Assembly (NCBI GenBank): GCA_965240465.1
Contig: OZ251219.1
Coordinates: 1,248,001-1,312,000, forward strand
Direction of reading: 5' to 3'
Source: a bacterium
Lineage (GTDB): Bacteria; SAR324; JACQKK01
Length of the DNA stretch: 64,000 nucleotides
Positions 1-64,000 of this stretch are shown one piece after another. Both the position numbers and the translations under genes were made by a program. The number at the start of each line of letters is the position of its first letter. The first letter of the stretch is position 1. The notes under the pieces were generated by a model. The model ran no database searches, was not told the DNA's origin, and saw only the letters and a list, made by a program, of their open reading frames with translations.

Positions 1-51
1 TCAGGTATCAGCCCCCCCCCCCAAGGTCAATCCTTAGCTGAAATACTGAAG

Positions 52-98
52 AGAAGCCAAGTAAAGAGCCAAGTAAAGAGCCATGTAAAGCCAGAGAA
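52..98. repeat. short degenerate 12-bp tandem repeat (agagccaagtaa) after lolA stop
   Basis: gccaagtaaa-gagccaagtaaa-gagccatgtaaa read directly. Confidence 0.7.
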
Positions 99-102
99 AT
101 CA

Positions 103-753
103 TTATTGACTAGGATTGATAGTGATGAGTTCCACCTCGGGTGGGGGAGTGAAGGTGAAGTAGTTTTTGGGAAATTTGGTACGCCTTTTCATTTTTGTGA
201 GTTTTAGAAGATGGATTTCGCCACCTGCAGTGGGTTGCAGGCGTAAAACCCGTAGCTGACCGTGCTTGAGTACTCCGACCTCAAATTCGCTAACGAGTGC
301 CAAGGGTTTCAGGGGTTTTAGACGCAGGAAGGCAAGTTTTCCTTTTCGGCGTTGCGAGATACAAGCAAATGTTTCTTGTAAGTTAGCAAGTTCCAGTAGG
401 AAGGTCAGCGGGGTTCCGCCAGTGAAGTTTGCTAGGGGTTGTGCCAGCACGCTTTTCAGCAAGGGATCGTAGAGCCAGACGGTTTTGTTGTCGGTGATTA
501 CCAGCTGGCGATGGGGCTTTTGATAATCCCAACGCATGCCTCGTTTTTGCTGATACCATATTCTGCCACTAGCGGTGCTGGAAGTGCTTTCATGATGCTG
601 TTGTTGTTCAAAGCGGGCTTCAAACCCTGACAGTTGTCGGTAATGACTTTCTATTCGGGCTAGCAAGTCTGTGTTACAGGGCAGAGCCCAAGCTGAGGTA
701 CTCAGGATTGTCATAATGGCGATTAATCCTATTCGGGTAATTAGCATTGGCAT
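103..753 (-). CDS. lolA: outer-membrane lipoprotein carrier protein LolA
   Basis: Signal peptide; F.Q..., SGRIWYQQKRGMRWDY, ITDNKTVWLYDP, C-terminal FTFTPP motifs typical of LolA. Confidence 0.85.
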   Translation of the reverse strand: MPMLITRIGLIAIMTILSTSAWALPCNTDLLARIESHYRQLSGFEARFEQQQHHESTSSTASGRIWYQQKRGMRWDYQKPHRQLVITDNKTVWLYDPLLKSVLAQPLANFTGGTPLTFLLELANLQETFACISQRRKGKLAFLRLKPLKPLALVSEFEVGVLKHGQLRVLRLQPTAGGEIHLLKLTKMKRRTKFPKNYFTFTPPPEVELITINPSQ

Positions 754-821
754 ATAGTGGTGCGGGTGGGATAGTTTAGGTATTATCGCTTAACCTATCA
801 CTTATTGCAGATCGCGGCTGG

Positions 822-1799
822 ATGGTTTTTAATTTTTTAGCCAGTTTTTTTTCGGGCGTGAGAGCGGTTTATCTGATAGCGGTCCTGTTATTGCTGACAC
901 CCTCACTAGCATTTGCTCAGCAGGGGATGATGGATGCTTGGTCTTGGGAGCGATTGGTAATTACTCTGTTGATATTTGCCTTTTTTTTAGGAGTGCTATC
1001 GGTTTTGGCTGGGGTAGGTGGGGCATTGATTTTTGTTCCTTTGATGACTTTATGGGCTCCTTTTTTACATGTGGATTTTATTCGGGCGACTGGTTTAATG
1101 ATGGCTCTGGTGGGAGCTTTGTTTGCGGGACCGCTCTTGATACGCCAGCGATTAGTCAATTTTCGGCTGGCAATTTTGATAGGAATGCTAAGTTCTACTG
1201 GGGCTATTTTCGGAGCGAAGATAGGATTGAGATTATCGGTACCTTTATTACAGCAGCTATTGGTGATGGTGATGCTAGTGGTAGTGTGTATGTATTTGGT
1301 ACGCATTTCTAGAGGAGCTAAGGCAGCTCGTCAGCTGAAAACAGAGGAGAATGTTAGTCGCTGGCAGGGTTGGCTGAGGTTGGAAGCTCAGCTTTATGAT
1401 TTTCCCAATCAACGCTGGTTAAGTTGGCAACCACGATTTTTATGGTTTTCGCTGGTGATGGTGGTGGGAGGAGGATTTCTTTCGGGCATGTTAGGGCTAG
1501 GAGGAGGATGGATTTATGTGCCGCTGTTAAATTTGGTGATGGGACTGCCATTGCGTTTTGCGGTAGCGACCAGTGGTTTTATCATTGCCATTGTGAACAC
1601 CGCGGCGGTGCCGATATACTTAAAACATGGGGCTTTGCAGCCATTGCTAAGTATCCCTTGTGTACTAGGAATGGTGTTGGGTGCGAGATTGGGGTCAAGA
1701 CTGTTGCGTGTTGCCGACCATTACTGGCTGCAGTGGCTAGTATTATTGGTATTGTGTTTTTCGGGATTTCGGATCTTATTGAGGAGCTTTGGCTGGTAA
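822..1799 (+). CDS. TSUP (TauE/SafE) family transporter
   Basis: Two GVGGALIFVP / GLGGGWIYVP repeats, AVATS motif, multiple TM helices. Confidence 0.85.
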   Translation: MVFNFLASFFSGVRAVYLIAVLLLLTPSLAFAQQGMMDAWSWERLVITLLIFAFFLGVLSVLAGVGGALIFVPLMTLWAPFLHVDFIRATGLMMALVGALFAGPLLIRQRLVNFRLAILIGMLSSTGAIFGAKIGLRLSVPLLQQLLVMVMLVVVCMYLVRISRGAKAARQLKTEENVSRWQGWLRLEAQLYDFPNQRWLSWQPRFLWFSLVMVVGGGFLSGMLGLGGGWIYVPLLNLVMGLPLRFAVATSGFIIAIVNTAAVPIYLKHGALQPLLSIPCVLGMVLGARLGSRLLRVADHYWLQWLVLLVLCFSGFRILLRSFGW

Positions 1800-1809
1800 G
1801 ATTACCTTG

Positions 1810-2187
1810 CCTCCTCGGTGCTTTCCATACTTTCTCAATAGCTCCCTCAATACTTTCTCGGTGCTTCCTCAATACTTTCCAATACTTTCTCAATGTTTCC
1901 TCAATGCTTTCTCGGTGCTTAATGCTCCCTCAATATACTTTCTCAATAGCTCCCTCAATGCTTAATGCTCGGTGCTTCCTCAATACTTTCATACTTTCTC
2001 AATAGCTCCCTCAATGCTTAATGCTCGGTGCTTCCTCAATACTTTCATACTTTCTCAATGCTCCCTCAATATACTTTCTCAATGTTTCCTCAATGCTTAA
2101 TGCTCGGTGCTTCCTCAATACTTTCATACTTTCTCAATGCTCCCTCAATATACTTTCTCAATGCTTAATGCTCTCGGTGCTTCCTCA
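1810..2187. repeat. complex modular intergenic repeat built from ctcaat / actttc / gctcggtgcttc / gctccc / gcttaat words
   Basis: Same few words recur in varying order over ~380 bp. Confidence 0.9.
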
Positions 2188-2192
2188 AAAGG

Positions 2193-2594
2193 ATGGTTAT
2201 GAAATCAAGAACTAGCGATGACTCACAACGCCAGCCATTGATAAAGTCCGAAGTGGGTTTGGATGCTTCATTTGCTCGGGTGTTGCGATTTTCCGTTTGG
2301 GGAACCTTGGGTTTTGCGATAATAAGTTTCGGGTTGTACCTAGCGGAATTTTCGGTAGTTCACTTGCCCTTGGAGCAGGTGATAGAGGGTTTGGCTCATA
2401 GGGATGGCGTAAAGCACCTCAATGGTGAGGGCGGCGACGATATTCTTGGTCTAACATCCTTGAGATTATTGAGTATGACCCTCTGGCTACCATATTTATT
2501 ATTGGTAGTGTTTTTTTATCGGCGAGGTGATTGGCTGTACTTGTTTTTATCCTTGTTACAGCTGGGAGTATTTGGTTTATCTTCTTTTATATAA
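2193..2594 (+). CDS. small membrane protein, DUF1634-like (usual TSUP partner)
   Basis: 3 TM segments, C-terminal RRGDWLY..LSLL motif, downstream of TSUP gene. Confidence 0.6.
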   Translation: MVMKSRTSDDSQRQPLIKSEVGLDASFARVLRFSVWGTLGFAIISFGLYLAEFSVVHLPLEQVIEGLAHRDGVKHLNGEGGDDILGLTSLRLLSMTLWLPYLLLVVFFYRRGDWLYLFLSLLQLGVFGLSSFI

Positions 2595-2654
2595 GCGATA
2601 GAAGCGAACGATTATTGAAAAGTAGTCTTGCTCCCCGTGAGATGAACGCCCAAT

Positions 2655-3761
2655 TTAAGAATGTTTCTCATAAGAATGTTTCTTGGCAAAATGTTCCAAA
2701 AATTCAGCCAAAGCATGTACTCCCTCCATGGACATTCCATTGTAAATGGAAGCCCGTAGGCCTCCAACAGCAGGATGCCCCTTGAGAAAATGTAATCGGT
2801 GCTGGCTGGCTGTGGTGATAAATTCCTCACGCAAAGATTCATCACGCAGGTAAAATGTAACATTCATCAAAGAGCGATCAATAGGGCGAGCATTAGTCCG
2901 ATAGCACGACTCGCACCGATCTAATATCTGATAAAGCACCTTGCTTCTCTCAATACTGAGACGCTGCATTTCTTTAACACCACCCATTTTTTTCAGCCAT
3001 TTCAATATCAAGTTTGCTACATAAATGGCAAAAGTATTGGGAGTGTTGAGCAAGGGATTCTCTACAAGATTGGTGTAGTTCAGAAGCAAGGGAGTCTTAG
3101 GAAGGACTTTTCCCAGCAGATCATCGCGGATGATCACAATGGATAAACCCGAAGCTCCCAAGTTCTTTTGAGCTCCCGCGTAAATCAGCCCAAATTTGCT
3201 GACATCAAAGGGATAGCTACAGATGTCTGAGGTCATATCTGCCACTAAGGGCGTTTTAAGGCGAGGAAATTCCTTCCACTGAGTACCAACTATGGTGTTA
3301 TTACTAGTTAGGTGAATATAACTAGTTTCACGGTCATCAACCTCCTCCCAATTGACAGTCGGCAGGTGGTCGTACTTAGTGTCCTTGCTGCTGGCAGGGA
3401 TGTCCACCTGACCAAACAATCGGGCTTCCTCAATTGCTCTGGTGGAAAACACGCCACTCTCTATGTACTTAGACTTATGCTGAGGACGATAATCCAGCAA
3501 ATTCAAAGGAACAGCAGAAAACTGCATCTGTCCGCCTCCATGGACAAAAAGTACTTGGTAATCGGCTGGGATGTTGAGTATCTCACGCAACAGAACCGCG
3601 GTATCCTCCAGCAATAACTTGAAGTCCTTACCATGGTGGCTAATCTCAATCAAAGATGCCCCTAGCCCCTGATAACTTAAAAACTCATCTTTTACCTGCT
3701 GCATCACAGGCAAAGGAATGGTTGCGGGACCAGCACAAAAATTAAAAAAACGCTCGCTCAT
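2655..3761 (-). CDS. serC: phosphoserine aminotransferase
   Basis: FNFCAGPA, EISH, YAGAQKNLG (PLP Lys), GGLRASIYN. Confidence 0.95.
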   Translation of the reverse strand: MSERFFNFCAGPATIPLPVMQQVKDEFLSYQGLGASLIEISHHGKDFKLLLEDTAVLLREILNIPADYQVLFVHGGGQMQFSAVPLNLLDYRPQHKSKYIESGVFSTRAIEEARLFGQVDIPASSKDTKYDHLPTVNWEEVDDRETSYIHLTSNNTIVGTQWKEFPRLKTPLVADMTSDICSYPFDVSKFGLIYAGAQKNLGASGLSIVIIRDDLLGKVLPKTPLLLNYTNLVENPLLNTPNTFAIYVANLILKWLKKMGGVKEMQRLSIERSKVLYQILDRCESCYRTNARPIDRSLMNVTFYLRDESLREEFITTASQHRLHFLKGHPAVGGLRASIYNGMSMEGVHALAEFLEHFAKKHSYEKHS

Positions 3762-3956
3762 AGAAAGTCAGTTAAAAAATTATCACCTCACAAAAACCAA
3801 ATGAAAAATAGCTCCATTGATGGTAAATGCAACTGCATAAAATGGCAAACATAAGATGGATAGTACGCATGGTAATACAGTTGCAAATGTTTATCCGCTA
3901 CACTAAACTGAACATCGGTGGTTGTGGTGAACTTAAGACTGCGGGGTAAAGCAAAA

Positions 3957-5492
3957 ATGACTCTTGAAAAAAATATTTCTCCACCCGCATCAAGCGATCT
4001 TAAGCAGTCTCGTCAGCAAAAACTAACCGCCTTGCGTTCGCTGGGAGTTCAGCCATATGCTCATCGGTTTCAGGTTTCTCATAGGGTGGAAGTTCTTCAG
4101 CGGGCAGGGGACTTGTTGAAAAGCGGACAAAGCATCACTATTGCGGGTCGTTTGGTTACCTCTCGCGATATGGGCAAAGCTGCATTTGCACACCTAAAGG
4201 ATGGTCTCTATCGGATGCAATTTTACATCCGTAGCGATGCTGTCTCGCCCCGTGATTTTCAGGTATTTCAGCTTGCCGACCTCGGTGATTACATCGGGCT
4301 GGAAGGCAGCCTCATGCGTACTCGGACTGGAGAGATCACCCTGCGAGTCACTCGCTTCACCATGCTGACAAAATCGGTCCGCCCCTTGCCGATCGCTAAG
4401 GTAGAAGAGCGAAAAGGAGAGCAAATAGTGCATGATGCTTTCAGCGATGTGGAACTCCGTTACCGACATCGCACGGCAGACCTGGCCACCAATGATTCCT
4501 CTGTTAAGGTATTTTTGCAGCGTTCAGAGATTATCCAAATACTACGCGGCTATTTGCTGGAGCAAGGTTTTTTAGAAGTGGAAACTCCAGTGCTACAAAA
4601 CATTTATGGCGGAGCAGCCGCGGCACCATTTACCACTCATCACAATAGCCTAGACCTTAAAATGTATCTTAGAATTGCCACCGAGCTTTATCTAAAGCGG
4701 TTGGTGGCTGGTGGTCTAGATAGAGTATTTGAGATCGGCAAGGTGTTTCGCAATGAAGGAATTGATAGCTCACACAATCCTGAGTTCACCATGGTGGAAT
4801 TTTATCAAGCCTACGCCGACTATAAGGACATGATGGAGCATGTGGAAAATATTTTTGTCCGCTGTGCCCAAGCCATTTGCGGAAAAAAAACTATTCCCTT
4901 TAGAGGGCATGAAATAGACTTAACTCCTCCTTGGAAACGCATGACCATGCTGGAGGCGGTCTCTAAATTAGGAAAAATTGATTTTGCATCTCTGGACGAT
5001 AAAGCCGTTGAAGCCTTACTATTAGATCGTGGTTGGAATCTGCCCTTAGGTTATCAGCGTGGCTTAGCTTTGGCGAAGCTATTTGAAGAGCTATGCGAAT
5101 CTCAACTGATTCAGCCTACTTTTATCACCGATTTCCCTGCTGAAACTACTCCATTATGTAAGCGTCATCGTCAGTTTCCCGAACTGGCGGAACGCTTTGA
5201 GCCTTTCATAGGCGGTTGGGAAATGGGTAATTCTTACTCCGAACTAACTGAGCCCGCCCTGCAGCGTCAGTTGTTGGAAGAACAAGCAAATAGGCTACAG
5301 CGTGGCGATGCCGAAGCACATCCCTTAGATGATGACTTCTTGTGTGCTATGGAATATGGCATGCCTCCTATGGGAGGAACAGGTCTGGGCGTAGACCGCC
5401 TAGTTATGCTGATCACGGGACAGCCATCCATTCGCGATGTGCTTTTTTTCCCCATTATGCGTCCGCAAAAAAAGGGCGATACTTCTCGATAG
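3957..5492 (+). CDS. lysS: lysyl-tRNA synthetase, class II
   Basis: OB-fold N-terminus, YLRIATELYLKRL, FRNEG, GMPPMGGTGLGVDRL; start moved to ATG 3957. Confidence 0.97.
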   Translation: MTLEKNISPPASSDLKQSRQQKLTALRSLGVQPYAHRFQVSHRVEVLQRAGDLLKSGQSITIAGRLVTSRDMGKAAFAHLKDGLYRMQFYIRSDAVSPRDFQVFQLADLGDYIGLEGSLMRTRTGEITLRVTRFTMLTKSVRPLPIAKVEERKGEQIVHDAFSDVELRYRHRTADLATNDSSVKVFLQRSEIIQILRGYLLEQGFLEVETPVLQNIYGGAAAAPFTTHHNSLDLKMYLRIATELYLKRLVAGGLDRVFEIGKVFRNEGIDSSHNPEFTMVEFYQAYADYKDMMEHVENIFVRCAQAICGKKTIPFRGHEIDLTPPWKRMTMLEAVSKLGKIDFASLDDKAVEALLLDRGWNLPLGYQRGLALAKLFEELCESQLIQPTFITDFPAETTPLCKRHRQFPELAERFEPFIGGWEMGNSYSELTEPALQRQLLEEQANRLQRGDAEAHPLDDDFLCAMEYGMPPMGGTGLGVDRLVMLITGQPSIRDVLFFPIMRPQKKGDTSR

Positions 5493-5513
5493 GACTCCGC
5501 TAAGAGAAAGCCC

Positions 5514-5695
5514 TGCTGAGAGTGCTTGCTGAGAGTGCTTGCTGAGAGTGCTTGCTGGGATGCTCTTGCTGAGAGTGCTTGCTGGGATGCTCTTGCTGAG
5601 AGTGCTTGCTGGGATGCTCTTGCTGAGAGTGCTTGCTGGGATGCTCTTGCTGAGAGTGCTTGCTGGGAGCTCTTGCTGGGATGCTCTTGCTGAGA
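5514..5695. repeat. tandem array of alternating 13/14-bp units (27-bp period tgctgagagtgct-tgctgggatgctct)
   Basis: Read directly between convergent lysS and the next gene. Confidence 0.95.
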
Positions 5696-5717
5696 CACCC
5701 TGCCTCTCAGATAGTGC

Positions 5718-6338
5718 TTAGTACAAACGATAGACGCCACGGGGGTCTATTTTTTCAAATTGTTCCCAACGACTTTGGCAGAGCATCAGGTTAAACATTA
5801 GCTCCGTGCTGGAATTGGATTGGCGACGCTGGGCTTGAGTGCGTTTTTTTATCAGGGATTCTACTTCTGCTGGGTGGATTATCATATAGTTAGAGAAGTA
5901 CATAATTCCGCGGTGATTTATCAGGCGGGTTTGTAGGACGCTATTTACATCTAGGAAGGCGGTTTGATCAGTAGCCAGTACTTTGTATTTATAGCCTTCA
6001 ACCATGTCTTTCAGCAGTATTTCTTTGGAGCTGTTGCGTATCAGCTGAAACACGGAATGGATATTTTCTGTCAGTTCTTGATATCCTGTTTTTTGTTCGG
6101 GAGTGAGCTTGTTGCTTTTACGTTCTAGATAACAAGCTATAGGGGTCTGCCCGTTAAAAAGAGAGCGGTCTAAAACAAACCAATTGAGAAAAGCATTACA
6201 GCGAATCCCAAAAGAAGGTGCTTCTGGACGCATCGTACCTGCGCGTTCAAATTCCTCTCTGGCAGTGCCTACTTCTGCAGCACAGATGGGTAATTTGGTA
6301 ACTTCCTCCAGCAAGGGAGCAATGTAAGGGCTTTCCAT
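5718..6338 (-). CDS. conserved hypothetical protein
   Basis: 206-aa ORF with globular composition (FLNWFVLDR..GQTP). Confidence 0.65.
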   Translation of the reverse strand: MESPYIAPLLEEVTKLPICAAEVGTAREEFERAGTMRPEAPSFGIRCNAFLNWFVLDRSLFNGQTPIACYLERKSNKLTPEQKTGYQELTENIHSVFQLIRNSSKEILLKDMVEGYKYKVLATDQTAFLDVNSVLQTRLINHRGIMYFSNYMIIHPAEVESLIKKRTQAQRRQSNSSTELMFNLMLCQSRWEQFEKIDPRGVYRLY

Positions 6339-6476
6339 TAAATTAATCCTATCTCATCAATTTTTATCAGTCACCTTCGGCATCGCTTTTATTCTTAGAA
6401 CGCCTGCTCCCAGCTGGCATTGTATTCCTCTTGATTGACGCTTGGCAACCAACTTCCGTAGCTATTATAACACTAA

Positions 6477-6618
6477 CAGCCCCTACTCTCCCCTTTTTCT
6501 TCCAGCCCCCTACTCTCCCCTTTTTCTTCCAGCCCCCTACTCTCCCCTTTTTCTTCCAGCCCCCTACTCTCCCCTTTTTCTTCCAGCCCCTACTCTCCCC
6601 CTTTTTCTTCCAGCCAGC
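6477..6618. repeat. 27-bp tandem repeat x5 abutting pnp stop
   Basis: cagccccctactctcccctttttcttc units. Confidence 0.95.
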
Positions 6619-8691
6619 CTATTCTTGATAGCGAGTAAGTTTCAGCTTGCCCCTTTTATCGGTGCCAGATACGCGTACGCTGACGATATCTCCTTCCCGC
6701 ATGAAGTCTTCCACTCGTTCTACTCTTCCTTCTGCCATTTGTGAGATGTGTAGTAGGCCATCGGTACCGGGCAGTAGTTCTATGAATGCTCCAAAATCGG
6801 TCACTTTTTTTACGGGTCCTTTGTAGACGGCCCCGATTTCCACTTCTGCGGTGATATTTTCCACCATTTTCAGTGCTTCTCTAGCTGCTTCGGGGTTTTC
6901 GGAGTGAATTTGAACTGTGCCATCATCTTGTACGTCTACTTTGGCACCTGTTTTTTCAATTATGCTCTTAATGGTTTTTCCGCTGGGGCCGATAAGTTCT
7001 CCGATGCGTCCTGGCTTGATGCGATGTACCAGCATGACGGGGGCATAGGGAGATAGTTCTTTTTTGGATGAAGTGATGGTTTTTTCCATTTCATCCAGAA
7101 TGTTAATACGACCGTCAAGGGCTTGTTTCAGTGCTTGAGCGAGAATATTTTTATCAATTCCGCTGACCTTGATATCCATTTGCAAGGCGGTGATCCCCTC
7201 ACGGGTGCCTGCGACTTTAAAATCCATGTCGCCCAGATGGTCTTCATCTCCCAAGATATCGGAGAGGATGACGGTGATTGTTCCTTCTTTAATCAAGCCC
7301 ATGGCGATACCTGCGGCGTGTTTAGAGATGGGTACTCCAGCATCCATCAGTGCCAGAGAGGCTCCACAGACAGAAGCCATAGAGGAAGAGCCATTGGATT
7401 CCAGAATTTCGGAAGTAATTCTGATAGTGTAGGGAAATTTTTCCTTACTGGGTAATAGTGGTTTGATGCCTTTTTGAGCCAGCATGCCATGCCCGATTTC
7501 TCTTCGTCCTGGGCCTCGCAAGAAGGAGGCTTCCCCGACACAAAAGGGAGGAAAATTGTAGTGAAAAAGAAAATCTTTGAAGCTGACACCATGGAGGTTG
7601 TCAATCAATTGTTGGTCTGAGCGGGCTCCCAGAGTGACGTTGACCAGGGCTTGTGTTTCTCCGCGGGTGAAAAGGGCAGAGCCATGGCAACGCGGCAGCA
7701 AGCCAATTTCGCTATTAATTTCTCTGATATCGGTCTGTGAGCGTCCATCCACCCGAGTGCCTTGGGAGGTGATTTGCTCTCTCATCAGGCGTTTTTTCAG
7801 GTTGCCAAAGATTTTTTCTACCTCTTTTTTGCGAGGTTCTTCATCGGATTGTGGATCATAAAATTTCTCCAGAGCCTGCTTTGACAGGGCATTCAAGGAG
7901 CCATAGCGAGCAAGTTTCTCTTTTTCGCTTAGGCTCTTAAGCAATGGTTCTGAAAACTGAGCTTCCATATTTTTTGCCAAAGCTTCATCAGTTTTGACCT
8001 CAGGTAAAGCACGCTTAGACAAACCAACTTTCTTTTGCAATTCTTCCTGAAGCTCAATCACTGGCAAAAGCTGTTGCTGAGCGAACAAAATAGATTCCAA
8101 AGCCAAATCCTCAGATATCTCATTAGCTTCCCCTTCCACCATCAATAGGCCTTCCTTGGAGCAAGTGACGAATATATCCAGCTCACTTTCAGCCAGCTGA
8201 TCAGGGGTAGGATTAACAATCAGCTTGCCGTCAATTCTGCCTACTCGCATGCCAGCAATGGGTCCTGCAAAAGGGATGTCAGATATGCTCAAGGCGACTG
8301 AAGTACCAATCATGGCTGCTACTCCAGCCTCATTTTTCTTATCGTAGCTAAGCACCGTGGCGATGATTTGGGTCTCATACTGAAATTCTGTGGGGAACAG
8401 CGGACGAATGGAGCGATCAATAAAGCGTGATATTAGGGTTTCATTATCCGAAAGGCGTCCTTCTCGGCGTAAGAACCCGCCAGGGATGCGACCAGCAGCA
8501 TAATGTTTCTCCACATAATGCACCGAAAGCGGAAAGAAGGGTAAGTCTTTAGACTCTTTTTCCGCTACCGCAGTGACAAGTACTACCGTTTCGCCATAAC
8601 GCACTAAGGCGGAACCAGATGCCTGACGAGCAATTCGTCCAACTTCAATTTTTAGGGGATTACCACCCAATTCAGTGGAAACAATTTCCAT
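6619..8691 (-). CDS. pnp: polyribonucleotide nucleotidyltransferase
   Basis: RNase PH domains (IPGGFLRREG, ESNGSSSMAS, DHLGDMDFKVAG), KH and S1 domains. Confidence 0.98.
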   Translation of the reverse strand: MEIVSTELGGNPLKIEVGRIARQASGSALVRYGETVVLVTAVAEKESKDLPFFPLSVHYVEKHYAAGRIPGGFLRREGRLSDNETLISRFIDRSIRPLFPTEFQYETQIIATVLSYDKKNEAGVAAMIGTSVALSISDIPFAGPIAGMRVGRIDGKLIVNPTPDQLAESELDIFVTCSKEGLLMVEGEANEISEDLALESILFAQQQLLPVIELQEELQKKVGLSKRALPEVKTDEALAKNMEAQFSEPLLKSLSEKEKLARYGSLNALSKQALEKFYDPQSDEEPRKKEVEKIFGNLKKRLMREQITSQGTRVDGRSQTDIREINSEIGLLPRCHGSALFTRGETQALVNVTLGARSDQQLIDNLHGVSFKDFLFHYNFPPFCVGEASFLRGPGRREIGHGMLAQKGIKPLLPSKEKFPYTIRITSEILESNGSSSMASVCGASLALMDAGVPISKHAAGIAMGLIKEGTITVILSDILGDEDHLGDMDFKVAGTREGITALQMDIKVSGIDKNILAQALKQALDGRINILDEMEKTITSSKKELSPYAPVMLVHRIKPGRIGELIGPSGKTIKSIIEKTGAKVDVQDDGTVQIHSENPEAAREALKMVENITAEVEIGAVYKGPVKKVTDFGAFIELLPGTDGLLHISQMAEGRVERVEDFMREGDIVSVRVSGTDKRGKLKLTRYQE

Positions 8692-8697
8692 ATATAG

Positions 8698-8964
8698 CTA
8701 CCTACGCAACTGCAATTCAGTTATCAACTTTTGGTATCGTTGATAATTCTTGCGACCGAGATAATTCAACAATCGCCGGCGTTTGCTAACCATCTTAAGT
8801 AGCCCTCGTCGTGAATGATGATCCTTTAAATGAGCTTTGAAATGTCCAGTCAGCTCTTTTATCCGAGTAGATAACAAAGCTACCTGTACCTCCGAAGTGC
8901 CAGTATCTCCCGCATTCTTGCCAAATTTCTTAATGATTTCTTTTGTCTTTTCAGGGTCTAACAT
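8698..8964 (-). CDS. rpsO: 30S ribosomal protein S15
   Basis: [25 protein letters not shown]. Confidence 0.98.
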
Positions 8965-9122
8965 GCAAATCTGCTTAGGGGGAACATTTCTTCTCTACTC
9001 TAGAAGACCACCCTACCTACCTTTTCATGACTTGTCAAGCATATTAAAGTAAAAAAAATGCTAATTCACTTATTATAATAATTGTATAACTAATCTAGTT
9101 CAAATTCTTTGATATCTGGTGC

Positions 9123-10040
9123 CTAGGATCTCTCAGCAAATTCAGGCTGATAGCACTCAATTCCCACTACTTCATTATCACGCGAGCGTACTACTCCTTC
9201 GCACTTTTTAGCAGATATACAAATCCTACCAGGGAAATAAAATCTTAACTCACCCGCTGGTGCTGTATCAGGTACGCGACATATCATTGCAGTAGGGGTT
9301 AGCATTGGGCAGGTAATAGTTTGTTTCTTAGAATCATAGTGGCTCTTCAGATAATAATCGGGGACCACAATAAACTTAGTCCCCATAAACTTCTCATCTA
9401 TATTATCACCAATTATTAGATTGAAGGATGGATAACGCTTGTTGATGGATTTTTGTAGATTGCTACGCTGATGATCAGTAATTATCACATACCTCCCATT
9501 TATCAAACTTATCTGTGAAATTTGGGAAGTGGCTAGCTCGAGCTTATCAAAATTAAGAGGTTCGGCATCTCCAGTTCCGCTAGGGTTTGCCGAGGTTGCA
9601 TTTATGGGAATGATATTTTCCTTTGGAAATGGAATATCCTCATCTATCCCCACACGTGCATCTCCTAAAATTGCAGGTATTCTAACTGAAATATCCATCT
9701 CCTCTTCTATAGCCTGATTCAGACAATCAACAATCTTGGGATGTTTTTTTGTATCAGGCACACCAGTGGCTAATGAAACGTTTACGCAACATTGTAGGGT
9801 TATGTGACGGTTTATCCGTGTAACAACAATGTTACAATGATCGGTTTTAGATTCCCTTGTATAACTGTAATCATTGATTTGTTCAAAAACATTCTCCACC
9901 ACTTCTACATTGCCAAACAACAGCTTGGCAACTGGAGATTTATCCCCACGGGGTAAGCCTTGGAACTTAGCATTAAGGGCTTGCTCTGCTGCTGCTTTTA
10001 CTTCTTCATCAGTTAGTTTATTATGATCTATTTCTGTCAT
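9123..10040 (-). CDS. divergent phage major capsid-like protein (BPP-1 Bbp17-like family), stand-alone
   Basis: Colinear motifs FEQI, AIEEEMD..IPAILGDARVG, FP..IIPIN, LNFDKLELA, YVIITDHQ..NL, FMGTKFI, GVVRSRDNEVVGIEC match my recollection of the family; AGGAGG SD before ATG 10040. Confidence 0.7.
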   Translation of the reverse strand: MTEIDHNKLTDEEVKAAAEQALNAKFQGLPRGDKSPVAKLLFGNVEVVENVFEQINDYSYTRESKTDHCNIVVTRINRHITLQCCVNVSLATGVPDTKKHPKIVDCLNQAIEEEMDISVRIPAILGDARVGIDEDIPFPKENIIPINATSANPSGTGDAEPLNFDKLELATSQISQISLINGRYVIITDHQRSNLQKSINKRYPSFNLIIGDNIDEKFMGTKFIVVPDYYLKSHYDSKKQTITCPMLTPTAMICRVPDTAPAGELRFYFPGRICISAKKCEGVVRSRDNEVVGIECYQPEFAERS

Positions 10041-10126
10041 TTTACCTCCTTGTAAAAATAAAAACATCCGTGTCCGCCCTCTCAAATAGAGTGGGTTTTC
10101 ATTATTTGCCAGTTTCCTTTGCCGCG

Positions 10127-10156
10127 AGGATATAACACACTAAAAGCCCATGTCAA
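10127..10156 (-). promoter_or_regulatory. sigma70-like promoter for the capsid-like gene
   Basis: TTGACA (10156-10151)-18 nt-TATCCT on minus strand. Confidence 0.55.
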
Positions 10157-10190
10157 CACTTTCTTAAAAAAAATACCCCCCCCTCCTTCC

Positions 10191-11192
10191 TTACTCCACC
10201 AGCACGCAGCGAGGTTGGATTTGCAATCCAGCTGATGTTTGAATGGCAGTTCCGATAGCGAGGAGGCGTCCTTGTTGATTGAGAGCTTTGAGGGGTTTGT
10301 CAATGGTGAGGTTATCAGGGGTTGTAAAGGGTGTCAGCCTGCCTTGTAGTAGGTGCGGGAGGTTTTCGGGGTTAATTTCCACTGGGGCGTGGTTGGTGAG
10401 GAAGGGGACGGGGTTGAGGATATACTGGCAGGGTGGGGATTTTAGCAGTTCGCTGAGGTTGACGGCTTGTTTGATATTCCATGACGGGCTATCGGAGCCT
10501 ATTGCGGTTCGTTTAAGGGAGGTGAGATGAGCACCTACTTTTAGAGAGGTGCCGATGTCGTTAGCGAGCGAGCGGATGTAAGTTCCAGCACTACAGAGGA
10601 CATCCAGATGCAGGTAGGGGAGTTTGATTTTTTGTACTTCTAGGAGATGGAAGCATACTTTTCGGGTGCGGTGATGTGCTATTTCTCCTTTTCTGGCGAG
10701 TTTATAAGCGGGGATGCCATTTTTTTTCACGGCAGAGAAGTCAGGGGTTTGCTGATTGTGTTCGCCGTGCCAAGCGAGGACTGCGTCGTTTATTTGCTGA
10801 GGAGTGAGGTGATCAGGCGATTTACAGGAAAGCATGGTGCCTTCAGCGTCTAGGGTATCGGTTTGTTCGCCTAGTTTTATGATGGCTTGGTATCGTTTTG
10901 GGAGTTTTTCAAACAGGTGGATGAGTCGGGTGGCATTGCCGATAAACATAACTAGGACTCCCGTAGCTAGGGGGTCGAGCGTGCCTAAGTAGCCGACCCT
11001 GAAACGAGTTTTTGTTTGGCGGATTTTTTTATCGTGGTAGAAGTGCCTTTTCACTTTTTGAAGTACCTGATTAGAAGATAATCCTGGGGGTTTATCTAGC
11101 ACCAGTATGCCCGATGGGACATTTGTGGTGGTGTCAGCAGAATTTGCGACATCAGTTTCAGTTGCAGGTGTGGTGAGCAGAATTTGCGACAT
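10191..11192 (-). CDS. truB: tRNA pseudouridine(55) synthase
   Basis: LDKPPGLSS, GYLGTLDPLATGVL, CSAGTYIRSL. Confidence 0.95.
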   Translation of the reverse strand: MSQILLTTPATETDVANSADTTTNVPSGILVLDKPPGLSSNQVLQKVKRHFYHDKKIRQTKTRFRVGYLGTLDPLATGVLVMFIGNATRLIHLFEKLPKRYQAIIKLGEQTDTLDAEGTMLSCKSPDHLTPQQINDAVLAWHGEHNQQTPDFSAVKKNGIPAYKLARKGEIAHHRTRKVCFHLLEVQKIKLPYLHLDVLCSAGTYIRSLANDIGTSLKVGAHLTSLKRTAIGSDSPSWNIKQAVNLSELLKSPPCQYILNPVPFLTNHAPVEINPENLPHLLQGRLTPFTTPDNLTIDKPLKALNQQGRLLAIGTAIQTSAGLQIQPRCVLVE

Positions 11193-11215
11193 CAGTTTCA
11201 GTTGCAGGTGTGGTG
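11136..11215. repeat. 40-bp direct duplication spanning the truB start
   Basis: agcagaatttgcgacatcagtttcagttgcaggtgtggtg x2. Confidence 0.9.
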
Positions 11216-11237
11216 GTATGCACTGCAGAGGTAGGGG

Positions 11238-11594
11238 TTAATTTTCTTTGGAGATGGGGGAGGATTTTTTGAGTAGGCGATCAATGTTATCGGCATGTGA
11301 GAAGCCAAGGTCGGGGATAAATTGCAGTCGAGGAGTATTGCGGGTATGTAGCGAGCGTCCCAATAAACGACTGAAGAACCCGGCGGCTTGATTAAGGGCT
11401 TTGGCGACATTTTGCAAGTTTTGGGGAGGGTAGCAGCTAAAATGGATTTTAGCGGATGAAACATCTGGGGAAGTTTTAACTCGGCTGATGGTAACGGAGT
11501 TAAAGCGAGGGTCATGGGCTTCCTCTTGCAGCAGCCGTCCCAGTTTATGATGTATCAGCTGAGAAATATGGGCTTGTTTGCGTGATGGGGTCAT
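11238..11594 (-). CDS. rbfA: ribosome-binding factor A
   Basis: DPRF..VTISRV..SPD.S.AK, R.TPRLQF..D; between infB and truB; the ORF-track N-terminal extension is translated repeat. Confidence 0.9.
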   Translation of the reverse strand: MTPSRKQAHISQLIHHKLGRLLQEEAHDPRFNSVTISRVKTSPDVSSAKIHFSCYPPQNLQNVAKALNQAAGFFSRLLGRSLHTRNTPRLQFIPDLGFSHADNIDRLLKKSSPISKEN

Positions 11595-11619
11595 TATCAG
11601 TCTAGAAAGCGACATTGAA

Positions 11620-11807
11620 AAAGGAGCACTGAGAAAGGAGCACTGAGAAAGGAGCACTGAGAAAGGAGCACTGAGAAAGGAGCACTGAGAAAGGAGCACT
11701 GAGAAAGGAGCACTGAGAAAGGAGCACTGAGAAAGGAGCACTGAGAAAGGAGCACTGAGAAAGGAGCACTGAGAAAGGAGCACTGAGAAAGGAACACTGA
11801 GAAAGGA
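11620..11807. repeat. 14-bp tandem repeat x13 (aaaggagcactgag)
   Basis: Near-perfect array between infB and rbfA. Confidence 0.97.
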
Positions 11808-11836
11808 ATATTTATTGGCTTATGTGGTAGCGAGAA

Positions 11837-14365
11837 CTATACCCGAGCTTCTTCTGGAGTTTCTGCTACGGGTTCTGGTTCTTCTGTCTTGAGGATTCTA
11901 CCGCCGCGCTTGAGGGTGGCTTTTTCTTCGGTTTGAATATATGCCTCTAGCATATCGCCGGGTTTAACATCATTTAGTCCTTTCAGTCGGAAGCCACATT
12001 CTACGCCTTGTTTGATGCTGGAAACATCCTCTTTGTTGCGTCTCAAGGAGAGTAAAGAGGCTTCTCCTAGGAGGACATCATCTCGGTATAGACGTAATTT
12101 GGCATTGCGTTCCAGTTTGCCATCTTCCACATTGCCTCCAGCGATGATACTGTCCTTGGATTTGGCAAAGACCTCACGAACCAAGCAACGCCCGACTATT
12201 TGCTCTTTAACAATGGGTTTAAGCAATCCCTCTAAGGCTAGGTGTATGTCATTGGTAAGCTCGTAAATGATATTATAAGTTTTTATGTCTATTTCATCCG
12301 CCCTCGCAGCACTAGCCGCCCGAAAATCGGCCCGTACACTAAATCCGATTACCACCGCGTTGGAAACATTTGCTAGGGATATATCGGCTTGAGTAATTCC
12401 TCCAACTCCACTGCGGACAATTTGCACCGAAACATTCTCATTGCCCTCTTTTTCCAGAGTACCGATGATTGATTCTAACGACCCTTGGGCATCGGCTTTG
12501 AGTACTATATTCAAGGTGCGAGCTTGGTTTTCTGCGACTGGAGTTTCCATGAATGTTTCCAAGCTAATGCGATTGCTAGGTCGCAAGGATGCAGCTCTTT
12601 TACGCTGAGTACGCCAAGTTGCCAACCGAGAAGCATCTTGTTCCGAATCTAAGGTTTGGAACATATCCCCTGCTTCAGGCATGGAGTTATATCCTATTAG
12701 TTTTACTGGAGTGCTAGGTATGGCACGGCTGATTTTTTTTCCTTGGTCGTTATACATGGAACGCACTCTGCCACTGCAAGAACCAGCGACAAAATAATCG
12801 CCAATACTTAGGCATCCTCTTTGTACCAGCACCGAACCTACCACTCCTTTGGTGGAATCCAGATTAGATTCAATCACCACCCCGCTACAAGCACCTTTTG
12901 AGGTGGATTTTAACTCCAGCAATTCTGCCTGTACGTGGATAGATTCCAATAGATCTTCAATACCTTTTCCTGTTTTGGCTGAGATAGCTACCAGCATAGT
13001 TTCGCCCCCGAGTTCTTCCACCACCAATTTATGCTGCAATAGTTGTTGCTTCACCTTGTCTATATCAGCATTAGGCCTGTCAATTTTATTCACCACCACC
13101 ACTATAGGAACCTCAGCAGCTTGTGCATGCTGAATGGCTTCAATGGTTTGAGGCATGATGCCATCATCAGCTGCGACCAATAATGCGACGATGTCGGTCA
13201 CACGGGCGCCTCGCTGACGCAGAGAGGTAAAGGCTTCATGGCCTGGGGTATCCAGAAACACCATGGGACCGAATTTACTTTTCACCCAATAAGCTCCGAT
13301 ATGCTGGGTGATGCCGCCAGCTTCTTTGGAGGCAATTTGGCTGGTGCGGATTTTATCCAGCAAGGTAGTTTTTCCGTGATCCACATGCCCCATGATGGTA
13401 ATGATCGGAGGGCGATATTCCAGTTGCTCGGTGGGGATGTCTTCCATTTTCAAAATATCTTCCATGCTGGAAGTATCCACTTCTACTTGTACTCCGTATT
13501 CCGAAGCCACTAATTCGGCAGTTGAGCCATCAATGAAATCGTTCATGGTAGCGGTTATTTCTAGTTCCAGCAGTTTTTTGATGATTTGAGCTCCCTTGAT
13601 GCCTATCAGGCTAGCGAGTTTGGAAACTGTGATGGTATCGCTCAATTTGATAGCTTTTTGTCTGGGTTTGAAGGTATGTTTTTCTTCTGAGGTTGCGATT
13701 CTTTTATGTTTTATGGTGTGCCTAGGACGTCTGGGACGCACCCATCCTTCGTGCTGTAGGAAATCCAAATCGCGGGCATTACCGCGTACGTCTCGCCATT
13801 CTGGGCTTTCGGTGATTTCGGGTCTTTTGTGATCGCTGCGTTTTTCCCGTCGTCGGGCGGGTTTTTCGTCATCGGGGGTTATTTTTTTATCTTCTGGAGT
13901 GGTTTCAGTTTGGGCGGTGGATTTATCTGTTTGGTTTGTTTGAGCGGGGCTAGTTTCTGTTTGTGGCGAGGCGGCATCATTTTTTATTTGTTCCTCGGGT
14001 TGCTCTGGAGGTTCTGTGGTGGGGATAATTTCTTCTTTTTGGGTTTCCACACGATGTACTTCGCCGGTAGAACTTATTGAGACCAACCTACGCCGTACTT
14101 TGGGTTGTTCGGTGTTTGCTATTTCTTCATCGGGTGTGGGCTGGACGGCTTTGGCGGTGGTTTCTGCGGTAGTTTTTATGGTGGTTTTGGAGGTGATTTT
14201 TGTTACTAGTTGGGGGGATTTTTTTAGTTGTTCTCTAATATCTTTGACTGTTTTATCACTTAGTATTTGAAATATACCAGTAGCTTCCAGTCCCCATTTT
14301 TTTGTCAATGCCAGCAAATCATTGCTGTGCATGTTGATATCTCTAGCCAGTTCAAACAGTTTCAT
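11837..14365 (-). CDS. infB: translation initiation factor IF-2
   Basis: GHVDHGKTTLLD, DTPGHEAF, NKID. Confidence 0.98.
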   Translation of the reverse strand: MKLFELARDINMHSNDLLALTKKWGLEATGIFQILSDKTVKDIREQLKKSPQLVTKITSKTTIKTTAETTAKAVQPTPDEEIANTEQPKVRRRLVSISSTGEVHRVETQKEEIIPTTEPPEQPEEQIKNDAASPQTETSPAQTNQTDKSTAQTETTPEDKKITPDDEKPARRREKRSDHKRPEITESPEWRDVRGNARDLDFLQHEGWVRPRRPRHTIKHKRIATSEEKHTFKPRQKAIKLSDTITVSKLASLIGIKGAQIIKKLLELEITATMNDFIDGSTAELVASEYGVQVEVDTSSMEDILKMEDIPTEQLEYRPPIITIMGHVDHGKTTLLDKIRTSQIASKEAGGITQHIGAYWVKSKFGPMVFLDTPGHEAFTSLRQRGARVTDIVALLVAADDGIMPQTIEAIQHAQAAEVPIVVVVNKIDRPNADIDKVKQQLLQHKLVVEELGGETMLVAISAKTGKGIEDLLESIHVQAELLELKSTSKGACSGVVIESNLDSTKGVVGSVLVQRGCLSIGDYFVAGSCSGRVRSMYNDQGKKISRAIPSTPVKLIGYNSMPEAGDMFQTLDSEQDASRLATWRTQRKRAASLRPSNRISLETFMETPVAENQARTLNIVLKADAQGSLESIIGTLEKEGNENVSVQIVRSGVGGITQADISLANVSNAVVIGFSVRADFRAASAARADEIDIKTYNIIYELTNDIHLALEGLLKPIVKEQIVGRCLVREVFAKSKDSIIAGGNVEDGKLERNAKLRLYRDDVLLGEASLLSLRRNKEDVSSIKQGVECGFRLKGLNDVKPGDMLEAYIQTEEKATLKRGGRILKTEEPEPVAETPEEARV

Positions 14366-14440
14366 GGACTTTACAACAAGGGATAGGGGGGGCTAACAAG
14401 AGGAAGAATTATCGCAGGGGAGGGGGGAGGGGGGGGGGGG

Positions 14441-16192
14441 TTAGTCTGTGGCGGGGACTTCTTCAGTTTTTTTTGCGGTGCCTTCTTCAGTGCCTTCTTT
14501 AGAGCTTTGTGCAGGGATTTCTTCAGTGCCTTCTTTAGAGCTTTGTGCAGGGATTTCTTCAGTGCCTTCTTTAGAGCTTTGTGCAGGGATTTCTTCAGTG
14601 CCTTCTTCAGTGCCTTCTTCAGTGCTTTGTGCGGGGATTTCTTCAGTGCCTTCTTTAGAGCTTTGAGCAGGGATTTCTTCAGTGCCTTCTTTAGAGCTTT
14701 GAGCAGGGATTTCTTCAGTGCCTTCTTTAGAGCTTTGTGCAGGGATTTCTTCAGTGCCTTCTTTAGAGCTTTGTGCAGGGATTTCTTCAGTGCCTTCTTC
14801 AGTGCCTTCTTCAGTGCTTTTTGCAGGGATTTCTTCAGTGCCTTCTTCAGTGCCTTCTTTAGAGCTCTGTGCGGTGCCTTCTTTAGTGCCTTCTTTAGTG
14901 CCTTCTTTAGAGCTTTGTGCAGGGATTTCTTCAGTGCCTTCTTTAGAGCTTTGTGCGGGGATTTCTTCAGTGCCTTCTTTAGAGCTTTTTGCAGGGATTT
15001 CTTCAGTGCCTTTTTTAGAGCTTTGTGCAGTCTGCTCTGGATCCTGGGATTTATTTAGGTTATTTTTATTATCTTTTTGATTAAGTTCTGATTGTTTATC
15101 CAGTTCGGCTTGTGAAGCGAGCAGGCGTTCTCTGATTTGTGCTTCTATGCTGAGGGTTTGGTCTACGGTGGAGGAGATGTTTATTTTTTTATTGAGCAGT
15201 TTGGAAGCCAAGCGAACATTTTGTCCTTGCCGACCAATGGCGAGCGATAGTTGTTCTGGTTCTACCTGAACATCTATTTCTTCACTTTCCTCGTTGAATT
15301 TCACTCGGCTCAGTTCAGCAGGTGCGAGGGCGTTGGCTAGGTAGATAAGGGGATCTTCGCTGTATTGGACGATGTCTATTTTTTCGCCTCGCAGTTCATT
15401 TACGATTGATTGTACTCGGGAGCCTCTCATACCCACGCAGGCTCCTACGGGATCGACATCGGAGTCATTGGAACGTACGGCTACTTTGGCACGTTTGCCG
15501 GGTTCTCGTGCGGCTAGGACTATTTCCACCACGTTGTCATAGATTTCGGGTACTTCAGTTTCAAACAGCTTCATCAGCAGACTGGGATGGGATCGCGAAA
15601 CCACTAATTGAGCTGGTTCTTTGGGATCGTTGCGTACTTCCAGCAAAATCACGCGGATGTGGTCTCCGCTGGAGTATCTTTCGGTAGGAATTTGTTCTCT
15701 GGGGTATAGAATGGCTTCTGTCTGGTTGAAATTAATATAAGTGCGACCGCGTTCACTACGGCTAATTACCCCATTGATTATATCCCCTATCCGATTCTTA
15801 AATTTTTCGTAGATGAATTCGCGTTCGGCTTCACGCACCTTTTGAAATACCATGTGACGAGCAGTTTGGGCGATTACTTTGCGTAGATCTTCGTTATCTA
15901 TTTCGTATTCCACCACATCTCCCAGTTGAGCGGAGTCGTCTAGGGATTTGGCTTCTTGCAGAGAAAGATTATTATCGGGGTCATCGGATTCTTCTACTAC
16001 GGTTTTGTAGTGAAAGACCTCCAAGGAGCCAGTATTTTGGTTAATGCGAGTTTCTAGATCGTTATACTGGGAAAACTTGCGTTTGGCAGCCAGGGTGATG
16101 GCTTCTTGAACGACCTGTATCAGACGATCTTTGTTAATTCCCTTAGCGTAGGAAATATCACTAAGGGCTTTAAGCAGTTCTTCTTGTTGCAT
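14441..16192 (-). CDS. nusA: transcription factor NusA with long acidic repeat tail
   Basis: S1/KH motifs (AREPGKRAKVAV, DPVGACVGMRGSRV, AIGRQGQNVRLA); C-terminal EGTEEIPAQSSK repeats. Confidence 0.96.
   Translation of the reverse strand: MQQEELLKALSDISYAKGINKDRLIQVVQEAITLAAKRKFSQYNDLETRINQNTGSLEVFHYKTVVEESDDPDNNLSLQEAKSLDDSAQLGDVVEYEIDNEDLRKVIAQTARHMVFQKVREAEREFIYEKFKNRIGDIINGVISRSERGRTYINFNQTEAILYPREQIPTERYSSGDHIRVILLEVRNDPKEPAQLVVSRSHPSLLMKLFETEVPEIYDNVVEIVLAAREPGKRAKVAVRSNDSDVDPVGACVGMRGSRVQSIVNELRGEKIDIVQYSEDPLIYLANALAPAELSRVKFNEESEEIDVQVEPEQLSLAIGRQGQNVRLASKLLNKKINISSTVDQTLSIEAQIRERLLASQAELDKQSELNQKDNKNNLNKSQDPEQTAQSSKKGTEEIPAKSSKEGTEEIPAQSSKEGTEEIPAQSSKEGTKEGTKEGTAQSSKEGTEEGTEEIPAKSTEEGTEEGTEEIPAQSSKEGTEEIPAQSSKEGTEEIPAQSSKEGTEEIPAQSSKEGTEEIPAQSTEEGTEEGTEEIPAQSSKEGTEEIPAQSSKEGTEEIPAQSSKEGTEEGTAKKTEEVPATD
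14450..15030. repeat. in-frame 36/12-bp repeat array in nusA 3' end
   Basis: cagtgccttctttagagctttgtgcagggatttctt units plus 12-bp subunits. Confidence 0.95.
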
Positions 16193-16267
16193 ATGGCGGT
16201 GTGTTCCTTAAAAGGAAAAAAACTTGTTGATGATTACATAAATAATTAATAAAAGGCACAAAATCAA

Positions 16268-16334
16268 GGACTAATGACACGTCCTAATGATATGTCCTAT
16301 ATTACACGGACTAATGACACGGACTAATGACACG
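16268..16334. repeat. degenerate 13-bp repeat (ggactaatgacac) at rimP stop
   Basis: Read directly. Confidence 0.8.
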
Positions 16335-16913
16335 TTAGTGATAGTCCAACTTGGGTTCTAAGTGGGCAGTATGTACCTTTTCTAGAGGGATGATTAGGGT
16401 TTCTGTGGTTACTCTCAGGTGAAGCAGATTTTCTTGTACATTCTCAATTATTCCTGTTTGGACAGGCTGCATGGTCTTATCACAGCCAGAATTGCGAGCC
16501 CATTCAGTGTCTAAGAATATCTTGGCTCTCTTGCCGATTGATTGCACAAAATGACCCACTTGACGCAAACGACGAAATAATCCAGGTGAAGTGACCTCCA
16601 AACGATAACTCCCCTGCACTAAATCCTCCACATCCAAAAAACGACCAACCAGCTCACTCACCTTACTACAATCTTTCAAGCCGATTCCGTCATCTTTGTC
16701 AATCATAACGCGTACTACCGTCCTACGCGTTCTGACAAACTGCACTTCCAGCAATTGATACCCTAATCCAGCTATTGGCTCAGTCAGCAAGGTTTTGGCG
16801 GTTTCCTCCAGCGAAACCGTAGGAGCTGCTTGAGGATCACGACAATCTGAAGCAGACACAGGGGAAGAATCAGGCAGTTTTTCCATGGCAGAACTGAAAG
16901 TACTAGAAGACAT
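16335..16913 (-). CDS. rimP: ribosome maturation factor RimP
   Basis: DKDDGIGLKDCSKVS, YRLEVTSPG..R; upstream of nusA. Confidence 0.92.
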   Translation of the reverse strand: MSSSTFSSAMEKLPDSSPVSASDCRDPQAAPTVSLEETAKTLLTEPIAGLGYQLLEVQFVRTRRTVVRVMIDKDDGIGLKDCSKVSELVGRFLDVEDLVQGSYRLEVTSPGLFRRLRQVGHFVQSIGKRAKIFLDTEWARNSGCDKTMQPVQTGIIENVQENLLHLRVTTETLIIPLEKVHTAHLEPKLDYH

Positions 16914-17011
16914 CTTTTTGTTTTTATATCAGCGGACAATACAGGGTACCTTAACCCTCAGCAATATGCCCGAACTGGAAACAATCTTTATCTTCCACCC
17001 ATACCTGTAAA

Positions 17012-17209
17012 AAAAGAATTCTGCAAGCCAAAAGAGTTTGGCGAGCCAAAAGAGTTCTGCAAGCCAAAAGAATTCGGCAAGCCAAAAGAATCTGGCAAGC
17101 CAGAAGAATCTGGCAAGCCAAAAGAATCTGGCAAGCCAAAAGAATCTGGCAAGCCAAAAGAATCTGGCAAGCCAAAAGAGTTCTGCAAGCCAGAAGAATT
17201 CGGCAAACC
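17012..17209. repeat. 18-bp tandem repeat x11 (aaaagaatctggcaagcc)
   Basis: Read directly. Confidence 0.95.
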
Positions 17210-17212
17210 CTC

Positions 17213-17941
17213 CTACTCAGCTATAAATTTATTTACCAGCAAGATCAGAAATGCCAATAAGTTAAATCCCGCATGAAAGAAAATGGGCGACCAAAGAGAT
17301 TTATGGCGTTCACGCAAATAGCAAAGAATTAAGCTGGCTACAAAAATAACTATTATCGCAGGCCAATACAGCCCAAAAGATAATATATGCAAAATAGCAA
17401 ATATCAGGCTCACCAGCACCACGGTTAACGGAAAAGAAAACCTGCTGCGAAGTGACCCTTGTAACAAACCTCTAAAAAGAGTTTCCTCCAGTAAGGGTGC
17501 CATCAATACCACTGCCAAAGCAACCAAAATGGTCTCTAATAGCCCTTGCTCCATCAGCTGTTTGATCGGATTGATAGGCGGCAAAGGCAAGGGTAAAAAA
17601 TATGTCATCCCAACTAATAGCAAGGATAATAACAAATGTACCGCCATCCCCGCTAATATCAGCCACGCACTGGTACGCCTAAAATTGATAAATCCCACCC
17701 GAACCCTTGCTCCTTTATAAGAAAGAATCTTCCACAGCATCCCCCAAGTGATCAAATGAGTGAACATCAACGGTAACAAGGTGTTTCTCAGCGATATCAG
17801 CTCTCCGTTGGGCAATACAATGGCAACCAACAATGAAGAAAAAACAGTCGCTAATAACCATACCACCAGAACCACGGTAGTCAGTAACCAATCGGGGCGA
17901 GTTATATCTGTGGTGCGGTTAGAGAATCTACGGTTCTGCAA
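17213..17941 (-). CDS. CPBP (CAAX/Abi) family intramembrane metalloprotease
   Basis: APLLEETLFRG, FAILH, FHAGFN motifs; multi-TM. Confidence 0.9.
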   Translation of the reverse strand: MQNRRFSNRTTDITRPDWLLTTVVLVVWLLATVFSSLLVAIVLPNGELISLRNTLLPLMFTHLITWGMLWKILSYKGARVRVGFINFRRTSAWLILAGMAVHLLLSLLLVGMTYFLPLPLPPINPIKQLMEQGLLETILVALAVVLMAPLLEETLFRGLLQGSLRSRFSFPLTVVLVSLIFAILHILSFGLYWPAIIVIFVASLILCYLRERHKSLWSPIFFHAGFNLLAFLILLVNKFIAE

Positions 17942-17957
17942 TATGATGGCGTCTTAA

Positions 17958-18042
17958 CTAATTGAAACAACGGGTGAAGCAACTGGCTAATTGAAGCGAA
18001 GCAACTGGCTAATTGAAGCAATGGGCTATTGAAGCAATGGGG
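17958..18042. repeat. degenerate repeat (gaagcaactggctaatt / attgaagcaatggg)
   Basis: Read directly. Confidence 0.65.
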
Positions 18043-18141
18043 ATGTCAAAGGCGAAATAGAACCAAGCGGAAGATGGCTACATCAGTCAACCCTCAGTGG
18101 CTTAAGTTATTGCGATGAGCCGATGCACGGTGATATGGATG

Positions 18142-19047
18142 CTAGGAAGTGACTTGTTGGTCATAGATTTTCATATAATCCTTGCAGACATGTTTTGGGT
18201 CCAGCCCTACGGTATCGCAAATGAGTGCCAAAAAGCCTCTGACATAGATTCTGGAAGGCAAAGCACGAAAATCTTCTTTTTCCAAGCAGTCTAGGTAGGT
18301 GTAGCGGATTTTTGTTTCTTCTGCCATGCCAGCCAAGCTGTAGCCACAGGCTTCGCGAGCTCGTTTAAGTGTTTCTCCGTTAAAGGTTTGTCCTGGTTCT
18401 AACAGGTTGCCGAGTTGTTCTTTTTGTTTGATAAGATGGGATTTGCTCCTCAGATTATCAGCTTCGGATCTAGCTGCATGATACCGCAAGGAGATACTGC
18501 CAGAATCTATGGTACTGGGCTTATGGGCGATATTTTTGGTTGGTTTCTTTTTGGGTTCTGCAAAGAAAACGCGGGGACTAGGAATAGATTCAGCTTGAGA
18601 AAAAGTGCTTGGTACATCGGGAGCAATACTGCGAGAAGCATTGGCAATAGCAACACTGCGAGAAGCATTGGCGTGGAAAGCATCGGTACGGGAACCGTTA
18701 GTACGGGAGCCATTGACATGATGTTTCTCACTGGCAGGGGAAACACTATGATAACCATTAGCAGGGGGTATATGATTTTCATCGGGGTTATCGGCGATGC
18801 TATTTTGTGACATTTTGGCATCGTACGCTTGGCGTAGTTTGGGGTCGCTCAAGGTATAGAAGGCTTCTGATATCAGGCTAAAGACCTCGTGGGTTTCTTT
18901 GTCATTGAAGAGGGAATAGGTAGCAAGCGAGTGACCTTGGAAGGTTTCTTTAGAAATTTCATAAGCACGTTGGATTTCTTTCATGCTGGCGTTGCATGGG
19001 ACACTTAGAAGTTCATAGTAATTTTTTTCTTGCAAACCTGATAGCAT
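18142..19047 (-). CDS. J-domain-like N-terminus plus RodZ-type HTH C-terminus protein
   Basis: NYYELLSV...EIQRAY...LSDPKLRQAYD; GETLKRARE...LEKEDF..LP...YVRGFL. Confidence 0.8.
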   Translation of the reverse strand: MLSGLQEKNYYELLSVPCNASMKEIQRAYEISKETFQGHSLATYSLFNDKETHEVFSLISEAFYTLSDPKLRQAYDAKMSQNSIADNPDENHIPPANGYHSVSPASEKHHVNGSRTNGSRTDAFHANASRSVAIANASRSIAPDVPSTFSQAESIPSPRVFFAEPKKKPTKNIAHKPSTIDSGSISLRYHAARSEADNLRSKSHLIKQKEQLGNLLEPGQTFNGETLKRAREACGYSLAGMAEETKIRYTYLDCLEKEDFRALPSRIYVRGFLALICDTVGLDPKHVCKDYMKIYDQQVTS

Positions 19048-19171
19048 GGGCGTTTTTGTTCAACTAATATAAAGGAAGAAGATAAAAGTAAAGGAATCGT
19101 ATTAAACTCACAATCTCTAATTTATAACATATTAAATATAGATTTTCCAATATAAATAATAATAAAAAAGC

Positions 19172-20143
19172 TTACATTTGTGGGGATCTGTTATCGTAGC
19201 TGGCAGGGGTAGGATCCTGATACTTTGTTAAGGGCGTGTTTTGGATAAGGTTGCGAGCGATTTGTCCAATTAGTTGCGAAGTACGGCTGTGCTGGTGGGT
19301 AGACATAAAGGGCTTGCAACTACGGATGGTTTTCCAGACTAAGTCATCGTTGTATAGGTGACCGATAAAGGTAGCTCTGACTCCGAAAAATTTCTCACAA
19401 GCCATTTGCATAGAATAGCCGACCCGTAAATCCGATTCTGAACGTACTTGGTTCAGCACAATTAGAGGTTGAAATCTGCGTATTAGGTTATCCATGGTAG
19501 CACTTATGCGATAATCGGTACGCTTGATGTATTCTATTAAATCCAACGGCGAACGAATGCCTAGATCATTTTTCATATCCATGGCACGTTCAATGATAGC
19601 ACGTACTCTGGAATCGGTACTGATCATTTTTAGATGGCGGTATAAGGAGCTTTTAATAAAGCGGTAGGCGTTTTCAATTGAGGTTGGCTCGGGAAGAACC
19701 ACTAGTACGCCCTTGTCTGCGATAAGGAAGAAATCCAAAGTATTGTTATTGGTGCCTGCCCCGAGGTCTAGAATAACATAGTCCACATCAATGGTTTGCA
19801 GGGAACGCAACAGACGCATCTTTTGAGTGTACTTTGGGTTAGCGATTCCTAGGAAATCTTGGGCTCCGCTGATAAGCATCAGATTTGGCTGATGAGTGGG
19901 CGTCATTACGTCTTCGAGATTGGCATTGGTGTTGTATAGGAAGTCAGAAAGGGTTTTATCGGGGGTGGGAATGCCTAAACAGGTATGTAAATTAGCACCG
20001 CCTAGGTCTGCATCCACCAGTACTACTCGGTGATTATTTTGGGCCAAGAAGGTCCCCAAATTACTGGCTATCAGACTTTTTCCCACCCCACCTTTTCCTC
20101 CTCCGATAGCAATAATTTCTTTTGATTTGATTATATTGCCCAA
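19172..20143 (-). CDS. MinD/FlhG-family P-loop ATPase
   Basis: GGKGGVGKS deviant Walker A, VDADLGGANLH, LDLGAG, PEPTSIENAY. Confidence 0.9.
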   Translation of the reverse strand: MGNIIKSKEIIAIGGGKGGVGKSLIASNLGTFLAQNNHRVVLVDADLGGANLHTCLGIPTPDKTLSDFLYNTNANLEDVMTPTHQPNLMLISGAQDFLGIANPKYTQKMRLLRSLQTIDVDYVILDLGAGTNNNTLDFFLIADKGVLVVLPEPTSIENAYRFIKSSLYRHLKMISTDSRVRAIIERAMDMKNDLGIRSPLDLIEYIKRTDYRISATMDNLIRRFQPLIVLNQVRSESDLRVGYSMQMACEKFFGVRATFIGHLYNDDLVWKTIRSCKPFMSTHQHSRTSQLIGQIARNLIQNTPLTKYQDPTPASYDNRSPQM

Positions 20144-20319
20144 TATCAGCTCCTCAATTTGTCACACTTCGAGCTTATCGCATTCTGAGATACTTTGACA
20201 GACTAACTTCATTATAAGTTTTCAACTGCAGATTAGCAATAGCAAAGCAATATTCCAGCCATTATAGACCTCAATTTCATATAACAGCCAAAATAAATTA
20301 AGGTAAGGCATGCCAACGA

Positions 20320-21432
20320 CTAGTTAATCTTTTTTATGACTAGCCCCAATAAAATGCTCGCCAGCAATACCGCGCCATTTGTCCCCCAAGCTGCCACTAA
20401 GAAATGCAGTTTTTCCAATTTCCCCAACAGAAAAAATATTTCTTGTCCAAAATAAAAAAGGATCCCTATTAACAACACAAATAGCATGTCGGTAGTTCGG
20501 ATTCGCTTAGGTGAAGGGTTAACAATCATCAGTGCTAGCCATCCTAAAAGGAACGGAGCGACCATCAATGCCAATTCCTGATGAAACCCCAGCCAGTACA
20601 AATTTGAGTTTTTCTCTTGTCGCCTATTTTGACGGATTTCTTGCCACAAACCTATCAACCCTAGGGTTTGCAAGTTGACATATGTCTTCTCAAAGATAAT
20701 GTTTAGTGCTTTTTGAGGTAAAACTATCTCTGCAGCTATCTGGGAGACCTTATCCGTCTGGCGAAGATCTGCATTATCCGTCTGGCGAAGATCTGCATTG
20801 TCGGTCTGGCGAGATATCAAAGGGGTGTAATGTTTTGCCTGCTGGGTTGTTTGCCACAGACCATCCACTTGGTACAATTCCTTAAAATGCGATATCCTAG
20901 GCGTTCTCCCAGAATTGGCGATTCCGTGCAAGACAAAGACACCTTGGGCTAGGGCTTCTTCAAACAAAATCTTGCGAACGTATATCACATCCGAGTCGTG
21001 CAACTGCCAAATATGATGGCGAACCTTATCAACCGAGCCCTGCTGCCGTGAATCCACCCAAGCACTAAGCTGATTCTGATTCAGGACTCCTAATAAGCTC
21101 ACCAATAGCAACACTGGCCACATCAGGGTATACAAACGAAACAAGCTCAACCCCGCACCTTGCATGGGATACCACTCATGAGTGCGTAAAAAAGCATTGT
21201 GCGTTAAACGCACCGCAAATAATAAGGTCAGCGGCAATAATATCTTTAGCGTCGCTGGCATAATGATTAATAAATCTCTAAGCCACTCTAGTAGCCCTTC
21301 CCATCCCGACAAAAACAAATTAAGATTATCAAAACTGTCGCCCAGCAACACCAACCCAAGTGTTACTGACAAACATAATAGCCAAAACCCAAATAGCCTC
21401 AAGGCCACATATCGCGATATTAAACTCATCAC
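20320..21432 (-). CDS. LptF/LptG family LPS export permease
   Basis: 3+3 TM layout, LLPLTLLFA...HEW...AGLS.FRL, C-terminal AAWGTN; internal QTDNADLR repeat. Confidence 0.75.
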   Translation of the reverse strand: MMSLISRYVALRLFGFWLLCLSVTLGLVLLGDSFDNLNLFLSGWEGLLEWLRDLLIIMPATLKILLPLTLLFAVRLTHNAFLRTHEWYPMQGAGLSLFRLYTLMWPVLLLVSLLGVLNQNQLSAWVDSRQQGSVDKVRHHIWQLHDSDVIYVRKILFEEALAQGVFVLHGIANSGRTPRISHFKELYQVDGLWQTTQQAKHYTPLISRQTDNADLRQTDNADLRQTDKVSQIAAEIVLPQKALNIIFEKTYVNLQTLGLIGLWQEIRQNRRQEKNSNLYWLGFHQELALMVAPFLLGWLALMIVNPSPKRIRTTDMLFVLLIGILFYFGQEIFFLLGKLEKLHFLVAAWGTNGAVLLASILLGLVIKKIN

Positions 21433-21596
21433 TGGGTACCTTTACATCTATGAATAATCACTTGCCCTGCCGTACATCTTCCAGCAATTGCGGTGCTGGG
21501 CAATATATTATAAAACCAGTTAGCAAAAGATTATTTTCATTCGTACTGGTATATCAAACAGATGTCCATTTTGTTGCATTTGCAATTATCATTGTT

Positions 21597-21658
21597 GGCT
21601 TGCCAGATTCTTCTGGTTTGCCAGATTCCTCTGGTTTGCCAGATTCTTCTGGCTTGCC
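21597..21658. repeat. 18-bp repeat x3.5, reverse complement of the 17012 array unit
   Basis: ggcttgccagattcttct is the reverse complement of agaagaatctggcaagcc. Confidence 0.9.
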
Positions 21659-21738
21659 TCATTGTTGGCTGGCAGGCTGATTGGGTGTATACTCGGCAAA
21701 GGTATTTTTTTGCATGAAGACTTGCAATATTGGTGTAT

Positions 21739-21829
21739 AATGTCGGTGTGCAATGTCGGTGTGCAATGTCGGTGTGCAATGTCGGTGTGCAATGTCGGTG
21801 TGCAATGTCGGTGTGCAATGTCGGTGTGC
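21739..21829. repeat. 13-bp perfect repeat x7 (aatgtcggtgtgc)
   Basis: Counted directly. Confidence 0.95.
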
Positions 21830-21905
21830 AATGTGAACGCACTTTGCTAATCATTAAATAAGATGTGAACGACATCTGCATATATGATCCACCAGATGCT
21901 ACAAT

Positions 21906-21996
21906 CATCTACCAAAGGCATCTACCAAAGGCATCTACCAAAGGCATCTACCAAAGGCATCTACCAAAGGCATCTACCAAAGGCATCTACCAAAGG
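21906..21996. repeat. 13-bp perfect repeat x7 (catctaccaaagg)
   Basis: Counted directly; ends 6 nt before ATG 22003. Confidence 0.95.
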
Positions 21997-22002
21997 CAAA
22001 AA

Positions 22003-24363
22003 ATGGATAAAACAGTACTAGTGCTAGATGAAAATCCCATCGTACACAGGGTGATCGCCACGGCTCTGGAAGGAGGGGCAGTGGCGGTGCATCATGAATT
22101 TAATCCCAGCCGTTTTCTGGAAAAAGCCCAATCCATCTTGCCAAACGTGATACTACTCAGCGCGCTGGATTATGATACCGAGTTTTCCATGCATTCTCGT
22201 TTTGCAAAAGCAGAAAAACTGAAGAACATTCCTCGGGTAGCCCTGCTGAGCCCTAAAACTCCGCTTGATGAAAACTTGAAAAAAAGCCTGTCCCTATCGG
22301 GAATACTCCTAAAACCATTGGAAGTCTCCCAAGTACAACAAGAAATAACCAAACAACTAAAGGTGAACTTTCAAACTCCCGATGACTTAAGCGAAATACG
22401 CCTGCAAGCAGTAGGCGACATCATGGATGAAGAAGTATCCAAAATGCTGGAATCTGTCGGAGCTCCATTGCCAACTGACCCGCAAGCCCCTCCCCCGCAA
22501 GCCCCTCCCCCACAGGTCTCTCAGCTCCCCACCGAGGATGTCTATCAACTGGGAACTGAGGAAATGGAAGTACCACCAATTACTACGCCTCCTGATTTCG
22601 CACCCGCCAGCACTGCAAACACAGGTAATCTACCCAATAGCGTCATCGTCCCCGAGGGAGTACAAGCACCTGTCATGCCTGTGGGAGTTCTGCCAGACAG
22701 TATCCCAGACAGTATCCCAGACAATGTTCCAGACAATGTTCCAGACAAGGCTATTGATAAGGTTACTGATAAGGTTACTGATAATGTCATGCCTGTGGTA
22801 TCCTCTGTGGGTGAGAAAAGTAAGGCGGTGATCCGCAGTGTTCCTGCTTTTAAGGCAGACCCACTCACCCCAGATGAAAAACCCATGGATGAGGCCTTCC
22901 CCTACTTGCCCCACGTATATGAAAGCCAATTTGGTAGAGCTCCCGCTCGCGTTATAATTTTTCCAGAGAAAACCATGAATCAGGACAAAACTCGTTCCTT
23001 ACTGCATCTCAAACCTGTCAATCCCCCGCGACCATCGGTGCTGCCGATTAAATCATCGGATGGTCAGCCCTGGATTACTCCGACTACCAATGTTCCCGCG
23101 GGTGTGCTTGATCGGGCATTTGAGGAGGCTCGTAAGCTGAAAGATGAGGAACCGCAAGCTGAAGAGCCAAAAAAATCCGCCACCTCAAAAGATGCTCTTA
23201 AAGATGCTCTTGAATATACTCTTGAATATACTCTTGAAGATACTCATCCGATACCGCCTGAGACTCCAGCTGCTACTTTTAACCCCTTCGGTACTGATAC
23301 GGGCAAAACTGAAGAAAAAAACGAGGAAAATACCGAAAATGTTGCAAGCACTGGAAGCACTGGAAGCACTGCAAGCGACGCAGAAGATGGAGAAGAAGAG
23401 GACGACACAGATTTTCAAACCCAGCCTGCAGCTTTGGCGGCCCTGAAAACACCCAAAACAGAAGACATCAAGGTTGAGCAATTTAAGGAAACGGTGCTAC
23501 GTCCTTTGTCAAAAGATGAGGAATCTTTGGTAGCCCCAACTACAGAAGCCGATGACCAATTTTATGACTCAGCAGAAGTTCAGAAAACCGATATTTCCTC
23601 TTCAGTGGAGGCATCGGAATCGGTGGGAAAGCCAGAGGTAGTGGGGAAGCCAGAGGCAGTGGGAAATCCAGAAGCAGTGAGAATTGATGGTTCTCAGCTG
23701 ACTTTGGAAGATGAAGAACAAGGACACGAAGAATTTATCTTGCTGGGAGTAGAAGAAGATGATGACCTGATAGAACTATCTATCTCTCAAATTAAAAATG
23801 TCACCGCAAAAGGAGATATATTTCCTCATAAAGAAATTATTGAGGCAGAGGAAGTTACTGAGGTAGTAGCAGAGGAAGTAGCAGAGGTAGACTCTCCTGA
23901 GACCACTGGCAATAATTCCTCACCCACAAGCGAGGAAGAACCTTTGGATTTGGATCCTCCTGAGGCGGAGCGGATGATTTCGGTATCGGGAGATAAGGGG
24001 GAGACATATGAGGCGGTCGTGAAAGAGGCAGGTTTGGAAGGGACAATTTTGGATGAAGCAGGTTTGGATGAGGCGGTCGTGGGTGAGGCAGGTTTGGAAG
24101 GGGCAGGTTCGGAAGGGGCAGGTTCGGAAGGGGCAGGTTCGGAAGGGGCAGGTTTGGATGAGGCAGGTTTGGATGAGGCGGATTTGGATGAGCTTAGTCA
24201 AGATGGCGAAATTTCTGAGACTGCCTCGCTAGCGAATTATCTCCTGCCAAAGGATTCTGAGCTTCTGACGGGGGTTTTGGATGATATTATTTCTCAGTCT
24301 ATAGATGATGCCATGCAGGCTCAGGAGTCCAATATCTTGGAGCTGGAAAAGGGGGAAGGCTAA
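22003..24363 (+). CDS. RomR-like protein: atypical receiver domain plus long Pro/Glu-rich disordered region
   Basis: VLVLDE...PNVILLS...IP.VAL...LLKPL receiver fold; acidic low-complexity tail; directly upstream of valS. Confidence 0.65.
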   Translation: MDKTVLVLDENPIVHRVIATALEGGAVAVHHEFNPSRFLEKAQSILPNVILLSALDYDTEFSMHSRFAKAEKLKNIPRVALLSPKTPLDENLKKSLSLSGILLKPLEVSQVQQEITKQLKVNFQTPDDLSEIRLQAVGDIMDEEVSKMLESVGAPLPTDPQAPPPQAPPPQVSQLPTEDVYQLGTEEMEVPPITTPPDFAPASTANTGNLPNSVIVPEGVQAPVMPVGVLPDSIPDSIPDNVPDNVPDKAIDKVTDKVTDNVMPVVSSVGEKSKAVIRSVPAFKADPLTPDEKPMDEAFPYLPHVYESQFGRAPARVIIFPEKTMNQDKTRSLLHLKPVNPPRPSVLPIKSSDGQPWITPTTNVPAGVLDRAFEEARKLKDEEPQAEEPKKSATSKDALKDALEYTLEYTLEDTHPIPPETPAATFNPFGTDTGKTEEKNEENTENVASTGSTGSTASDAEDGEEEDDTDFQTQPAALAALKTPKTEDIKVEQFKETVLRPLSKDEESLVAPTTEADDQFYDSAEVQKTDISSSVEASESVGKPEVVGKPEAVGNPEAVRIDGSQLTLEDEEQGHEEFILLGVEEDDDLIELSISQIKNVTAKGDIFPHKEIIEAEEVTEVVAEEVAEVDSPETTGNNSSPTSEEEPLDLDPPEAERMISVSGDKGETYEAVVKEAGLEGTILDEAGLDEAVVGEAGLEGAGSEGAGSEGAGSEGAGLDEAGLDEADLDELSQDGEISETASLANYLLPKDSELLTGVLDDIISQSIDDAMQAQESNILELEKGEG

Positions 24364-24365
24364 AG

Positions 24366-27059
24366 TTGAGGAGCTATGTTCCCGCCGAGATTGAGCCACG
24401 GATCTACGAAGAATGGTTGCGGGGTAATCATTTTGCTCCTGTTGGGGAGCGAGGAGAGTTAGAGAAGGGTTCTAAATATTTTTGCATTGTTGTTCCTCCC
24501 CCGAATGTTACTGGTTCTCTGCATTTAGGGCATGCTTGGGATAGCACCCTACAGGATATTCTCGTTCGCTGGATGCGGATGGATGGTTGTCCTACGCTTT
24601 GGCTGCCGGGGACTGACCATGCGGGGATTGCTACTCAGTGGATGGTGGAGTCTCAGTTGCAAGAAGAGGGATGCAGTAAGGAGCAGCTGGGGCGAGAAGC
24701 ATTTTTGAAGCGGGTGTGGCAATTTAAGGAGACATCGCAGCAAAATATTACTAATCAATTGAAGCAGCTGGGGGTTTCTTGCGATTGGGGTCGGGAACGC
24801 TTTACGCTGGATGAGACTCTTTCCCGAGCGGTGCGGTGTGCCTTTGTAAAGCTGTATCAGGCGGGGTTGATTTATCGGGGGCTACGGATGGTCAATTGGA
24901 GTCCTCGTTTGAGGTCGGCAGTTTCTGATCTGGAAGTAGAACATCGTGATGTGCAAGGAAGCATGTATCACCTGCTTTATCCCTTTGAAGATGGTCCCCT
25001 ACCAGATGGTCGTCAGGGGGTAGTGATTGCTACCACCCGACCAGAGACCATGCTGGCTGATGGAGCAGTGGCTTTTAATCCCGCTGATGAACGCTATGCG
25101 GGACTGGAAGAAAAAAACTTGATCCTGCCAATCATAAAACGCAAGCTCCCTTTGATAAAAGATGAACAGGTCAAGCAAGATTTTGGCACTGGGGCAGTGA
25201 AAATTTCGGTGGGGCATGATTTCAATGATTTTGAGATCGGCAAACGACATAACATTCCCGTCTATGAAGTGATGGATAAAAAAGGCTGCATGTGCGGTGA
25301 TATTCCTCAGCGATATCAGGGGCTTGATCGTTATGTGGCTCGGAAAAAGATTGTAGCAGAACTTAAAGAGCAGGGGGTACTAGTGAAAATAGAGCCTCAT
25401 GAGCACTCGGTTGGGTATTGTGGTCGGAGTGGGGAGCCTGTGGAGCCTTGTGTTTCTACTCAATGGTTTGTGAGTACCAAGGATATGGCAATTCAAGCTC
25501 TGGAAGTAGTTAATAGCAGGCGAGTTAGGTTAATCCCTCAATTTCAGGAAAAAATATTCGCTGAATGGATGGATAACATTCAAGAGTGGTGTATTTCGCG
25601 TCAGCTTTGGTGGGGACATCGCATTCCCGCTTGGTACTGTGAGGACTGCAAAGGGGTAACCGTGGCTGAAGACATTCCTAATTGTTGTCAGCATTGTCAA
25701 TCCAAGCAAATAGAGCAGGATAGGGATGTACTGGATACTTGGTTTAGCTCGTCCCTGTGGCCTTTCAGCGTTATGGGTTGGCCTGAGGAAACTTCCGACC
25801 TAAAAACCTTCTTTCCCACTACGGTGCTAGTTACTGGGTATGACATCCTATTCTTCTGGGTAGCCCGAATGATAATGATGTCCTTACAGCTGTTGGAGAC
25901 CATCCCTTTTGATGAAGTACTGCTGCACGGCTTGCTACGGGATGAAAAAGGAATAAAAATGTCAAAAACCAAGGGCAATGGACTTGACCCCTTAAAGCTA
26001 ATCAACATCCATGGTGCCGATGCCCTAAGGATGGCTCTGGCAGCTGGCACCAACCTTGGACATGACATGTCGCTGGCGGAAAGCTCTTGTGAGGCGATGC
26101 GGAATTTTGTCAACAAGCTTTGGAATGCCTCTCGTTTTGTTTTGGGTCATAAGGAGCGTCTGGGAGAGCCACCTGCTCTTATGTCTGCTCTTACGTCTGA
26201 TGTGTCTGCTCTACCTGAGTTTCCTTTGTTTGAGGCTTGGATTTTTTCCCGTTTGCAACAGGTGACCGTAGAAACTCGCCAGTTTTTAGAGGCTAGGCGT
26301 TTTAATGAAGCTGCCAAGCTTTTGTATAATTTCGTTTGGCGTGAGTACTGCGATTGGTACTTGGAATCGGTCAAGCCGACTCTTCTTTCGGACAAGGAGG
26401 TGTTTCGGCAGGCGGGGTGGGCGGTATCTCATCAGGTATTGGTGGAGGTGCTGAAGCTATTGCATCCTTTTATTCCCTTTGTGACGGAGCATTTATGGGG
26501 GATCCTCCAGCCTCAGGCAAAACCCCTGATCATGTGTACCTATCCTCAAGGTATGGAGTTAGCTAAGCAGCCTGATAGCTTGCGGCGAACCGCTAAGGAA
26601 GCCGATCGCCTTATCGCAGTGATAAGGGAAGTACGCACCGTCCGCAGTGAGAGCGTAGTGCCTCCTCAGGCGAGGATCCCCGTTCAGATTAGCAGTGCCG
26701 ATGAGGATATTTGTCAGCTACTGGAGCGACACAAAGCCTTATTTATGAATTTAGCCAAGTTGAGCTCGGTGGGATTTGGGGGTCAGGACACCAAAAACTG
26801 GGTGCGTGGAGTAGGAGACGGATTTGAAGTGGCTTTGTGCTTGGAGGGGGTGATGGATACAGCCAAAGAGCTACAGAGATTGGAAAAAGAAAAGATAAAA
26901 TTGTATGCTGAACTTCAGCAAGTGCGTATCAAGTTAGAAAATAAGTTATTTATGAGTAAAGCTCCTCCGCTGGTGGTGAAGAAAAATCGTGAACGCAATG
27001 ATTCTCTGAAAACCCAATTATCTAAGCTAGACCGCAGCTTAAGAAGATTATCCACTTGA
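24366..27059 (+). CDS. valS: valyl-tRNA synthetase
   Basis: PPPNVTGSLHLGH, WCISRQLWWGHRIP, KMSKT, C-terminal coiled coil. Confidence 0.98.
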   Translation: MRSYVPAEIEPRIYEEWLRGNHFAPVGERGELEKGSKYFCIVVPPPNVTGSLHLGHAWDSTLQDILVRWMRMDGCPTLWLPGTDHAGIATQWMVESQLQEEGCSKEQLGREAFLKRVWQFKETSQQNITNQLKQLGVSCDWGRERFTLDETLSRAVRCAFVKLYQAGLIYRGLRMVNWSPRLRSAVSDLEVEHRDVQGSMYHLLYPFEDGPLPDGRQGVVIATTRPETMLADGAVAFNPADERYAGLEEKNLILPIIKRKLPLIKDEQVKQDFGTGAVKISVGHDFNDFEIGKRHNIPVYEVMDKKGCMCGDIPQRYQGLDRYVARKKIVAELKEQGVLVKIEPHEHSVGYCGRSGEPVEPCVSTQWFVSTKDMAIQALEVVNSRRVRLIPQFQEKIFAEWMDNIQEWCISRQLWWGHRIPAWYCEDCKGVTVAEDIPNCCQHCQSKQIEQDRDVLDTWFSSSLWPFSVMGWPEETSDLKTFFPTTVLVTGYDILFFWVARMIMMSLQLLETIPFDEVLLHGLLRDEKGIKMSKTKGNGLDPLKLINIHGADALRMALAAGTNLGHDMSLAESSCEAMRNFVNKLWNASRFVLGHKERLGEPPALMSALTSDVSALPEFPLFEAWIFSRLQQVTVETRQFLEARRFNEAAKLLYNFVWREYCDWYLESVKPTLLSDKEVFRQAGWAVSHQVLVEVLKLLHPFIPFVTEHLWGILQPQAKPLIMCTYPQGMELAKQPDSLRRTAKEADRLIAVIREVRTVRSESVVPPQARIPVQISSADEDICQLLERHKALFMNLAKLSSVGFGGQDTKNWVRGVGDGFEVALCLEGVMDTAKELQRLEKEKIKLYAELQQVRIKLENKLFMSKAPPLVVKKNRERNDSLKTQLSKLDRSLRRLST

Positions 27060-27080
27060 GCAGAGTACAAGAGTAGTCAT

Positions 27081-27152
27081 TGTTTCACCTATGTTTCACT
27101 TAGCTTTTACCTATGTTTCACTTAGCTTTCACCTATGTTTCACCTAAGTTTC
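27081..27152. repeat. 11-bp alternating repeat (tttcacctatg/tttcacttagc)
   Basis: Read directly after valS stop. Confidence 0.85.
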
Positions 27153-27268
27153 CCTGAATTTTTGAGTAGTAGCTGATGAGTTGGATTATCGGAATTGTGG
27201 GGGTAATGTTAATATCTCATTGGTATTTTCATCGTGGCTTGAGTGCTAGTAGGCGGTCTCCAGATCGC

Positions 27269-28708
27269 TCACCCTCCAAAAAATGAGCCTGAAAAGGATT
27301 TGATTCTCTCGATGCGTCCGCTCTTGCGGACATTATGTATTGGCAATCTTGGTTTCTTTCTTTTTAACATGTCTTCAACACTCAATCCTTGTATCACGGG
27401 ATATGTCCCTGCACTATCAGAAAACACTTCCTTGTTTCGGTTGTTTTCTACCGTTTTCATGTACTTTTCAAAGCAGATCATTACTCCAGCAAGGGCATTG
27501 AATTCTTTAACCGTGGAATATAATCGCCCTACCGCGTCTGGAGTAACTCCTCCTCCCTTTACTTGAATAATGACAATCTCTTTTTTAGGCTTCTTGCCAA
27601 AATTGAAGGGATAGGTTTCCAATATTCCATCAACGCCCCCATCAGCACCTTTATCTCCTGGATTATGGTACATCCCACTGGCTCCGATGTAACCACAGAC
27701 CCATTTCTCAAATTCAAACTTGTCTTGCTCGGCTAATTTAATGGCTTCTGTGGTGGTTGTCGGGGTACCATATAATTTTATATTCAGTCCCTGAAAATTA
27801 CTTGTCAGTCTTTCATTGACTAAGCCAGTAGAGAATTTGGATATGTCAATGCCGATCCATTGGCGTTTTAGTTTTTCTGCTGCGTGAAGAGTAGTGCCAC
27901 AGCCGCAAAAGGGGTCAAGGATGAGATCGCCCTTATTTGAAGAAGCCTTAATGATGCGGTCCATAAGAGATAGCGGCTTTTGGGTCGGGTAGCCAAGACG
28001 TTCTTTTTCTTGAGAATTTAATGCTTGTATATCTGTCCAAACATCCATCGGCAATTTTTTATCATCATCTTTTGTTATCCTTGCTCCTTTAAATTGTGCT
28101 CTTCGAATAGATTTTTCTGTTCTGCTTACTTTTACTCTTTGAAGGTTTATCTCGTAGTTTTTACTTTTAGAATAAATAAATATCGTGTCATGCTTTTTTG
28201 CAAACCATTTCTCACATGCTCCACCTGTTTGATAATGCCAAATAATTTCATTCCTAAAATTACCAGCCCCGAAAATAGCATCCATCAAGAGCTTTATGTA
28301 ATGACTGGCGGTCGGGTCACAATGCAGGTAAATGCTGCCCGTCCCCTTTAGTACCCGATGCATTTGGACCAAGCGGAGTGCCATGTTGGTAAGATAGGCA
28401 GCTAGGCTTACCTTCCCAAGTGATTTATTGATCTGATCCGATAAAGACACAATATCAGCCAGTATTCTTGTTTTGGGACCTTTCTTAAGTTGCTCAAGAA
28501 TCTCTATTTCTGTTTCACCCCAATCCCAAGTGTCTTTGAAGGCTTCTACTGCCTTGATATCTTTGCCGAGTTTCTTAAACGGAAGATTGTAAGTACTATT
28601 TGAATTGAAGGGAGGGTCAAGGTAGATTAAATCAACGCTTCCAGTTGGTAATGCCAGTTCATCATTTAAGGTGTTTAGACAATCATCAGCATAAAGTTCT
28701 CGTTTCAT
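27269..28708 (-). CDS. beta-class amino-DNA methyltransferase fused to Mrr-like nuclease domain, copy A
   Basis: DPPF (motif IV) before DPFCGCGT (motif I); YPTQKP; C-terminal FEKW..GADGGVDG..IIQVKG. Confidence 0.88.
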   Translation of the reverse strand: MKRELYADDCLNTLNDELALPTGSVDLIYLDPPFNSNSTYNLPFKKLGKDIKAVEAFKDTWDWGETEIEILEQLKKGPKTRILADIVSLSDQINKSLGKVSLAAYLTNMALRLVQMHRVLKGTGSIYLHCDPTASHYIKLLMDAIFGAGNFRNEIIWHYQTGGACEKWFAKKHDTIFIYSKSKNYEINLQRVKVSRTEKSIRRAQFKGARITKDDDKKLPMDVWTDIQALNSQEKERLGYPTQKPLSLMDRIIKASSNKGDLILDPFCGCGTTLHAAEKLKRQWIGIDISKFSTGLVNERLTSNFQGLNIKLYGTPTTTTEAIKLAEQDKFEFEKWVCGYIGASGMYHNPGDKGADGGVDGILETYPFNFGKKPKKEIVIIQVKGGGVTPDAVGRLYSTVKEFNALAGVMICFEKYMKTVENNRNKEVFSDSAGTYPVIQGLSVEDMLKRKKPRLPIHNVRKSGRIERIKSFSGSFFGG

Positions 28709-28772
28709 TTTGGTATCCTTATTTCTTTTAACCAGGGGGACATCTTCGCCAAAAGGATCGCAACGCCAGCAG

Positions 28773-28856
28773 TGCCCAAGAGAGGACTTGAACCTCCACT
28801 AGTGTTACCTCACTAGAACCCGAATCTAGTGCGTCTGCCAATTCTGCCACTTAGGC
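28773..28856 (-). tRNA. tRNA-Leu-derived gene with CGG anticodon (allo-tRNA or pseudogene)
   Basis: 84-nt paralog of 30423-30506 with 5 substitutions; anticodon arm CTAGA-TT-CGG-GT-TCTAG. Confidence 0.8.
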
Positions 28857-28867
28857 TGACAGCCCTC

Positions 28868-28896
28868 ATTATGTCAGGGGAGTTATCAAGCAGCAA
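28868..28896 (-). promoter_or_regulatory. sigma70-like promoter of tRNA/MTase copy A
   Basis: TTGCTG-17 nt-CATAAT, identical in copy B. Confidence 0.6.
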
Positions 28897-28933
28897 GTAT
28901 TTGTGTTTTAGTGCTTAATTTATTGTATAGCCA

Positions 28934-30364
28934 TTATTTGATCCCCTTGATGCGTCCGCTCTTGCGAGTATAACTTGCGGGCAATCTTGGTTTCTTTCTT
29001 TTTAACATGTCTTCAATGCTTAATCCCTGTATTACTGGATAGCTTCCAACACTGTCGTGAAACTTTTCCTTGTTTCGGTTGTTTTCCACCGTTTTCATGT
29101 ACTTTTCAAAGCAGATCATTACTCCAGCAAGGGCGTTGAATTCTTTAACCGTGGAATATAATCGCCCTACCGCGTCTGGAGTAACTCCTCCTCCCTTTAC
29201 TTGAATAATGACAGTTTCTTTTTCAGGATTCTTGCCAAAATTGATTGTATAAATTTCCAATACTCCATCAACGCCTCCATCAGCACCTTTATCTCCTGGA
29301 TTGTGGTACATCCCATTGGCTCCGATGTGACCACAGACCCATTTCTCAAATTCAAACTTGTCTTGCTTGGCTAATTCCATGGCTTCTGTGGTGGTTGTCG
29401 GGGTACCATATAATTTTATATTCAGTCCCTGAAAATTACTTGTCAGTCTTTCATTGACTAAACCATTAGAGAATTTGGATATGTCAATGCCGATCCATTG
29501 GCGTTTTAGTTTTTCTGCTGCGTGAAGAGTAGTGCCACAGCCGCAAAAGGGGTCAAGGATGAGATCACCCTTATTTGAAGAAGCCTTAATGATACGCTCC
29601 ATAAGAGCTAGCGGCTTTTGGGTTGGGTAGCCAAGATGCTCTTTTTTACTTTTAATATGAGGAATATCCCAAACGGTGTCAGGTATTTTTCCATTCTTGG
29701 TAAGGTAGCCTGCCTCACCTTCCTGCCTAGTGAAACCAGCACCCCCGTACTTTGCACGTGATAAGGTACTCTTAGCATAAGGGATTAATACATCCTGATG
29801 ATTAAATATGAAGTTTTTACTCTTTGTGTATCTGAATAACACATCATGTTTTTTGGGAAAATCTGTTTCGGTTCTACTCATACTAGGGTAGTGCCAAATA
29901 ATTTCATTCCTAAAATTACCAGCCCCGAAAATAGCATCCATCAAGAGCTTTAGATAATGACTGGCGGTCGGGTCACAATGCAGGTAAATGCTACCCGTCC
30001 CCTTTAGTACCCGATGCATTTGGACCAAGCGGAGTGCCATGTTGATAAGGTAGGCAGGCAGGCTTATCTTGCCAAGTGATTTATTCACCTGATCCGATAA
30101 AGACACAATATCAGCTAGTATTTTTGTTTGAGGACTCTTTTTAAGTTGCTCAATAATCTCTATTTCTGTTTCACCCCAATCCCAAGTGTCCTTGAAGGCC
30201 TCTACCGCTCGGACATTTTCTCTGAATTTCTTAAACGGAAGATTGTAAGTACTATTTGAATTGAAGGGAGGGTCAAGATAGATTAAATCAACGCTTTCAG
30301 TTGGTAATGCCAGTTCATCATTTAAGATGTTTAGACAATCATCAGCATAAAGTTCTTGTTTCAC
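28934..30364 (-). CDS. beta-class amino-DNA methyltransferase fused to Mrr-like nuclease domain, copy B
   Basis: Same motifs as copy A; GTG start with AAGGA SD; different central region. Confidence 0.88.
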   Translation of the reverse strand: MKQELYADDCLNILNDELALPTESVDLIYLDPPFNSNSTYNLPFKKFRENVRAVEAFKDTWDWGETEIEIIEQLKKSPQTKILADIVSLSDQVNKSLGKISLPAYLINMALRLVQMHRVLKGTGSIYLHCDPTASHYLKLLMDAIFGAGNFRNEIIWHYPSMSRTETDFPKKHDVLFRYTKSKNFIFNHQDVLIPYAKSTLSRAKYGGAGFTRQEGEAGYLTKNGKIPDTVWDIPHIKSKKEHLGYPTQKPLALMERIIKASSNKGDLILDPFCGCGTTLHAAEKLKRQWIGIDISKFSNGLVNERLTSNFQGLNIKLYGTPTTTTEAMELAKQDKFEFEKWVCGHIGANGMYHNPGDKGADGGVDGVLEIYTINFGKNPEKETVIIQVKGGGVTPDAVGRLYSTVKEFNALAGVMICFEKYMKTVENNRNKEKFHDSVGSYPVIQGLSIEDMLKRKKPRLPASYTRKSGRIKGIK

Positions 30365-30422
30365 GTCCTTATTTCTTTTAACTAGGGGGATATTTTCGCC
30401 AAAAGGATCGCAACGCCAGCAG

Positions 30423-30506
30423 TGCCCAAGAGAGGACTTGAACCTCCACGAGTGTTACCTCACTAGAACCTGAATCTAGCGCGTCTGCCAATTCCGCCAC
30501 TTGGGC
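30423..30506 (-). tRNA. tRNA-Leu(CAG)
   Basis: GCCCAAG/CTTGGGC acceptor stem, CTAGA-TT-CAG-GT-TCTAG, long variable arm, GTTCAAG T-loop, A discriminator. Confidence 0.95.
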
Positions 30507-30517
30507 TGACGGTTTTC

Positions 30518-30546
30518 ATTATGTCAGGGGAGTTATCAAGCAGCAA
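30518..30546 (-). promoter_or_regulatory. sigma70-like promoter of tRNA/MTase copy B
   Basis: TTGCTG-17 nt-CATAAT. Confidence 0.6.
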
Positions 30547-30738
30547 GTATTTGTGTTTTAGGACTTAATTTATTGGCTCGGTATGGTTGATGGCTAGGTG
30601 GTTTAAATTATTTTTATAAGCGTTGACAAAGGGCGTCTTCTGCTGTTGTGATGTGCGTGGGGGTTGAGTTGGGGGGTTGGGGGGTTGGGTGAGTCAGCCT
30701 GTGTACTAGTTATGTAGGACACCTTTATTCCTTAAAGC

Positions 30739-30954
30739 ATGGGAGTTGTTATAATGACGATGGATCCGTCCAAATGGATAAAAGTTGAGGGCCTGAGTGC
30801 AGAGGCAAAAGAGAAGATCAATCAGCGTTATCCTCATTTACAGTTGAATAATTGCCAATTTCAAGAAAAGCCCACTGGGGTTTTTGTACGGCAGGAAAAT
30901 AGTGTCAAGGTGGAAAAATTGCTAGATCCGCCTAGCATTCCTGTTGGTAGTTGA
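30739..30954 (+). CDS. small hypothetical protein
   Basis: 71-aa ORF; GGAG before internal ATG; TTGACA upstream at ~30623. Confidence 0.45.
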   Translation: MGVVIMTMDPSKWIKVEGLSAEAKEKINQRYPHLQLNNCQFQEKPTGVFVRQENSVKVEKLLDPPSIPVGS

Positions 30955-30971
30955 CAACCGATAAATTGATA

Positions 30972-31022
30972 GCTGCAAGAAATTGGTGGCTGCAAGAAAT
31001 TGGTGGTTGCAAGAAATTGGTG
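30972..31022. repeat. 17-bp repeat x3 (gctgcaagaaattggtg)
   Basis: Read directly. Confidence 0.85.
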
Positions 31023-31180
31023 ATTAATTGCAGAGAAACAGGTTCTGTATTCGCTCGGTACTTCTGGGTGTCAATGGAGGTTCTTGGTGAGGAAAAGTTC
31101 GGGGGGGGGGCTTTATGGGCTAGCATTGTTTGGCTATCTGGAGTAGGATGCTGGGTGGCTTAAGCGGACTTTATTGGAGT

Positions 31181-31254
31181 GCGTCCGTAGCTCAGCTGGA
31201 TAGAGCAATGGCCTTCGAAGCCATGTGTCGCAGGTTCGAATCCTGCCGGACGCG
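31181..31254 (+). tRNA. tRNA-Arg(TCG)
   Basis: GCGTCCG/CGGACGC acceptor stem, ATGGC-CT-TCG-AA-GCCAT, GGTTCGAATCC. Confidence 0.95.
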
Positions 31255-31306
31255 TATTTTTTTGAGGTTGAGAGTAGGCTTGATAACTAGTGTTTCGCAA
31301 ATAAAG

Positions 31307-31390
<84 letters not shown>

Positions 31391-31452
31391 TTGTTTTTCC
31401 AGCCTGATTGGCACATCGCGAACCGATAGCATATATTTTCAAGGAAAAAACC

Positions 31453-32853
31453 ATGTCTCCAGCTTCTCCGCCATCCTCTTCTCCGCCATCCTCTTCTCCG
31501 CCATCCTCGGAATCGGGGTCTGAATTTGCAGTCGGCATGCGGGTGAAGGTCTTAAATAATAAGCGATTACAAAGGGTACTACATATTGATGCCCCCTTAG
31601 AGCGAGTACAAAAAGCATACAATGACGTCTACGATAACTTGAAAAAAAACATGCGAGTGCCTGGATTTCGGGCAGGAAGATTTCCTAAGGAAATGGCTAA
31701 TAAACGCTTTCGTGAGGTGATGTCGCAAAAAGTTTTAGGAGGCTTGGCACCTAAGTATTTTCAAGCTGCGATAGAACAATTGAAGTTATCTCCAGCCACT
31801 CCGCCTAGCTTTTCCAAGCTGGAGGTAGATATCCAAAAACCGCTCTCTTTTGAAGTGGAATTTGAAGTAGTCCCAGAATTTCGGCTGCTGGACCCCAGCA
31901 AGTTTAAGCTAAAAAGAGAATCCCTCCCCCCAGCTGAACCAGCAGAAATAGATGGACAAATTGATAAACTGCGGCGAGAAAAAGCTCAGTTTAAGCCAAG
32001 CAGTACTACGGCTGCCAAAGGCGATGTGGTCATCTTTGATTTTCAAGGTCGGCTGGAAGGACAGACTTTTTCAGGCGGAAGTGGTGAAAATCAACGCTTG
32101 GAGGTAGGAGGAACAGGCTATCTGCCCGATTTCCAAAGTCAGTTTGAAGGCGTTTCTAGCGGTCAGAAGAAGGTATTTTCCCTTTCTTTTCCTGCCGATT
32201 ATGAGGCAACTGAGCTGGCAGGTAAACAGGTTGAATTCACTGTGAACATCAAGGAGGTACAACAAATAATCCTGCCTGAGGTCAATCAGGAATTTTTGAA
32301 GGGTTTTGGCGAATTCAAGGATCTAAAAGAATTTCGCGATAAAATAAGCCAGCTGATAGATAGCCAAAAAAAGCACCAACAGCACCGTCAACTGGTGGAT
32401 ACTTTGGCACAGCAAATTCAAGATAAATATAGCTTTGATGTTCCCGAGCGACTGATAAATAGAGGATTAGAAATTCTAAAAGAAAAAATGGATAAACAAA
32501 ATCCTCCTCCAGATAAAAAAACTCGTAAAAAATATCTGGCTGAGGAAGAAAAACGTATTTGCAGCGGATTAAAGCTCAATTATGTGGTGGAAGCCCTAGT
32601 ACGTGCTTACGGTATAAGGGTTGATCCAGTAGAACTACGACAACGTTTCAACATGCAAGCCATGATGGCTCGCCAAGATCCCTCCGAATTGATGAACTCC
32701 CCCAATGGTGAAAAAATGATGCAAGAAATCCATGACAATATCCTGTATGAACGATCATTAGGCCATTTTAGTGCCTTGATACTCGGGGAACTACCTCACA
32801 AATCCCCCGACAAATCCCCCGATAAATCCCCCGACAAATCCAAAGGAAAATGA
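31453..32853 (+). CDS. tig: trigger factor
   Basis: VPGFRAGR signature, FKBP domain ([13 protein letters not shown]); SPPSS x3 N-terminal and KSPD x3 C-terminal repeats. Confidence 0.93.
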
Positions 32854-32854
32854 C

Positions 32855-33460
32855 ATGACACTGGTACCCATGGTCGTAGAACAAAGCAGTCGCGGTGAAC
32901 GTGCCTTTGATATTTATTCTCGCCTGTTAAAAGATCGCATTGTGTTTATCGGGGCTCCTTTGGATGATGTGGTAGCTAATTTATCCGTAGCTCAGTTACT
33001 CTACCTAGAAGCCGAAGACGCGGTAACAGAGATATCCATGTACATCAATTGCCCTGGAGGGAGTTTAACGGCAGGATTATGCGTCCACGACACCATGCAA
33101 TATGTTTCTCCTCCGATACAAACTATCTGCTTGGGTCAGGCGGTCAGCTTGGGAGCCTTATTGCTAGCAGGAGGTGCAGCTGGCAGGCGTTATGCCCTTC
33201 CTAATTCCCGCATGATGCTCCATCAGCCATTAGGAACGGTGTCTGGGCAGGCATCCGATATTGATATTCATGCTCGCGAAGTACTGCGGTTGAAAAGCAA
33301 GATCAATGTTCTTTTGGCTAGATACAGCGGAAAGAATATCAAGAAAATAGAAAAAGATACCCAAAGAGATTATTTCATGAGTGCTCAAGAAGCCCTCCAA
33401 TACAAACTAATTGACCACATCATGGAGAAAAAACCAGACCCCGTTAAAGAAGCAGCTTAG
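32855..33460 (+). CDS. clpP: ATP-dependent Clp protease proteolytic subunit
   Basis: [32 protein letters not shown]. Confidence 0.97.
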
Positions 33461-33485
33461 TAGTAGCCAGCCTAGATAAACAATG

Positions 33486-34538
33486 CTAGTCAAATGAAAG
33501 AGCGGCTTTAAGTTTCGGTGAGAGTTTTTGCTCTAAGCGAGGTCCGATTTTGCTGACAACCTCAGCTGCGATGGTACATCCCAGCTGACCCGCTTGTAGC
33601 AAGGAGGCATTAGACATCAGCCCGAACAATAATCCCGCCGCGAAGGCATCGCCAGCTCCAGTGGTGTCAATAACTTGAGTGGGAAGGACTTCAACGGACA
33701 CCATTTCATGCTGGTCTTTTATTAGGACGCCATTAGCTCCCATTGTCAGCGTGGCGATCAGGTCGTATTGCTGCAGAGCTGCTAATGCTTCGTGAGCACT
33801 AGTTTGCTGAGTGAGAGCTATTCCTTCTTCCAAATTGCCCAACACCAATTGAACTCCTTCCCCCAAGGTTTGTCGCAGTTCGGCTTGATTGCGTTTCACG
33901 CAGGCGGGATCTGCTAGGTTAATGGCAATGGATACCCCGTACTTACGTGCTAGTTTCAAAGTTTCCTTGACGGTAGCCTTAGTACTGGGGCTGTCCCAGA
34001 GATAAGAGCTGGTATAAAGCCAATCGGCTTGGGACAGGGTTTCTTCAGGAATATGTTGTGGAGACAAGGACTGCGATGCCCCCAGAAATGTAGCCATAGT
34101 GCGTTCGGCATCGGGAGTGATTAAAATCATGGCACTGCCTGTTTTTATTTTAGGGTCGGTGCTGATGAGGCATTGAACTCCATTTTGGGCTAATTTTTGG
34201 GTGAAAATCTTCCCTAGGTGATCATTTCCCACGCAGCCGACAAAGGCACCGCGACCTCCCAGCAGAGAGAACGCTTGCATGGTATTGGCACAAGCTCCAC
34301 CGGGTTCATGCTGAATGGTTTTATCCTTCAGAGCAGCTAGCATTTTGGCTTGCTGAGTGGCATCAACTAGGAGCATCTGGCCTTTCTTTAGCTGTTGCTG
34401 TTGCAGAAAGTCATCGTCCACCTGAACCAGCATATCCATGAGGGGATTTTCTACTCCCAGCAACAGGGGAGGCTCAGAAGAGCGGGAAAGGCTTGGAGGG
34501 CTGGGGGGGCTGGGGGGGGGGGGATTGGAGGGGGTCAT
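33486..34538 (-). CDS. PfkB-family carbohydrate/adenosine kinase
   Basis: PGGACAN, DTTGAGDAFAAG. Confidence 0.9.
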   Translation of the reverse strand: MTPSNPPPPSPPSPPSLSRSSEPPLLLGVENPLMDMLVQVDDDFLQQQQLKKGQMLLVDATQQAKMLAALKDKTIQHEPGGACANTMQAFSLLGGRGAFVGCVGNDHLGKIFTQKLAQNGVQCLISTDPKIKTGSAMILITPDAERTMATFLGASQSLSPQHIPEETLSQADWLYTSSYLWDSPSTKATVKETLKLARKYGVSIAINLADPACVKRNQAELRQTLGEGVQLVLGNLEEGIALTQQTSAHEALAALQQYDLIATLTMGANGVLIKDQHEMVSVEVLPTQVIDTTGAGDAFAAGLLFGLMSNASLLQAGQLGCTIAAEVVSKIGPRLEQKLSPKLKAALSFD

Positions 34539-34539
34539 T

Positions 34540-35712
34540 TTAGGTAAGGGTTAAAAGTAGGCTACTAAAGAAGGCTATTATCCAGCTGGTCCATTGCCAC
34601 CAGCCGAGACGCTTAAAGTATTGGCTATGCGGGAGTAGTTCTTCAAGCGGGATGCCTCCTTGTCCGCGTAATCCTCTGATGGCGGATTCTGCTAGCCATT
34701 CTATGAAGCGGGGGTGATTTCCGATGGCATCTACTCGGACGGCTTTCATGCCATTTTTTTCAGCTTGTTGACAATAGGTTATTTCTATTTCGTACAGGGT
34801 TTCAATATGGTCGTTGACGAAGCTGAGCGGGACAAAGACCAAGTTACGTATCCCTTTGGAGGGAAGGGTGTTGATGATTTCATGGGTATAGGGTTTAAGC
34901 CATTCTAGTGGTCCGATTTTGCTTTGGAAGCTCAGTGCGAATTGCCATTCTGGGAGTCTGGCTTGTAGGGCTTCTAGCGAGGTTTGTACTTCTAATCGGT
35001 AGGGGTCTCCTTGGTTCACGTATGTACGAGGCAAGCCGTGTGCAGAGCATAGAATAAGAGTGTGGGCGGGTTTTAAGCGGGATTTTTTTAATTTTTTTCG
35101 TAGTTTATCTTCTAGGGCATCAATGTAGGCTGGTTCGGCTGGATAAGAACGCTGGGCGGTTACGATTCCTTCCCATTTGCCTTCCCATTTGCCTTCCCAT
35201 TTGCCATTCCGATGACAATTGCTGAGTAGATGTACCAGTTGTTCTAAGGAAGATCCAGTAGTCGCCCAGCTAAACTGGGGCTGCATTGTGAGAGCATGTA
35301 CCCGCTGAACGCCTGATGCAACTAGCTTTTGTACCGAATACTGGGCTTGCTGTGGCAAATAGCGATGCACTACAAACACTTGCCAGTTATAACCGCGTTT
35401 TTTTAATTGAAGTCGTAGTTCATCGGCTACTACTTCGGTAGCTTGAAAAATAGGAGAATGCCCTCCGATTTCTGCGTACTGCTTTTGCACCTCTGGGGAG
35501 CGTAGGTGGGCGATTATCCTAGCCAGCAGGTTCTGCACCCATTGAGGAACTGGTAGCTGAATGGTGTTAGGATCCTTGAATATCCCATAAATGAACGCTT
35601 TGATTTCCTGCTGACTGCGAGGACCGCCAAAGTTCAGCAGTACAATCGCCTCTTTTTTATTGATTTGTTTTTTATTCAAAGGTTGATATTTGCCGACTGC
35701 CGAAACGGACAT
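34540..35712 (-). CDS. hemH: ferrochelatase
   Basis: LLNFGGP, YAEIGG.SP, SAHGLP, GDPY, FQSKIGPLEWLKP, FVNDHIETLYEI. Confidence 0.93.
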   Translation of the reverse strand: MSVSAVGKYQPLNKKQINKKEAIVLLNFGGPRSQQEIKAFIYGIFKDPNTIQLPVPQWVQNLLARIIAHLRSPEVQKQYAEIGGHSPIFQATEVVADELRLQLKKRGYNWQVFVVHRYLPQQAQYSVQKLVASGVQRVHALTMQPQFSWATTGSSLEQLVHLLSNCHRNGKWEGKWEGKWEGIVTAQRSYPAEPAYIDALEDKLRKKLKKSRLKPAHTLILCSAHGLPRTYVNQGDPYRLEVQTSLEALQARLPEWQFALSFQSKIGPLEWLKPYTHEIINTLPSKGIRNLVFVPLSFVNDHIETLYEIEITYCQQAEKNGMKAVRVDAIGNHPRFIEWLAESAIRGLRGQGGIPLEELLPHSQYFKRLGWWQWTSWIIAFFSSLLLTLT

Positions 35713-35879
35713 AATCAGGGAGTGATTTATAAACAAAGAATTTCTACTAGGTATCTTATTGCTGACAAGCAGGAAAAATGCTACCCTGAGTATCACTGAT
35801 TGCGATCAATATGACTATAATGATAGAAAAACATTAGGCAAATCTATCTTAAACGCAGCTACTCTAAGGAAATATCCCT

Positions 35880-36815
35880 ATGATACAACGCGGTTGGCTT
35901 GTTTTGAACAATTTGGCACTTACCACCTTATTGGGCTACAACGTGGGACTTGGCACGGTGGGTGTACTGGAGGATAAATTAGATTCCTCAATTTTATCTT
36001 CGCCCGTGAGTACAAAAGCTGTGGTTCATCCTGAAAAAAAGGAGTACCAGACTTTTTCTTCCCAAGTGGTGGAGAGCATCTTGGAGGCTAATGCTTTTAA
36101 TGCTCGCCGCAATCCTAAGCCCTTGCCTGAAATCTTGCCTGCTGATGGTGTTCCAGTGGCAGCTAAGCTATCCATTCGCTTGGCGGGTACGGCTTTGCTG
36201 GGAACAATCTCCTTCGCGATCATAACTGATCAAAGTAATGAAAAACAACGTGCTTATCAGCTGAACGATTGTCTACCAACTACCACCAAAAAAACCGAGT
36301 GTATTTCTAGTCAGGGCAGGCTGGTGAAGATCAATCCTCGGTCGGTGGAGGTAAAGTACAATGGCAAAATACAGGTTTATGATATTCAACACAGAGAAGT
36401 TGCCAGTAATACTGAATCTAGGAGTCTTGCATCAGCAAGATCTTCAACTAGAAGCAGGATTTCTGCTCCCTTGCCAGTGACCCGTAGAGGCAGAAAGATT
36501 GATGTCAACGTGCCTAGTGTGGAAGTACAGCAGGCATTTGAGAATTTTTCTTCGGTCTTAAAGCAAGCCCTAGTGGTTCCACACGAGGAAAATGGCAAAC
36601 CCGATGGCTTTAGCATCAAAAAAATAGTCCCAGGAGGAGTATTCGCACGATTAAACCTGAAGAATGGTGATGTAATTCAGACAGTCAATGGCAGCGATCT
36701 AACCACCGCAGACCAAGCCATTCAATTACTGAATGCTTTTCGCAATGATAAGGAAATTGTCTTAGGTGTTAAACGCAACGGCAAACCCCTAGAATTTAAT
36801 TATCATGTTAAGTAG
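35880..36815 (+). CDS. gspC: type II secretion GspC-like protein with C-terminal PDZ domain
   Basis: N-terminal TM, LAGT..FAII HR domain, GFSIKKI.PG..F..L.LKNGDVI..VNG PDZ. Confidence 0.75.
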   Translation: MIQRGWLVLNNLALTTLLGYNVGLGTVGVLEDKLDSSILSSPVSTKAVVHPEKKEYQTFSSQVVESILEANAFNARRNPKPLPEILPADGVPVAAKLSIRLAGTALLGTISFAIITDQSNEKQRAYQLNDCLPTTTKKTECISSQGRLVKINPRSVEVKYNGKIQVYDIQHREVASNTESRSLASARSSTRSRISAPLPVTRRGRKIDVNVPSVEVQQAFENFSSVLKQALVVPHEENGKPDGFSIKKIVPGGVFARLNLKNGDVIQTVNGSDLTTADQAIQLLNAFRNDKEIVLGVKRNGKPLEFNYHVK

Positions 36816-36832
36816 GGTGGCGAGTTTTCACC

Positions 36833-38353
36833 TCAGCTTGGCGAAGATGAAGATGATGATGATGAGGCGGGGCTGGTATTTTTGCGTGTAGGACGCTGAC
36901 GATGGAAAGCGGCGGTTTCACAGAAGATATGAGCTGCTTTCAGTAGTTCACCTTCTTGGAAGTGCCTACCGATTAGTTGCAGTCCGAACGGTAATTTAGA
37001 AGAGCTAAATCCAGACGGGATGGTAATTCCCGGCAGCTCGGCTAGATTAAGGGGCAGGGTGAATATGTCGTGATTGTAGGTTTGTAGGGGTGTGAGGGAG
37101 GTACTTAGATAGATGGCTTCGGTGGGAGTAGTGGGGGTAGCTAGCAATTCTACTTCTAAAAAGGCTTTGGCGAAATCGTTGCGTAGGGATTGTCTTAGGG
37201 CGGAGGCTTTCTTGTAGTAGTCGTTATGAAATCCAGCACTGAGGGCAAAAGTTCCCAGCATGATGCGGAGTTTTACCTCCTTACCCAGACCCGCTTTTCT
37301 GGTGTGGCAGTATAATTCACGCAGCCCTAGCTTATCGGTGGCACGTACGCCATAGCGAATTCCATCATAACGACCTAAGTTGGAACTAGCTTCAGCTGGG
37401 GCTATTAAATGATATATGGAAAAGGCAAATTTCCAGTTAGGAATAGAAATTTGACGCACCTCAGCCCCTAGGCTTTTCAATAATTTAACACTCTGCCTAA
37501 AATTATCTCGGATCTCAGTTGTCCCTTCCAGTTCGCTTTCCAATTCTCTGACCAAGCCGATACGCTTTCCTTTTAAGCTGGCGTTATCTAATAAGGCAGG
37601 ATAATCGGGGATTGGTTCTTGGGCACTGGTGGAATCTAGAGGGTCGTGCCCTGCGAGTGCCTTTAGTAACAAGGCACTGTCCCTAACATCGTGAGTGAGA
37701 ATTCCAGCGGTGTCCAAAGAGCTGGCAAATGCCACCATTCCATAACGGCTGATAAGCCCATAAGTGGGCTTCAATCCCACTAAGCCTGTCCACGCACATG
37801 GCTGACGGACGGAACCCCCAGTATCGGTACCTATGGAGGCTAGGGCTTCTCCAGCCGCGACCGCAGCTGCAGAACCACCTGATGACCCCCCTGGCGAACA
37901 ACGCAAATTCCACGGATTGTAAGATGGTCCAAATCCGGAATTTTTGGTGGAAGAACCCATGGCAAATTCATCCAAGTTGGTTTTACCAGTCAGGCTCATG
38001 CCTGCCTCTTTAAGACGCTTGGTCACGGTGGCATCGTAAGAAGGAATAAAATTAGCTAGTATCTTGGAACCACAAGTGGTTTTAATTCCCTCGGTGATGA
38101 AGATGTCTTTCAGGGCTATGGGCATCCCTGCCAATGGCGATGATAACTGACCCTTCTTTAGTTGCTTATCGGTATTTCGGGCGGATTCCAATAAATTCTC
38201 CGTGGTTAAGAGAAGGTAGGCCTTTACTTGAGATTCGGTTTCCTCAATCCTTTTCAGCACAGAATTAGCAATATCCTCGGTACTCACTACGCCTTGCTGA
38301 CGAAGAGTGTGGAGCTCATGAATCGGGCGATCACAAAGTTCTAAATCGGTCAT
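36833..38353 (-). CDS. gatA: Asp/Glu-tRNA amidotransferase subunit A
   Basis: PGGSSGGSAAAVA, GTDTGGSVRQP, SNLGRYDGIRYG. Confidence 0.95.
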   Translation of the reverse strand: MTDLELCDRPIHELHTLRQQGVVSTEDIANSVLKRIEETESQVKAYLLLTTENLLESARNTDKQLKKGQLSSPLAGMPIALKDIFITEGIKTTCGSKILANFIPSYDATVTKRLKEAGMSLTGKTNLDEFAMGSSTKNSGFGPSYNPWNLRCSPGGSSGGSAAAVAAGEALASIGTDTGGSVRQPCAWTGLVGLKPTYGLISRYGMVAFASSLDTAGILTHDVRDSALLLKALAGHDPLDSTSAQEPIPDYPALLDNASLKGKRIGLVRELESELEGTTEIRDNFRQSVKLLKSLGAEVRQISIPNWKFAFSIYHLIAPAEASSNLGRYDGIRYGVRATDKLGLRELYCHTRKAGLGKEVKLRIMLGTFALSAGFHNDYYKKASALRQSLRNDFAKAFLEVELLATPTTPTEAIYLSTSLTPLQTYNHDIFTLPLNLAELPGITIPSGFSSSKLPFGLQLIGRHFQEGELLKAAHIFCETAAFHRQRPTRKNTSPASSSSSSSSPS

Positions 38354-38410
38354 GCTAAATCGGTCATGCTAAATTGGTCATGCTAAATTGGTCATGCTAA
38401 ATCAGTCATG
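38341..38410. repeat. 14-bp repeat x5 containing the gatA start codon
   Basis: ctaaatcggtcatg units. Confidence 0.9.
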
Positions 38411-38519
38411 GAAGATTGTTTAGCTGGAGAATATGGAGAGTATCAAAAATGAGTTTTATGAAGAACGAACGCACATGCATGATAAGCTAATGATAATCTA
38501 TTGCGATAAGCCAAGAATG

Positions 38520-39062
38520 TCAGGAAGCAATAGTCCTAGGACGAAAATATCCTTCTTCACCGTGATGGGTTTGAAACAAAGTGGTATTCAAAAAATTTGT
38601 GTTCAAGACCACAATTTTCAACAAATGATGCCTAATAACTCGCTCTACCAGTTCAGCGGGCCAGTGACTAGGTAATTTGTGTTTTTTTTGGTCGGTAGTC
38701 AACAATTTACTGGCTTCTATATTGATCTGATGTCGCGGAGCAGAAAAGAGCAATAGCCGATAGGCATTGGGCTGGGGATTCAATAGATAGGCGCGGTATT
38801 CGCTGGAGAACTCCAAGGGAACGCCATGTACCAGCGAACTGGCGTGAAATAATAATCCTTTACGACCTTGCCGTGGCAAATGAAAATTCCAAAGGATGCT
38901 CTTTTTCTTGGGTTTTCTGAGATAGATGCCATTCATACTTATTTGCCGAGGAAAAGCCTCAGAATGAATACCAAAGTGGTAGGGCGGAACAGAATATAAG
39001 TATAATTTTACTGGCTTCACCTTAGATAGAGTTTTTGGTAGGTGGGGTCGTGTTTTAAGCAT
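38520..39062 (-). CDS. hypothetical protein
   Basis: 180-aa ORF co-oriented between ilvE and gatA. Confidence 0.5.
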   Translation of the reverse strand: MLKTRPHLPKTLSKVKPVKLYLYSVPPYHFGIHSEAFPRQISMNGIYLRKPKKKSILWNFHLPRQGRKGLLFHASSLVHGVPLEFSSEYRAYLLNPQPNAYRLLLFSAPRHQINIEASKLLTTDQKKHKLPSHWPAELVERVIRHHLLKIVVLNTNFLNTTLFQTHHGEEGYFRPRTIAS

Positions 39063-39089
39063 GGAAACAATAAGTTAGGCAAGAGTCAA

Positions 39090-40181
39090 TTATACAGATG
39101 GGTTTAACGAGGTATAGCATGAACCCATCCAAAGGGGGTCGGGAGTGCGTCCGTACTGGATGTCTGTCAGTTCTTTGAGTAAGCGAGCGGCTATGCTGCC
39201 ATCTTTTGCTTCCGCGATTGGATAATCTTTGGCTTGATAATTAAGGTTCTTTACCGAAGAAATAACGGCTACGGTCCCAGAACCAAAGACTTCTTCCAGA
39301 GTTCCTGCTTGTTGGGCTGTTAAGACTTCTTGTAGGGCGATTGGGCGTTCTTCGTGAGGGATATCCCAGCTTTTCAGCAGTTGCAAGATGGAATCTCTGG
39401 TGATGCCCGGTAAAATGGTGCCACCTAAGGCTGGAGTAATCACGGTTCCTCTTATTTTGAAAAATATATTCATAGACCCGACTTCTTCCACCCAGCGTTT
39501 TTCTTGTGAATCAAGCCACAACACTTGTGCGTGACCGCTATTATGAGCTTCTTCCTCAGCCAGCATGGCGGCAGAGTAATTAGCAGAAGCTTTGACATCG
39601 CCTAAGCCGCCGCGGGAAGCACGTGAATATTTTTCATTCACCATGATGGACACTGGCTTAAAGCCTGTCTGATAGAAAGATCCTACGGGGCTAGTAATGA
39701 CAAACAAACGGACTTCATTGGTAGGCCTCAAGCCCAAAAATGGCTCTGCGGCCACTAGGGTAGGACGAATATAAAGCGAAGTTCCCGTAGCACTAAGTAT
39801 CCATTCTTGATCAATTTCCAGCAATTTTTCAATCCCTTTTAACAGAAATGCTTCATCTACTTCTGGTAGGGTCAAGCGACGTGCAGAACGATTGAGGCGT
39901 TTCATGTTCTCCCGCGGACGAAATAAATTCACTCCGCCTCCATGGGTGCGATAGGCTTTCAACCCCTCAAATACTGATTGCGCGTAGTGCAACACAAAGG
40001 CAGCAGGAGAAATATGAAAATCCTCCATGCCACAGATGCACGCCTCTCCCCAGCCCTCCTTTCTAGTCCAGGGCATGGTAAACATGTGGTCACCATAGTA
40101 AAGACTAAAACCGAGCTTATTTTCATCGCTAGGCTTAGGCCTACGCTCTTTCAGCGGAAGTAGGCGATATTCAATACTCAC
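39090..40181 (-). CDS. ilvE: branched-chain amino acid aminotransferase
   Basis: LHYAQSVFEGLKAY, LYIRP, EEVGSMN, ILPGITR. Confidence 0.95.
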   Translation of the reverse strand: MSIEYRLLPLKERRPKPSDENKLGFSLYYGDHMFTMPWTRKEGWGEACICGMEDFHISPAAFVLHYAQSVFEGLKAYRTHGGGVNLFRPRENMKRLNRSARRLTLPEVDEAFLLKGIEKLLEIDQEWILSATGTSLYIRPTLVAAEPFLGLRPTNEVRLFVITSPVGSFYQTGFKPVSIMVNEKYSRASRGGLGDVKASANYSAAMLAEEEAHNSGHAQVLWLDSQEKRWVEEVGSMNIFFKIRGTVITPALGGTILPGITRDSILQLLKSWDIPHEERPIALQEVLTAQQAGTLEEVFGSGTVAVISSVKNLNYQAKDYPIAEAKDGSIAARLLKELTDIQYGRTPDPLWMGSCYTSLNPSV

Positions 40182-40454
40182 GGCAGAAATCTCAGCTAGC
40201 TTAAGTAGCCCTCCATGGATGACGATAATAAATATTTTTGCAATAATTTCAACGGTCTTGCCAGTAGTCTATTTGCCAGTAATCAAGATAAACCAATGCT
40301 ATGACAAACTCTTGATAGCAGTGCATGGTAGGATTGTAGCTATTAAAAGTCAAACCGAGTTCTTTAAGTTTATAAGCCGATATTTTGTAATATATGCTAC
40401 CGCCGTAGTATCCTTCATCATTATTTTGAGCTATTTCTTTGGCGAGTATCTATT

Positions 40455-41519
40455 TTGTCTAAGATAATTGTACCAGAATTAGGAATTCACTCACCGCAAT
40501 GCACGGTACTTCACTGGGTAAAACAACCGGGCGAAGCGGTTAAAAAAGGTGATACCTTGCTGGAACTATCAGTGGAAAAAACCGTCTACACCCTTGAGGC
40601 TCCAGAAACAGGGGTGCTGAGTAAAATCTATGCCCCGATTGGCGCGGTACTTCCTCAGGGAGAAGCCTTGGGCTGGATTAGCAATAACGCAGCTGAAAAA
40701 GCTCCCGATCTAAAACCTCGCCTGCTGGATTGGGATGATACTATCGCTCCGATGCCAAATGATTTTCAACCCGAGCTCCCCAGCAACGAGCAGGTTACTT
40801 CAGTCGGTAGCCCCCGCAGTGCTGAGCTGAAAATTATACGGGAAGAACGCCGTTTGCATCACGGCAAAAAATTATCGGGGGTACTCAAAAGAGATATTAG
40901 CACTCGGATAAAAGTTTCTTGGCAAGAAGTGCCTAAGGTAGATTTGTTCTGCGATGTCAATTGCTCTAAGTACACCGAGATAAAAGCTTCACTAGGTAAG
41001 GATGGTGTGCCGTCTTATAATGCTGGGATTGCTTGGGCGGTCACTCGTGCTTTTCAGGCTTTTCCCCAATACAATCTCCATTGGGAGAACGGGCGTCCAG
41101 TCCCCAAAAATCAAATAGATGTGGGATTGGCAGTAGCCCTCAAAGATGAACTCATTACCGTGCGTACCGAAAATACCATCAACCTAAATATGATGGAAAT
41201 CCACCACAGATTCCGACTTTTAATTCGTAAGGCTCTGCGTCTTAATCTTACCGATCAGGAGCAATTCGGCAGTAGCCTCACCATCACCAACTTGGGTGAA
41301 ATCGGAGTGAAGTACTTTACTCCAATCATCAATCCTCCAGAAGTGTTTATCCTTTCTGTCGGGGCAATCCAAGCACGAGTCGTTCCTGTTGATAACAAAA
41401 TTGAAATAGTCCCCATGTGTACCATCGGGCTTAGCTTTGACCATCGCGCCATCAATGGAGCTCCTGCAGCTCGCTTGCTACAGGAAATTAAACGCAACCT
41501 AGAAAATCTGGTCGTTTAG
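40455..41519 (+). CDS. 2-oxoacid dehydrogenase E2-like acyltransferase (lipoyl plus catalytic domain)
   Basis: Lipoyl domain (GEAVKKGD.LLE.SVEK), TITNLG..G...FTPIINPPE, SFDHRAING. Confidence 0.8.
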   Translation: MSKIIVPELGIHSPQCTVLHWVKQPGEAVKKGDTLLELSVEKTVYTLEAPETGVLSKIYAPIGAVLPQGEALGWISNNAAEKAPDLKPRLLDWDDTIAPMPNDFQPELPSNEQVTSVGSPRSAELKIIREERRLHHGKKLSGVLKRDISTRIKVSWQEVPKVDLFCDVNCSKYTEIKASLGKDGVPSYNAGIAWAVTRAFQAFPQYNLHWENGRPVPKNQIDVGLAVALKDELITVRTENTINLNMMEIHHRFRLLIRKALRLNLTDQEQFGSSLTITNLGEIGVKYFTPIINPPEVFILSVGAIQARVVPVDNKIEIVPMCTIGLSFDHRAINGAPAARLLQEIKRNLENLVV

Positions 41520-41543
41520 TCTACCGAGCAGCTATTTATGCTC

Positions 41544-41656
41544 GGGGGGGGGGGGGTTGTGTGGGTGCGTGTGGGTGCAAGAGTGGGTTGCGTGTGGGTG
41601 CAAGAGTGTGTGGGTGCGTGTGGGTGCAAGAGTGTGTGGGTGGGTGGGGGGGGGGT
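41544..41656. repeat. G-rich repeat (gggtgcgtgtgggtgcaagagt) flanked by poly-G tracts
   Basis: Read directly. Confidence 0.8.
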
Positions 41657-41676
41657 GCAGTTGTATAATCCCGCAC

Positions 41677-42060
41677 CTAATTGACAATGTTAGGGACGCT
41701 CAGGGAGAACATGGGTATTTTTATTTTGAAGGTTTCCTTATGTTCGTTAATCATTTGATATTCTCCCTCCATGGTGCCTACTGGGGAGTGCAACAGGGAG
41801 CTACTTTCATAATTGAATTCTTCACCGGGCTTTATAGTGGGCTGCATGCCGATAACTCCATCACCATGAATATGAAACACATGACCATTGCTATCGCTGA
41901 TAACCCAATGGCGAGTTAGCAACTGGAGAGTTTCCTGCCCTGTGTTACGTAGCTTAATTCGGTAGCCAAACCGATAATCATTCTTGTCGGCATCTGAATG
42001 CTCAGGAAGATAAAATGCCTCTGCACTGACTTCCATGTCGCTGGTAATCTCGGTATTCAC
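41677..42060 (-). CDS. apaG: ApaG protein
   Basis: QLLTRHWVISD, GDGVIGMQP, GTMEGEY. Confidence 0.93.
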   Translation of the reverse strand: MNTEITSDMEVSAEAFYLPEHSDADKNDYRFGYRIKLRNTGQETLQLLTRHWVISDSNGHVFHIHGDGVIGMQPTIKPGEEFNYESSSLLHSPVGTMEGEYQMINEHKETFKIKIPMFSLSVPNIVN

Positions 42061-42155
42061 AAATGACGCCTCTCTTGTAGAAATGGTGCTAATAAAGCCA
42101 GACTGGTAAAAACTCCTAGCACAATCAACGCCCCATGCTCTCACGGATGTAAAAT

Positions 42156-42911
42156 TTAAGCGAGTTCTAAATCAATAGGACAATGATCGGATCCCAGTAC
42201 CTGCGATTGAATGCCGCAGGAAATTACCCTGGGACGCAATTGAGGAGAGACGCAAAAATAATCAATCCGCCAACCAATGTTCCTTTCTCGGGAGCGTCCC
42301 ATGTTGCTCCACCAAGTGTAGTTTCCGCCTTCTTTAGTGAATTCCCGAAAGCAATCTATAAACCCCGCCTGAATGATGTTCCCAAAGCTAGCCCTTTCTT
42401 GAGGAGTAAAGCCCGCGTTCTTTTGATTGGCACGCGGGTTAGCTAAATCAATTTCTTGGTGGGCGACATTCAAATCGCCACAGAATACCAGGGGCTTTTT
42501 TTTGGCTAGCTTTTCAAGCCAGCTTAGTAGATCTGAGTCCCACTCCTGAGTGCGATAATCCAAGCGGGCTAGGTCTCTGCGAGCATTGGGTACATAGATG
42601 TTGACAAGGTATAGGTCTTCAAATTCCATGGTAAGCAGGCGTCCTTCTTGGTCGTGCTTCACAATACCCATTCCTTCTTTCACGCGTAAGGGCTTGAGGC
42701 GAGTTAAAATGGCTGTGCCTGAATAACCCTTCTTTTCAGAAATACCCCAAAACATCTCATAGCCCTCGGGGATTTCTAGATTTACTTGCTCAGGCCAAGC
42801 ACGAGTTTCTTGCAAGCAGAGGACATCGGGCTGTTGCTGGGCGATATAATCTAAAAAACCCTTTTTCAAAACTGAGCGAATTCCATTAACATTCCAAGAA
42901 ATAAGCCTCAT
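42156..42911 (-). CDS. xth: exodeoxyribonuclease III
   Basis: SWNVNGIR, LQET, GDLNVAH, GWRIDYF, SDHCP. Confidence 0.96.
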   Translation of the reverse strand: MRLISWNVNGIRSVLKKGFLDYIAQQQPDVLCLQETRAWPEQVNLEIPEGYEMFWGISEKKGYSGTAILTRLKPLRVKEGMGIVKHDQEGRLLTMEFEDLYLVNIYVPNARRDLARLDYRTQEWDSDLLSWLEKLAKKKPLVFCGDLNVAHQEIDLANPRANQKNAGFTPQERASFGNIIQAGFIDCFREFTKEGGNYTWWSNMGRSRERNIGWRIDYFCVSPQLRPRVISCGIQSQVLGSDHCPIDLELA

Positions 42912-42997
42912 TTGATCCTCCCTAAGAGTAAATTGCCCGCGATAACCACAGCTAAGCATGCTATAGCATAGCAACTGAATGAATAAGAGTGAAAGGC

Positions 42998-45424
42998 TTA
43001 GGCACCAAAAGCCTGCAGAGAACGTTCCAGCAATAACTGAGAAAATTGCTCAGCATCGGTGACATTCATAAAAACACCCTCTGTACCAGAAGATTCAGGG
43101 GCAAAATCAGCTTCAGTAGGCATGACCAGGGAAGCCTCCAGCCTTAAACAGAGTGCGTAGGGACCCTGCAATATTCTCACGCATTCTGAGTAATAGGGTA
43201 GGGCATCCAAAGCCAACTGACTATGCTTGCTCTGGACTAAATGACGCCAAAGGTCAACCGCTTCCTTGGCTCTATTAGTAGCATCAGTACCAACTTTACC
43301 AGTCTGCTCCTGTTCAAAGCGATTAAGCTGGGTCAGATCGCGAATCCAAAGGAAATTGTTTAGGGGTCGCTGAAGGTTATCGGCACGTTCCTGTTTCATC
43401 AGGGGTAGATTGCGTAAAAAACGGCGACGACGTGAATCTTCCGTCAGATAGCCCTGGTGGCTAATGGTAACATCAGGCAGGACAAACACCTGACCAGGGC
43501 CACCGCCTCCTTGTTCGGGATGCTCATGAACCATGCCCTGAAATTGAAATTTTGAGCTACTCCTCAACAAGCGACAAGGTAAATCAGTTTTCAATAACCC
43601 AGGCGGTTGCAAAGAAAAATGATGCTGTGGAATAGCATAGGCATTGAAAATGTTATCCCGCAAATACTTGCCTAAATGTTTTTTGCCAGTCAGTATTTCA
43701 TCGGCATCCAGCCATAGCACCCACTCTGCTGCCGCAGCCCGCAACAACTGGTTGCGGGCTGCGGCAAATCCAGTGTGTAAGGGGCTAGGCAAAGATAATA
43801 TCCGTCCTCGGTAGCCGCGTATCAATGATTTCACCGTTCTGAGTTCCGTAGCTGAATGAGGGCTTTCCTCGTCCAAGCCGATGATCCATTCATCGGCTAC
43901 ACTGGCAACGGAAGCCAGACAATTTGCCAGCCCTGCTTCTCGCACTTTTGTCAAGATACACACCGAGACCGTTTGTGGCGGAGGGCTGGTTATCAGTGGT
44001 TTTAGCCATAATCCAGCTGGGAGGCCTGTTATCATTTGGGCTGATGATAAAACAGCTGCTTGGGCTAGTTTGGTATCGGGACAAGTAGCGGGAGTGAGGG
44101 AGGGATTGTTTGGGTCTATTTGTTGTCTAAGTAAAAGACGCTGATATTTTTTGCGAGCCAATTTCATCAGCTTGCTACGGTGTTGTGGATATTCCTCTAG
44201 ATGTTCTTTTAGGCGACTGATTGGAGGAGGGGATTTTCTCAGCAGGGACATTGCTAAACGCTCAGGTTTGGCGAGCTCTTCTTGCTGTAGTTTCTTATGA
44301 ACTAGAGCTTCTGCTATCTTAAAGGAGCTTTCCCAACTGATGCGATCACGAACCACTTGAGTTTGTTGCTGGAGCTTCATCCAGCGGGACGGGCTATGGG
44401 AGAGAGCCAGAATCTCTTTGACAAAACATGTTCTTAGCTCATCATTGCTTTCTGTCAAGGGTACCCAGATAGCTCCTCCTCCGCGCAAGGTTTCCTCGAG
44501 TGCTCCTGAGGAAGTACAAAGAATAGGCAAACTGGCAAATTGAGTTTCCATAGCCGTAATGCAAGACACTTCTGGAAAGCGAGTGGGATAGACATGCAAC
44601 CAAGCTTGCATCATCTGACGTGCCAGTTCAGCTTTTGATAAATGTCCCAGCCAACGAACATTAGGCAATATCCTACAGCGATGTTCTAGAAATTGATGTA
44701 ATTCCTTTATCCAGGGCGGGCTGTTGTCGTAGTTGCAAACGAACAAGGTAATCTCGGGGTCTTGTTTTAGTAGTTGCTCCATTATGCTGGGCTTGCCATC
44801 GGCTCCTCCTACTAGATGTTCTAATCCTCTTTCTGGGCAGGAAGAATAAAAAAGACGCTTTCCAACGCGTTGATTATTGCCAGAGGAAGCTAAGGAAAAT
44901 AATGAGCTATCCACTGCATTGGGAATCACCGATATGTCCTTTTGCGGCCAGTTGTATATCTTTGTCAAAGCCTGCTTGTGAAAATTTGAAACAGCCATTA
45001 TGGCATCAATGTTCCAGCCTTGGGCTCGCATTTGAGGTCGCAGATGGACTTCTGGCATGTCGTGAGCCCACCAAAGATGGCAGCGGGCAGCCGTGGGAAA
45101 TATAAAGGCTCGCATCATACGCTGAGATACCAGCACATCGTGAGCCACAGAACGTACTGCATTTATGCAATCAATCCCGGGTAGATCTGCACTAGGATGA
45201 TTACCAGCACTAAAATAATTGACGCCCTCCCAAGTGCCTGCTTGCTGGGATGAAATGTTACTAAATACATCCACCTTATGACCAGCCCGAACAGCCTCTC
45301 TAGCTAGATAAAAACAGGCACTCTCAGAGCCACCCAGCGAATAACCCTCCTGGATGCTTCCGCCATGAAAGGGAATTCCGGGTGCATAAAATATCCAGCG
45401 TAGGGTCTTAGCCATTTTCGCCAT
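42998..45424 (-). CDS. two-domain glycosyltransferase (GT4-like plus GT2-like)
   Basis: LGGSE, YPT.FPEVSCITAME (GT4); SVCIL...FAAARN...WLDADE, G.VHE (GT2). Confidence 0.85.
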   Translation of the reverse strand: MAKMAKTLRWIFYAPGIPFHGGSIQEGYSLGGSESACFYLAREAVRAGHKVDVFSNISSQQAGTWEGVNYFSAGNHPSADLPGIDCINAVRSVAHDVLVSQRMMRAFIFPTAARCHLWWAHDMPEVHLRPQMRAQGWNIDAIMAVSNFHKQALTKIYNWPQKDISVIPNAVDSSLFSLASSGNNQRVGKRLFYSSCPERGLEHLVGGADGKPSIMEQLLKQDPEITLFVCNYDNSPPWIKELHQFLEHRCRILPNVRWLGHLSKAELARQMMQAWLHVYPTRFPEVSCITAMETQFASLPILCTSSGALEETLRGGGAIWVPLTESNDELRTCFVKEILALSHSPSRWMKLQQQTQVVRDRISWESSFKIAEALVHKKLQQEELAKPERLAMSLLRKSPPPISRLKEHLEEYPQHRSKLMKLARKKYQRLLLRQQIDPNNPSLTPATCPDTKLAQAAVLSSAQMITGLPAGLWLKPLITSPPPQTVSVCILTKVREAGLANCLASVASVADEWIIGLDEESPHSATELRTVKSLIRGYRGRILSLPSPLHTGFAAARNQLLRAAAAEWVLWLDADEILTGKKHLGKYLRDNIFNAYAIPQHHFSLQPPGLLKTDLPCRLLRSSSKFQFQGMVHEHPEQGGGGPGQVFVLPDVTISHQGYLTEDSRRRRFLRNLPLMKQERADNLQRPLNNFLWIRDLTQLNRFEQEQTGKVGTDATNRAKEAVDLWRHLVQSKHSQLALDALPYYSECVRILQGPYALCLRLEASLVMPTEADFAPESSGTEGVFMNVTDAEQFSQLLLERSLQAFGA

Positions 45425-45770
45425 TGATGGAGTCTTCTTTGTCCTCAAACGGATTGCTATTTCTAGCTTCTCCCAGCAAGACTTCGTTCATGTTAAAAAA
45501 CCGAACCTGTTTGGCTTCAACTTTTTTAGCCAGCGGGCAATTAGCACACCTTATCGGTTGGACATTGGGAGGTAGTACATCAAAGTAATTAAGTGCTTCC
45601 ACGAAGGGAATTTTAGCCCGATTTTCTCTGCAGCGTGCCAAAGATAAGGTTGCTGAAAGTCTATAACAGCGAAAATACTGATTTTCTGGAGCTAGTAATT
45701 CTGTTAGGTGTAATTTTTCTATTATTTGGGAAGAATGTACTCCGCAATACTCAGTATTTGCTATAGCCAT
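45408..45770 (-). CDS. small Cys-motif hypothetical protein
   Basis: AAGGAG SD; FRC...RC...CANC; overlaps start of glycosyltransferase. Confidence 0.65.
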   Translation of the reverse strand: MAIANTEYCGVHSSQIIEKLHLTELLAPENQYFRCYRLSATLSLARCRENRAKIPFVEALNYFDVLPPNVQPIRCANCPLAKKVEAKQVRFFNMNEVLLGEARNSNPFEDKEDSINGENG

Positions 45771-45934
45771 TAAGAAACTCCTTTAATTGTTTTATTGTCG
45801 CAAACTGCCAAAATAAGATTTAGAACCTCGGCTTCAGATCCAGATCAGGCTTAAGGGGGCTTTAGGTCGTATTAACGACAAACGAACCCATTGCGTTCTC
45901 ACTGAAACAGTAAAAACGTACCCTGTAAGACCTC

Positions 45935-45957
45935 ACTGATATTTTCCTTATATCAGT
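45935..45957. promoter_or_regulatory. candidate operator, inverted repeat ACTGATAT-N7-ATATCAGT
   Basis: Perfect 8-bp palindrome in the divergent intergenic region of a repressor. Confidence 0.45.
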
Positions 45958-46059
45958 TAAAAGACATGGTCGCATCCTTGCATTAGTAAGATTATTCTTA
46001 AACAAGTATAGGTGTTATGTCAATAAAAAATTGTATTTTTCTAATATTATTATAAAAAA

Positions 46060-46851
46060 ATGCCCATGGTTGCTAAAAAAGAGATGGATTCCATTACATT
46101 AAGGATAGAAAAAATTCGCCAGCGGACGGGTCTTTCTCGCCGAGCATTCTGTGCCAAAGTAGGATTTTCTTATGCTCGTTATCATCATCTGTCTGGGGTG
46201 AGGCGTGCCAGACCACCAGTAGATTTACTGACGGCTGTGGTAGAAAAGCTCGGAGTTAATATAGAATGGATCTTCAGTGGGCAGGGAAGTATTTCTAATT
46301 CTCACAAAAAATTCATCCCCATCCCCTTTTATCGCACCGAAAAACAAATTGCTGCCGAGCATGCCAAACCTAAATCTGCCAAACCTAAATCTGCCAAACC
46401 TAAATCTGCCAAACCTAAATCTGCCAAACCTAAATCTGCCAATCTCTCCAGTGAAAACCATAGCCCAGAAAAAGATGGTGAGATTTATACACCATCAGAC
46501 GGACTAGATCAGTCTTATATCGCCCTACATGATGAATGGATAAAGCGGGAGCTCGGTTTTCAGGCGAAGCAATTAGTGTGTACCTCTGGGCAGGGAGATG
46601 CCATGACACCCACCATACAGCCCGGCGATATTATGTTAATAGGATGCCAACTTACACCACCTTATCCAGATGGTATTTATCTATTATTCATCAATAAAGC
46701 CTTGTTGTTAAAGCGTCTGCAATTCCTTCCGAACAACATCGTAAGGGTTTCAGGGGATAACCATGCTTATCAGCCCTTTGAGGCTAGCCTGCAAGATAAT
46801 GGTGATATTAACATCTTAGGGCGAGTATTGTGGATATTTCACAAGTACTAG
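46060..46851 (+). CDS. phage CI-like repressor (XRE HTH plus S24 domain), catalytic Ser absent
   Basis: RIEKIR...GLS...F...WIFSGQG; GDAMTPTI.PGD; LLKRLQ; AKPKS x5 linker. Confidence 0.85.
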   Translation: MPMVAKKEMDSITLRIEKIRQRTGLSRRAFCAKVGFSYARYHHLSGVRRARPPVDLLTAVVEKLGVNIEWIFSGQGSISNSHKKFIPIPFYRTEKQIAAEHAKPKSAKPKSAKPKSAKPKSAKPKSANLSSENHSPEKDGEIYTPSDGLDQSYIALHDEWIKRELGFQAKQLVCTSGQGDAMTPTIQPGDIMLIGCQLTPPYPDGIYLLFINKALLLKRLQFLPNNIVRVSGDNHAYQPFEASLQDNGDINILGRVLWIFHKY

Positions 46852-47365
46852 CAAGCCGCAGAGCAAGCCGACTAGCATTGCAGACTTAAATAAATATGTA
46901 TTGTGAGTAAAATCCTTACATAAATAAGTAAATTAAACAATAACTTATGAATGTTTATAGCGGTACTTGGTATTATCAATTGCAAGCATTAGCGAGTGAG
47001 ATATAATAATCTTCTGGAGTGTGGAAGACCGCTTTCTGTTTATGAATTTGCACGCAAGAAATATATTAGTAGTATTCTGGGTGCGACAAATGTTTAGGAG
47101 ATTTTTTTTTAATACGACCTCTGGTGGTTTGTTTTCCTTGATCATAGAGTGCTAGTGGATTTTGGGAATTATCTATTTGATAGTGTTTTCTATTTTCCGT
47201 TTTTGCTTGGTTGATTTATAAGTTTCTTGGTGCCTTAAGAAGAGAATTAAGAAACGACCTTCTTTTTGTGTATTTAAGAAGGGTGAAGGACATATCAGAC
47301 GGTGCTTTTTAGTGCAGTCATAGTTGATGTGTTTGGGCAAGCTGGTTGGGGGTTATGTAAGGAAT

Positions 47366-49102
47366 ATGAAGAGTATTGTTATTCCTATTTTTTGGTTGTC
47401 TCTAGTGTTAATGACATGGAAAGCGAGTGCACAGAGTTATATTTACGATCAGATTAATCATGCCCGAGTGTTGCATCGCCAAGGAGAGCTTAGGAAAGCT
47501 GCGTTGGTGTTGACTAGGGTAATCCAAGAGGATCGCTCTGAGAAGGCAGCCCTGCTGGAAAGAGGAACGATTCGTTATAAGCTTGGTGAGTATTTGCAAG
47601 CTGTTGAAGATTTCAGCAGTTATCTGCTCTTGGAAAAGCAGAGTACCGATGGCTATTACAAACGCGGATTGGCATTCTTACTACAGCAGAACAACAAAAA
47701 GGCCCTGGATGATTTTAGCAAAGCGATTGAGCTAAATTCACGTTATAGCCGAGCATACATGCGACGCGGGTTTCTACATAACCTGAATGGTCATCATCAA
47801 TCTGCTCTGGAAGATTTAGATAAATATCTCAGCTTGGAGAAGAATTCTTTTGAAGGTCATTTGTATCGGGGGGTAGCATATTATTTTCTTGGTCAGCCGG
47901 GTAATGCGATTGCAGATTACAATCGGGCTTTAAGGATAGTCCCCAAAAATGCCTTGATTTACAACAATCGTGGCTTGGCTCAAAAATCTGCGGGTCAGCA
48001 TGGTCAGGCTGATAAGGATTTTAAGCGGGCGCGCACTTTAGAGGGGTATCCTGTAGCTCGGGAAGCGGTCTTAAATAAGGCAGAGTATTATTTCAAAGAT
48101 CAGGATATTGCCCGCGAGCTCGGGATGAACCATCAGCCTCGGGCAGATAGTATCCGTCCTAAGTTACGATTGCTGGATGCCACCGTAGATTTAGAGCAAG
48201 GACATGTTACTATCGCCTTACAAAAAATGGAAAGGCTACTGAAAACCTCCAACGACCCCAACTTACGCCTAGCACGTGCAATAACCTACATGCGTATTCC
48301 CGATTATCCGCGGGCTGAAAATGATTTGCTAGTGGTGCTTCGCCAACAGCCAGATACCCCTGAAGTACATCGCATGCTAGGAGATGTCTATTACAACACT
48401 GGCCGATTATCCAAGGCGGTGAAGCAATATGGAGCTTATTTTAAGCATGGTGGTTCGGATTCGGCAGTGCGATTGCGTCGTGCTCAGGCCAGCTATATCT
48501 CTGATAATTTTATTCAGGCAGTAGATGATTATACAGAGCTATTAAAAAATGTCCGTGGCAAACACGCTTGGACTTATTACCGAGCCAGAGGAAATGTCTA
48601 TCTAGCAGCCAAAGAACCTGAGAAAGCCATCTCCGATTATCAGATTGTTTTGCAGACACGCAGTCGGGATAAGCTGGTACTACTGCGATTATCCGAGGCG
48701 TATTATCTTCAGGGGCAACATGATAAATCATTGAGATGGCTAAACAGGGGGATAAAGATTTATCCTGAGAACAGGGCGTTCTATTTATTACGGGCAAAGG
48801 TTTGGAGAGAGAAAGGTAAATTTAAGACTGCGGTGGCAGACCTAGAAAAAGCGGTTGATATTTCGCCAGATGCTGAGTTGTATTATCGGTTAGGGAAATT
48901 GTACGCGGAGATTGGTGGTCATAAGCGGGCGATTCGTTGGTTGAATAAAAGCATTCAATTGAATAAGAAGCAGGCAGCAGCTTATACACAAAGGGGTATT
49001 CTCTATCGGAAGGAAAAGAAACTTAGCCAAGCTAAAGGGGATTGGGAATTAGGCTGTCAGTTGGGTGATAAATTGGCTTGTCAGTTCTTACAAAAGTTAT
49101 GA
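47366..49102 (+). CDS. secreted tetratricopeptide-repeat protein
   Basis: Signal peptide, many TPRs (YYKRG..A..DFSKAIELN), C-terminal GCQLG...AC. Confidence 0.88.
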   Translation: MKSIVIPIFWLSLVLMTWKASAQSYIYDQINHARVLHRQGELRKAALVLTRVIQEDRSEKAALLERGTIRYKLGEYLQAVEDFSSYLLLEKQSTDGYYKRGLAFLLQQNNKKALDDFSKAIELNSRYSRAYMRRGFLHNLNGHHQSALEDLDKYLSLEKNSFEGHLYRGVAYYFLGQPGNAIADYNRALRIVPKNALIYNNRGLAQKSAGQHGQADKDFKRARTLEGYPVAREAVLNKAEYYFKDQDIARELGMNHQPRADSIRPKLRLLDATVDLEQGHVTIALQKMERLLKTSNDPNLRLARAITYMRIPDYPRAENDLLVVLRQQPDTPEVHRMLGDVYYNTGRLSKAVKQYGAYFKHGGSDSAVRLRRAQASYISDNFIQAVDDYTELLKNVRGKHAWTYYRARGNVYLAAKEPEKAISDYQIVLQTRSRDKLVLLRLSEAYYLQGQHDKSLRWLNRGIKIYPENRAFYLLRAKVWREKGKFKTAVADLEKAVDISPDAELYYRLGKLYAEIGGHKRAIRWLNKSIQLNKKQAAAYTQRGILYRKEKKLSQAKGDWELGCQLGDKLACQFLQKL

Positions 49103-49260
49103 TTTTTGGTAGACTGCCCTGAGGTGAGGGTATTTTATCAAGAATATGCTTGCTCTTATAGGCCTTGCTGGAATGGGGGAGGCACGGATAGTTTGGCTGG
49201 TGCTGTTCTGTTCTCGGTTAATTTTTTACCTTTTTAGGAAGAAAGGTTATTTCCTTTGGC

Positions 49261-52200
49261 ATGAAGCTAAAGCAGCTACGCATCAGCGGGTTTAAGTCAT
49301 TTTGTGATGAAACCGAATTTCGTTTTGACGGCGGTCTGGTCAGCATGATTGTTGGTCCCAATGGCTGTGGTAAGAGCAATGTCGCCGACGCCCTTGGCTG
49401 GGCATTAGGAGAACAAAGCCCTCGCTCTATGCGTGGTGCGAGTATGTCTGATGTCATATTCAATGGGAGTAGTACTCGTAAGGCGGTCAATCTGGCAGAG
49501 GTAAGCGTGTTGTTTGACAATCGCGAACGAAAGGCCTTGGAAAAGTACAATGATTTTAGCGAAATTGCCATTACGCGGCGGCTTTATCGCTCTGGTGAAA
49601 GCGAGTACTTGATCAACAATGTTGGTTGTCGCCTGATGGATGTGCGTGAATTGCTGATGGATACAGGGGCAGCGGGACGTGCCTATTCTATTGTGGAACA
49701 AGGGCGAGTGGAATCCTTTGTATCGGCTTCGGCAGAGGATCGTCGTCAGTTTATGGAAGAAGCAGCTGGGGTGATGCGTTATAAAACTCACCGACTAACA
49801 GCAGAACGCAAACTAGAACAAACACAGCAAAATCTACGGCGAGTAGATGATGTCCTGAGTGAGTTATATCGTCAAGAAGCGGTGCTTTCTCAGCAAGTGA
49901 AGAATGTGCAACAAGTGCGAAATCTACAGCAGGAAACCGAGCAAGTTCAGCTGGCTTTAGGTTGTAAGTCCTATGCTGAGAAGTTACTCGTGGTGCAATC
50001 ATTGGAGGAGCAGCTGGATAAGCTAAAGCAAGCAGCCGAGCAAATAGAAGAGGGGTTGGAGGCATCCCTGAAGACTGCCGAAATAGATGGCAGTACACAG
50101 GCGGAATCCTTGCAGAACGCTCGGGCTGAGCAAGAAAAAACTCGGCAAATATTGCAGAAAGACCAGCAACAATTAGAAATGCTAACAGAAAGTCAACCGC
50201 AAAGCATGGGTTGGAAATCCCACCTAGAAGCCGATTTACAAAAAATTGACACTAGCTTTTCACAAATGGAAAAAGCCCTAAAAGAAAAAGAAAAACTCCA
50301 AAAAGAACTAGTCAGAGAATTGAATAAGGAAGAAAAATCCCTACAGCTAAAGCAAAACCTACACGATAAGCATCAAGCAGCTTTTACTCAGGATGATGCA
50401 AAACAACAGCAGCAACAAGAGCGTTTATTTGCGTTCCATGACCAATTGAACGGGATTAATCATCGGTCTCAACAGTTGTCCGAGCAATTGAACCGCTGGA
50501 AAGGGAGTGAAGAAGCCTTGATGAACCAATTCCGAGGACTTCAGCAGGAGAAATCTTCTCAGCAAGGAGCTCAGCAACAGCAAAAAGTGCTGGCGTCTTT
50601 GCGAGATTCCCTTCAAGCAGTTAGAGCCTCACATGGAGCTACTATGGCGGAGGAAAAAAAATCCCTGGAAATAGAAAATCAGGCTCGGGAGCGTCACACT
50701 GAATTGGAAAAGCGTCAGCTAGAATGTACCCTGCGTTTTCAAGCTCTTAAAGAGATGCAGGACAATCTTGAGGGATTCACTGGTCCTGTGAAGAGTCTTT
50801 TTGCTTGGTTGCAGGCTAATCCTCAATCTGCCCAGAAACTGAAAGTATGTGGGGTGATGTCGGACTTGTTCACTGCATCTAAGGAGGTACTGCGGTGGGC
50901 GGGAACCTACTTGGCAAGTTTTTCGGGCTGGGTAGTGATTGAATCCAGTGCGAATTTGCTGTCATTGGCTAATTTGCTGGAGAAGGAGCAAATAGGAGGG
51001 ATTAGCTTTGTGGCTCTAGACAGACTGCCGCAACTACCTGCTGATGAGGGAGTGAGTTTAGCTTCGCGGTTGAGATATGCTCCTAAATTCAAGCCATTGT
51101 TTCAGGCGTTATTCGGCAATGTGATGGTGCATGAGGGAGAGAAGTGGGCGGAAGTATTTGCTTCTGATTGGCACAAAAGATGGAAAACGGATTCAGAATG
51201 GCTTAGTGAAGGTATTGCCGTTCACATGGGATTAAAGGGAGAGGTTGTTTTAGGGCTGAAGAAAGAGAGCGGAGTGGAAGTCCTACAAAGGCGGTTAAAG
51301 TTAGAGGAATTGGAAAAAGAACTCGGTTCTCTAGCAAATTCGTGCAAAAAAGTGAACAAAGAGCTAGAAGCAGCTGGGGAAAATCTAAAATCTTGGGAGC
51401 AAAAGCGAATTGCTCATCAGGCGGAGCTGGAAGAAAAAAATCAGGCACTGATGTCCTGTGAACAGCATTGGCATGTCCTTCAAACCGAGCAGCAACGCTT
51501 CACCCGAAAAGAGGAACAATTGCAAAGCGAATTGAACTCAAATCGCAGCGGACAAAAAATATTGGCATCCGAACGCGATGCCCTAATAAGCCAAATCAAG
51601 GATGTTGAAAATAAGCGGGCAACTACCGAAAAAGAAGTGAACCAGTCATCAACAAAATTAGGGCAGCTGCGTCAATCTTCAGAAGAGGCTACCGTAGCTC
51701 TTTCTCGGCAACAGGCCTTATGTATCAGGCTGAAAAGCAATCTGGATGCCTCTGGAAAAGAATACCAGCAATTAAGGCAATCGCTGGAAGGGCTGTCCTC
51801 TCAACGGAGTGAGCAGCAAATTCGTCAACGGAATTGGCAGGAAGAAGAAATAAAGAAAAAGGAACGCAAAAAACAGCTGAAAGAGCAAATCACTCAAATG
51901 AAGAGTACCTACACTCACCAGAAAAAGCAGAGGCTAATTCTGGAAAGGCAATTTAAGCAGAAAGAAGCTGAACGGAGAAAAATAGCGGTAAAAGTCCACC
52001 AAAGCAGAGAAAAACAAGGCAAATATCACAAAAATAAGCACGCCCTAGAATTGAAATTGGCTGAAGAAAAAGTCAGGCTGGAACAATCTGCCGTGAAAGT
52101 CACTCCCTTGCTGGCACAAGTGGAGTTTTCTAAAGAGACCACCCAAAAAATATCCAAGCTGGATCAAGATGCCAAGCTCAGATATCTATTTTCTGCTGAA

Positions 52201-52884
52201 ATCCAAATACTACCCGAAGCATTAAGCAATCACTCCCGAAAACAGCTGGAGCAAAAACTATTAAAAAACGAGCATAACTTGCAAAAATTCAGTGATGTGA
52301 ACATGACCGCTCCCAAAGAACATCAAAAACTGACCGAACGCACCGCTCATATGAAAGACCAACAAGCCGATCTACAGAGTGCCATCAAGAATTTACACGA
52401 TTCCATTCTGCGTCTCAATCAGGAATCCCAAAGGCGATTCCTAAAAACTTTTAAGGCTGTAAATACCAAATTTGAAGAACTATTTGTTAACATCTTCGGA
52501 GGAGGAGAAGCTCGCCTGATGATGACCCAAAAAGATGATCCCCTCAATACAGGAGTGGATATCTATGCTCATCCGCCCGGTAAAAAGCTACAAAACATCA
52601 ATCTACTCTCTGGAGGAGAAAAAGCTCTCACCTCCATTGCCCTGATATTCGCCTTCTTTCTGCACAAACCCAGCCCCTTCTGTCTGCTGGATGAAGTGGA
52701 TGCTCCCCTAGATGATGTCAACATAGCTCGCTTTAATCGCTTATTAAAATCCATGACAAAGCACACTCAGTTCATCATCATAACCCACAACAAGCGTACC
52801 ATGGAAGTCGGAGACACCCTCTACGGAGTCACCATGGAAAAAGCAGGAGTTTCGCGGATCGTTTCGGTGCGACTGCCACAATAG
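49261..52884 (+). CDS. smc: chromosome segregation protein SMC
   Basis: GPNGCGKSN, coiled coils with hinge, LLSGGEK, LLDEVDAPLD. Confidence 0.96.
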   Translation: MKLKQLRISGFKSFCDETEFRFDGGLVSMIVGPNGCGKSNVADALGWALGEQSPRSMRGASMSDVIFNGSSTRKAVNLAEVSVLFDNRERKALEKYNDFSEIAITRRLYRSGESEYLINNVGCRLMDVRELLMDTGAAGRAYSIVEQGRVESFVSASAEDRRQFMEEAAGVMRYKTHRLTAERKLEQTQQNLRRVDDVLSELYRQEAVLSQQVKNVQQVRNLQQETEQVQLALGCKSYAEKLLVVQSLEEQLDKLKQAAEQIEEGLEASLKTAEIDGSTQAESLQNARAEQEKTRQILQKDQQQLEMLTESQPQSMGWKSHLEADLQKIDTSFSQMEKALKEKEKLQKELVRELNKEEKSLQLKQNLHDKHQAAFTQDDAKQQQQQERLFAFHDQLNGINHRSQQLSEQLNRWKGSEEALMNQFRGLQQEKSSQQGAQQQQKVLASLRDSLQAVRASHGATMAEEKKSLEIENQARERHTELEKRQLECTLRFQALKEMQDNLEGFTGPVKSLFAWLQANPQSAQKLKVCGVMSDLFTASKEVLRWAGTYLASFSGWVVIESSANLLSLANLLEKEQIGGISFVALDRLPQLPADEGVSLASRLRYAPKFKPLFQALFGNVMVHEGEKWAEVFASDWHKRWKTDSEWLSEGIAVHMGLKGEVVLGLKKESGVEVLQRRLKLEELEKELGSLANSCKKVNKELEAAGENLKSWEQKRIAHQAELEEKNQALMSCEQHWHVLQTEQQRFTRKEEQLQSELNSNRSGQKILASERDALISQIKDVENKRATTEKEVNQSSTKLGQLRQSSEEATVALSRQQALCIRLKSNLDASGKEYQQLRQSLEGLSSQRSEQQIRQRNWQEEEIKKKERKKQLKEQITQMKSTYTHQKKQRLILERQFKQKEAERRKIAVKVHQSREKQGKYHKNKHALELKLAEEKVRLEQSAVKVTPLLAQVEFSKETTQKISKLDQDAKLRYLFSAEIQILPEALSNHSRKQLEQKLLKNEHNLQKFSDVNMTAPKEHQKLTERTAHMKDQQADLQSAIKNLHDSILRLNQESQRRFLKTFKAVNTKFEELFVNIFGGGEARLMMTQKDDPLNTGVDIYAHPPGKKLQNINLLSGGEKALTSIALIFAFFLHKPSPFCLLDEVDAPLDDVNIARFNRLLKSMTKHTQFIIITHNKRTMEVGDTLYGVTMEKAGVSRIVSVRLPQ

Positions 52885-52907
52885 TGAATAGAATTGTTCA
52901 GGGGCGG

Positions 52908-53645
52908 TTAATTCACCACCGCATTTTCATCTGATTGTTGTTTGGATAGATAGCGATTTATAATTTCTAGTACAATGGAGGCTTTTTCTTTTACCAAGTG
53001 GCTTTCGTCATTTTTTTCCATGTCTTTGATTTTTTCCAAGTGAGAGAAATCGGAAGCTAGGGAAATCACTTCCAAGGTGTGCCATCGTACTAGTACATCT
53101 TTGTCTTCAAGCAGGTATCCTACTAAGGGAGCTACTCGGTCGTCACCGATATTTTTCAAAGCACGTATCACTGGGAGCTTGACGAAATTCCTAATTGTCT
53201 CCTGATTACTATCCTCCTTGGAAGATTTTGTTTTAGCAGAGGTTTTTTTCATTTTACTGAGGAGTTTTCCAGTTGCTCCCAGTCTTAAACCCAGTAATTT
53301 TAGTAAGGGTTCGGTAGCCTGTTTATTTTTGGCCTTACCGAGGGCATCCACAATGGTTTCTAACAACAAAGGATGCTCGCGTTTGTTTTTTTCTAGCATT
53401 TCCATCAGCCTATTCACTGCCGCGGGCTGACTATTGCGTCCCAGAGCGGATATGGCATACATCACCTGAGCGGGAGTGCCTTCCTTAGAAATCTGTAGCA
53501 GTGATTCCAAGGGCACCCGACCAGATCGCTCAAAATCAATGAGACGCTTTATGGCAATACTACGCTCTTCTGGTTCTTTGGATTTAAGATTATGGACCAG
53601 TTTATCCAGTTCTTCGGCAGCTTTTTTTGTTAATTTGTTCGCCAT
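52908..53645 (-). CDS. HEAT-repeat protein
   Basis: Repeated ALG..A...L..LL and LLEDKD.LVRW motifs; GGAGG SD. Confidence 0.75.
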   Translation of the reverse strand: MANKLTKKAAEELDKLVHNLKSKEPEERSIAIKRLIDFERSGRVPLESLLQISKEGTPAQVMYAISALGRNSQPAAVNRLMEMLEKNKREHPLLLETIVDALGKAKNKQATEPLLKLLGLRLGATGKLLSKMKKTSAKTKSSKEDSNQETIRNFVKLPVIRALKNIGDDRVAPLVGYLLEDKDVLVRWHTLEVISLASDFSHLEKIKDMEKNDESHLVKEKASIVLEIINRYLSKQQSDENAVVN

Positions 53646-53760
53646 AGTACCTCCAGCTACTTACTAACACTTTCCATTATGGGATTATGATAGCATGATT
53701 AAACATTGCGTGCAGTTATGAGAGAGTAATTTATAATAATCATTCCAGAAACGATGCTTT

Positions 53761-54261
53761 GTGAATGCAGTTGTTAAAAATACCATCAGAATTGGTTGCG
53801 GTTTTGATGTCCATGCCCTGCGATCAGGAATCCCTTTGTTGTTAGGAGGAGTTCTGATTCCGCATCATAGTGGTTTAGCTGGTCATTCCGATGGAGATGT
53901 ACTTTTGCATGCGGTATCGGATGCTTTACTGGGTGCGGCTGCCTTAGGTGATATAGGTCTGTTTTTCCCTGCCACAGATGAACGCTGGCGTGGTGCAGAC
54001 AGCGGAATGTTGTTGAAAGAAGTGGTAAAAAAGATACACGAAAAAGGTTGGCAGGTAGGCAATGTAGACACTATCATAATCGCCCAATCTCCGCGATTGC
54101 AGTCGTTTATTCAGGCAATCAGTGCTAGGCTGGCGGGGTTGTTGCGGGTGGAACAATCAGCTGTGTCGGTGAAGGCTACCACTACCGATGAGCTTGGTTT
54201 CATAGGACGACAAGAGGGAATCGCTGCTAAAGCGGTGGCATTGTTACAGGCAACAGGTTAA
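53761..54261 (+). CDS. ispF: 2-C-methyl-D-erythritol 2,4-cyclodiphosphate synthase
   Basis: RIGCGFDVH, GHSDGDVLLHA, VKATTTDELGF. Confidence 0.96.
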   Translation: MNAVVKNTIRIGCGFDVHALRSGIPLLLGGVLIPHHSGLAGHSDGDVLLHAVSDALLGAAALGDIGLFFPATDERWRGADSGMLLKEVVKKIHEKGWQVGNVDTIIIAQSPRLQSFIQAISARLAGLLRVEQSAVSVKATTTDELGFIGRQEGIAAKAVALLQATG

Positions 54262-54683
54262 GTTTTCTGGCTGGAAGGACTGCTTCCCTTGGCATCGGAT
54301 TTGGTGGAGGCAATGGCACTTTTTGGAGTGTTTTTAGTGCTACTACCATTGCTGGTGCCATCGGAGGCGTTGCTGGAGGCAGAAGGGGTGCTGGTATCGG
54401 AGGCGTTGCTGGAGGCGTTAGAAGGGGTGCTGGTATCAGAGCTTGTTTTTGATGCATCAACTCCCCCCCCTCCCTTTGATTCTTGGCTGGCTGGGGCGGG
54501 AGTAGCACTATATCCATCACGATACCAGTTGGACCCCTTTAGTTGAAAAGCACTCAGGGAGAGCTTTTTGACGACTTTATTTTCACCACAAAATTGACAA
54601 GTGGTAGGTGAGGTATCGGAGAATTTTCTTAGGACTTCAAATTCCTTCCCGCAAGAGTGGCAAATGTATTCATAAATGGGCAT
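54258..54683 (-). CDS. FmdB-family zinc-ribbon protein
   Basis: MPIYEY.C..CG..FE...C..CG...F.LKGS.WY; Ser-rich tail. Confidence 0.9.
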   Translation of the reverse strand: MPIYEYICHSCGKEFEVLRKFSDTSPTTCQFCGENKVVKKLSLSAFQLKGSNWYRDGYSATPAPASQESKGGGGVDASKTSSDTSTPSNASSNASDTSTPSASSNASDGTSNGSSTKNTPKSAIASTKSDAKGSSPSSQKT

Positions 54684-54769
54684 TTGGTCCTTTGTTATTT
54701 GATGGTCATTATTGTGGGTATAAGAATCGTGAGCGTAGAAATATCAGCTATCGGAGGGGGGGGGGGGGG

Positions 54770-56161
54770 TTACATTTTATTCATGCGGTCAAGAAATTCA
54801 GAATTGGTTCTGAATGCTCTCAGTTTCTCCGATAGGAACTCCATGCTTTCTACTACGCTCAAAGGATGGAGAACCCGCCTTAACACCCAGATCCTATCTA
54901 AATCCGTTTTGGGGATTAACAATTCTTCCTTACGGGTAGCAGATTTAGAAATATCAATAGCGGGAAAGATTCGCTTTTCTATCAGGCGGCGGTCTAGGGC
55001 AAGTTCCATGTTGCCAGTTCCCTTAAATTCTTCAAAAATAACCTCATCCATGCGACTACCAGTATCCACCAGAGCGGTAGCAATTATGGTGAGAGAACCT
55101 CCCTCTTCCAGATTGCGAGCAGCCCCAAAAAAACGCTTGGGCTTATGCAAAGCATTTGAATCTACACCTCCAGAAAGGATCTTTCCGCTGGGAGGAACCA
55201 CAGAATTATACGCCCGAGCTAAACGAGTAATGGAATCCAATAAAATAATGACATCATGCTTGTGCTCTACTAAACGCTTAGCCTTTTCTATCACCATTTC
55301 GGCAACTTGTACGTGACGAGCAGCTGGCTCATCAAAAGTGGAACTGACTACTTCACCGCACACGGAGCGTTCCATATCGGTAACTTCCTCCGGGCGTTCA
55401 TCTATCAGTAGTACTATGAGATCGGCCTTGGGATGATTCTTGGATATGCTGTTGGAGATGGTTTGCAAGATCATGGTCTTGCCAGTACGGGGCGGAGCTA
55501 CAATCAAGCCGCGTTGTCCCATTCCTACGGGAGAAACCAAATCCATAATGCGAGTGGTGAGGTCTTCCTTGTCGCGCTCCAGTACTATGCGAAACTCAGG
55601 GTACAATGGAGTAAGATTATCAAAAAGAATCTTTTCTTTATTTTGTAGGGGAGGTTCATGATTGAGAGACTCCACCTTGATAAGAGCAAAATAACGCTCC
55701 CCATCTTTTGGTGAACGCACCTGCCCTGAAATACTATCTCCTGTACGCATGTTAAATCTCTTCACTTGCGATTGCGAAACGTAAATATCATCCGGACCAG
55801 CCAAATAATTTGAATCCGGAGAACGCAGAAAACCATAGCCATCAGGCAACTTTTCCAGAACGCCAGAGCCATATACAATCCCACTCTGTGAGGTCTGAGC
55901 TTTCAATAAGGCAAAAATCATTTCCTGACGACGCATGCTAGAGGCATTGTCTATGTTGAATCTCTTCACCAGCTGACTAAGCTCATTGATACTCATCCGC
56001 TTTAATTCAGCTAGATCCATCGGAGGCAAGTCTTTGTTGCTGCCATTTTGTGGAGCTCGGTTATTATTTCTTGACCCATTCGGATTGTTAAATCTACCCT
56101 GCTCACGAGAGGGAGATTCGGGATGCTTATCGGTAGTAGGTTCTGGATTAGCTCGGTTCAT
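54770..56161 (-). CDS. rho: transcription termination factor Rho
   Basis: [35 protein letters not shown]. Confidence 0.98.
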
Positions 56162-56697
56162 AGTTATAGCAGAATTGAGAGTGAAAATATAATGACATGC
56201 AAACGAGTGTAAAATCACTCTACAGACCTGCTAAGGTCCTTGGGCAAACATTCTTATCAGGAGGGAAAACTTTAACCTTGAATGATAAGCGATCATAATG
56301 GTCGCAGTGAGGTTACTATTTGAGAAAGATTTGTCATTGTGCCGTACATGGCAGGAGAATATACGCCATCCTTGGCGAGAAAAACACAATATTTAGCTAG
56401 GTTTCCAGATAAACAGGAGCATCCTATCAGAATAAAACAGAGGGGGGAGGATTTTTTTCAAGAATTAGCAGAGACAAATCACGGTCTTCATTTTGTCAGT
56501 CTAGTAGTGATTCAAATTACCAATGAGAGGGGAATTAAAACAGAACATTTGGCACTGACGCCAATAAGAACAGATATTTCCAATGGAAGCAAGAGACAAC
56601 CTGATAACAGGATAATCACAAGGTCTTGTCTTATGCAAGCCCTTTTTTATGATAATTCACGATAATCTCATTTAATCAAATGATAAAGCATGCCCTT

Positions 56698-57627
56698 TTA
56701 ATCAGACTTGGAATGATCGGATGACCTTATCCAATCTAGTTCTAGATTATCCTGCCATACTTTGCAGCGTTGTTCCCAGTCTTTTTTGAAGGGGCTGGGG
56801 GGGCTACTGGGGGGGCTTGGGGGGCTGGATGATGGTTCGTCAGGAGCAGGAGTTATTGCCTGAGGAGCAGTTTGTGGCTCAGTTGATAGGGGGTGGGGTA
56901 GGGGGCGAGATGGGATGGCAGAGTTTGATGGTGGTATTTCAGGGCGAGCGGATTGGCGATATCGCAAGGGAGGACAAGGATGCTTCTGAAAGGGATTAAA
57001 TCTTTTAGGCACGATTAAGAACGATGAAAAGGATGTTACTGCTTCAAGCACGATATTCATGGTATGCAGTAGCTTCTTAGGGACAAATGCTAGCCCGCGG
57101 GGTTTTAGTTGGAGAATAAGCCAGCTGAAGGATATGATGGCAAAGATTAAGCCAAGTTTGCTCCCTAGTGTTTGTTGGGTCCAGTTTAGGGAGCTCCAGC
57201 CTACCCATCCAGAGCCTTTCAAGCTGGAGTTAGGGGGAACATCAAGCATTCCTAGTAGGAAAGCGAAGGAGAAAAGTGTGAGTAGGGCTGTCATCCAGTA
57301 GCGTAAGGCGGAGATTTGTCGGTTGGGGAGGCAAATACGGCTAAAGATTAGGAAAGGTAGCAACAAGGAAGCTCCCCCGAATGCTTCTACTAAGGCACCT
57401 GCCAGCAGTGCTCCTAAGATTCCAAACCTGTTTTGGATGCCACCCAGGGAGGTGTATAGGTTAAACGGAGATGAATCAAGCGGATGAAACGATAGTAGGC
57501 AAGCCATCAGCAAGGAGGAGACGGTAATGGCTACAACTGGACGAAGAACAGGGCGTACTGCCAGTCTATTGAGGAGGGTAAGAGACCTATTGAATAAATT
57601 CATAGCTGTACCCATGCATCCTTTCAT
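56698..57627 (-). CDS. FtsK N-terminal 4TM-domain protein without motor domain
   Basis: SFHPLD...NRFGILGA..A....FG..SLLLP resembles FtsK_4TM; Pro-rich tail, no P-loop. Confidence 0.65.
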   Translation of the reverse strand: MKGCMGTAMNLFNRSLTLLNRLAVRPVLRPVVAITVSSLLMACLLSFHPLDSSPFNLYTSLGGIQNRFGILGALLAGALVEAFGGASLLLPFLIFSRICLPNRQISALRYWMTALLTLFSFAFLLGMLDVPPNSSLKGSGWVGWSSLNWTQQTLGSKLGLIFAIISFSWLILQLKPRGLAFVPKKLLHTMNIVLEAVTSFSSFLIVPKRFNPFQKHPCPPLRYRQSARPEIPPSNSAIPSRPLPHPLSTEPQTAPQAITPAPDEPSSSPPSPPSSPPSPFKKDWEQRCKVWQDNLELDWIRSSDHSKSD

Positions 57628-57684
57628 GCGAGGCAGCGAACCTGCGAGGCAGCGAACCTGCGGGGCAGCGAACCTGCGAGGCAG
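57627..57684. repeat. 16-bp repeat x3.6 (tgcgaggcagcgaacc)
   Basis: Read directly. Confidence 0.9.
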
Positions 57685-57861
57685 TGACTAGCATCTGGTT
57701 ATCATTGTGGCAAGTTTAGAATGTGAAATGCAATAGGCTTTATCATAGTACACGGTCTGCAGAAAAGAGATACAAGGGAGATATTTTGTAGGTCTGCTTG
57801 ACAGCATCATAGGCAAGAGTCTACCGTCACTAGTAATTGACAAATTAGCACAAGGTTGACG

Positions 57862-58668
57862 ATGCTCAAAAGAAACCAGATACATTGCGGGGATGCTTTT
57901 GATCTACTGAAAAAAGTTGATGATGAGTCAATTGATCTGGTGATTTGTGATGGACCTTATGGTGTCACTCAAAAGGAGTGGGATAAAGTACCTTCCATCC
58001 AAGAATTCAATTTGGAACTTATCAAGCGGTTTTGTTTGAAGTTGAAGAATGGAGGGGTACTCTATCTTTTCGGGAAACCAAATTGTCTTGATTTTATTGA
58101 TTACCGACCCTACTTGAATTTAATATCAAAAATAGTTTGGTATCAGCCGAGTAGGCTAGCACAGGGCAAGCTTAGGTACACAAACAACTATGATATTATT
58201 GGATATTTTATAAAAGGCAAATCTCCTCGCTGTTATAACTTGGATTGTATAAGAGTGCCGCAGTTAGTTGAGTTAGAACATAGATTGAGATGTGAAAAGG
58301 TTCCTTCTGTAAGGAATGGTGAGTATGGGAGAACAAAGTTTAATGACAAGGGAAAGAATCCAGGTGATGTCTGGGGAGACATAAAACAACTAACTTATAA
58401 ATCTAAAGAGTTGGTTTCAAGAGAGGCTCTAAACACAATTCAAAAACCAAAGAGATTGATTGAAAGGCTTGTACTTGCAAGTTCTAATGAAGGTGATGTT
58501 GTGTTGGACCCATTTTCTGGTGTGGGGACTTGTCCTGTTGTCTGCAAGGAACTTAAGAGGGATTTTATAGCATTTGAAATACAGCCAGACTACGTGGAAA
58601 TAGCTAAAAGAAGATTTTTTGAAAGTGTAGTACAGGAAAAATTATTTTATGGCGTCGGACGTCTATAA
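57862..58668 (+). CDS. beta-class N4-C/N6-A DNA methyltransferase
   Basis: DGPY motif IV, QKP, VLDPFSGVGT motif I. Confidence 0.9.
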   Translation: MLKRNQIHCGDAFDLLKKVDDESIDLVICDGPYGVTQKEWDKVPSIQEFNLELIKRFCLKLKNGGVLYLFGKPNCLDFIDYRPYLNLISKIVWYQPSRLAQGKLRYTNNYDIIGYFIKGKSPRCYNLDCIRVPQLVELEHRLRCEKVPSVRNGEYGRTKFNDKGKNPGDVWGDIKQLTYKSKELVSREALNTIQKPKRLIERLVLASSNEGDVVLDPFSGVGTCPVVCKELKRDFIAFEIQPDYVEIAKRRFFESVVQEKLFYGVGRL

Positions 58669-59155
58669 AAAAATTATATTACTGATTGAAAAGGCAGCAG
58701 AACTTGCACGCTCAATAGGGATTAACAATCTATTGCAACCGGGCCTTGTGAAAGAGATGATAATCAGTGAAATTCTTGGGCATGTACTTATAACAACCAA
58801 GAGAGATGCTGACGCAAGGGATGCAAATGATCCGTCTATTTTGTATGAATATCTATCTTGCAAAGAGGGAGGTTCTGGACAACTTGATAGAATGTTCAAA
58901 AAGCCAGCAGAGAAACTTCAAAATTCTCTAAAAAGGATCACAAGAAATCACAAATTTTATTATGCCGTTTTCTATGCTCACAACCAGACAAAAGCTAAGA
59001 TTATCTATGAACTGGAAACGAAAGTGGTTTTGCAGGAAGCAAAACAGCAACTTGATAGAAGTAAAAACACCATATCACACGTGGGATTCTCTGAAAAATG
59101 GGTAAAAGAAAACAGCAAAATTGTTTATGTTGATGCCAAGAACAGTTTCCAATGA
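58649..59155 (+). CDS. PvuII-like type II restriction endonuclease
   Basis: GINNLLQ, DARD..YEY.S, YAVF..IYEL, KWVKENSKIVY parallel PvuII motifs; overlaps MTase. Confidence 0.65.
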   Translation: MASDVYKKIILLIEKAAELARSIGINNLLQPGLVKEMIISEILGHVLITTKRDADARDANDPSILYEYLSCKEGGSGQLDRMFKKPAEKLQNSLKRITRNHKFYYAVFYAHNQTKAKIIYELETKVVLQEAKQQLDRSKNTISHVGFSEKWVKENSKIVYVDAKNSFQ

Positions 59156-59236
59156 AAATCAAACATGCAAATTACCTTGTGTACTCAGTGATATAAATCC
59201 CTTATTCCGCCAATGAATGGCTCATTAGCTAGGGGG

Positions 59237-59743
59237 TTATTGCAAACGCTTTTGGTTGAGGTAGTCCCGCATACGTTCAGCGGCTTTTTTGGGTATTAGA
59301 TCATCAAGAGGAGCTTGGAGCAAAGCGAGTTCACGCGTCAAGTTGGAAGAGACATGAGAGTATTCAGGGCGAGAAAACAGCAGTACGGTTTCTAGATTTG
59401 GAGAAAGCAACCGATTTCCATAGGCGAGTTGCATTTCATTTTCTAGATCGGCGTGATTGCGTAATCCTCTGATCAGGACGGTGGCACCTATTTTGCGAGC
59501 AAAATGAGAGGTAGGCCCCCGATAATGGACAATTTCTACTCCTGAAATATTTAGCTCTTTCAGGCAGTCTTCCATCATTGATAGGCGGAGCTCGCTAGGT
59601 AAGAACGAGGTTTTTAAGAGGTTAATCCCTAGCCCCCAAGTAAGCTTGGAGTATAGCCTACTGGCACGTTGAAGAATATCCATGTGTGCCCGAGTAGGAG
59701 GGTCTCCACTGATAGGATAAAGTGCATGCACAGAAATAGACAT
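59237..59743 (-). CDS. coaD: phosphopantetheine adenylyltransferase
   Basis: YP.S.DP.T.AH, IRGLR...D.E.E, VSS...RE. Confidence 0.9.
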   Translation of the reverse strand: MSISVHALYPISGDPPTRAHMDILQRASRLYSKLTWGLGINLLKTSFLPSELRLSMMEDCLKELNISGVEIVHYRGPTSHFARKIGATVLIRGLRNHADLENEMQLAYGNRLLSPNLETVLLFSRPEYSHVSSNLTRELALLQAPLDDLIPKKAAERMRDYLNQKRLQ

Positions 59744-59805
59744 ATCAAACCAATGAAATTATAATGAATAAAAAGCATCAAAAACGATTGCCGCACCGCT
59801 CATAA

Positions 59806-61596
59806 TTAACGCATCAAATCCAAAGCCATTTGCTTGCCCGCCTCGCAAAGTGCCGCGGTAGCTGCTTCACTAAGTAGACTTTCCGCGTACACACGCATTT
59901 TAGGTTCAGTTCCAGAAGGACGGAGCATCAGCCACGAGTCATCATTAAGGTAAAACTTGTATCCGTCCCTACGGGAAATCTGCTTCACTTGGTATTCGCC
60001 TCTAGAAGTTTTCCAGACATATCCTGGGTGAATTTTATCAAGTGCTTGGAATTTCTCTTGGACTTGGACTACTGATAACTGTATAGCAAATGCTTCTTGC
60101 TGCCAATAATGCTTGCCTACTTCTTTCTCCAGTGAGGTAACCAAGGCACTAAGCGGCTTTTGATAATGCAAAGCAATTCGCATAGCCAGCAAACCAGATA
60201 GAATACCATCTTTATCAAGAGTGTGATTGGCTATGGTAATGCCATTGCTTTCTTCATAAGCTACCATGGCTCCATTCTTTAGCCAAGGACGAAAGTTCTT
60301 GAATCCCGTAGGAGTAAGGTGTACTTGACAGCCTCGGGTTTGGGTGTATTGCTGAGCAAAATGGCTACTCGCATAAGAAGTCACCAACGCACCACGATAA
60401 CCAATATCCAACAAATACTTAGACACCAAAGCCGAAAATTGATTCATACTGATAGCACCATAGGCATCTCCTACCAAACCGCGATCTCCATCGGGGTCAT
60501 TGCGAACTGCTATCTGTAAAGCTCCCTGCTTGTTTAACTCAGACAGAGCATCCTGTAGTGTATCTGGACTGGGTTCGGTGTTTTGACCGTCAAAAAATGG
60601 ATTTTCCTCTGTGTGTAGCAACCGTAAAACATCAGTCCCCAGTCTTTTCTGTAGCTGGTGATACACAGGCACCGCAGCCCCCCAAACAGGATCAGCTACC
60701 ATCAGCACGGAGTGATTATCTTTCTCTCGATGTAGCTCAGCGGCTAGCTCCTTTAATCTGATAGCAGGGTGCGTGTCCATGGAATCCAAATAGATGTTGT
60801 GCAGGCTATGGATGCTAAGACCATCCCTCAGCTGTGCTCGTTCCCGTCCTTGCTTGATGCACTCCCTTAGCTCTGCTTCCGTTAGCCAATCCTCTGGAGA
60901 AAGTGCTTGTAGAAACTTATTAGCTCTTTCAGTCAGCGGATCGGTCAGTTTAACATCAGCCAGTCCGCCATCGGTGGGGCTGTACTTTATTCCTCCATAG
61001 CAAAAAGGATTATGACTAGGGGTGAAATTCAGAGATCCTGCCCAGCCCAGCTTCGGTGTTAACAACGACAACTGTGGAGAAGCCATGCGTCCAACATAAT
61101 CGGCCCTGAAGCCCGACTCAGATAGCAACCAAGCGGCATAACAGGCAAAATCCTCATTGAATAAGCGATTGTCATGACCCAAAATAAAACCACGCTTTTT
61201 GACCTCTTCAACTGAGGACGACCCGCAGTACTCCAAGCGTTCCACCGAAGACATGCCCTGTACTTGCTCAATCAAGGCTTTTACAATGGCATGGACGTGT
61301 AATATGGTCAGTCCGTACCCTAACTTGCCACGATGACCACCAGTGCCAAACATCAGGGGCAAAAGCTCTTCCTCCAAATGGCTAGGGTGAGCATAAACCC
61401 TTGTTTTAAGGCAAGTACAGGCGAGAGCTAGCAGCTCCTTGGGAGGCGGACTCAATACAGAAGCCCATTCTAGCAAGGGAAACAAATCTCCTTGTTGCTG
61501 TATGCAATCGCGGACGGTAGTGGGTGCACCTAAGGAAGTGGCAAAATCTAAGACGATCCTTAACTGGGACCTTAAGAGCTGAATAGCAGAACTCAT
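59806..61596 (-). CDS. phosphoglucomutase/phosphomannomutase family protein
   Basis: FGTGGHRG, TPSHNP, DPDGDR, EESNG, RPSGTEPK.RVY. Confidence 0.9.
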   Translation of the reverse strand: MSSAIQLLRSQLRIVLDFATSLGAPTTVRDCIQQQGDLFPLLEWASVLSPPPKELLALACTCLKTRVYAHPSHLEEELLPLMFGTGGHRGKLGYGLTILHVHAIVKALIEQVQGMSSVERLEYCGSSSVEEVKKRGFILGHDNRLFNEDFACYAAWLLSESGFRADYVGRMASPQLSLLTPKLGWAGSLNFTPSHNPFCYGGIKYSPTDGGLADVKLTDPLTERANKFLQALSPEDWLTEAELRECIKQGRERAQLRDGLSIHSLHNIYLDSMDTHPAIRLKELAAELHREKDNHSVLMVADPVWGAAVPVYHQLQKRLGTDVLRLLHTEENPFFDGQNTEPSPDTLQDALSELNKQGALQIAVRNDPDGDRGLVGDAYGAISMNQFSALVSKYLLDIGYRGALVTSYASSHFAQQYTQTRGCQVHLTPTGFKNFRPWLKNGAMVAYEESNGITIANHTLDKDGILSGLLAMRIALHYQKPLSALVTSLEKEVGKHYWQQEAFAIQLSVVQVQEKFQALDKIHPGYVWKTSRGEYQVKQISRRDGYKFYLNDDSWLMLRPSGTEPKMRVYAESLLSEAATAALCEAGKQMALDLMR

Positions 61597-61609
61597 AGAA
61601 ATTTGCAAA

Positions 61610-63034
61610 CTAGGAATAATGGGTGCGTAATCCTGAAAGTACGTGCTTCCATGGAGCAGACTGTAAAACCTCGCCCCAAGCGACAAATTTTTCGGCAAAG
61701 CGGAATAATTTTTTGTTGAAGGCTGATTTGTTATTGGCGTCCCAAGCGATTAAAGCCTTTTCCAAGGGCTGTGCTAGCGTTTTAGGAGCTTCTATGCTCG
61801 GATGACATGCCAAAGTACGCCAAAGTAACTGGATCTGCAAATAGGCCTCATCGTGGATGCCACTAGCTGTATGATAAGCATTGGTATAGCAAAGCATGGC
61901 TTGCTTATAAAATTCATTGGGGGATATTAAATAAGGATGCAGACTGGATACCTTACGGATCAAAGCCTGACCGTAAGATTTAGGAACACGCAGAAAAGGC
62001 TCACGAGCAATCACGAAGCGATTTTGGTACATCATATGAACGAAATGGATTGCTTCTTGGTTAACTGCTTCCAGAGTTTGTGGATCGGGCTTAAGTCTGA
62101 TGGATGATTGTAGGTTGTTCATGGCAATACGAAATCCAGAACGCATTCGGCAATTCTTGGAGTAGCGAATAAATTCTTCTTCCACCAGAAAACGAGATTG
62201 CTTCTGACGACGAAAAGGCCATCCAAATGGAGGTAGATGCTCATGCAACAAAGCTGAAGGATAACTTATCATCAGGCTTAGTTTTTGAGCACTATCTAAA
62301 AAATGTTTCAGAGTATTTTGTCGCCATGCCACTATCCCCTGATTTAACCATGGCTCCCACAACACATATTGCTCCCAAATTAACTGGCAAAAATTGAAAC
62401 CATTCCGCAATTGCTTAAAATCACTGGAAACGCTCAAAAGAACTCCCGAGGCACTCACGGCTGCTTTATGTCTGAATGTCATCGGGGAGGTCGGCTTAGA
62501 TCGCCATGGCAAAGGAGGTGGCTCATCTATCGCGGTGTGAATGTGCTTCATCTCTTGGGGAAAAAGTGCTGCCGCAGCACTCAGCCAACTAGATAAAAAT
62601 CTAGAAAAATATGCCATATTCATCATCAGCGAATCGCAGGCATGACTATCGGGCAACGCCTTCTTTGCGTGAAACTCAGCCAAACTTAGACCGAGTAAGG
62701 AAATCCTCTCCTTCAGGCAACTTGGAAATGATGACAAACCTTCCTCAGATTGGTTATATTCCAAACAGTCTGCTCTCTGCCAACTGGTATAAAAGCAAGA
62801 AGCCTCAGCTGGAAATCCCCCTGCTCCTAAGCGAATAGGTAGTATCTGCTTGCTCTTCAAAACCTGAACCCAACTACGTAAATTATCCTCGGCTACATGA
62901 AGCAAATTATGGCAATCACGCTTTTCTATCTCACAGGCTATGCTCGCTAAATTCGCTTCAATGCTCTCAACGGCAGATATATCACGCTCGTGAAGAACGG
63001 TGGTTCGCATCAACATAGAAAACATCCAATCCAA
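61610..63034 (-). CDS. hypothetical protein
   Basis: 474-aa ORF, no recognised motif. Confidence 0.55.
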   Translation of the reverse strand: MDWMFSMLMRTTVLHERDISAVESIEANLASIACEIEKRDCHNLLHVAEDNLRSWVQVLKSKQILPIRLGAGGFPAEASCFYTSWQRADCLEYNQSEEGLSSFPSCLKERISLLGLSLAEFHAKKALPDSHACDSLMMNMAYFSRFLSSWLSAAAALFPQEMKHIHTAIDEPPPLPWRSKPTSPMTFRHKAAVSASGVLLSVSSDFKQLRNGFNFCQLIWEQYVLWEPWLNQGIVAWRQNTLKHFLDSAQKLSLMISYPSALLHEHLPPFGWPFRRQKQSRFLVEEEFIRYSKNCRMRSGFRIAMNNLQSSIRLKPDPQTLEAVNQEAIHFVHMMYQNRFVIAREPFLRVPKSYGQALIRKVSSLHPYLISPNEFYKQAMLCYTNAYHTASGIHDEAYLQIQLLWRTLACHPSIEAPKTLAQPLEKALIAWDANNKSAFNKKLFRFAEKFVAWGEVLQSAPWKHVLSGLRTHYS

Positions 63035-63129
63035 GGGGGCTATTGGTAACCTTACACGATAACATACAATGATACTTAATTTCAGACATCAGGCAACGAC
63101 AATAACCCAAAAATGATCTCCTTGCAGAC

Positions 63130-63777
63130 ATGAAAAAAAAAATCAAAACTACCAACTGGCCCCGCTGGATGCAAAATCAGCTGCTAAATAGGGGAATTAC
63201 TCATCAGAGGGTACTTAATGCCATCGCTGAAACCCCACGAAAATTATTTGTCGCTCCTGATGACTCCGCTTTGGCTGAAGAGGATATTCCTATAAAAATA
63301 GGCGAAAATCAAACCATCTCACAGCCTTATGTGGTCGCTCTAACGCTGCAGGAAACCAACCCGCAATCTTACGAAAAAATACTGGAAATCGGCGCTGGCT
63401 CAGGATGGCAAGCTGCTTTGCTTGGCAAACTCTCTCAAAAAGTACACACCCTAGAAATACGACCTAAACTCTTCTCGCAGGCAAAAATAAATCTGCTGAA
63501 ACTCCAATGCCACAATGTCCACCTCCACCTTGCCGATGGCAAACTAGGATGGAAAAACGCTGCCAAATACGATGTCATTATCTCGGCCGCTTGCGTCCCT
63601 AAAATCCCGACCGCCTGGACCGAACAACTCTGTCCAAACGGAAGACTGCTCGCACCAGTCGGAAACACACACTCTCAACAACTTTGGCTCTTGAAAAAAA
63701 TGCCCGATGGAAGCATCAAACACAAAATACTCACCGAAGTTAAATTCGTACCGCTGGTCTCGCCCACTGAACTATAA
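63130..63777 (+). CDS. pcm: protein-L-isoaspartate O-methyltransferase
   Basis: QTISQPYVVA, LEIGAGSGW, V.FVPL. Confidence 0.93.
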   Translation: MKKKIKTTNWPRWMQNQLLNRGITHQRVLNAIAETPRKLFVAPDDSALAEEDIPIKIGENQTISQPYVVALTLQETNPQSYEKILEIGAGSGWQAALLGKLSQKVHTLEIRPKLFSQAKINLLKLQCHNVHLHLADGKLGWKNAAKYDVIISAACVPKIPTAWTEQLCPNGRLLAPVGNTHSQQLWLLKKMPDGSIKHKILTEVKFVPLVSPTEL

Positions 63778-63880
63778 AAAAGCGGGGGCGGGGGGCTGGC
63801 GGGCTGGCGGGCATCTTGACAAAGGATAGGGCTAGGCATACTTTGTTTGTTAGGTGACTGTATTACCTCAGGAGAACAGC

Positions 63881-64000
63881 ATGGCAGGAGAAAACAAAAC
63901 AGAAGGCAGTATTAACACAGCAAATACTTTGGGAAAAACACTTCTTGATGTTTTGTATACAGCGGTAGATCCCAAACGCTTTGCTGTGTTGGTTTTTACC
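63881..64000 (+). CDS. N-terminus of a gene truncated by the window end
   Basis: TTGACA at 63816, AGGAG SD, open frame MAGENKTEGS... Confidence 0.55.
   Translation, partial: MAGENKTEGSINTANTLGKTLLDVLYTAVDPKRFAVLVFT

Follow-up and report, generated by a model that had tools for sequence, protein, structure and literature searches.

The plus strand of the 64,000-nt stretch of bacterial DNA analysed here (the window; G000:C1:1248001-1312000) changes again and again from A/C-rich to G/T-rich, and the question is what produces these flips. A preliminary description had listed 15 of them, regarded them as independent of gene direction and traced them to many sites of bidirectional DNA synthesis or strand-asymmetric repair, possibly the same process that makes the local repeats.

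The alternation in strand composition is genuine. Keto skew is over-dispersed locally (SD of left/right differences 0.127 versus a binomial 0.063 at 500 nt), and with windows of 200-500 nt the A/C to G/T up-step exceeds the random-position median at all 15 named positions and the random 90th percentile at 10-11 of them; at 1000 nt these numbers are 14 and 6 of 15. The up-step is kept at third codon positions in 11 of 12 evaluable flips and at 4-fold degenerate sites in 11 of 11, so that the signal neither disappears at silent sites nor can be put down to gene orientation together with amino-acid composition. Our data support a strand-asymmetric signal that is not explained by amino-acid composition, codon family, neighbouring bases or gene orientation. 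The up-steps of the described sawtooth are thus confirmed, but its one-signed character is not, as abrupt down-steps are similarly frequent in the window (26 up versus 31 down at a threshold of 0.25, 17 versus 13 at 0.30 and 7 versus 5 at 0.35).

Table 1. Flips, co-oriented gene runs and repeat features along the window, with step sizes (delta) before and after masking
Feature	Positions	Strand	Setting	Skew and remarks
Whole window	1..64000		housekeeping chromosome, G>C replichore (leading = +)	Pfam annotation of 53 ORFs
Flip ~100	42..103		convergent: + gene 3' end (41), lolA(-) 3' end (103); 12-nt x3 array 55-90	delta +0.47 (w=300); 0.30 masked
Flip ~6620	6480..6619		C-rich 27-nt x5 array (6480-6615) adjoining pnp(-) 3' end (6619)	delta 0.24, masked 0.16; 4-fold keto skew 0.00 to 0.42
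Flip ~10190	10086..10191		border of capsid-like ORF(-) 5' end and truB(-) 3' end	delta 0.39, masked 0.36; 4-fold keto skew 0.00 to 0.46; truB sense strand strongly C/A-rich (k1 -0.235, k2 -0.169, k4 -0.378)
Flip ~11810	11604..11837		14-nt x14.6 array in rbfA(-) 5' part, beside infB(-) 3' end (11837)	product of the array: delta 0.23, -0.02 with repeats and runs masked
Run CAAX protease, rimP, nusA, infB, rbfA, truB	10191..17941	-	co-oriented; sense 4-fold sites G-rich to C-rich	4-fold GC skew, first to second half: CAAX 0.29 to 0.46, RimP 0.27 to -0.29, NusA -0.41 to -0.71, IF2 -0.52 to -0.20, RbfA -0.23 to -0.77, TruB -0.54 to -0.60
G12-containing run	14416-14440		poly-C on sense strand, upstream of infB	strongly G/T-rich on +, keto +0.76
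In-frame 36-nt x15 array	within 14416..15031	-	nusA 3' part	strongly G/T-rich on +, keto +0.33
Flip ~18100	17942..18142		CAAX gene(-) 5' end, DnaJ-HTH_25 gene(-) 3' end; array 17975-18041	delta 0.21, same after masking; third-position GC skew -0.44 to 0.57
Run lptF/G, parA/mrp-like, DnaJ-HTH_25	18142..21432	-	co-oriented; sense strand G-rich to very C-rich	4-fold GC skew, first to second half: LptFG 0.32 to 0.18, ParA -0.33 to -0.48, DnaJ-HTH -0.81 to -0.70
Flip ~23900	23845..24192	+	G-rich in-frame arrays (12-nt, 15-nt units), 3' part of repetitive 832-aa gene	delta 0.23, 0.00 with repeats and runs masked
Flip ~26070	26000..26200	+	true intragenic step, valS at 0.63 of CDS	delta 0.27, same after masking; 4-fold keto skew 0.01 to 0.39
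Flip ~30570	30422..30689		non-coding, right of tRNA-Leu(cag)(-); terminal GTTGGGGG x2.8 array (30668-30689)	
Flip ~33480	33460..33486		convergent: clpP(+) 3' end, pfkB(-) 3' end	weakest of the 15 (delta 0.14)
Flip ~34490	34490..34540	-	G-run array at pfkB(-) 5' end, abutting hemH(-) 3' end (34540)	sense C-runs are proline codons; keto +0.73; delta 0.21, masked 0.11
Flip ~36815	36815..36833		convergent: PDZ gene(+) 3' end, gatA-like amidase(-) 3' end	delta 0.27, same after masking; 4-fold keto skew -0.13 to 0.26
Flip ~41540	41519..41677		convergent: E2 acyltransferase(+), apaG(-); G13, GTGTGGGTGC-type array and G10 between	keto +0.68; delta 0.42, masked 0.21
Flip ~52885	52884..52908		convergent: smc(+) 3' end, HEAT-repeat gene(-) 3' end	delta 0.27, same after masking; smc switches G-rich to C-rich at ~0.75 of length
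Flip ~56780	56698..56828	-	FtsK-4TM ORF(-) 3' end; GGGGCTGGG-type array, sense C-runs	keto +0.68; delta 0.34, masked 0.25
Flip ~63780	63777..63854		pcm(+) 3' end, GGGCTGGC array, next + gene start (63854)	delta 0.37, masked 0.29; pcm k4 -0.204

The supposed independence from genes has to be rejected, as 12 of the 15 flips have a CDS end no more than 150 nt away, a distance that 34% of random positions reach (p = 0.00035). Divergent neighbours had been thought to share their plus-strand skew; genome-wide, r is 0.038 for 331 pairs in opposite orientation and 0.17 for 702 pairs in the same orientation. Two genes, valS and infB, were said to contain flips: the step at 26070 indeed lies inside valS, but the one at 11810 is located 27 nt outside infB, and the flip at 23900 belongs to an unnamed 832-aa gene and not to valS.

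A detailed analysis of silent sites revealed a polarity along genes. In 946 genes of at least 200 aa the GC skew at 4-fold sites falls by decile from -0.052 to -0.334, with C rising from 0.232 to 0.305 and G dropping from 0.209 to 0.152 while A and T stay level. Among the 448 genes with 400 aa or more, 318 have a negative slope (significantly so in 198), and 72 of the 79 20-kb chunks of the genome are negative (median -0.244); within the window, 29 of the 43 genes that could be evaluated have a lower 4-fold GC skew in the 3' than in the 5' half. The gradient is similar on both strands, from 0.061 to -0.231 on the leading and from -0.201 to -0.416 on the lagging strand. Some genes run against the usual polarity, with 43 of the 448 significantly positive and the 832-aa gene of the window going from -0.16 in its first half to 0.27 in its second.

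At the borders the trend is reset. With units delimited by gaps between ORFs from a crude length-first ORF picker and not by mapped transcripts, 481 of the 662 gaps in the genome have a positive plus-strand step in third-position GC skew; the step amounts to +0.17 at co-oriented, +0.32 at convergent and +0.33 at divergent junctions; gaps of up to 40 nt reset by +0.06 and larger ones by +0.16 to +0.23. The first 40 codons of each ORF are G-richer, tightly packed pairs included. Furthermore, the skew is restricted to coding DNA and ends at the stop codon: it is -0.325 in the last 100 codons and -0.07, +0.03 and +0.08 in the following 40-nt bins, and the sister species (G001) behaves in the same way (-0.384, then -0.07, +0.03 and -0.01). 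As a 5' to 3' polarity is invariant under reverse complementation, every unit border reads as a C/A to G/T up-step on the plus strand regardless of the direction of the flanking genes, which is why the pattern seemed independent of gene orientation.

We consider it very probable that the sawtooth is a gene-anchored, non-replicative pattern. It would be the plus-strand projection of the sense-strand composition of genes or transcription units, lying on top of a single-origin replication skew. In both species, coding DNA is made up of blocks in which G>C or C>G is strong at silent sites, the average unit starting with G about equal to C and ending with C far above G, with A and T unaffected. The mean polarity accounts for little of the local silent-site variance, most of which is gene- or block-specific: a term for orientation by position in gene lifts the silent-site R2 just from 0.083 to 0.120 across the genome and from 0.011 to 0.038 within the window, where the sense-strand composition of individual genes and blocks dominates the local skew.

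With regard to replication, the chromosome has one ordinary origin. Cumulative GC and keto skew form a V with the minimum at 604.6-607.8 kb, at dnaA (605,584-606,018) and outside the window, and the maximum at 1562 kb. Recurrent bidirectional synthesis in intergenic DNA, from extra origins or by R-loop-primed or repair synthesis, would leave a leading-strand-like G/T excess on the outgoing strand of each site, in agreement with a reverse-complement symmetric pattern and up-steps at all three junction types. The replication skew is also nearly pure G/C (delta GC skew 0.227, delta TA skew 0.037), as is the gene skew, and the amino-acid shifts seen here resemble those reported for leading versus lagging strands. 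We nevertheless regard this reading, and with it the many synthesis sites proposed before, as extremely improbable: beside the single V, the steps sit at gene borders, tightly packed borders barely reset, neighbours in opposite orientation are uncorrelated on the plus strand (r = 0.04), and the non-coding DNA beside the most skewed gene ends is unskewed, which a synthesis footprint should not spare. DnaA-box-like words number 17 in the window versus 15.1 +/- 3.9 expected, and the 64 kb contain no perfect DnaA box. Even less probable is an inversion history in which genes retain the skew of their former replication strand. The absent gene-strand bias (609 leading versus 600 lagging genes), the unequal replichores (about 957 versus 642 kb) and the bumpy global skew curve would fit such a history, but the replication term at 4-fold sites of about +/-0.11 GC skew is too small for blocks that reach +/-0.33, switches occur within genes, neighbours are nearly uncorrelated and the systematic 5' to 3' direction argues against it.

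A repeat-making process, i.e., slippage or tandem duplication of skewed motifs, could likewise generate skew domains. Arrays have a stronger skew than randomly placed stretches of equal length (mean |keto| 0.264 versus 0.148), and the described coincidence with flips holds up, as 8 of the 15 lie within 50 nt of an array, the corresponding share being 11.7% for random positions and 26.5% for all 98 CDS ends (binomial p = 0.0245 against the CDS ends). The flips at 11810 and 23900 are lost on masking, and runs of at least 6 nt follow gene polarity: the first fifth of the CDS holds 121 of 321 sense G-runs and the last fifth 79 of 245 sense C-runs. C-runs left and G-runs right of the flips were also found (6 C and 1 G within 300 nt to the left, 18 G and 0 C to the right), a count that is partly circular because G/C runs themselves produce skew. 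However, just 5.8% of the window consists of arrays, masking leaves 13 of the 15 steps in place, and the correlation of silent and non-silent skew is not short-range but rises with window size, from 0.60 at 300 nt to 0.70 at 2 kb. In the sister species the polarity is present and array bases amount to 0.84%, about 7 times fewer than the roughly 6% of G000, whereas the family member G008 has 3.2% and no polarity, which speaks against a common process for skew and repeats and makes the repeats a highly improbable source of the domains. Tandem repeats sharpen some flips and are separable from the skew; arrays and G/C runs share the polarity of the genes.

That there is no separate force, and that the skew is a by-product of the encoded proteins, the strand and codon or dinucleotide context, is already largely refuted and in our view highly improbable. 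Across the genome, 76-78% of the all-site plus-strand keto-skew variance can indeed be predicted from protein sequence and genome-wide codon usage, and within the window 74-76% (gene-level R2 0.805), and CpG depletion (odds 0.68) indicates that context effects exist. But silent-site G/C skew varies between genes with an SD of 0.32 versus 0.11 from sampling, and per-gene keto skew at 4-fold sites co-varies with that at positions 1 and 2 (r = 0.62). With codon family, the next two bases and replichore class controlled (context model R2 0.32), 4-fold GC skew still has a residual SD of 0.273 versus 0.113 from sampling, the residual correlation with positions 1 and 2 is again 0.62, and the model yields no gradient (-0.18 to -0.21) where one from -0.065 to -0.317 is observed. 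The retention of the flip steps at 4-fold sites and the much weaker equivalent measures in family members and controls (silent/non-silent r 0.11-0.42, SD 0.13-0.21) point in the same direction.

The polarity is shared by this small genome and its sister species, in which 4-fold GC skew runs from +0.037 to -0.320 along genes, and is limited to one genus. It is flat in three family members and one order member (G008, G009, G004 and G013), absent from 60 genome control loci (median Q5-Q1 +0.04), and none of 30 metagenome control loci lies below -0.20.

Within the gene-anchored pattern, we infer as cause a directional G-versus-C pressure coupled to gene expression. We slightly favour, tentatively, a strand-specific mutation or repair bias tied to the transcription of translated DNA; the strand-asymmetric repair suggested before may apply in a form linked to gene expression. 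Against a transcription-proportional cause, the genes of the S10 cluster, EF-Tu and EF-G are not extreme in skew and the 23S rRNA gene lacks a G to C shift (compared with one outgroup), and against a mutational cause stands that the skew halts at the stop codon and that the full set of Mfd, MutS, UDG, Fpg, RNase HI and RNase HII is present in the genome. Selection on the C/G content of translated mRNA is possible but rather doubtful. G-poor, C-rich distal parts would serve Rho well as substrates when translation fails or comes to its end and G-rich, C-poor proximal parts would resist premature Rho loading, or codon choice would strengthen with the cost of an aborted protein. This is in line with a skew that in both species is limited to coding DNA and does not pass the stop codon, with the G-richer first 40 codons even in tight pairs and with the loss of G-ending to A-ending codons in Lys, Glu and Gln (G-ending share 0.463 to 0.353 overall for 2-fold R-ending codons). 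Moreover, C is reported to be preferred over G on the sense strand at 4-fold sites in 71.5% of 1,550 prokaryotes (PMC4844684). In 40 kb of the window, terminator-like hairpins do not exceed their numbers in shuffled sequence (18 versus 22.4 and 17 versus 20.5), but this contrast fails in the sister species (34 versus 21.4). The pure G/C exchange with flat A and T has been counted for selection; as the replication skew shares this signature, it is no evidence for selection here. The skew is no stronger in genes for ribosomal proteins and elongation factors, G-ending codons drop in boxes with and without a CNN tRNA whereas Leu TTG does not drop, and the pattern occurs in two reduced genomes of the family, where weak silent-site selection would be expected; together with the amino-acid changes, the lack of tRNA logic and this occurrence argue against selection.

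The directional G/C shift reaches codon positions 1 and 2, and therefore protein composition shifts too. GC skew at position 1 falls from 0.247 to 0.134 in G000 and from 0.148 to 0.018 in the sister species; in family members and controls it stays level or rises. The residues that increase with G-rich silent sites are Val, Arg, Trp, Leu and Met, and those that decrease are Thr, Asn, Pro, Asp and Ile.

The 15 abrupt switches of the + strand from A/C-rich to G/T-rich sequence, which the preliminary description had interpreted as many sites of bidirectional synthesis or strand-asymmetric repair, are a real property of this DNA. Measured with flanks of 200, 300 and 500 nt, each of the 15 steps is larger than the median for random positions, and 10-11 of them are also above the 90th percentile of such positions; for flanks of 1000 nt the corresponding numbers are 14 and 6. 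The left/right differences in keto skew (G+T versus A+C) amount to about twice the binomial noise (0.127 versus 0.063 at 500 nt), and the step is retained at silent sites, in 11 of 12 evaluable cases at third codon positions and in 11 of 11 at 4-fold degenerate sites. The idea of a one-sided sawtooth was confirmed for the up-steps but not for the one-sidedness, as abrupt down-steps are equally common (26 up and 31 down, 17 and 13, 7 and 5 at three thresholds). The switches are also not independent of genes, as had been assumed: 12 of the 15 have a CDS end no more than 150 nt away, compared to 34% expected (p=0.00035).

Sorted by location, five switches sit at convergent gene ends and six where co-oriented genes meet; of the remainder, one falls into a gene's 3' part, another is next to tRNA genes, and two are intragenic. 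Switches had been placed inside both infB and valS. This holds for valS, where position 26070 is the sole true intragenic step, but not for infB: the step at 11810 is located just outside this gene, is made by a 14-nt array and is gone on masking, and the same applies to the array-made step at 23900, which falls into an unnamed 832-aa gene and not into valS. Genome-wide, the + strand skew of adjacent genes is correlated with r=0.17 in co-oriented pairs (n=702) and uncorrelated in oppositely oriented ones (r=0.038, n=331). Therefore, the two divergent gene pairs that had been put forward as sharing a common + strand skew are not representative.

The studied genome (G000) consists of one contig of 1,599,138 bp with 45% G+C, in which the window spans C1:1248001-1312000, and its cumulative GC and keto skews describe a single V with the minimum at 604.6-607.8 kb and the maximum at 1,562 kb. 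The sole DnaA-domain match of the genome coincides with this minimum, outside the window, which is thus located inside the replichore with the G-rich + strand and far from the origin. No chromosome-wide cumulative-skew extremum of the origin type is present within the window: its cumulative keto skew starts at about 50, climbs over most of the window to reach about 2660 near 59.5 kb and drops to 2330 by the end, with small local reversals en route. Using the word TTATCCACA, which we take to be the DnaA-box consensus, with at most one mismatch, we found 17 matches in the window compared to 15.08 +/- 3.89 in shuffled sequences; there is no perfect match in the window and none of the 17 near-matches is located within about 125 nt of a named switch. 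Pfam assigned names to 43 of the 53 submitted ORFs of the window, which make up an ordinary housekeeping set. A strand preference of genes is absent in G000 (609 leading versus 600 lagging among the 1,209 ORFs with 100 aa or more), the two replichores differ in length (about 957 versus 642 kb) and the global skew curve reverses locally in several places, such as 100-150, 325-375 and 850-900 kb. The combination of these three features hints at past rearrangements.

The genes themselves are polar. In 946 genes of at least 200 aa, the GC skew at 4-fold sites, which is read on the sense strand unless stated otherwise, declines decile by decile from -0.052 at the gene start to -0.334 at the gene end. 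Along the genes the fraction of C increases from 0.232 to 0.305 and that of G decreases from 0.209 to 0.152, with A, T and the TA skew remaining flat. In 2-fold boxes, the share of G-ending versus A-ending codons drops from 0.463 to 0.353, that of C versus T rises slightly (0.364 to 0.398), and the share of the Leu codon TTG is unchanged. The gradient is alike in leading-strand and lagging-strand genes. Among 448 genes with 400 aa or more, 318 have a negative slope, and the significant slopes comprise 198 negative and 43 positive ones; in 190 genes a single switch performs better than a line fit, with clear cases going from about +0.33 to -0.33 and the switch point located anywhere along the gene. 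Amino-acid usage changes along the genes as well, with Q5/Q1 ratios of 1.35 for Gln, 1.24 for Tyr, 1.18 for Asn, 0.77 for Asp, 0.75 for Cys and 0.86 for Val.

As a 5'->3' polarity is invariant under reverse complementation, gene borders are expected to appear as + strand up-steps at all junction types. Genome-wide, the + strand step in third-position GC skew is positive at 481 of 662 gaps of 30-600 nt, and the mean step is +0.17 at co-oriented (n=422), +0.32 at convergent (n=99) and +0.33 at divergent borders (n=141). The reset across a gap is +0.06 if the gap is at most 40 nt long, aside from the G-richer first 40 codons, and +0.16 to +0.23 if it is larger. In a logistic model, both the distance from the own gene start (z about -7 to -14) and that from the start of a packed run (z about -9) count. 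The skew did not change with the rank of a gene within a co-oriented run (-0.19 to -0.23), as these runs do not correspond to operons, and a gap-based analysis was used instead, with transcription units inferred from the gaps between ORFs. Mean polarity accounts for little of the local silent-site variance, adding about 4 R2 points genome-wide and about 3 in the window. The per-gene GC3 skew on the sense strand has a variance of 0.101, with a sampling share of 0.007, and most of this variance is gene- or block-specific; part of it may reflect the position within transcription units. Two runs in the window that change from G-rich to C-rich, lptF/G to parA-like to DnaJ-HTH and CAAX to rimP to nusA and on to truB, are compatible with this idea.

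The skew is a property of individual genes and not of regions. At 4-fold sites, the keto skew per gene has an SD of 0.198 compared to 0.090 from sampling, and it correlates with codon positions 1 and 2 of the same gene (r=0.62). Replichore and orientation together explain just 7.5% of the + strand gene skew at all sites and 11.5% at 4-fold sites, and the replication term at 4-fold sites is about +/-0.11 GC skew, compared to which the gene-anchored local pattern is larger. Among genes, 4-fold sites vary chiefly along a C-versus-G axis (59% of variance, GC-skew SD 0.32). Protein sequence plus genome-wide codon usage predict the local skew at all sites well (R2 0.76-0.78 in the genome, 0.74-0.76 in the window), but silent sites carry a skew signal of their own beyond this prediction. 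A context model built on codon family, the two bases that follow and replichore class accounts for 32% of the gene-level 4-fold GC skew and leaves a residual SD of 0.273 versus 0.113 from sampling, with the residual still correlated with positions 1 and 2 (r=0.62). Moreover, this model predicts a flat profile along genes, so that the observed 4-fold gradient is outside its prediction.

Among the relatives, the trait is confined to one genus. In the sister species G001 (PNPase 76% identical) the 4-fold skew falls from +0.037 to -0.320 over 400 kb, and a high gene-level dispersion and the coupling to positions 1 and 2 are found as well. Polarity was not seen in three members of the family, namely in 200 kb of G008, 200 kb of G009 and 280 kb of G004, nor in 100 kb of the order member G013. 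It was also not present in a diverse set of genomes with 60 evaluable loci (median Q5-Q1 +0.04, 23 negative), and 30 evaluable metagenome loci had a median of +0.06 with none below -0.20; control loci represent one stretch per genome and the relatives are non-independent samples. Of the 20-kb chunks of G000, 72 of 79 are negative (median -0.244). Both skewed genomes, with 1.6 and 1.7 Mb, are small for their family, in which the others have 2.3-5.2 Mb. A search for close relatives that could reveal strain-level polymorphism found none, the best identities being 53% (metagenome scan) and 49% (genome scan). Beyond the window, genes were called by a length-first ORF picker using the longest start, which agrees with the Pfam-supported set inside the window; a picker scored by codon usage was dropped, as it missed Pfam-supported membrane and unknown genes.

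In both skewed genomes the skew stops at the stop codon. At 105 gene ends of G000 it is -0.325 in the last 100 codons and -0.07, +0.03 and +0.08 in the next 40-nt non-coding bins; at 26 convergent ends the values are -0.359 in coding DNA versus -0.12 to +0.05 downstream, and at 41 ends of G001 -0.384 is followed by -0.07, +0.03, -0.01 and +0.04. The 80 nt upstream of genes are mildly G-rich (+0.07 to +0.09). If transcripts end very near stop codons, the limit at the stop codon would not separate transcription from translation. Codon positions 1 and 2 shift in the same direction in G000 and G001 only, and the gradient at position 1 is likewise limited to these two genomes. G-rich silent sites are accompanied by Val, Arg, Trp, Leu and Met with their G/T-rich codons and C-rich silent sites by Thr, Asn, Pro, Asp and Ile with A/C-rich codons. 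In the 23S rRNA gene, which is transcribed but not translated, G->C changes are not in excess: sites where G000 and G001 both differ from G008 comprise 5 G->C and 9 C->G changes, and the GC skew is 0.152 and 0.142 versus 0.167 in G008, figures that depend on a single outgroup and a strongly constrained gene.

Tandem arrays contribute to the picture. The 40 merged arrays cover 5.8% of the window and their skew is above that of random stretches (0.264 versus 0.148). The described proximity of repeats and switches was borne out, with 8 of 15 switches at most 50 nt away from an array compared to 26.5% of CDS ends (p=0.0245); 13 of the 15 steps persist once arrays and G/C runs are masked. Genome-wide, 121 of 321 sense-strand G-runs of at least 6 nt are located in the first fifth of genes and 79 of 245 such C-runs in the last fifth. 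The arrangement of C-runs to the left and G-runs to the right of switches thus belongs to gene polarity. Arrays make up about 6% of bases in G000, but just 0.84% in the likewise polar G001 and 3.2% in G008, where polarity is absent, so that the repeat load is not common to the skewed genomes.

The array load of G000 is about 7-fold that of its sister. Some arrays are in frame, as in nusA (36 nt x15), rbfA and the 832-aa repetitive protein, and large non-coding arrays are found between genes too. Runs of at least 10 nt number 46 for G/C versus 4 for A/T genome-wide; 74% of the G/C runs are intergenic and 72% have G on the leading strand. With a threshold of 8 nt, 138 G/C runs were seen, whereas a first-order estimate predicts about 6 G runs per strand. 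It is possible that the long poly-G/C tracts are slippage-prone switches or assembly-sensitive sites.

The signature resembles the replication asymmetry that switches at oriC, where G and weakly T are set against C and A, and the replication-linked skew of G000 itself is nearly pure G/C. Amino-acid shifts of the same kind distinguish leading-strand from lagging-strand proteomes. However, replication asymmetry in G000 has a single switch at dnaA, and the local pattern is absent from flanking non-coding DNA. Transcription-associated asymmetry in bacteria, reportedly described by Francino and Ochman and by Beletskii and Bhagwat as a G+T excess on the non-template strand, likewise concerns the transcribed sense strand and is visible at silent sites. 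Such an asymmetry has one sign and is expected to rise with expression. In G000, in contrast, the skew changes its sign within the unit without involvement of A and T, and the presumably highly expressed S10-cluster, EF-Tu and EF-G genes are not extreme (about -0.24 to +0.12).

According to Chen et al. (2016), prokaryotes prefer the cheaper C and U on the sense strand at fourfold sites (PMC4844684). The G000 average fits this preference, with a 4-fold GC skew of -0.08 in leading and -0.31 in lagging genes and a TA skew of +0.14 and +0.10; averaging both classes, which removes the replication term, gives about -0.19 and +0.12, that is C>G and T>A. Their model has no position dependence, the terms "gradient" and "along the gene" are absent, and neither G-rich 5' blocks nor a genus-specific pattern is predicted (PMC4844684). 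The nearest description of a gene-end polarity is the GC skew of unicellular fungi, which runs in the opposite direction, with a C-biased 5' end and a G-biased 3' end extending into UTRs (PMC3315797). Like the fungal skew as outlined there, the pattern in G000 is anchored to the sense strand, has opposite signs at the two gene ends and intermediate values between, is present at fourfold-degenerate sites and goes along with end-specific amino-acid usage. G000 genes are, however, G-richer 5' and C-rich 3'. Furthermore, the fungal skew is reported to enter promoters and 3' UTRs (PMC3315797), but that of G000 does not, with +0.07 to +0.09 upstream and -0.07, then at least +0.03, downstream, where the UTR is assumed. 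The fungal case also concerns eukaryotic Pol II genes, whereas here a bacterium with operons is affected and the trait is limited to one genus in its family. For the fungal skew, too, one mutational and one adaptive hypothesis are offered by its authors (PMC3315797). A bacterial report of such polarity was not found in the full-text literature searched, which omits most subscription journals.

We infer that a directional G-versus-C pressure coupled to gene expression acts in this genus. We lean slightly toward a mutation or repair bias that is strand-specific and linked to the transcription of translated DNA, because all codon positions and the proteins shift, the signature matches that of replication skew and the genomes are reduced. 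Selection on the C/G content of mRNA fits other facts, namely the confinement of the skew to coding sequence, the rise in G at the beginning of each ORF and the pure exchange of G and C. Neither the mutational bias nor mRNA selection covers all observed limits. As a tentative proposal, a reduced-genome lineage could have gained an expression-coupled, strand-specific mutation or repair bias that exchanges G for C along units, acts in translated DNA only, exceeds the replication skew in strength and is strong enough to reshape proteins.

Two other causes were considered and rejected. Loss of a repair gene is not supported, as six genes with repair or R-loop functions, Mfd (TRCF), MutS, UDG, Fpg, RNase HI and RNase HII, are found in all five genomes inspected (G000, G001, G008, G009 and G004). 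HhH-GPD genes occur once in G000, twice in G001 and in 2-3 copies in family members; loss therefore cannot explain a trait common to both skewed genomes. Judging from ORF sizes, MutY may be absent from G000, for which completeness is estimated at 83.6%. Loss of intrinsic terminators is inconsistent across genomes: counting one 20-kb stretch each time, hairpin-plus-T-run terminators are not above shuffles in the window (18 versus 22.4 at 1-20000, 17 versus 20.5 at 30001-50000), and they are in excess in the sister G001 (34 versus 21.4), clearly so in G008 (57 versus 32.6), with 39 versus 28.7 in G009. Sigma-70-like promoters are not above shuffles either in the same two stretches of the window (27 versus 28.5 and 37 versus 32.0).

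Some further loci are included in the table. The interval between truB and rpsO would be an unexpected spot for a capsid-like or encapsulin-like gene, as which the 320-aa ORF might be read. No FtsK motor domain follows the 309-aa 4TM ORF in the window. The series of RNase H fragments suggests a tandemly duplicated segment.

Features in the window and elsewhere in the genomes (C1, contig coordinates of the genome named; other positions are those of the window)
Feature	Position	Strand	Remarks
Window genes, first group			lolA, TauE/TSUP exporter, class II (D/K/N-type, lysS/asnS-like) aminoacyl-tRNA synthetase, pnp-rpsO (Pfam)
Window genes, run			rimP-nusA-infB-rbfA-truB (Pfam)
Window genes, others			valS, tig-clpP, hemH, gatA-like amidase, smc, ispF, rho, pcm (Pfam)
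Window methylases			three N6/N4 DNA methylase genes (Pfam)
Methylase-Mrr pair	27269-30364		two tandem paralogues fusing N6/N4 DNA methylase to Mrr-type nuclease domain (479, 476 aa); 85-nt tRNA-Pro(cgg) between them, one of two such tRNA genes in G000
Third methylase gene	57856-58668
320-aa ORF	9123-10085	-	between truB and rpsO; weak Phage_capsid_2 match, E 4.7e-6, just over cut-off
309-aa ORF	56698-57627	-	match only to FtsK 4TM N-terminal region; proline-rich, C-run-encoded tail
Tandem array	14458-15031
Tandem array	21906-24192
Tandem array	11604-11807
Tandem array	5514-5695
Tandem array	1819-2188
Tandem array	17012-17206
Poly-G/C tract	14416-14440
Poly-G/C tract	34503-34516
Poly-G/C tract	41545-41557
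Poly-G/C tract	41645-41654
DnaA-domain match	G000:C1:605,584-606,018
HhH-GPD gene	G000:C1:626706-627104		215-aa ORF, Nth-sized
Additional HhH-GPD gene	G001:C1:1615854-1616246		401-aa ORF, MutY-sized
RNase H series	G000:C1:255696-271494		intact RNase HI gene, then four C-terminal RNase H fragments with in-frame stops, about 3.1-3.5 kb apart
Split ribosomal-protein cluster	G000:C1:75760-97947		about 9 kb of + strand genes between two blocks, presumably S12-S7-EF-G-EF-Tu-S10-L3... and S8-L6-...-SecY-Adk (names from N-terminal sequences and one Pfam match)

Local GC and keto skews are in wide use to call origins, inversions and foreign DNA. In G000 the gene-anchored signal is about three times the replication term and origin-like steps occur at most gene borders, so that skew-based calls at the kilobase scale would go wrong in such genomes. 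The G-versus-C pressure tracks the starts and ends of coding sequences, alters proteins and arose within one genus, and two skewed sister genomes together with unskewed relatives make the question whether gene-linked skews are mutational or selected a testable one. If the tentatively proposed bias is true, the unexplained skews at the gene ends of yeasts would have a bacterial counterpart of opposite polarity, and transcription-translation coupling would be connected with DNA damage or repair in a way that has not been described.

Follow-up and report, generated by a model that had tools for sequence, protein, structure and literature searches.

We analysed a 64,000-nucleotide stretch of bacterial DNA (the window), in which repeat finding and MAFFT alignment identify a head-to-tail unit of ~1.64 kb that is present twice on the minus strand. 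Each copy of the unit runs from a conserved upstream block through a long-arm tRNA to an ORF that joins a beta-class N6/N4 methyltransferase (MTase) to an Mrr-type nuclease domain. The host of this pair is a small bacterial genome. We refer to the upstream copy as B, to the downstream copy as A and to the target-recognition region of each MTase as its TRD. The features are:

30575..28935, minus strand: copy B unit (repeat finding, MAFFT)
30507..30575, minus strand: upstream block of copy B (alignment; 5' edge of the repeat unit at ~30575)
30422..30506, minus strand: tRNA-Leu(CAG), 85 nt, long variable arm, intact (ARAGORN; Rfam tRNA 52.9 bits)
28934..30364, minus strand: ORF B, 476 aa, GTG start; MTase at residues 25-297, Mrr_cat at 332-424
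29647..29896, minus strand: TRD-B, ~residues 160-243 of ORF B (alignment; class of P0003, the closest outside homolog)
28926..28940, minus strand: head-to-tail duplication junction, with the ORF B stop codon and ~10 nt of unique sequence
~28925..27300, minus strand: copy A unit (repeat finding, MAFFT)
28857..28925, minus strand: upstream block of copy A, duplicate of 30507-30575 (repeat family D3, 210 nt, 93%)
28772..28856, minus strand: tRNA with Leu-type body and anticodon CGG (Pro), 85 nt (ARAGORN; Rfam 44.8 bits)
27269..28708, minus strand: ORF A, 479 aa, ATG start with AAGGA 7 nt upstream; two-domain fusion as in ORF B
28009..28240, minus strand: TRD-A, ~residues 160-237 of ORF A (alignment; a different, old TRD class)

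The two copies start 1638-1656 nt apart and are direct tandem copies, as the first-pass annotation of this DNA had described them. Homology between the upstream blocks begins at 30575 and 28925, homology to the 3' end of copy A stops at ~28935, and homology to the 5' flank of copy B begins at 28925. Copy B retains the original 5' flank and has lost the end of its ORF at the junction, which shortens its C-terminal tail; copy A retains the original 3' end. A novel junction combined with defined unit ends is what tandem duplication predicts.

Both ORFs match Pfam N6_N4_Mtase (PF01555; E 1e-49, 169-170 bits against a cut-off of 26.7) and, weakly but above threshold, Mrr_cat (PF04471; 27.1-27.3 bits against a cut-off of 21, E 4e-6), which upholds their earlier description as MTase/Mrr-like fusions. 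NCBIfam adenine-specific models reach 111-115 bits, below their cut-off of 292. DPPF lies at residues 31-34 and FCGCGT at 273-278, with a variable block (160-243) between them; this is the class beta order of motif IV (D/S-P-P-Y/F), TRD and then SAM motif I (FxGxG), set out in the Figure 1 legend of a class beta review, which has the TRD following the motif IV block and preceding motif I (PMC7544214). An AF2 model of ORF B (pLDDT 83, pTM 0.85) has as its top Foldseek matches in the PDB the beta-class N6A MTases M.RsrI, M.BceJIV and M.MboIIA (E 1e-16), with target-normalised TM-scores of 0.71-0.81 for these three and 0.52 for CcrM. Sequence matches to solved class beta MTases range from E 1e-20 to 1e-15. 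The MTase part is beta-class and probably of the N6-adenine type. The window proteins share the IV-TRD-I order with M.RsrI (1nw8, 1eg2), M.BceJIV (8urk), M.MboIIA (1g60) and CcrM (6pbd), but are ~170 residues longer and end in the Mrr-type domain, which all of these solved enzymes lack.

Across 32 sequences, that C-terminal domain never varies at the nuclease-type positions E340, D362 and D366, and it is at least 90% conserved at Q388 and K390. The family retains an acidic residue with a Q-x-K signature after it (D366 ... Q388-V-K390). The AF2 model shows helix, strand, strand, helix and strand at 336-418, an order that we take to fit the PD-(D/E)XK core fold. A single-sequence model of residues 311-476 has a pLDDT of 48, too low to be of use, and phmmer searches of the PDB with the nuclease domain gave chance-level matches only. 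This Mrr-type PD-(D/E)XK domain is a putative nuclease. ORF B may be poorly translated, because it begins with GTG and its AAGGA lies only 1 nt upstream of that start.

The two copies differ most where the TRD is encoded. Outside it their DNA is ~90-100% identical, with 30-nt windows mostly at 0.8-1.0; inside it window identity is 0.2-0.63, and the drop is complete within one 15-nt step on each side. The first-pass annotation had proposed a block-like, sharp-edged divergence confined to the TRD and a swap of that region by recombination, and our results agree on each count. The sliding-window comparison that it called for returned long near-identical blocks and one divergent block, whose edges fall on the NEIIWHY and LGYPTQKP codons, within ~10 nt of the values first given; the Pfam match and the class beta motif order (PMC7544214) identify the block as the TRD. 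In the flanks, dS is 0.18, dN 0.056 and omega 0.31, and the catalytic and nuclease parts of both ORFs are under purifying selection. In the TRD, synonymous sites are saturated (pS 0.82) and dN is 0.63. The divergence of the TRD is thus far older than that of its flanks, which argues that the TRD was exchanged by recombination and did not diverge in place. TRD-B is 65% identical to that of P0003, and the rest of the protein 59%. TRD-A shares 62-65% identity with TRDs from proteins that match ORF A at only 44-53% (in two cases 67%) in their N-terminal parts. Our searches returned no donor with a near-identical TRD-A, the best being 65%; the import event is therefore undated, and ancient paralogs with gene conversion would give the same picture.

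Discordance of this kind extends well beyond the window. The fusion family is very large, with at least 8000 relatives that are annotated only as 'DNA methyltransferase', and its full-length members include 28 phage and 6 plasmid records. A search for relatives with similar flanks and other TRDs, suggested in the first-pass annotation, was productive: 120 homologs form 7140 pairs, of which 145 reach 80% identity or more when the TRD is set aside, and in 114 of these the TRD falls below 50%. Two control segments of equal length yielded 0/50 and 0/36 discordant pairs. The converse pattern, in which the TRDs of a pair exceed the remainder of the protein in similarity by more than 15 points, occurs in at least 19 pairs, and one TRD class is found with several different nuclease modules. 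TRD replacement is thus a trait of the whole protein family and not special to the window cassette.

We also compared 80 related loci, a set drawn from outside the window's own genome and its closest relative. Neighbouring genes are not conserved across them. Only 2 of the 80 have a nearby upstream tRNA in the same orientation; at one locus (L039), a tRNA-Gly is ~40 nt upstream of the family member. A second full-length fusion is absent from 79. The exception (L023), in a Caldilinea aerophila MAG, is a tandem pair of independent origin that repeats the block pattern of the window: its flanks are mostly 82-97% identical at the DNA level, with two lower windows (0.72, 0.65), and its TRDs 17-60%. 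No tRNA accompanies that pair.

The MTase-nuclease gene itself appears, from comparison of sequences, to have been horizontally acquired. The window MTase has homologs in other phyla at 54-60% identity, and the adjacent trigger factor has matches at 57%, 39% and then only ~30%. The phage and plasmid records among its full-length relatives point the same way. GC content is 40-42% in the cassette versus 49% in the preceding 1-kb bin and 47.5% in the second bin after it. The neighbours in the window are core housekeeping genes. We scanned 31 large ORFs (the 32 window ORFs of at least 250 aa, minus the two fusion ORFs, plus clpP) and one 71-aa ORF, and none matched an integrase or transposase model, so the earlier statement that no integrase is present holds for these ORFs. 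A tRNA-integrated genomic island is recognised by an integrase and by a direct repeat, at its far end, of only the 3' part of the tRNA. We reject such an island here: the whole tRNA and ~70 nt upstream are duplicated, the scanned ORFs include no integrase, and the 25-nt 3' part of the tRNA is found only in the two full tRNA copies.

The upstream block is 100% identical between copies, as are the windows around 30550-30520, and by eye it contains a promoter-like TTGCTG-17 nt-CATAAT. A consensus scan reported no sigma-70-type promoter upstream of either tRNA, so the promoter first proposed ahead of each tRNA stands as a by-eye match in an identical block on which the scan is silent. Both MTase genes are probably transcribed from this tRNA-type upstream block, possibly as one transcript. 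The original claim of a tRNA-Leu in both copies stands for copy B; the tRNA of copy A, despite its Leu-type body, is called by ARAGORN as tRNA-Pro(CGG). It differs from the copy B tRNA by five substitutions in 85 positions. C4U turns a C-G pair into U.G, G12A breaks a D-stem pair, G27A turns G.U into A-U, A35G alters the anticodon, and in the variable arm a C-to-A change turns G-C into G.A; two stems are weakened, each by one pair. This extra tRNA is redundant and has drifted. Its 5 differences compare with ~13 expected at the synonymous-site rate (pS 0.158), and the non-coding DNA adjoining the tRNAs differs by ~9% between copies, similar to the tRNA rate. The changes are fewer than the synonymous expectation, though about as frequent as in adjacent non-coding DNA, so 'freely drifting' is not a secure description.

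The explanation that we favour, and consider probable, is an ordinary tandem duplication of a horizontally acquired, solitary MTase-nuclease gene with TRD exchange at the motif-coding flanks, a familiar route by which enzymes of this sort acquire another specificity. The starting unit would have been a chromosomal tRNA-Leu(CAG) with its upstream block and an acquired MTase-nuclease gene 57 nt downstream. This 1.64-kb unit would have been duplicated head-to-tail, and one TRD would have been replaced via homologous recombination in DNA encoding the conserved NEIIWHY and GYPTQKP motifs, by the process that has also shuffled TRDs across the family. We infer that TRD-B is ancestral and TRD-A imported. 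Copies A and B would then provide two methylation specificities, and perhaps two restriction specificities, in one genome, while the redundant second tRNA would have drifted to anticodon CGG and lost a pair in each of two stems. Alternatively, A and B could be ancient tandem paralogs, each with its own TRD, in which gene conversion homogenises flanks, tRNA and upstream block and stops at the TRD because homology is absent there; no later foreign import is then involved. We regard this as unlikely but deserving of real weight. Identity along the flanks comes in patches that include long identical stretches, and the maximum length (33 codons) is reached in 4.2% of shuffles (p = 0.042), although synonymous differences taken by themselves do not cluster significantly (p = 0.23). 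The central MTase has a dS of 0.09, lower than the 0.20 of the N- and C-terminal parts, and the recurrence of the architecture in L023 and the failure to find a near-identical donor TRD also suit ancient paralogs. Against them, the P0003 genome has no other member among the best 120 matches and so probably has one copy, and ORF B loses the end of its tail at the junction, the outcome expected of a simple, fairly recent duplication.

In Type IIS systems, two MTases each modify one strand of an asymmetric site, and class beta MTases act as dimers whose subunits divide the labour. An obligate functional pair of this sort, or an A-B heterodimer, with selection keeping the tandem, seems to us improbable at this locus. 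The class beta review does describe the beta motif order as imposing a need to dimerise (PMC7544214), and the purifying selection on both ORFs and the independent two-TRD tandem of L023 are in keeping with a pair. However, the 79 loci that have one full-length fusion indicate that the family normally works from one gene, and the TRD classes of the window and L023 pairs do not correspond (26-50% identity, over short stretches only). We would be very surprised if the pair were an assembly artefact that joined two strain alleles of one locus. The contig is probably a metagenome-type assembly from a poorly sampled lineage, but homology ends at defined unit edges, the novel junction does not run into the real flanks, and a strain with only allele A would be without tRNA-Leu(CAG) at the locus. 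The same architecture, moreover, is present in an independent assembly from another phylum (L023), and the two-copy join would accordingly be a real one.

The first-pass annotation had gone further and proposed a diversification system in which cassette and tRNA promoter are amplified together, TRDs are exchanged and copy number could rise or fall. We give little credence to such a dedicated mechanism, in which variation would be programmed and frequent. Direct repeats of 1.6 kb at ~90-100% identity could undergo unequal crossing-over, TRDs are discordant family-wide, a second tandem exists, and one other locus has a tRNA-Gly just upstream. Nevertheless, a close upstream tRNA is rare in the family and absent from the L023 pair, tandem copies occur in 1 of 80 loci, and the duplicated tRNA is degrading and is not conserved as a promoter module. 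The flank dS implies that the copies have coexisted for long without homogenisation or loss. Known switching systems are marked by a site-specific recombinase with inverted repeats, or by a simple-sequence tract in the gene or promoter. Here we found no recombinase in the scanned ORFs, no inverted repeats between copies, no simple-sequence tracts in the ORFs and no tandem repeats inside 27269-30364. Programmed switching like that of Type I hsdS shufflons or phase-variable mod genes is rejected for this locus, whose copies are direct repeats, with no recombinase among the scanned ORFs and no repeat tract.

Type IIG enzymes use a gamma-class MTase. Like the Type IIG/IIC enzyme RM.BpuSI, the window proteins combine nuclease, MTase and TRD in one polypeptide, and both belong to solitary, horizontally mobile genes with hypervariable TRDs. 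In RM.BpuSI, as described, the nuclease is N-terminal, and recognition and methylation are C-terminal (PMC3185434). We reject Type IIG/IIC membership, given that this order is reversed in the window proteins and that their MTase is of class beta, not gamma. Mrr-type (PD-QxK) nuclease domains are described in the modification-dependent EcoKMrr and MspJI family (review PMC12707154), with which the window ORFs share the Mrr_cat match and the acidic residue with Q-x-K. In the enzymes covered there, the partner of the nuclease is a domain that reads modified DNA (winged helix or SRA); in the window, its partner is a writer, the MTase.

A close parallel for the exchange itself is 'domain movement' in Helicobacter pylori restriction-modification (R-M) genes (Furuta et al., 2011, PMC3077401; Furuta and Kobayashi, 2012, PMC3467074; Furuta et al., 2014, PMC3983042). 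The window shares with the cases reported there conserved catalytic flanks, a replaced DNA-recognition domain, inferred recombination at the flanks and a change in methylation specificity, which in the window would be the predicted outcome. Flanks far more similar than TRDs, and TRDs shared across diverged proteins, are the pattern by which domain movement is recognised, and both are found here. The H. pylori examples come from comparing strains with one another, for Type I S, Type IIG and Type III mod genes. In the window, by contrast, the gene is a solitary beta-class MTase-nuclease fusion, and a single genome has both alleles as neighbours, along with a co-duplicated tRNA.

Remoulding of tRNAs after duplication is a known phenomenon. 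CCG is the rarest proline codon in the window (5.8 per 1000) and is over-represented in the two MTase genes, where it makes up 10 of 40 proline codons versus 91 of 797 in the window. Bacterial mistranslating tRNAs whose anticodon is mismatched to the body have been described ('The Pros of changing tRNA identity', PMC10365949). Similarly, a single anticodon substitution in the duplicated tRNA would change the codon read from CUG to CCG. The tRNAs in that account combine a tRNA-Pro body with some other anticodon. In the window tRNA the body is Leu-type and the anticodon Pro, and the two weakened stems mean that it may simply be decaying. A broader reading would combine a tRNA-promoter-driven unit of an uncharacterised single-chain R-M class with a functional, remoulded, CCG-reading tRNA. 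In it, a class beta MTase would be paired with an exchangeable C-terminal nuclease module (Mrr-type, HNH, Endonuclease_7 or T5orf172), new specificities would be gained via tandem duplication and TRD exchange, and tRNA(CGG) would be a Pro-to-Leu mistranslator or a new supplier for CCG. We hold this combination to be a long shot. The Leu-bodied proline-anticodon tRNA lends itself to testing whether bacterial tRNA genes, once duplicated, turn into mistranslators or simply decay.

We found no characterisation of the class beta MTase-nuclease architecture in the literature, and the fusion may thus be an overlooked type of single-chain R-M enzyme. If the specificities of A and B differ, this genome carries together the alleles from before and after a specificity change. 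Such an intermediate is seldom observed, since it is usually by comparing strains that TRD swaps are inferred.

Two copies of a gene that fuses a beta-class N6/N4 DNA methyltransferase (MTase) to a C-terminal Mrr-type domain lie head to tail in the window, each behind a tRNA gene. In transcription order, the features are:

30506..30422, minus strand, tRNA-Leu(CAG)
30364..28934, minus strand, ORF B, 476 aa, GTG start
28856..28772, minus strand, second long-arm tRNA
28708..27269, minus strand, ORF A, 479 aa, ATG start

Repeat finding returned three families of long direct repeats with a start-to-start spacing of 1638-1656 nt. In a MAFFT alignment of the two units, homology starts at 30575 and 28925, about 70 nt 5’ of each tRNA, and stops at about 28935 and 27300, within the final codons of the ORFs. 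Identity between the units in 30-nt windows is mostly 0.8-1.0, and falls to 0.2-0.63 in a block at 29896..29647 of unit B versus 28240..28009 of unit A. A 1.6-kb repeat this good cannot be due to chance. Two tandem copies with a divergent middle block had been described in the first-pass annotation, and the alignment confirms both, with block coordinates within about 10 nt of those reported. The sliding-window comparison proposed there gives a block-like profile with sharp edges, identity dropping at each in a single 15-nt step.

The join has the appearance of a genuine tandem duplication. The true flanks are not part of the unit homology, and the alignment defines each unit edge: unit B retains the original 5’ flank, and its ORF stops early at the junction (ending ...SGRIKGIK), while unit A retains a longer tail (ending ...IKSFSGSFFGG) and the original 3’ flank. 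Between the units lie about 10 nt of unique sequence. An assembler that merged two strain alleles of one locus would not yield a junction with unique sequence and defined unit edges, and a strain with allele A alone would be without tRNA-Leu(CAG) at this locus; we keep a small doubt about the join.

In both ORFs, residues 25-297 match the Pfam family N6_N4_Mtase (E ~1e-49) and residues ~330-424 match Mrr_cat (E ~4e-6; 27 bits, cut-off 21); their matches to the NCBIfam adenine-specific MTase and CcrM models fall below the model cut-offs. An AlphaFold2 model of ORF B, built from a 32-sequence alignment, has a mean pLDDT of 83 and a pTM of 0.85, with the C-terminal domain confidently modelled. 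In the PDB it comes closest to M.RsrI, M.BceJIV and M.MboIIA, all class beta N6-adenine MTases (Foldseek E ~1e-16), and a phmmer search of the PDB is consistent with them. The motif DPPF (residues 31-34) lies N-terminal to FCGCGT (residues 273-278), with the variable block in between. According to the available text of one paper, class beta MTases run in the order motif IV, target-recognition domain (TRD), motif I (PMC7544214). Because the ORFs show this order, the earlier placement of the TRD in the variable block is right.

Among 32 family members, the C-terminal domain never varies at E340, D362 and D366, and hardly at Q388 and K390. The domain thereby shares with Mrr-type nucleases the acidic-residue and QxK signature that the accessible part of one paper gives as typical of them (PMC12707154). 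Modelled in isolation from a single sequence, it reaches a pLDDT of 48, and phmmer against the PDB gave the isolated domain only chance matches. Neither PADLOC, where only the generic MTase_II, MTase_III and orphan-MTase models match, nor PHROGs, where the matches are ‘DNA methyltransferase’ families, two families of unknown function and a weak DNA-helicase, says anything on the nuclease part.

How the two TRDs came to differ can be approached from their rates of change. Outside the TRD (381 codons), A and B differ by a dS of 0.18 and a dN of 0.056 (omega 0.31), and both ORFs are, by this measure, kept functional. Within the TRD, pS is 0.82 (saturated) and dN 0.63, and omega is not defined. 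Judged by these values, the TRD difference is much older than that of the flanks, and so did not originate in place after the duplication. By the same comparison, the gene is a mosaic. TRD-B is 65% identical to the TRD of P0003, the closest homolog outside the window, with 59% identity over the remaining protein; because of this resemblance, TRD-B is probably the resident TRD. A region-restricted search found TRD-A-like segments of at best 62-65% identity among the matches listed, in proteins whose N-terminal parts are 44-53% (in two cases 67%) identical to that of A. A TRD closer than the N-terminal part inverts what is usually seen and marks TRD-A as derived from a different branch of the family. 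A near-identical donor of TRD-A was not found among the matches listed in that search, and for this reason we also entertain old paralogs, each with its own TRD, whose flanks were homogenised by gene conversion. A run test on all codons leans that way at borderline significance (p = 0.042), and a gene-conversion test on synonymous differences is not significant (p = 0.23); we regard the old-paralog history as rather improbable. The exchange reading proposed earlier, a TRD swapped by recombination at conserved flanks, was right in that TRD divergence far exceeds that of the flanks in age. The two ORFs likely have two specificities.

The family at large behaves in the same way. At least 8000 relatives were scored, nearly all 460-550 aa long and the majority with the same two Pfam domains; among the matches listed, copy A shares 79% identity with ORF B and no other exceeds 60%. 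The best 120 of these at least 8000 homologs form 7140 pairs, 145 of which are at least 80% identical outside the TRD, and in 114 of those 145 TRD identity is below 50%. For two control segments of TRD length, discordant pairs number 0/50 and 0/36. The family members P0061 and P0094, for example, are 98% identical outside the TRD and 33% inside; at least 19 pairs have a TRD more than 15 points more similar than the remaining protein. TRD swapping is, on these alignments, a trait of the whole family, and alleles with similar flanks and other TRDs, for which a search had been suggested, occur family-wide (114/145 close pairs). The discordance pattern is that of the restriction-modification genes of Helicobacter pylori, for which the available text of three papers describes domain movement and TRD exchange (PMC3077401, PMC3983042, PMC3467074).

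The nuclease part varies as well. A hand count over the TRD-A-like proteins P0241-P0358 (120 rows listed) gave 39 with an HNH-type module (HNH/HNH_5/Endonuclease_7), 35 with Mrr_cat or NA-iREase1, one with T5orf172 and 45 without a precomputed nuclease domain. The nuclease part of these fusions is modular, since the TRD-A class is joined to several C-terminal modules or none.

Of 614 pattern matches in a genome collection, 599 proved to be relatives. Of these, 80 loci were analysed, and neither the window’s own genome nor that of P0003 is among them; the 80 come from Chloroflexota, Alphaproteobacteria (many of them Sphingomonas), Verrucomicrobiota and other groups. Across 31 of the 80 loci (124 ORFs), no conserved partner gene was seen near family members; what surrounds them is a varied set of housekeeping genes without relation to one another and, now and then, a transposase or another modification gene. 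Of the matching records, 28 of 851 from phages and 6 of 702 from plasmids hold full-length relatives, whose sole annotation is DNA methyltransferase.

A second full-length fusion directly 3’ of the first occurs at one of the 80 loci, L023, in a Caldilinea aerophila MAG. Its two MTase-Mrr fusions (5044-6555 and 6566-8260) have near-identical termini and different TRDs: over most of their length the flanks share 82-97% DNA identity, dipping to 0.72 and 0.65 in two 40-nt windows, and the segment from NFRNEIVW to ERIGYPTQKP is 17-60% identical. The L023 locus holds no tRNA, and no correspondence of TRD class was found between its pair and that in the window. As the two pairs are independent, a tandem pair with different TRDs has, by this comparison, arisen at least twice. 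Three more of the 80 loci carry extra MTase homologs, all only partial.

A tRNA close 5’ on the same strand was found at two of the 80 loci: tRNA-Gly(GCC) at 9887-9961 in L039, about 40 nt upstream of the family member, and tRNA-Leu(CAG) at 9308-9400 in L080, about 600 nt upstream. These two cases suggest tRNA-proximal insertion hot spots for family members. An IS1-type transposase ORF lies 3’ of the MTase in L080. The tRNA at the window locus is an accident of the landing site and not part of any mechanism. A dedicated, tRNA-driven system of amplification and diversification, as the first-pass annotation had it, does not fit a family with a tRNA at 2 of 80 loci and a tandem pair without one in L023. 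Its statement that no integrase is present holds, with no recombinase among the 31 large ORFs scanned in the window. Programmed variation likewise finds no footing, given those 31 ORFs, the lack of inverted repeats between the copies in repeat finding and the lack of simple-sequence tracts within the cassette.

Several smaller features surround the cassette. In the gap between valS and ORF A, whose ends converge, a tandem array at 27081-27163 with an 11-bp unit, TGTTTCACCTA, and a 22-bp super-unit (94% matches) looks like a putative array of binding sites. Convergent with the adjacent ORF A in the window, valS is also seen in a Calditrichaeota MAG (L016, 1073-3823), where it lies directly 5’ of a family member, an adjacency that is probably coincidence. 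At 30668-30689, 5’ of the cassette, GTTGGGGG is repeated 2.8 times and, read on the minus strand, forms a C-rich run. A 17-bp repeat (AAATTGGTGGCTGCAAG) occurs 3.5 times at 30963-31022, upstream of tRNA-Arg; Rfam ssnA matches it weakly (24.1 bits, gathering score 37.3).

The block 5’ of both tRNAs is 100% identical between the copies over about 45 nt and contains TTGCTG-17 nt-CATAAT, a putative promoter read by eye that a consensus promoter scan did not report. No terminator-like site is predicted on the minus strand within the cassette, including the tRNA-ORF gaps and the gap between ORF B and the second tRNA, and co-transcription, even of the whole array, is plausible. ORF A has AAGGA 7 nt 5’ of its ATG (28708-28722); with a 6-nt gap relative to ORF A, ORF B has AAGGA just 1 nt 5’ of its GTG (30364-30372), and may for that reason be translated less well than ORF A.

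The cassette has a GC content of 40-42%; the preceding 1-kb bin (26001-27000) has 49%, and the second of those that follow (31001-32000) 47.5%. The closest database relatives of the trigger factor encoded by the adjacent tig gene are 57%, 39% and then about 30% identical. A match to a GspC 'delta' model gives at most a hint of the host's identity. With relatives so distant, the host most probably belongs to a deep-branching, poorly sampled lineage; the low GC of the cassette, set beside a trigger factor with no relative above 57%, indicates that the MTase-nuclease gene was most probably acquired horizontally. The tig gene itself (31408-32853, plus strand) has an in-frame 15-bp repeat near the N-terminus (SPPSS three times, 31463-31508), and its product ends in a tail of three SPDK units.

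Outside the window, P0358 is a 398-aa protein with class beta MTase and HNH-type nuclease domains, whose TRD shares 51% identity with TRD-A and 35% with TRD-B. It seems to belong to the same genome, where the TRD-A class would be joined to a second nuclease module. A stand-alone class beta MTase ORF of 270 aa lies at 57856-58668 (plus strand); it resembles PRK11524 (124 bits, short of the 292 cut-off) and shares 26% identity with P0358. Together with ORFs A and B, these two apparently bring the 1.6-Mb genome to a minimum of four class beta MTases.

The downstream tRNA (28772-28856, minus strand), first annotated as a tRNA-Leu, has a Leu-type body of 85 nt with a long variable arm and A73, and its anticodon is CGG (Pro). 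Five of its 85 positions are changed relative to tRNA-Leu(CAG): C4U turns a C-G pair into U.G, G12A disrupts one pair of the three in the D stem, G27A turns a G.U pair into A-U, A35G changes the anticodon from CAG to CGG, and a C-to-A change in the variable arm turns a G-C pair into G.A. A pair is lost in two stems and a Watson-Crick pair gained in one, and the Rfam tRNA score falls from 52.9 bits (copy B) to 44.8 bits (copy A). The changes lie on copy A, since copy B shares its state with the nearby tRNA-Leu(TAG) at both comparable positions. At the synonymous rate roughly 13 changes would be expected, more than the five seen; the five are in line with divergence in the neighbouring non-coding DNA. 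Most simply, the gene is a redundant copy turning into a pseudogene; it could be either such a decaying copy or a CCG reader that inserts leucine. Bacterial LeuRS is not known to read the anticodon. If expressed and charged by LeuRS, the CGG tRNA would put leucine at CCG codons, which are the rarest Pro codons in the window (91 of 797 in 32 ORFs) and make up 10 of the 40 Pro codons in the two MTase genes.

A literature search found no paper describing a beta-MTase/Mrr_cat fusion; papers on Haloferax (PMC5867850) and Metamycoplasma (PMC10305163), in their available text, concern other proteins. Type IIG enzymes differ from the family in domain order and MTase class. The modular nuclease, hypervariable TRD, solitary genes and mobility suggest a putative role of these proteins in single-chain restriction-modification. 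The locus is an instance of known TRD exchange, here seen as a tandem pair within a single genome.
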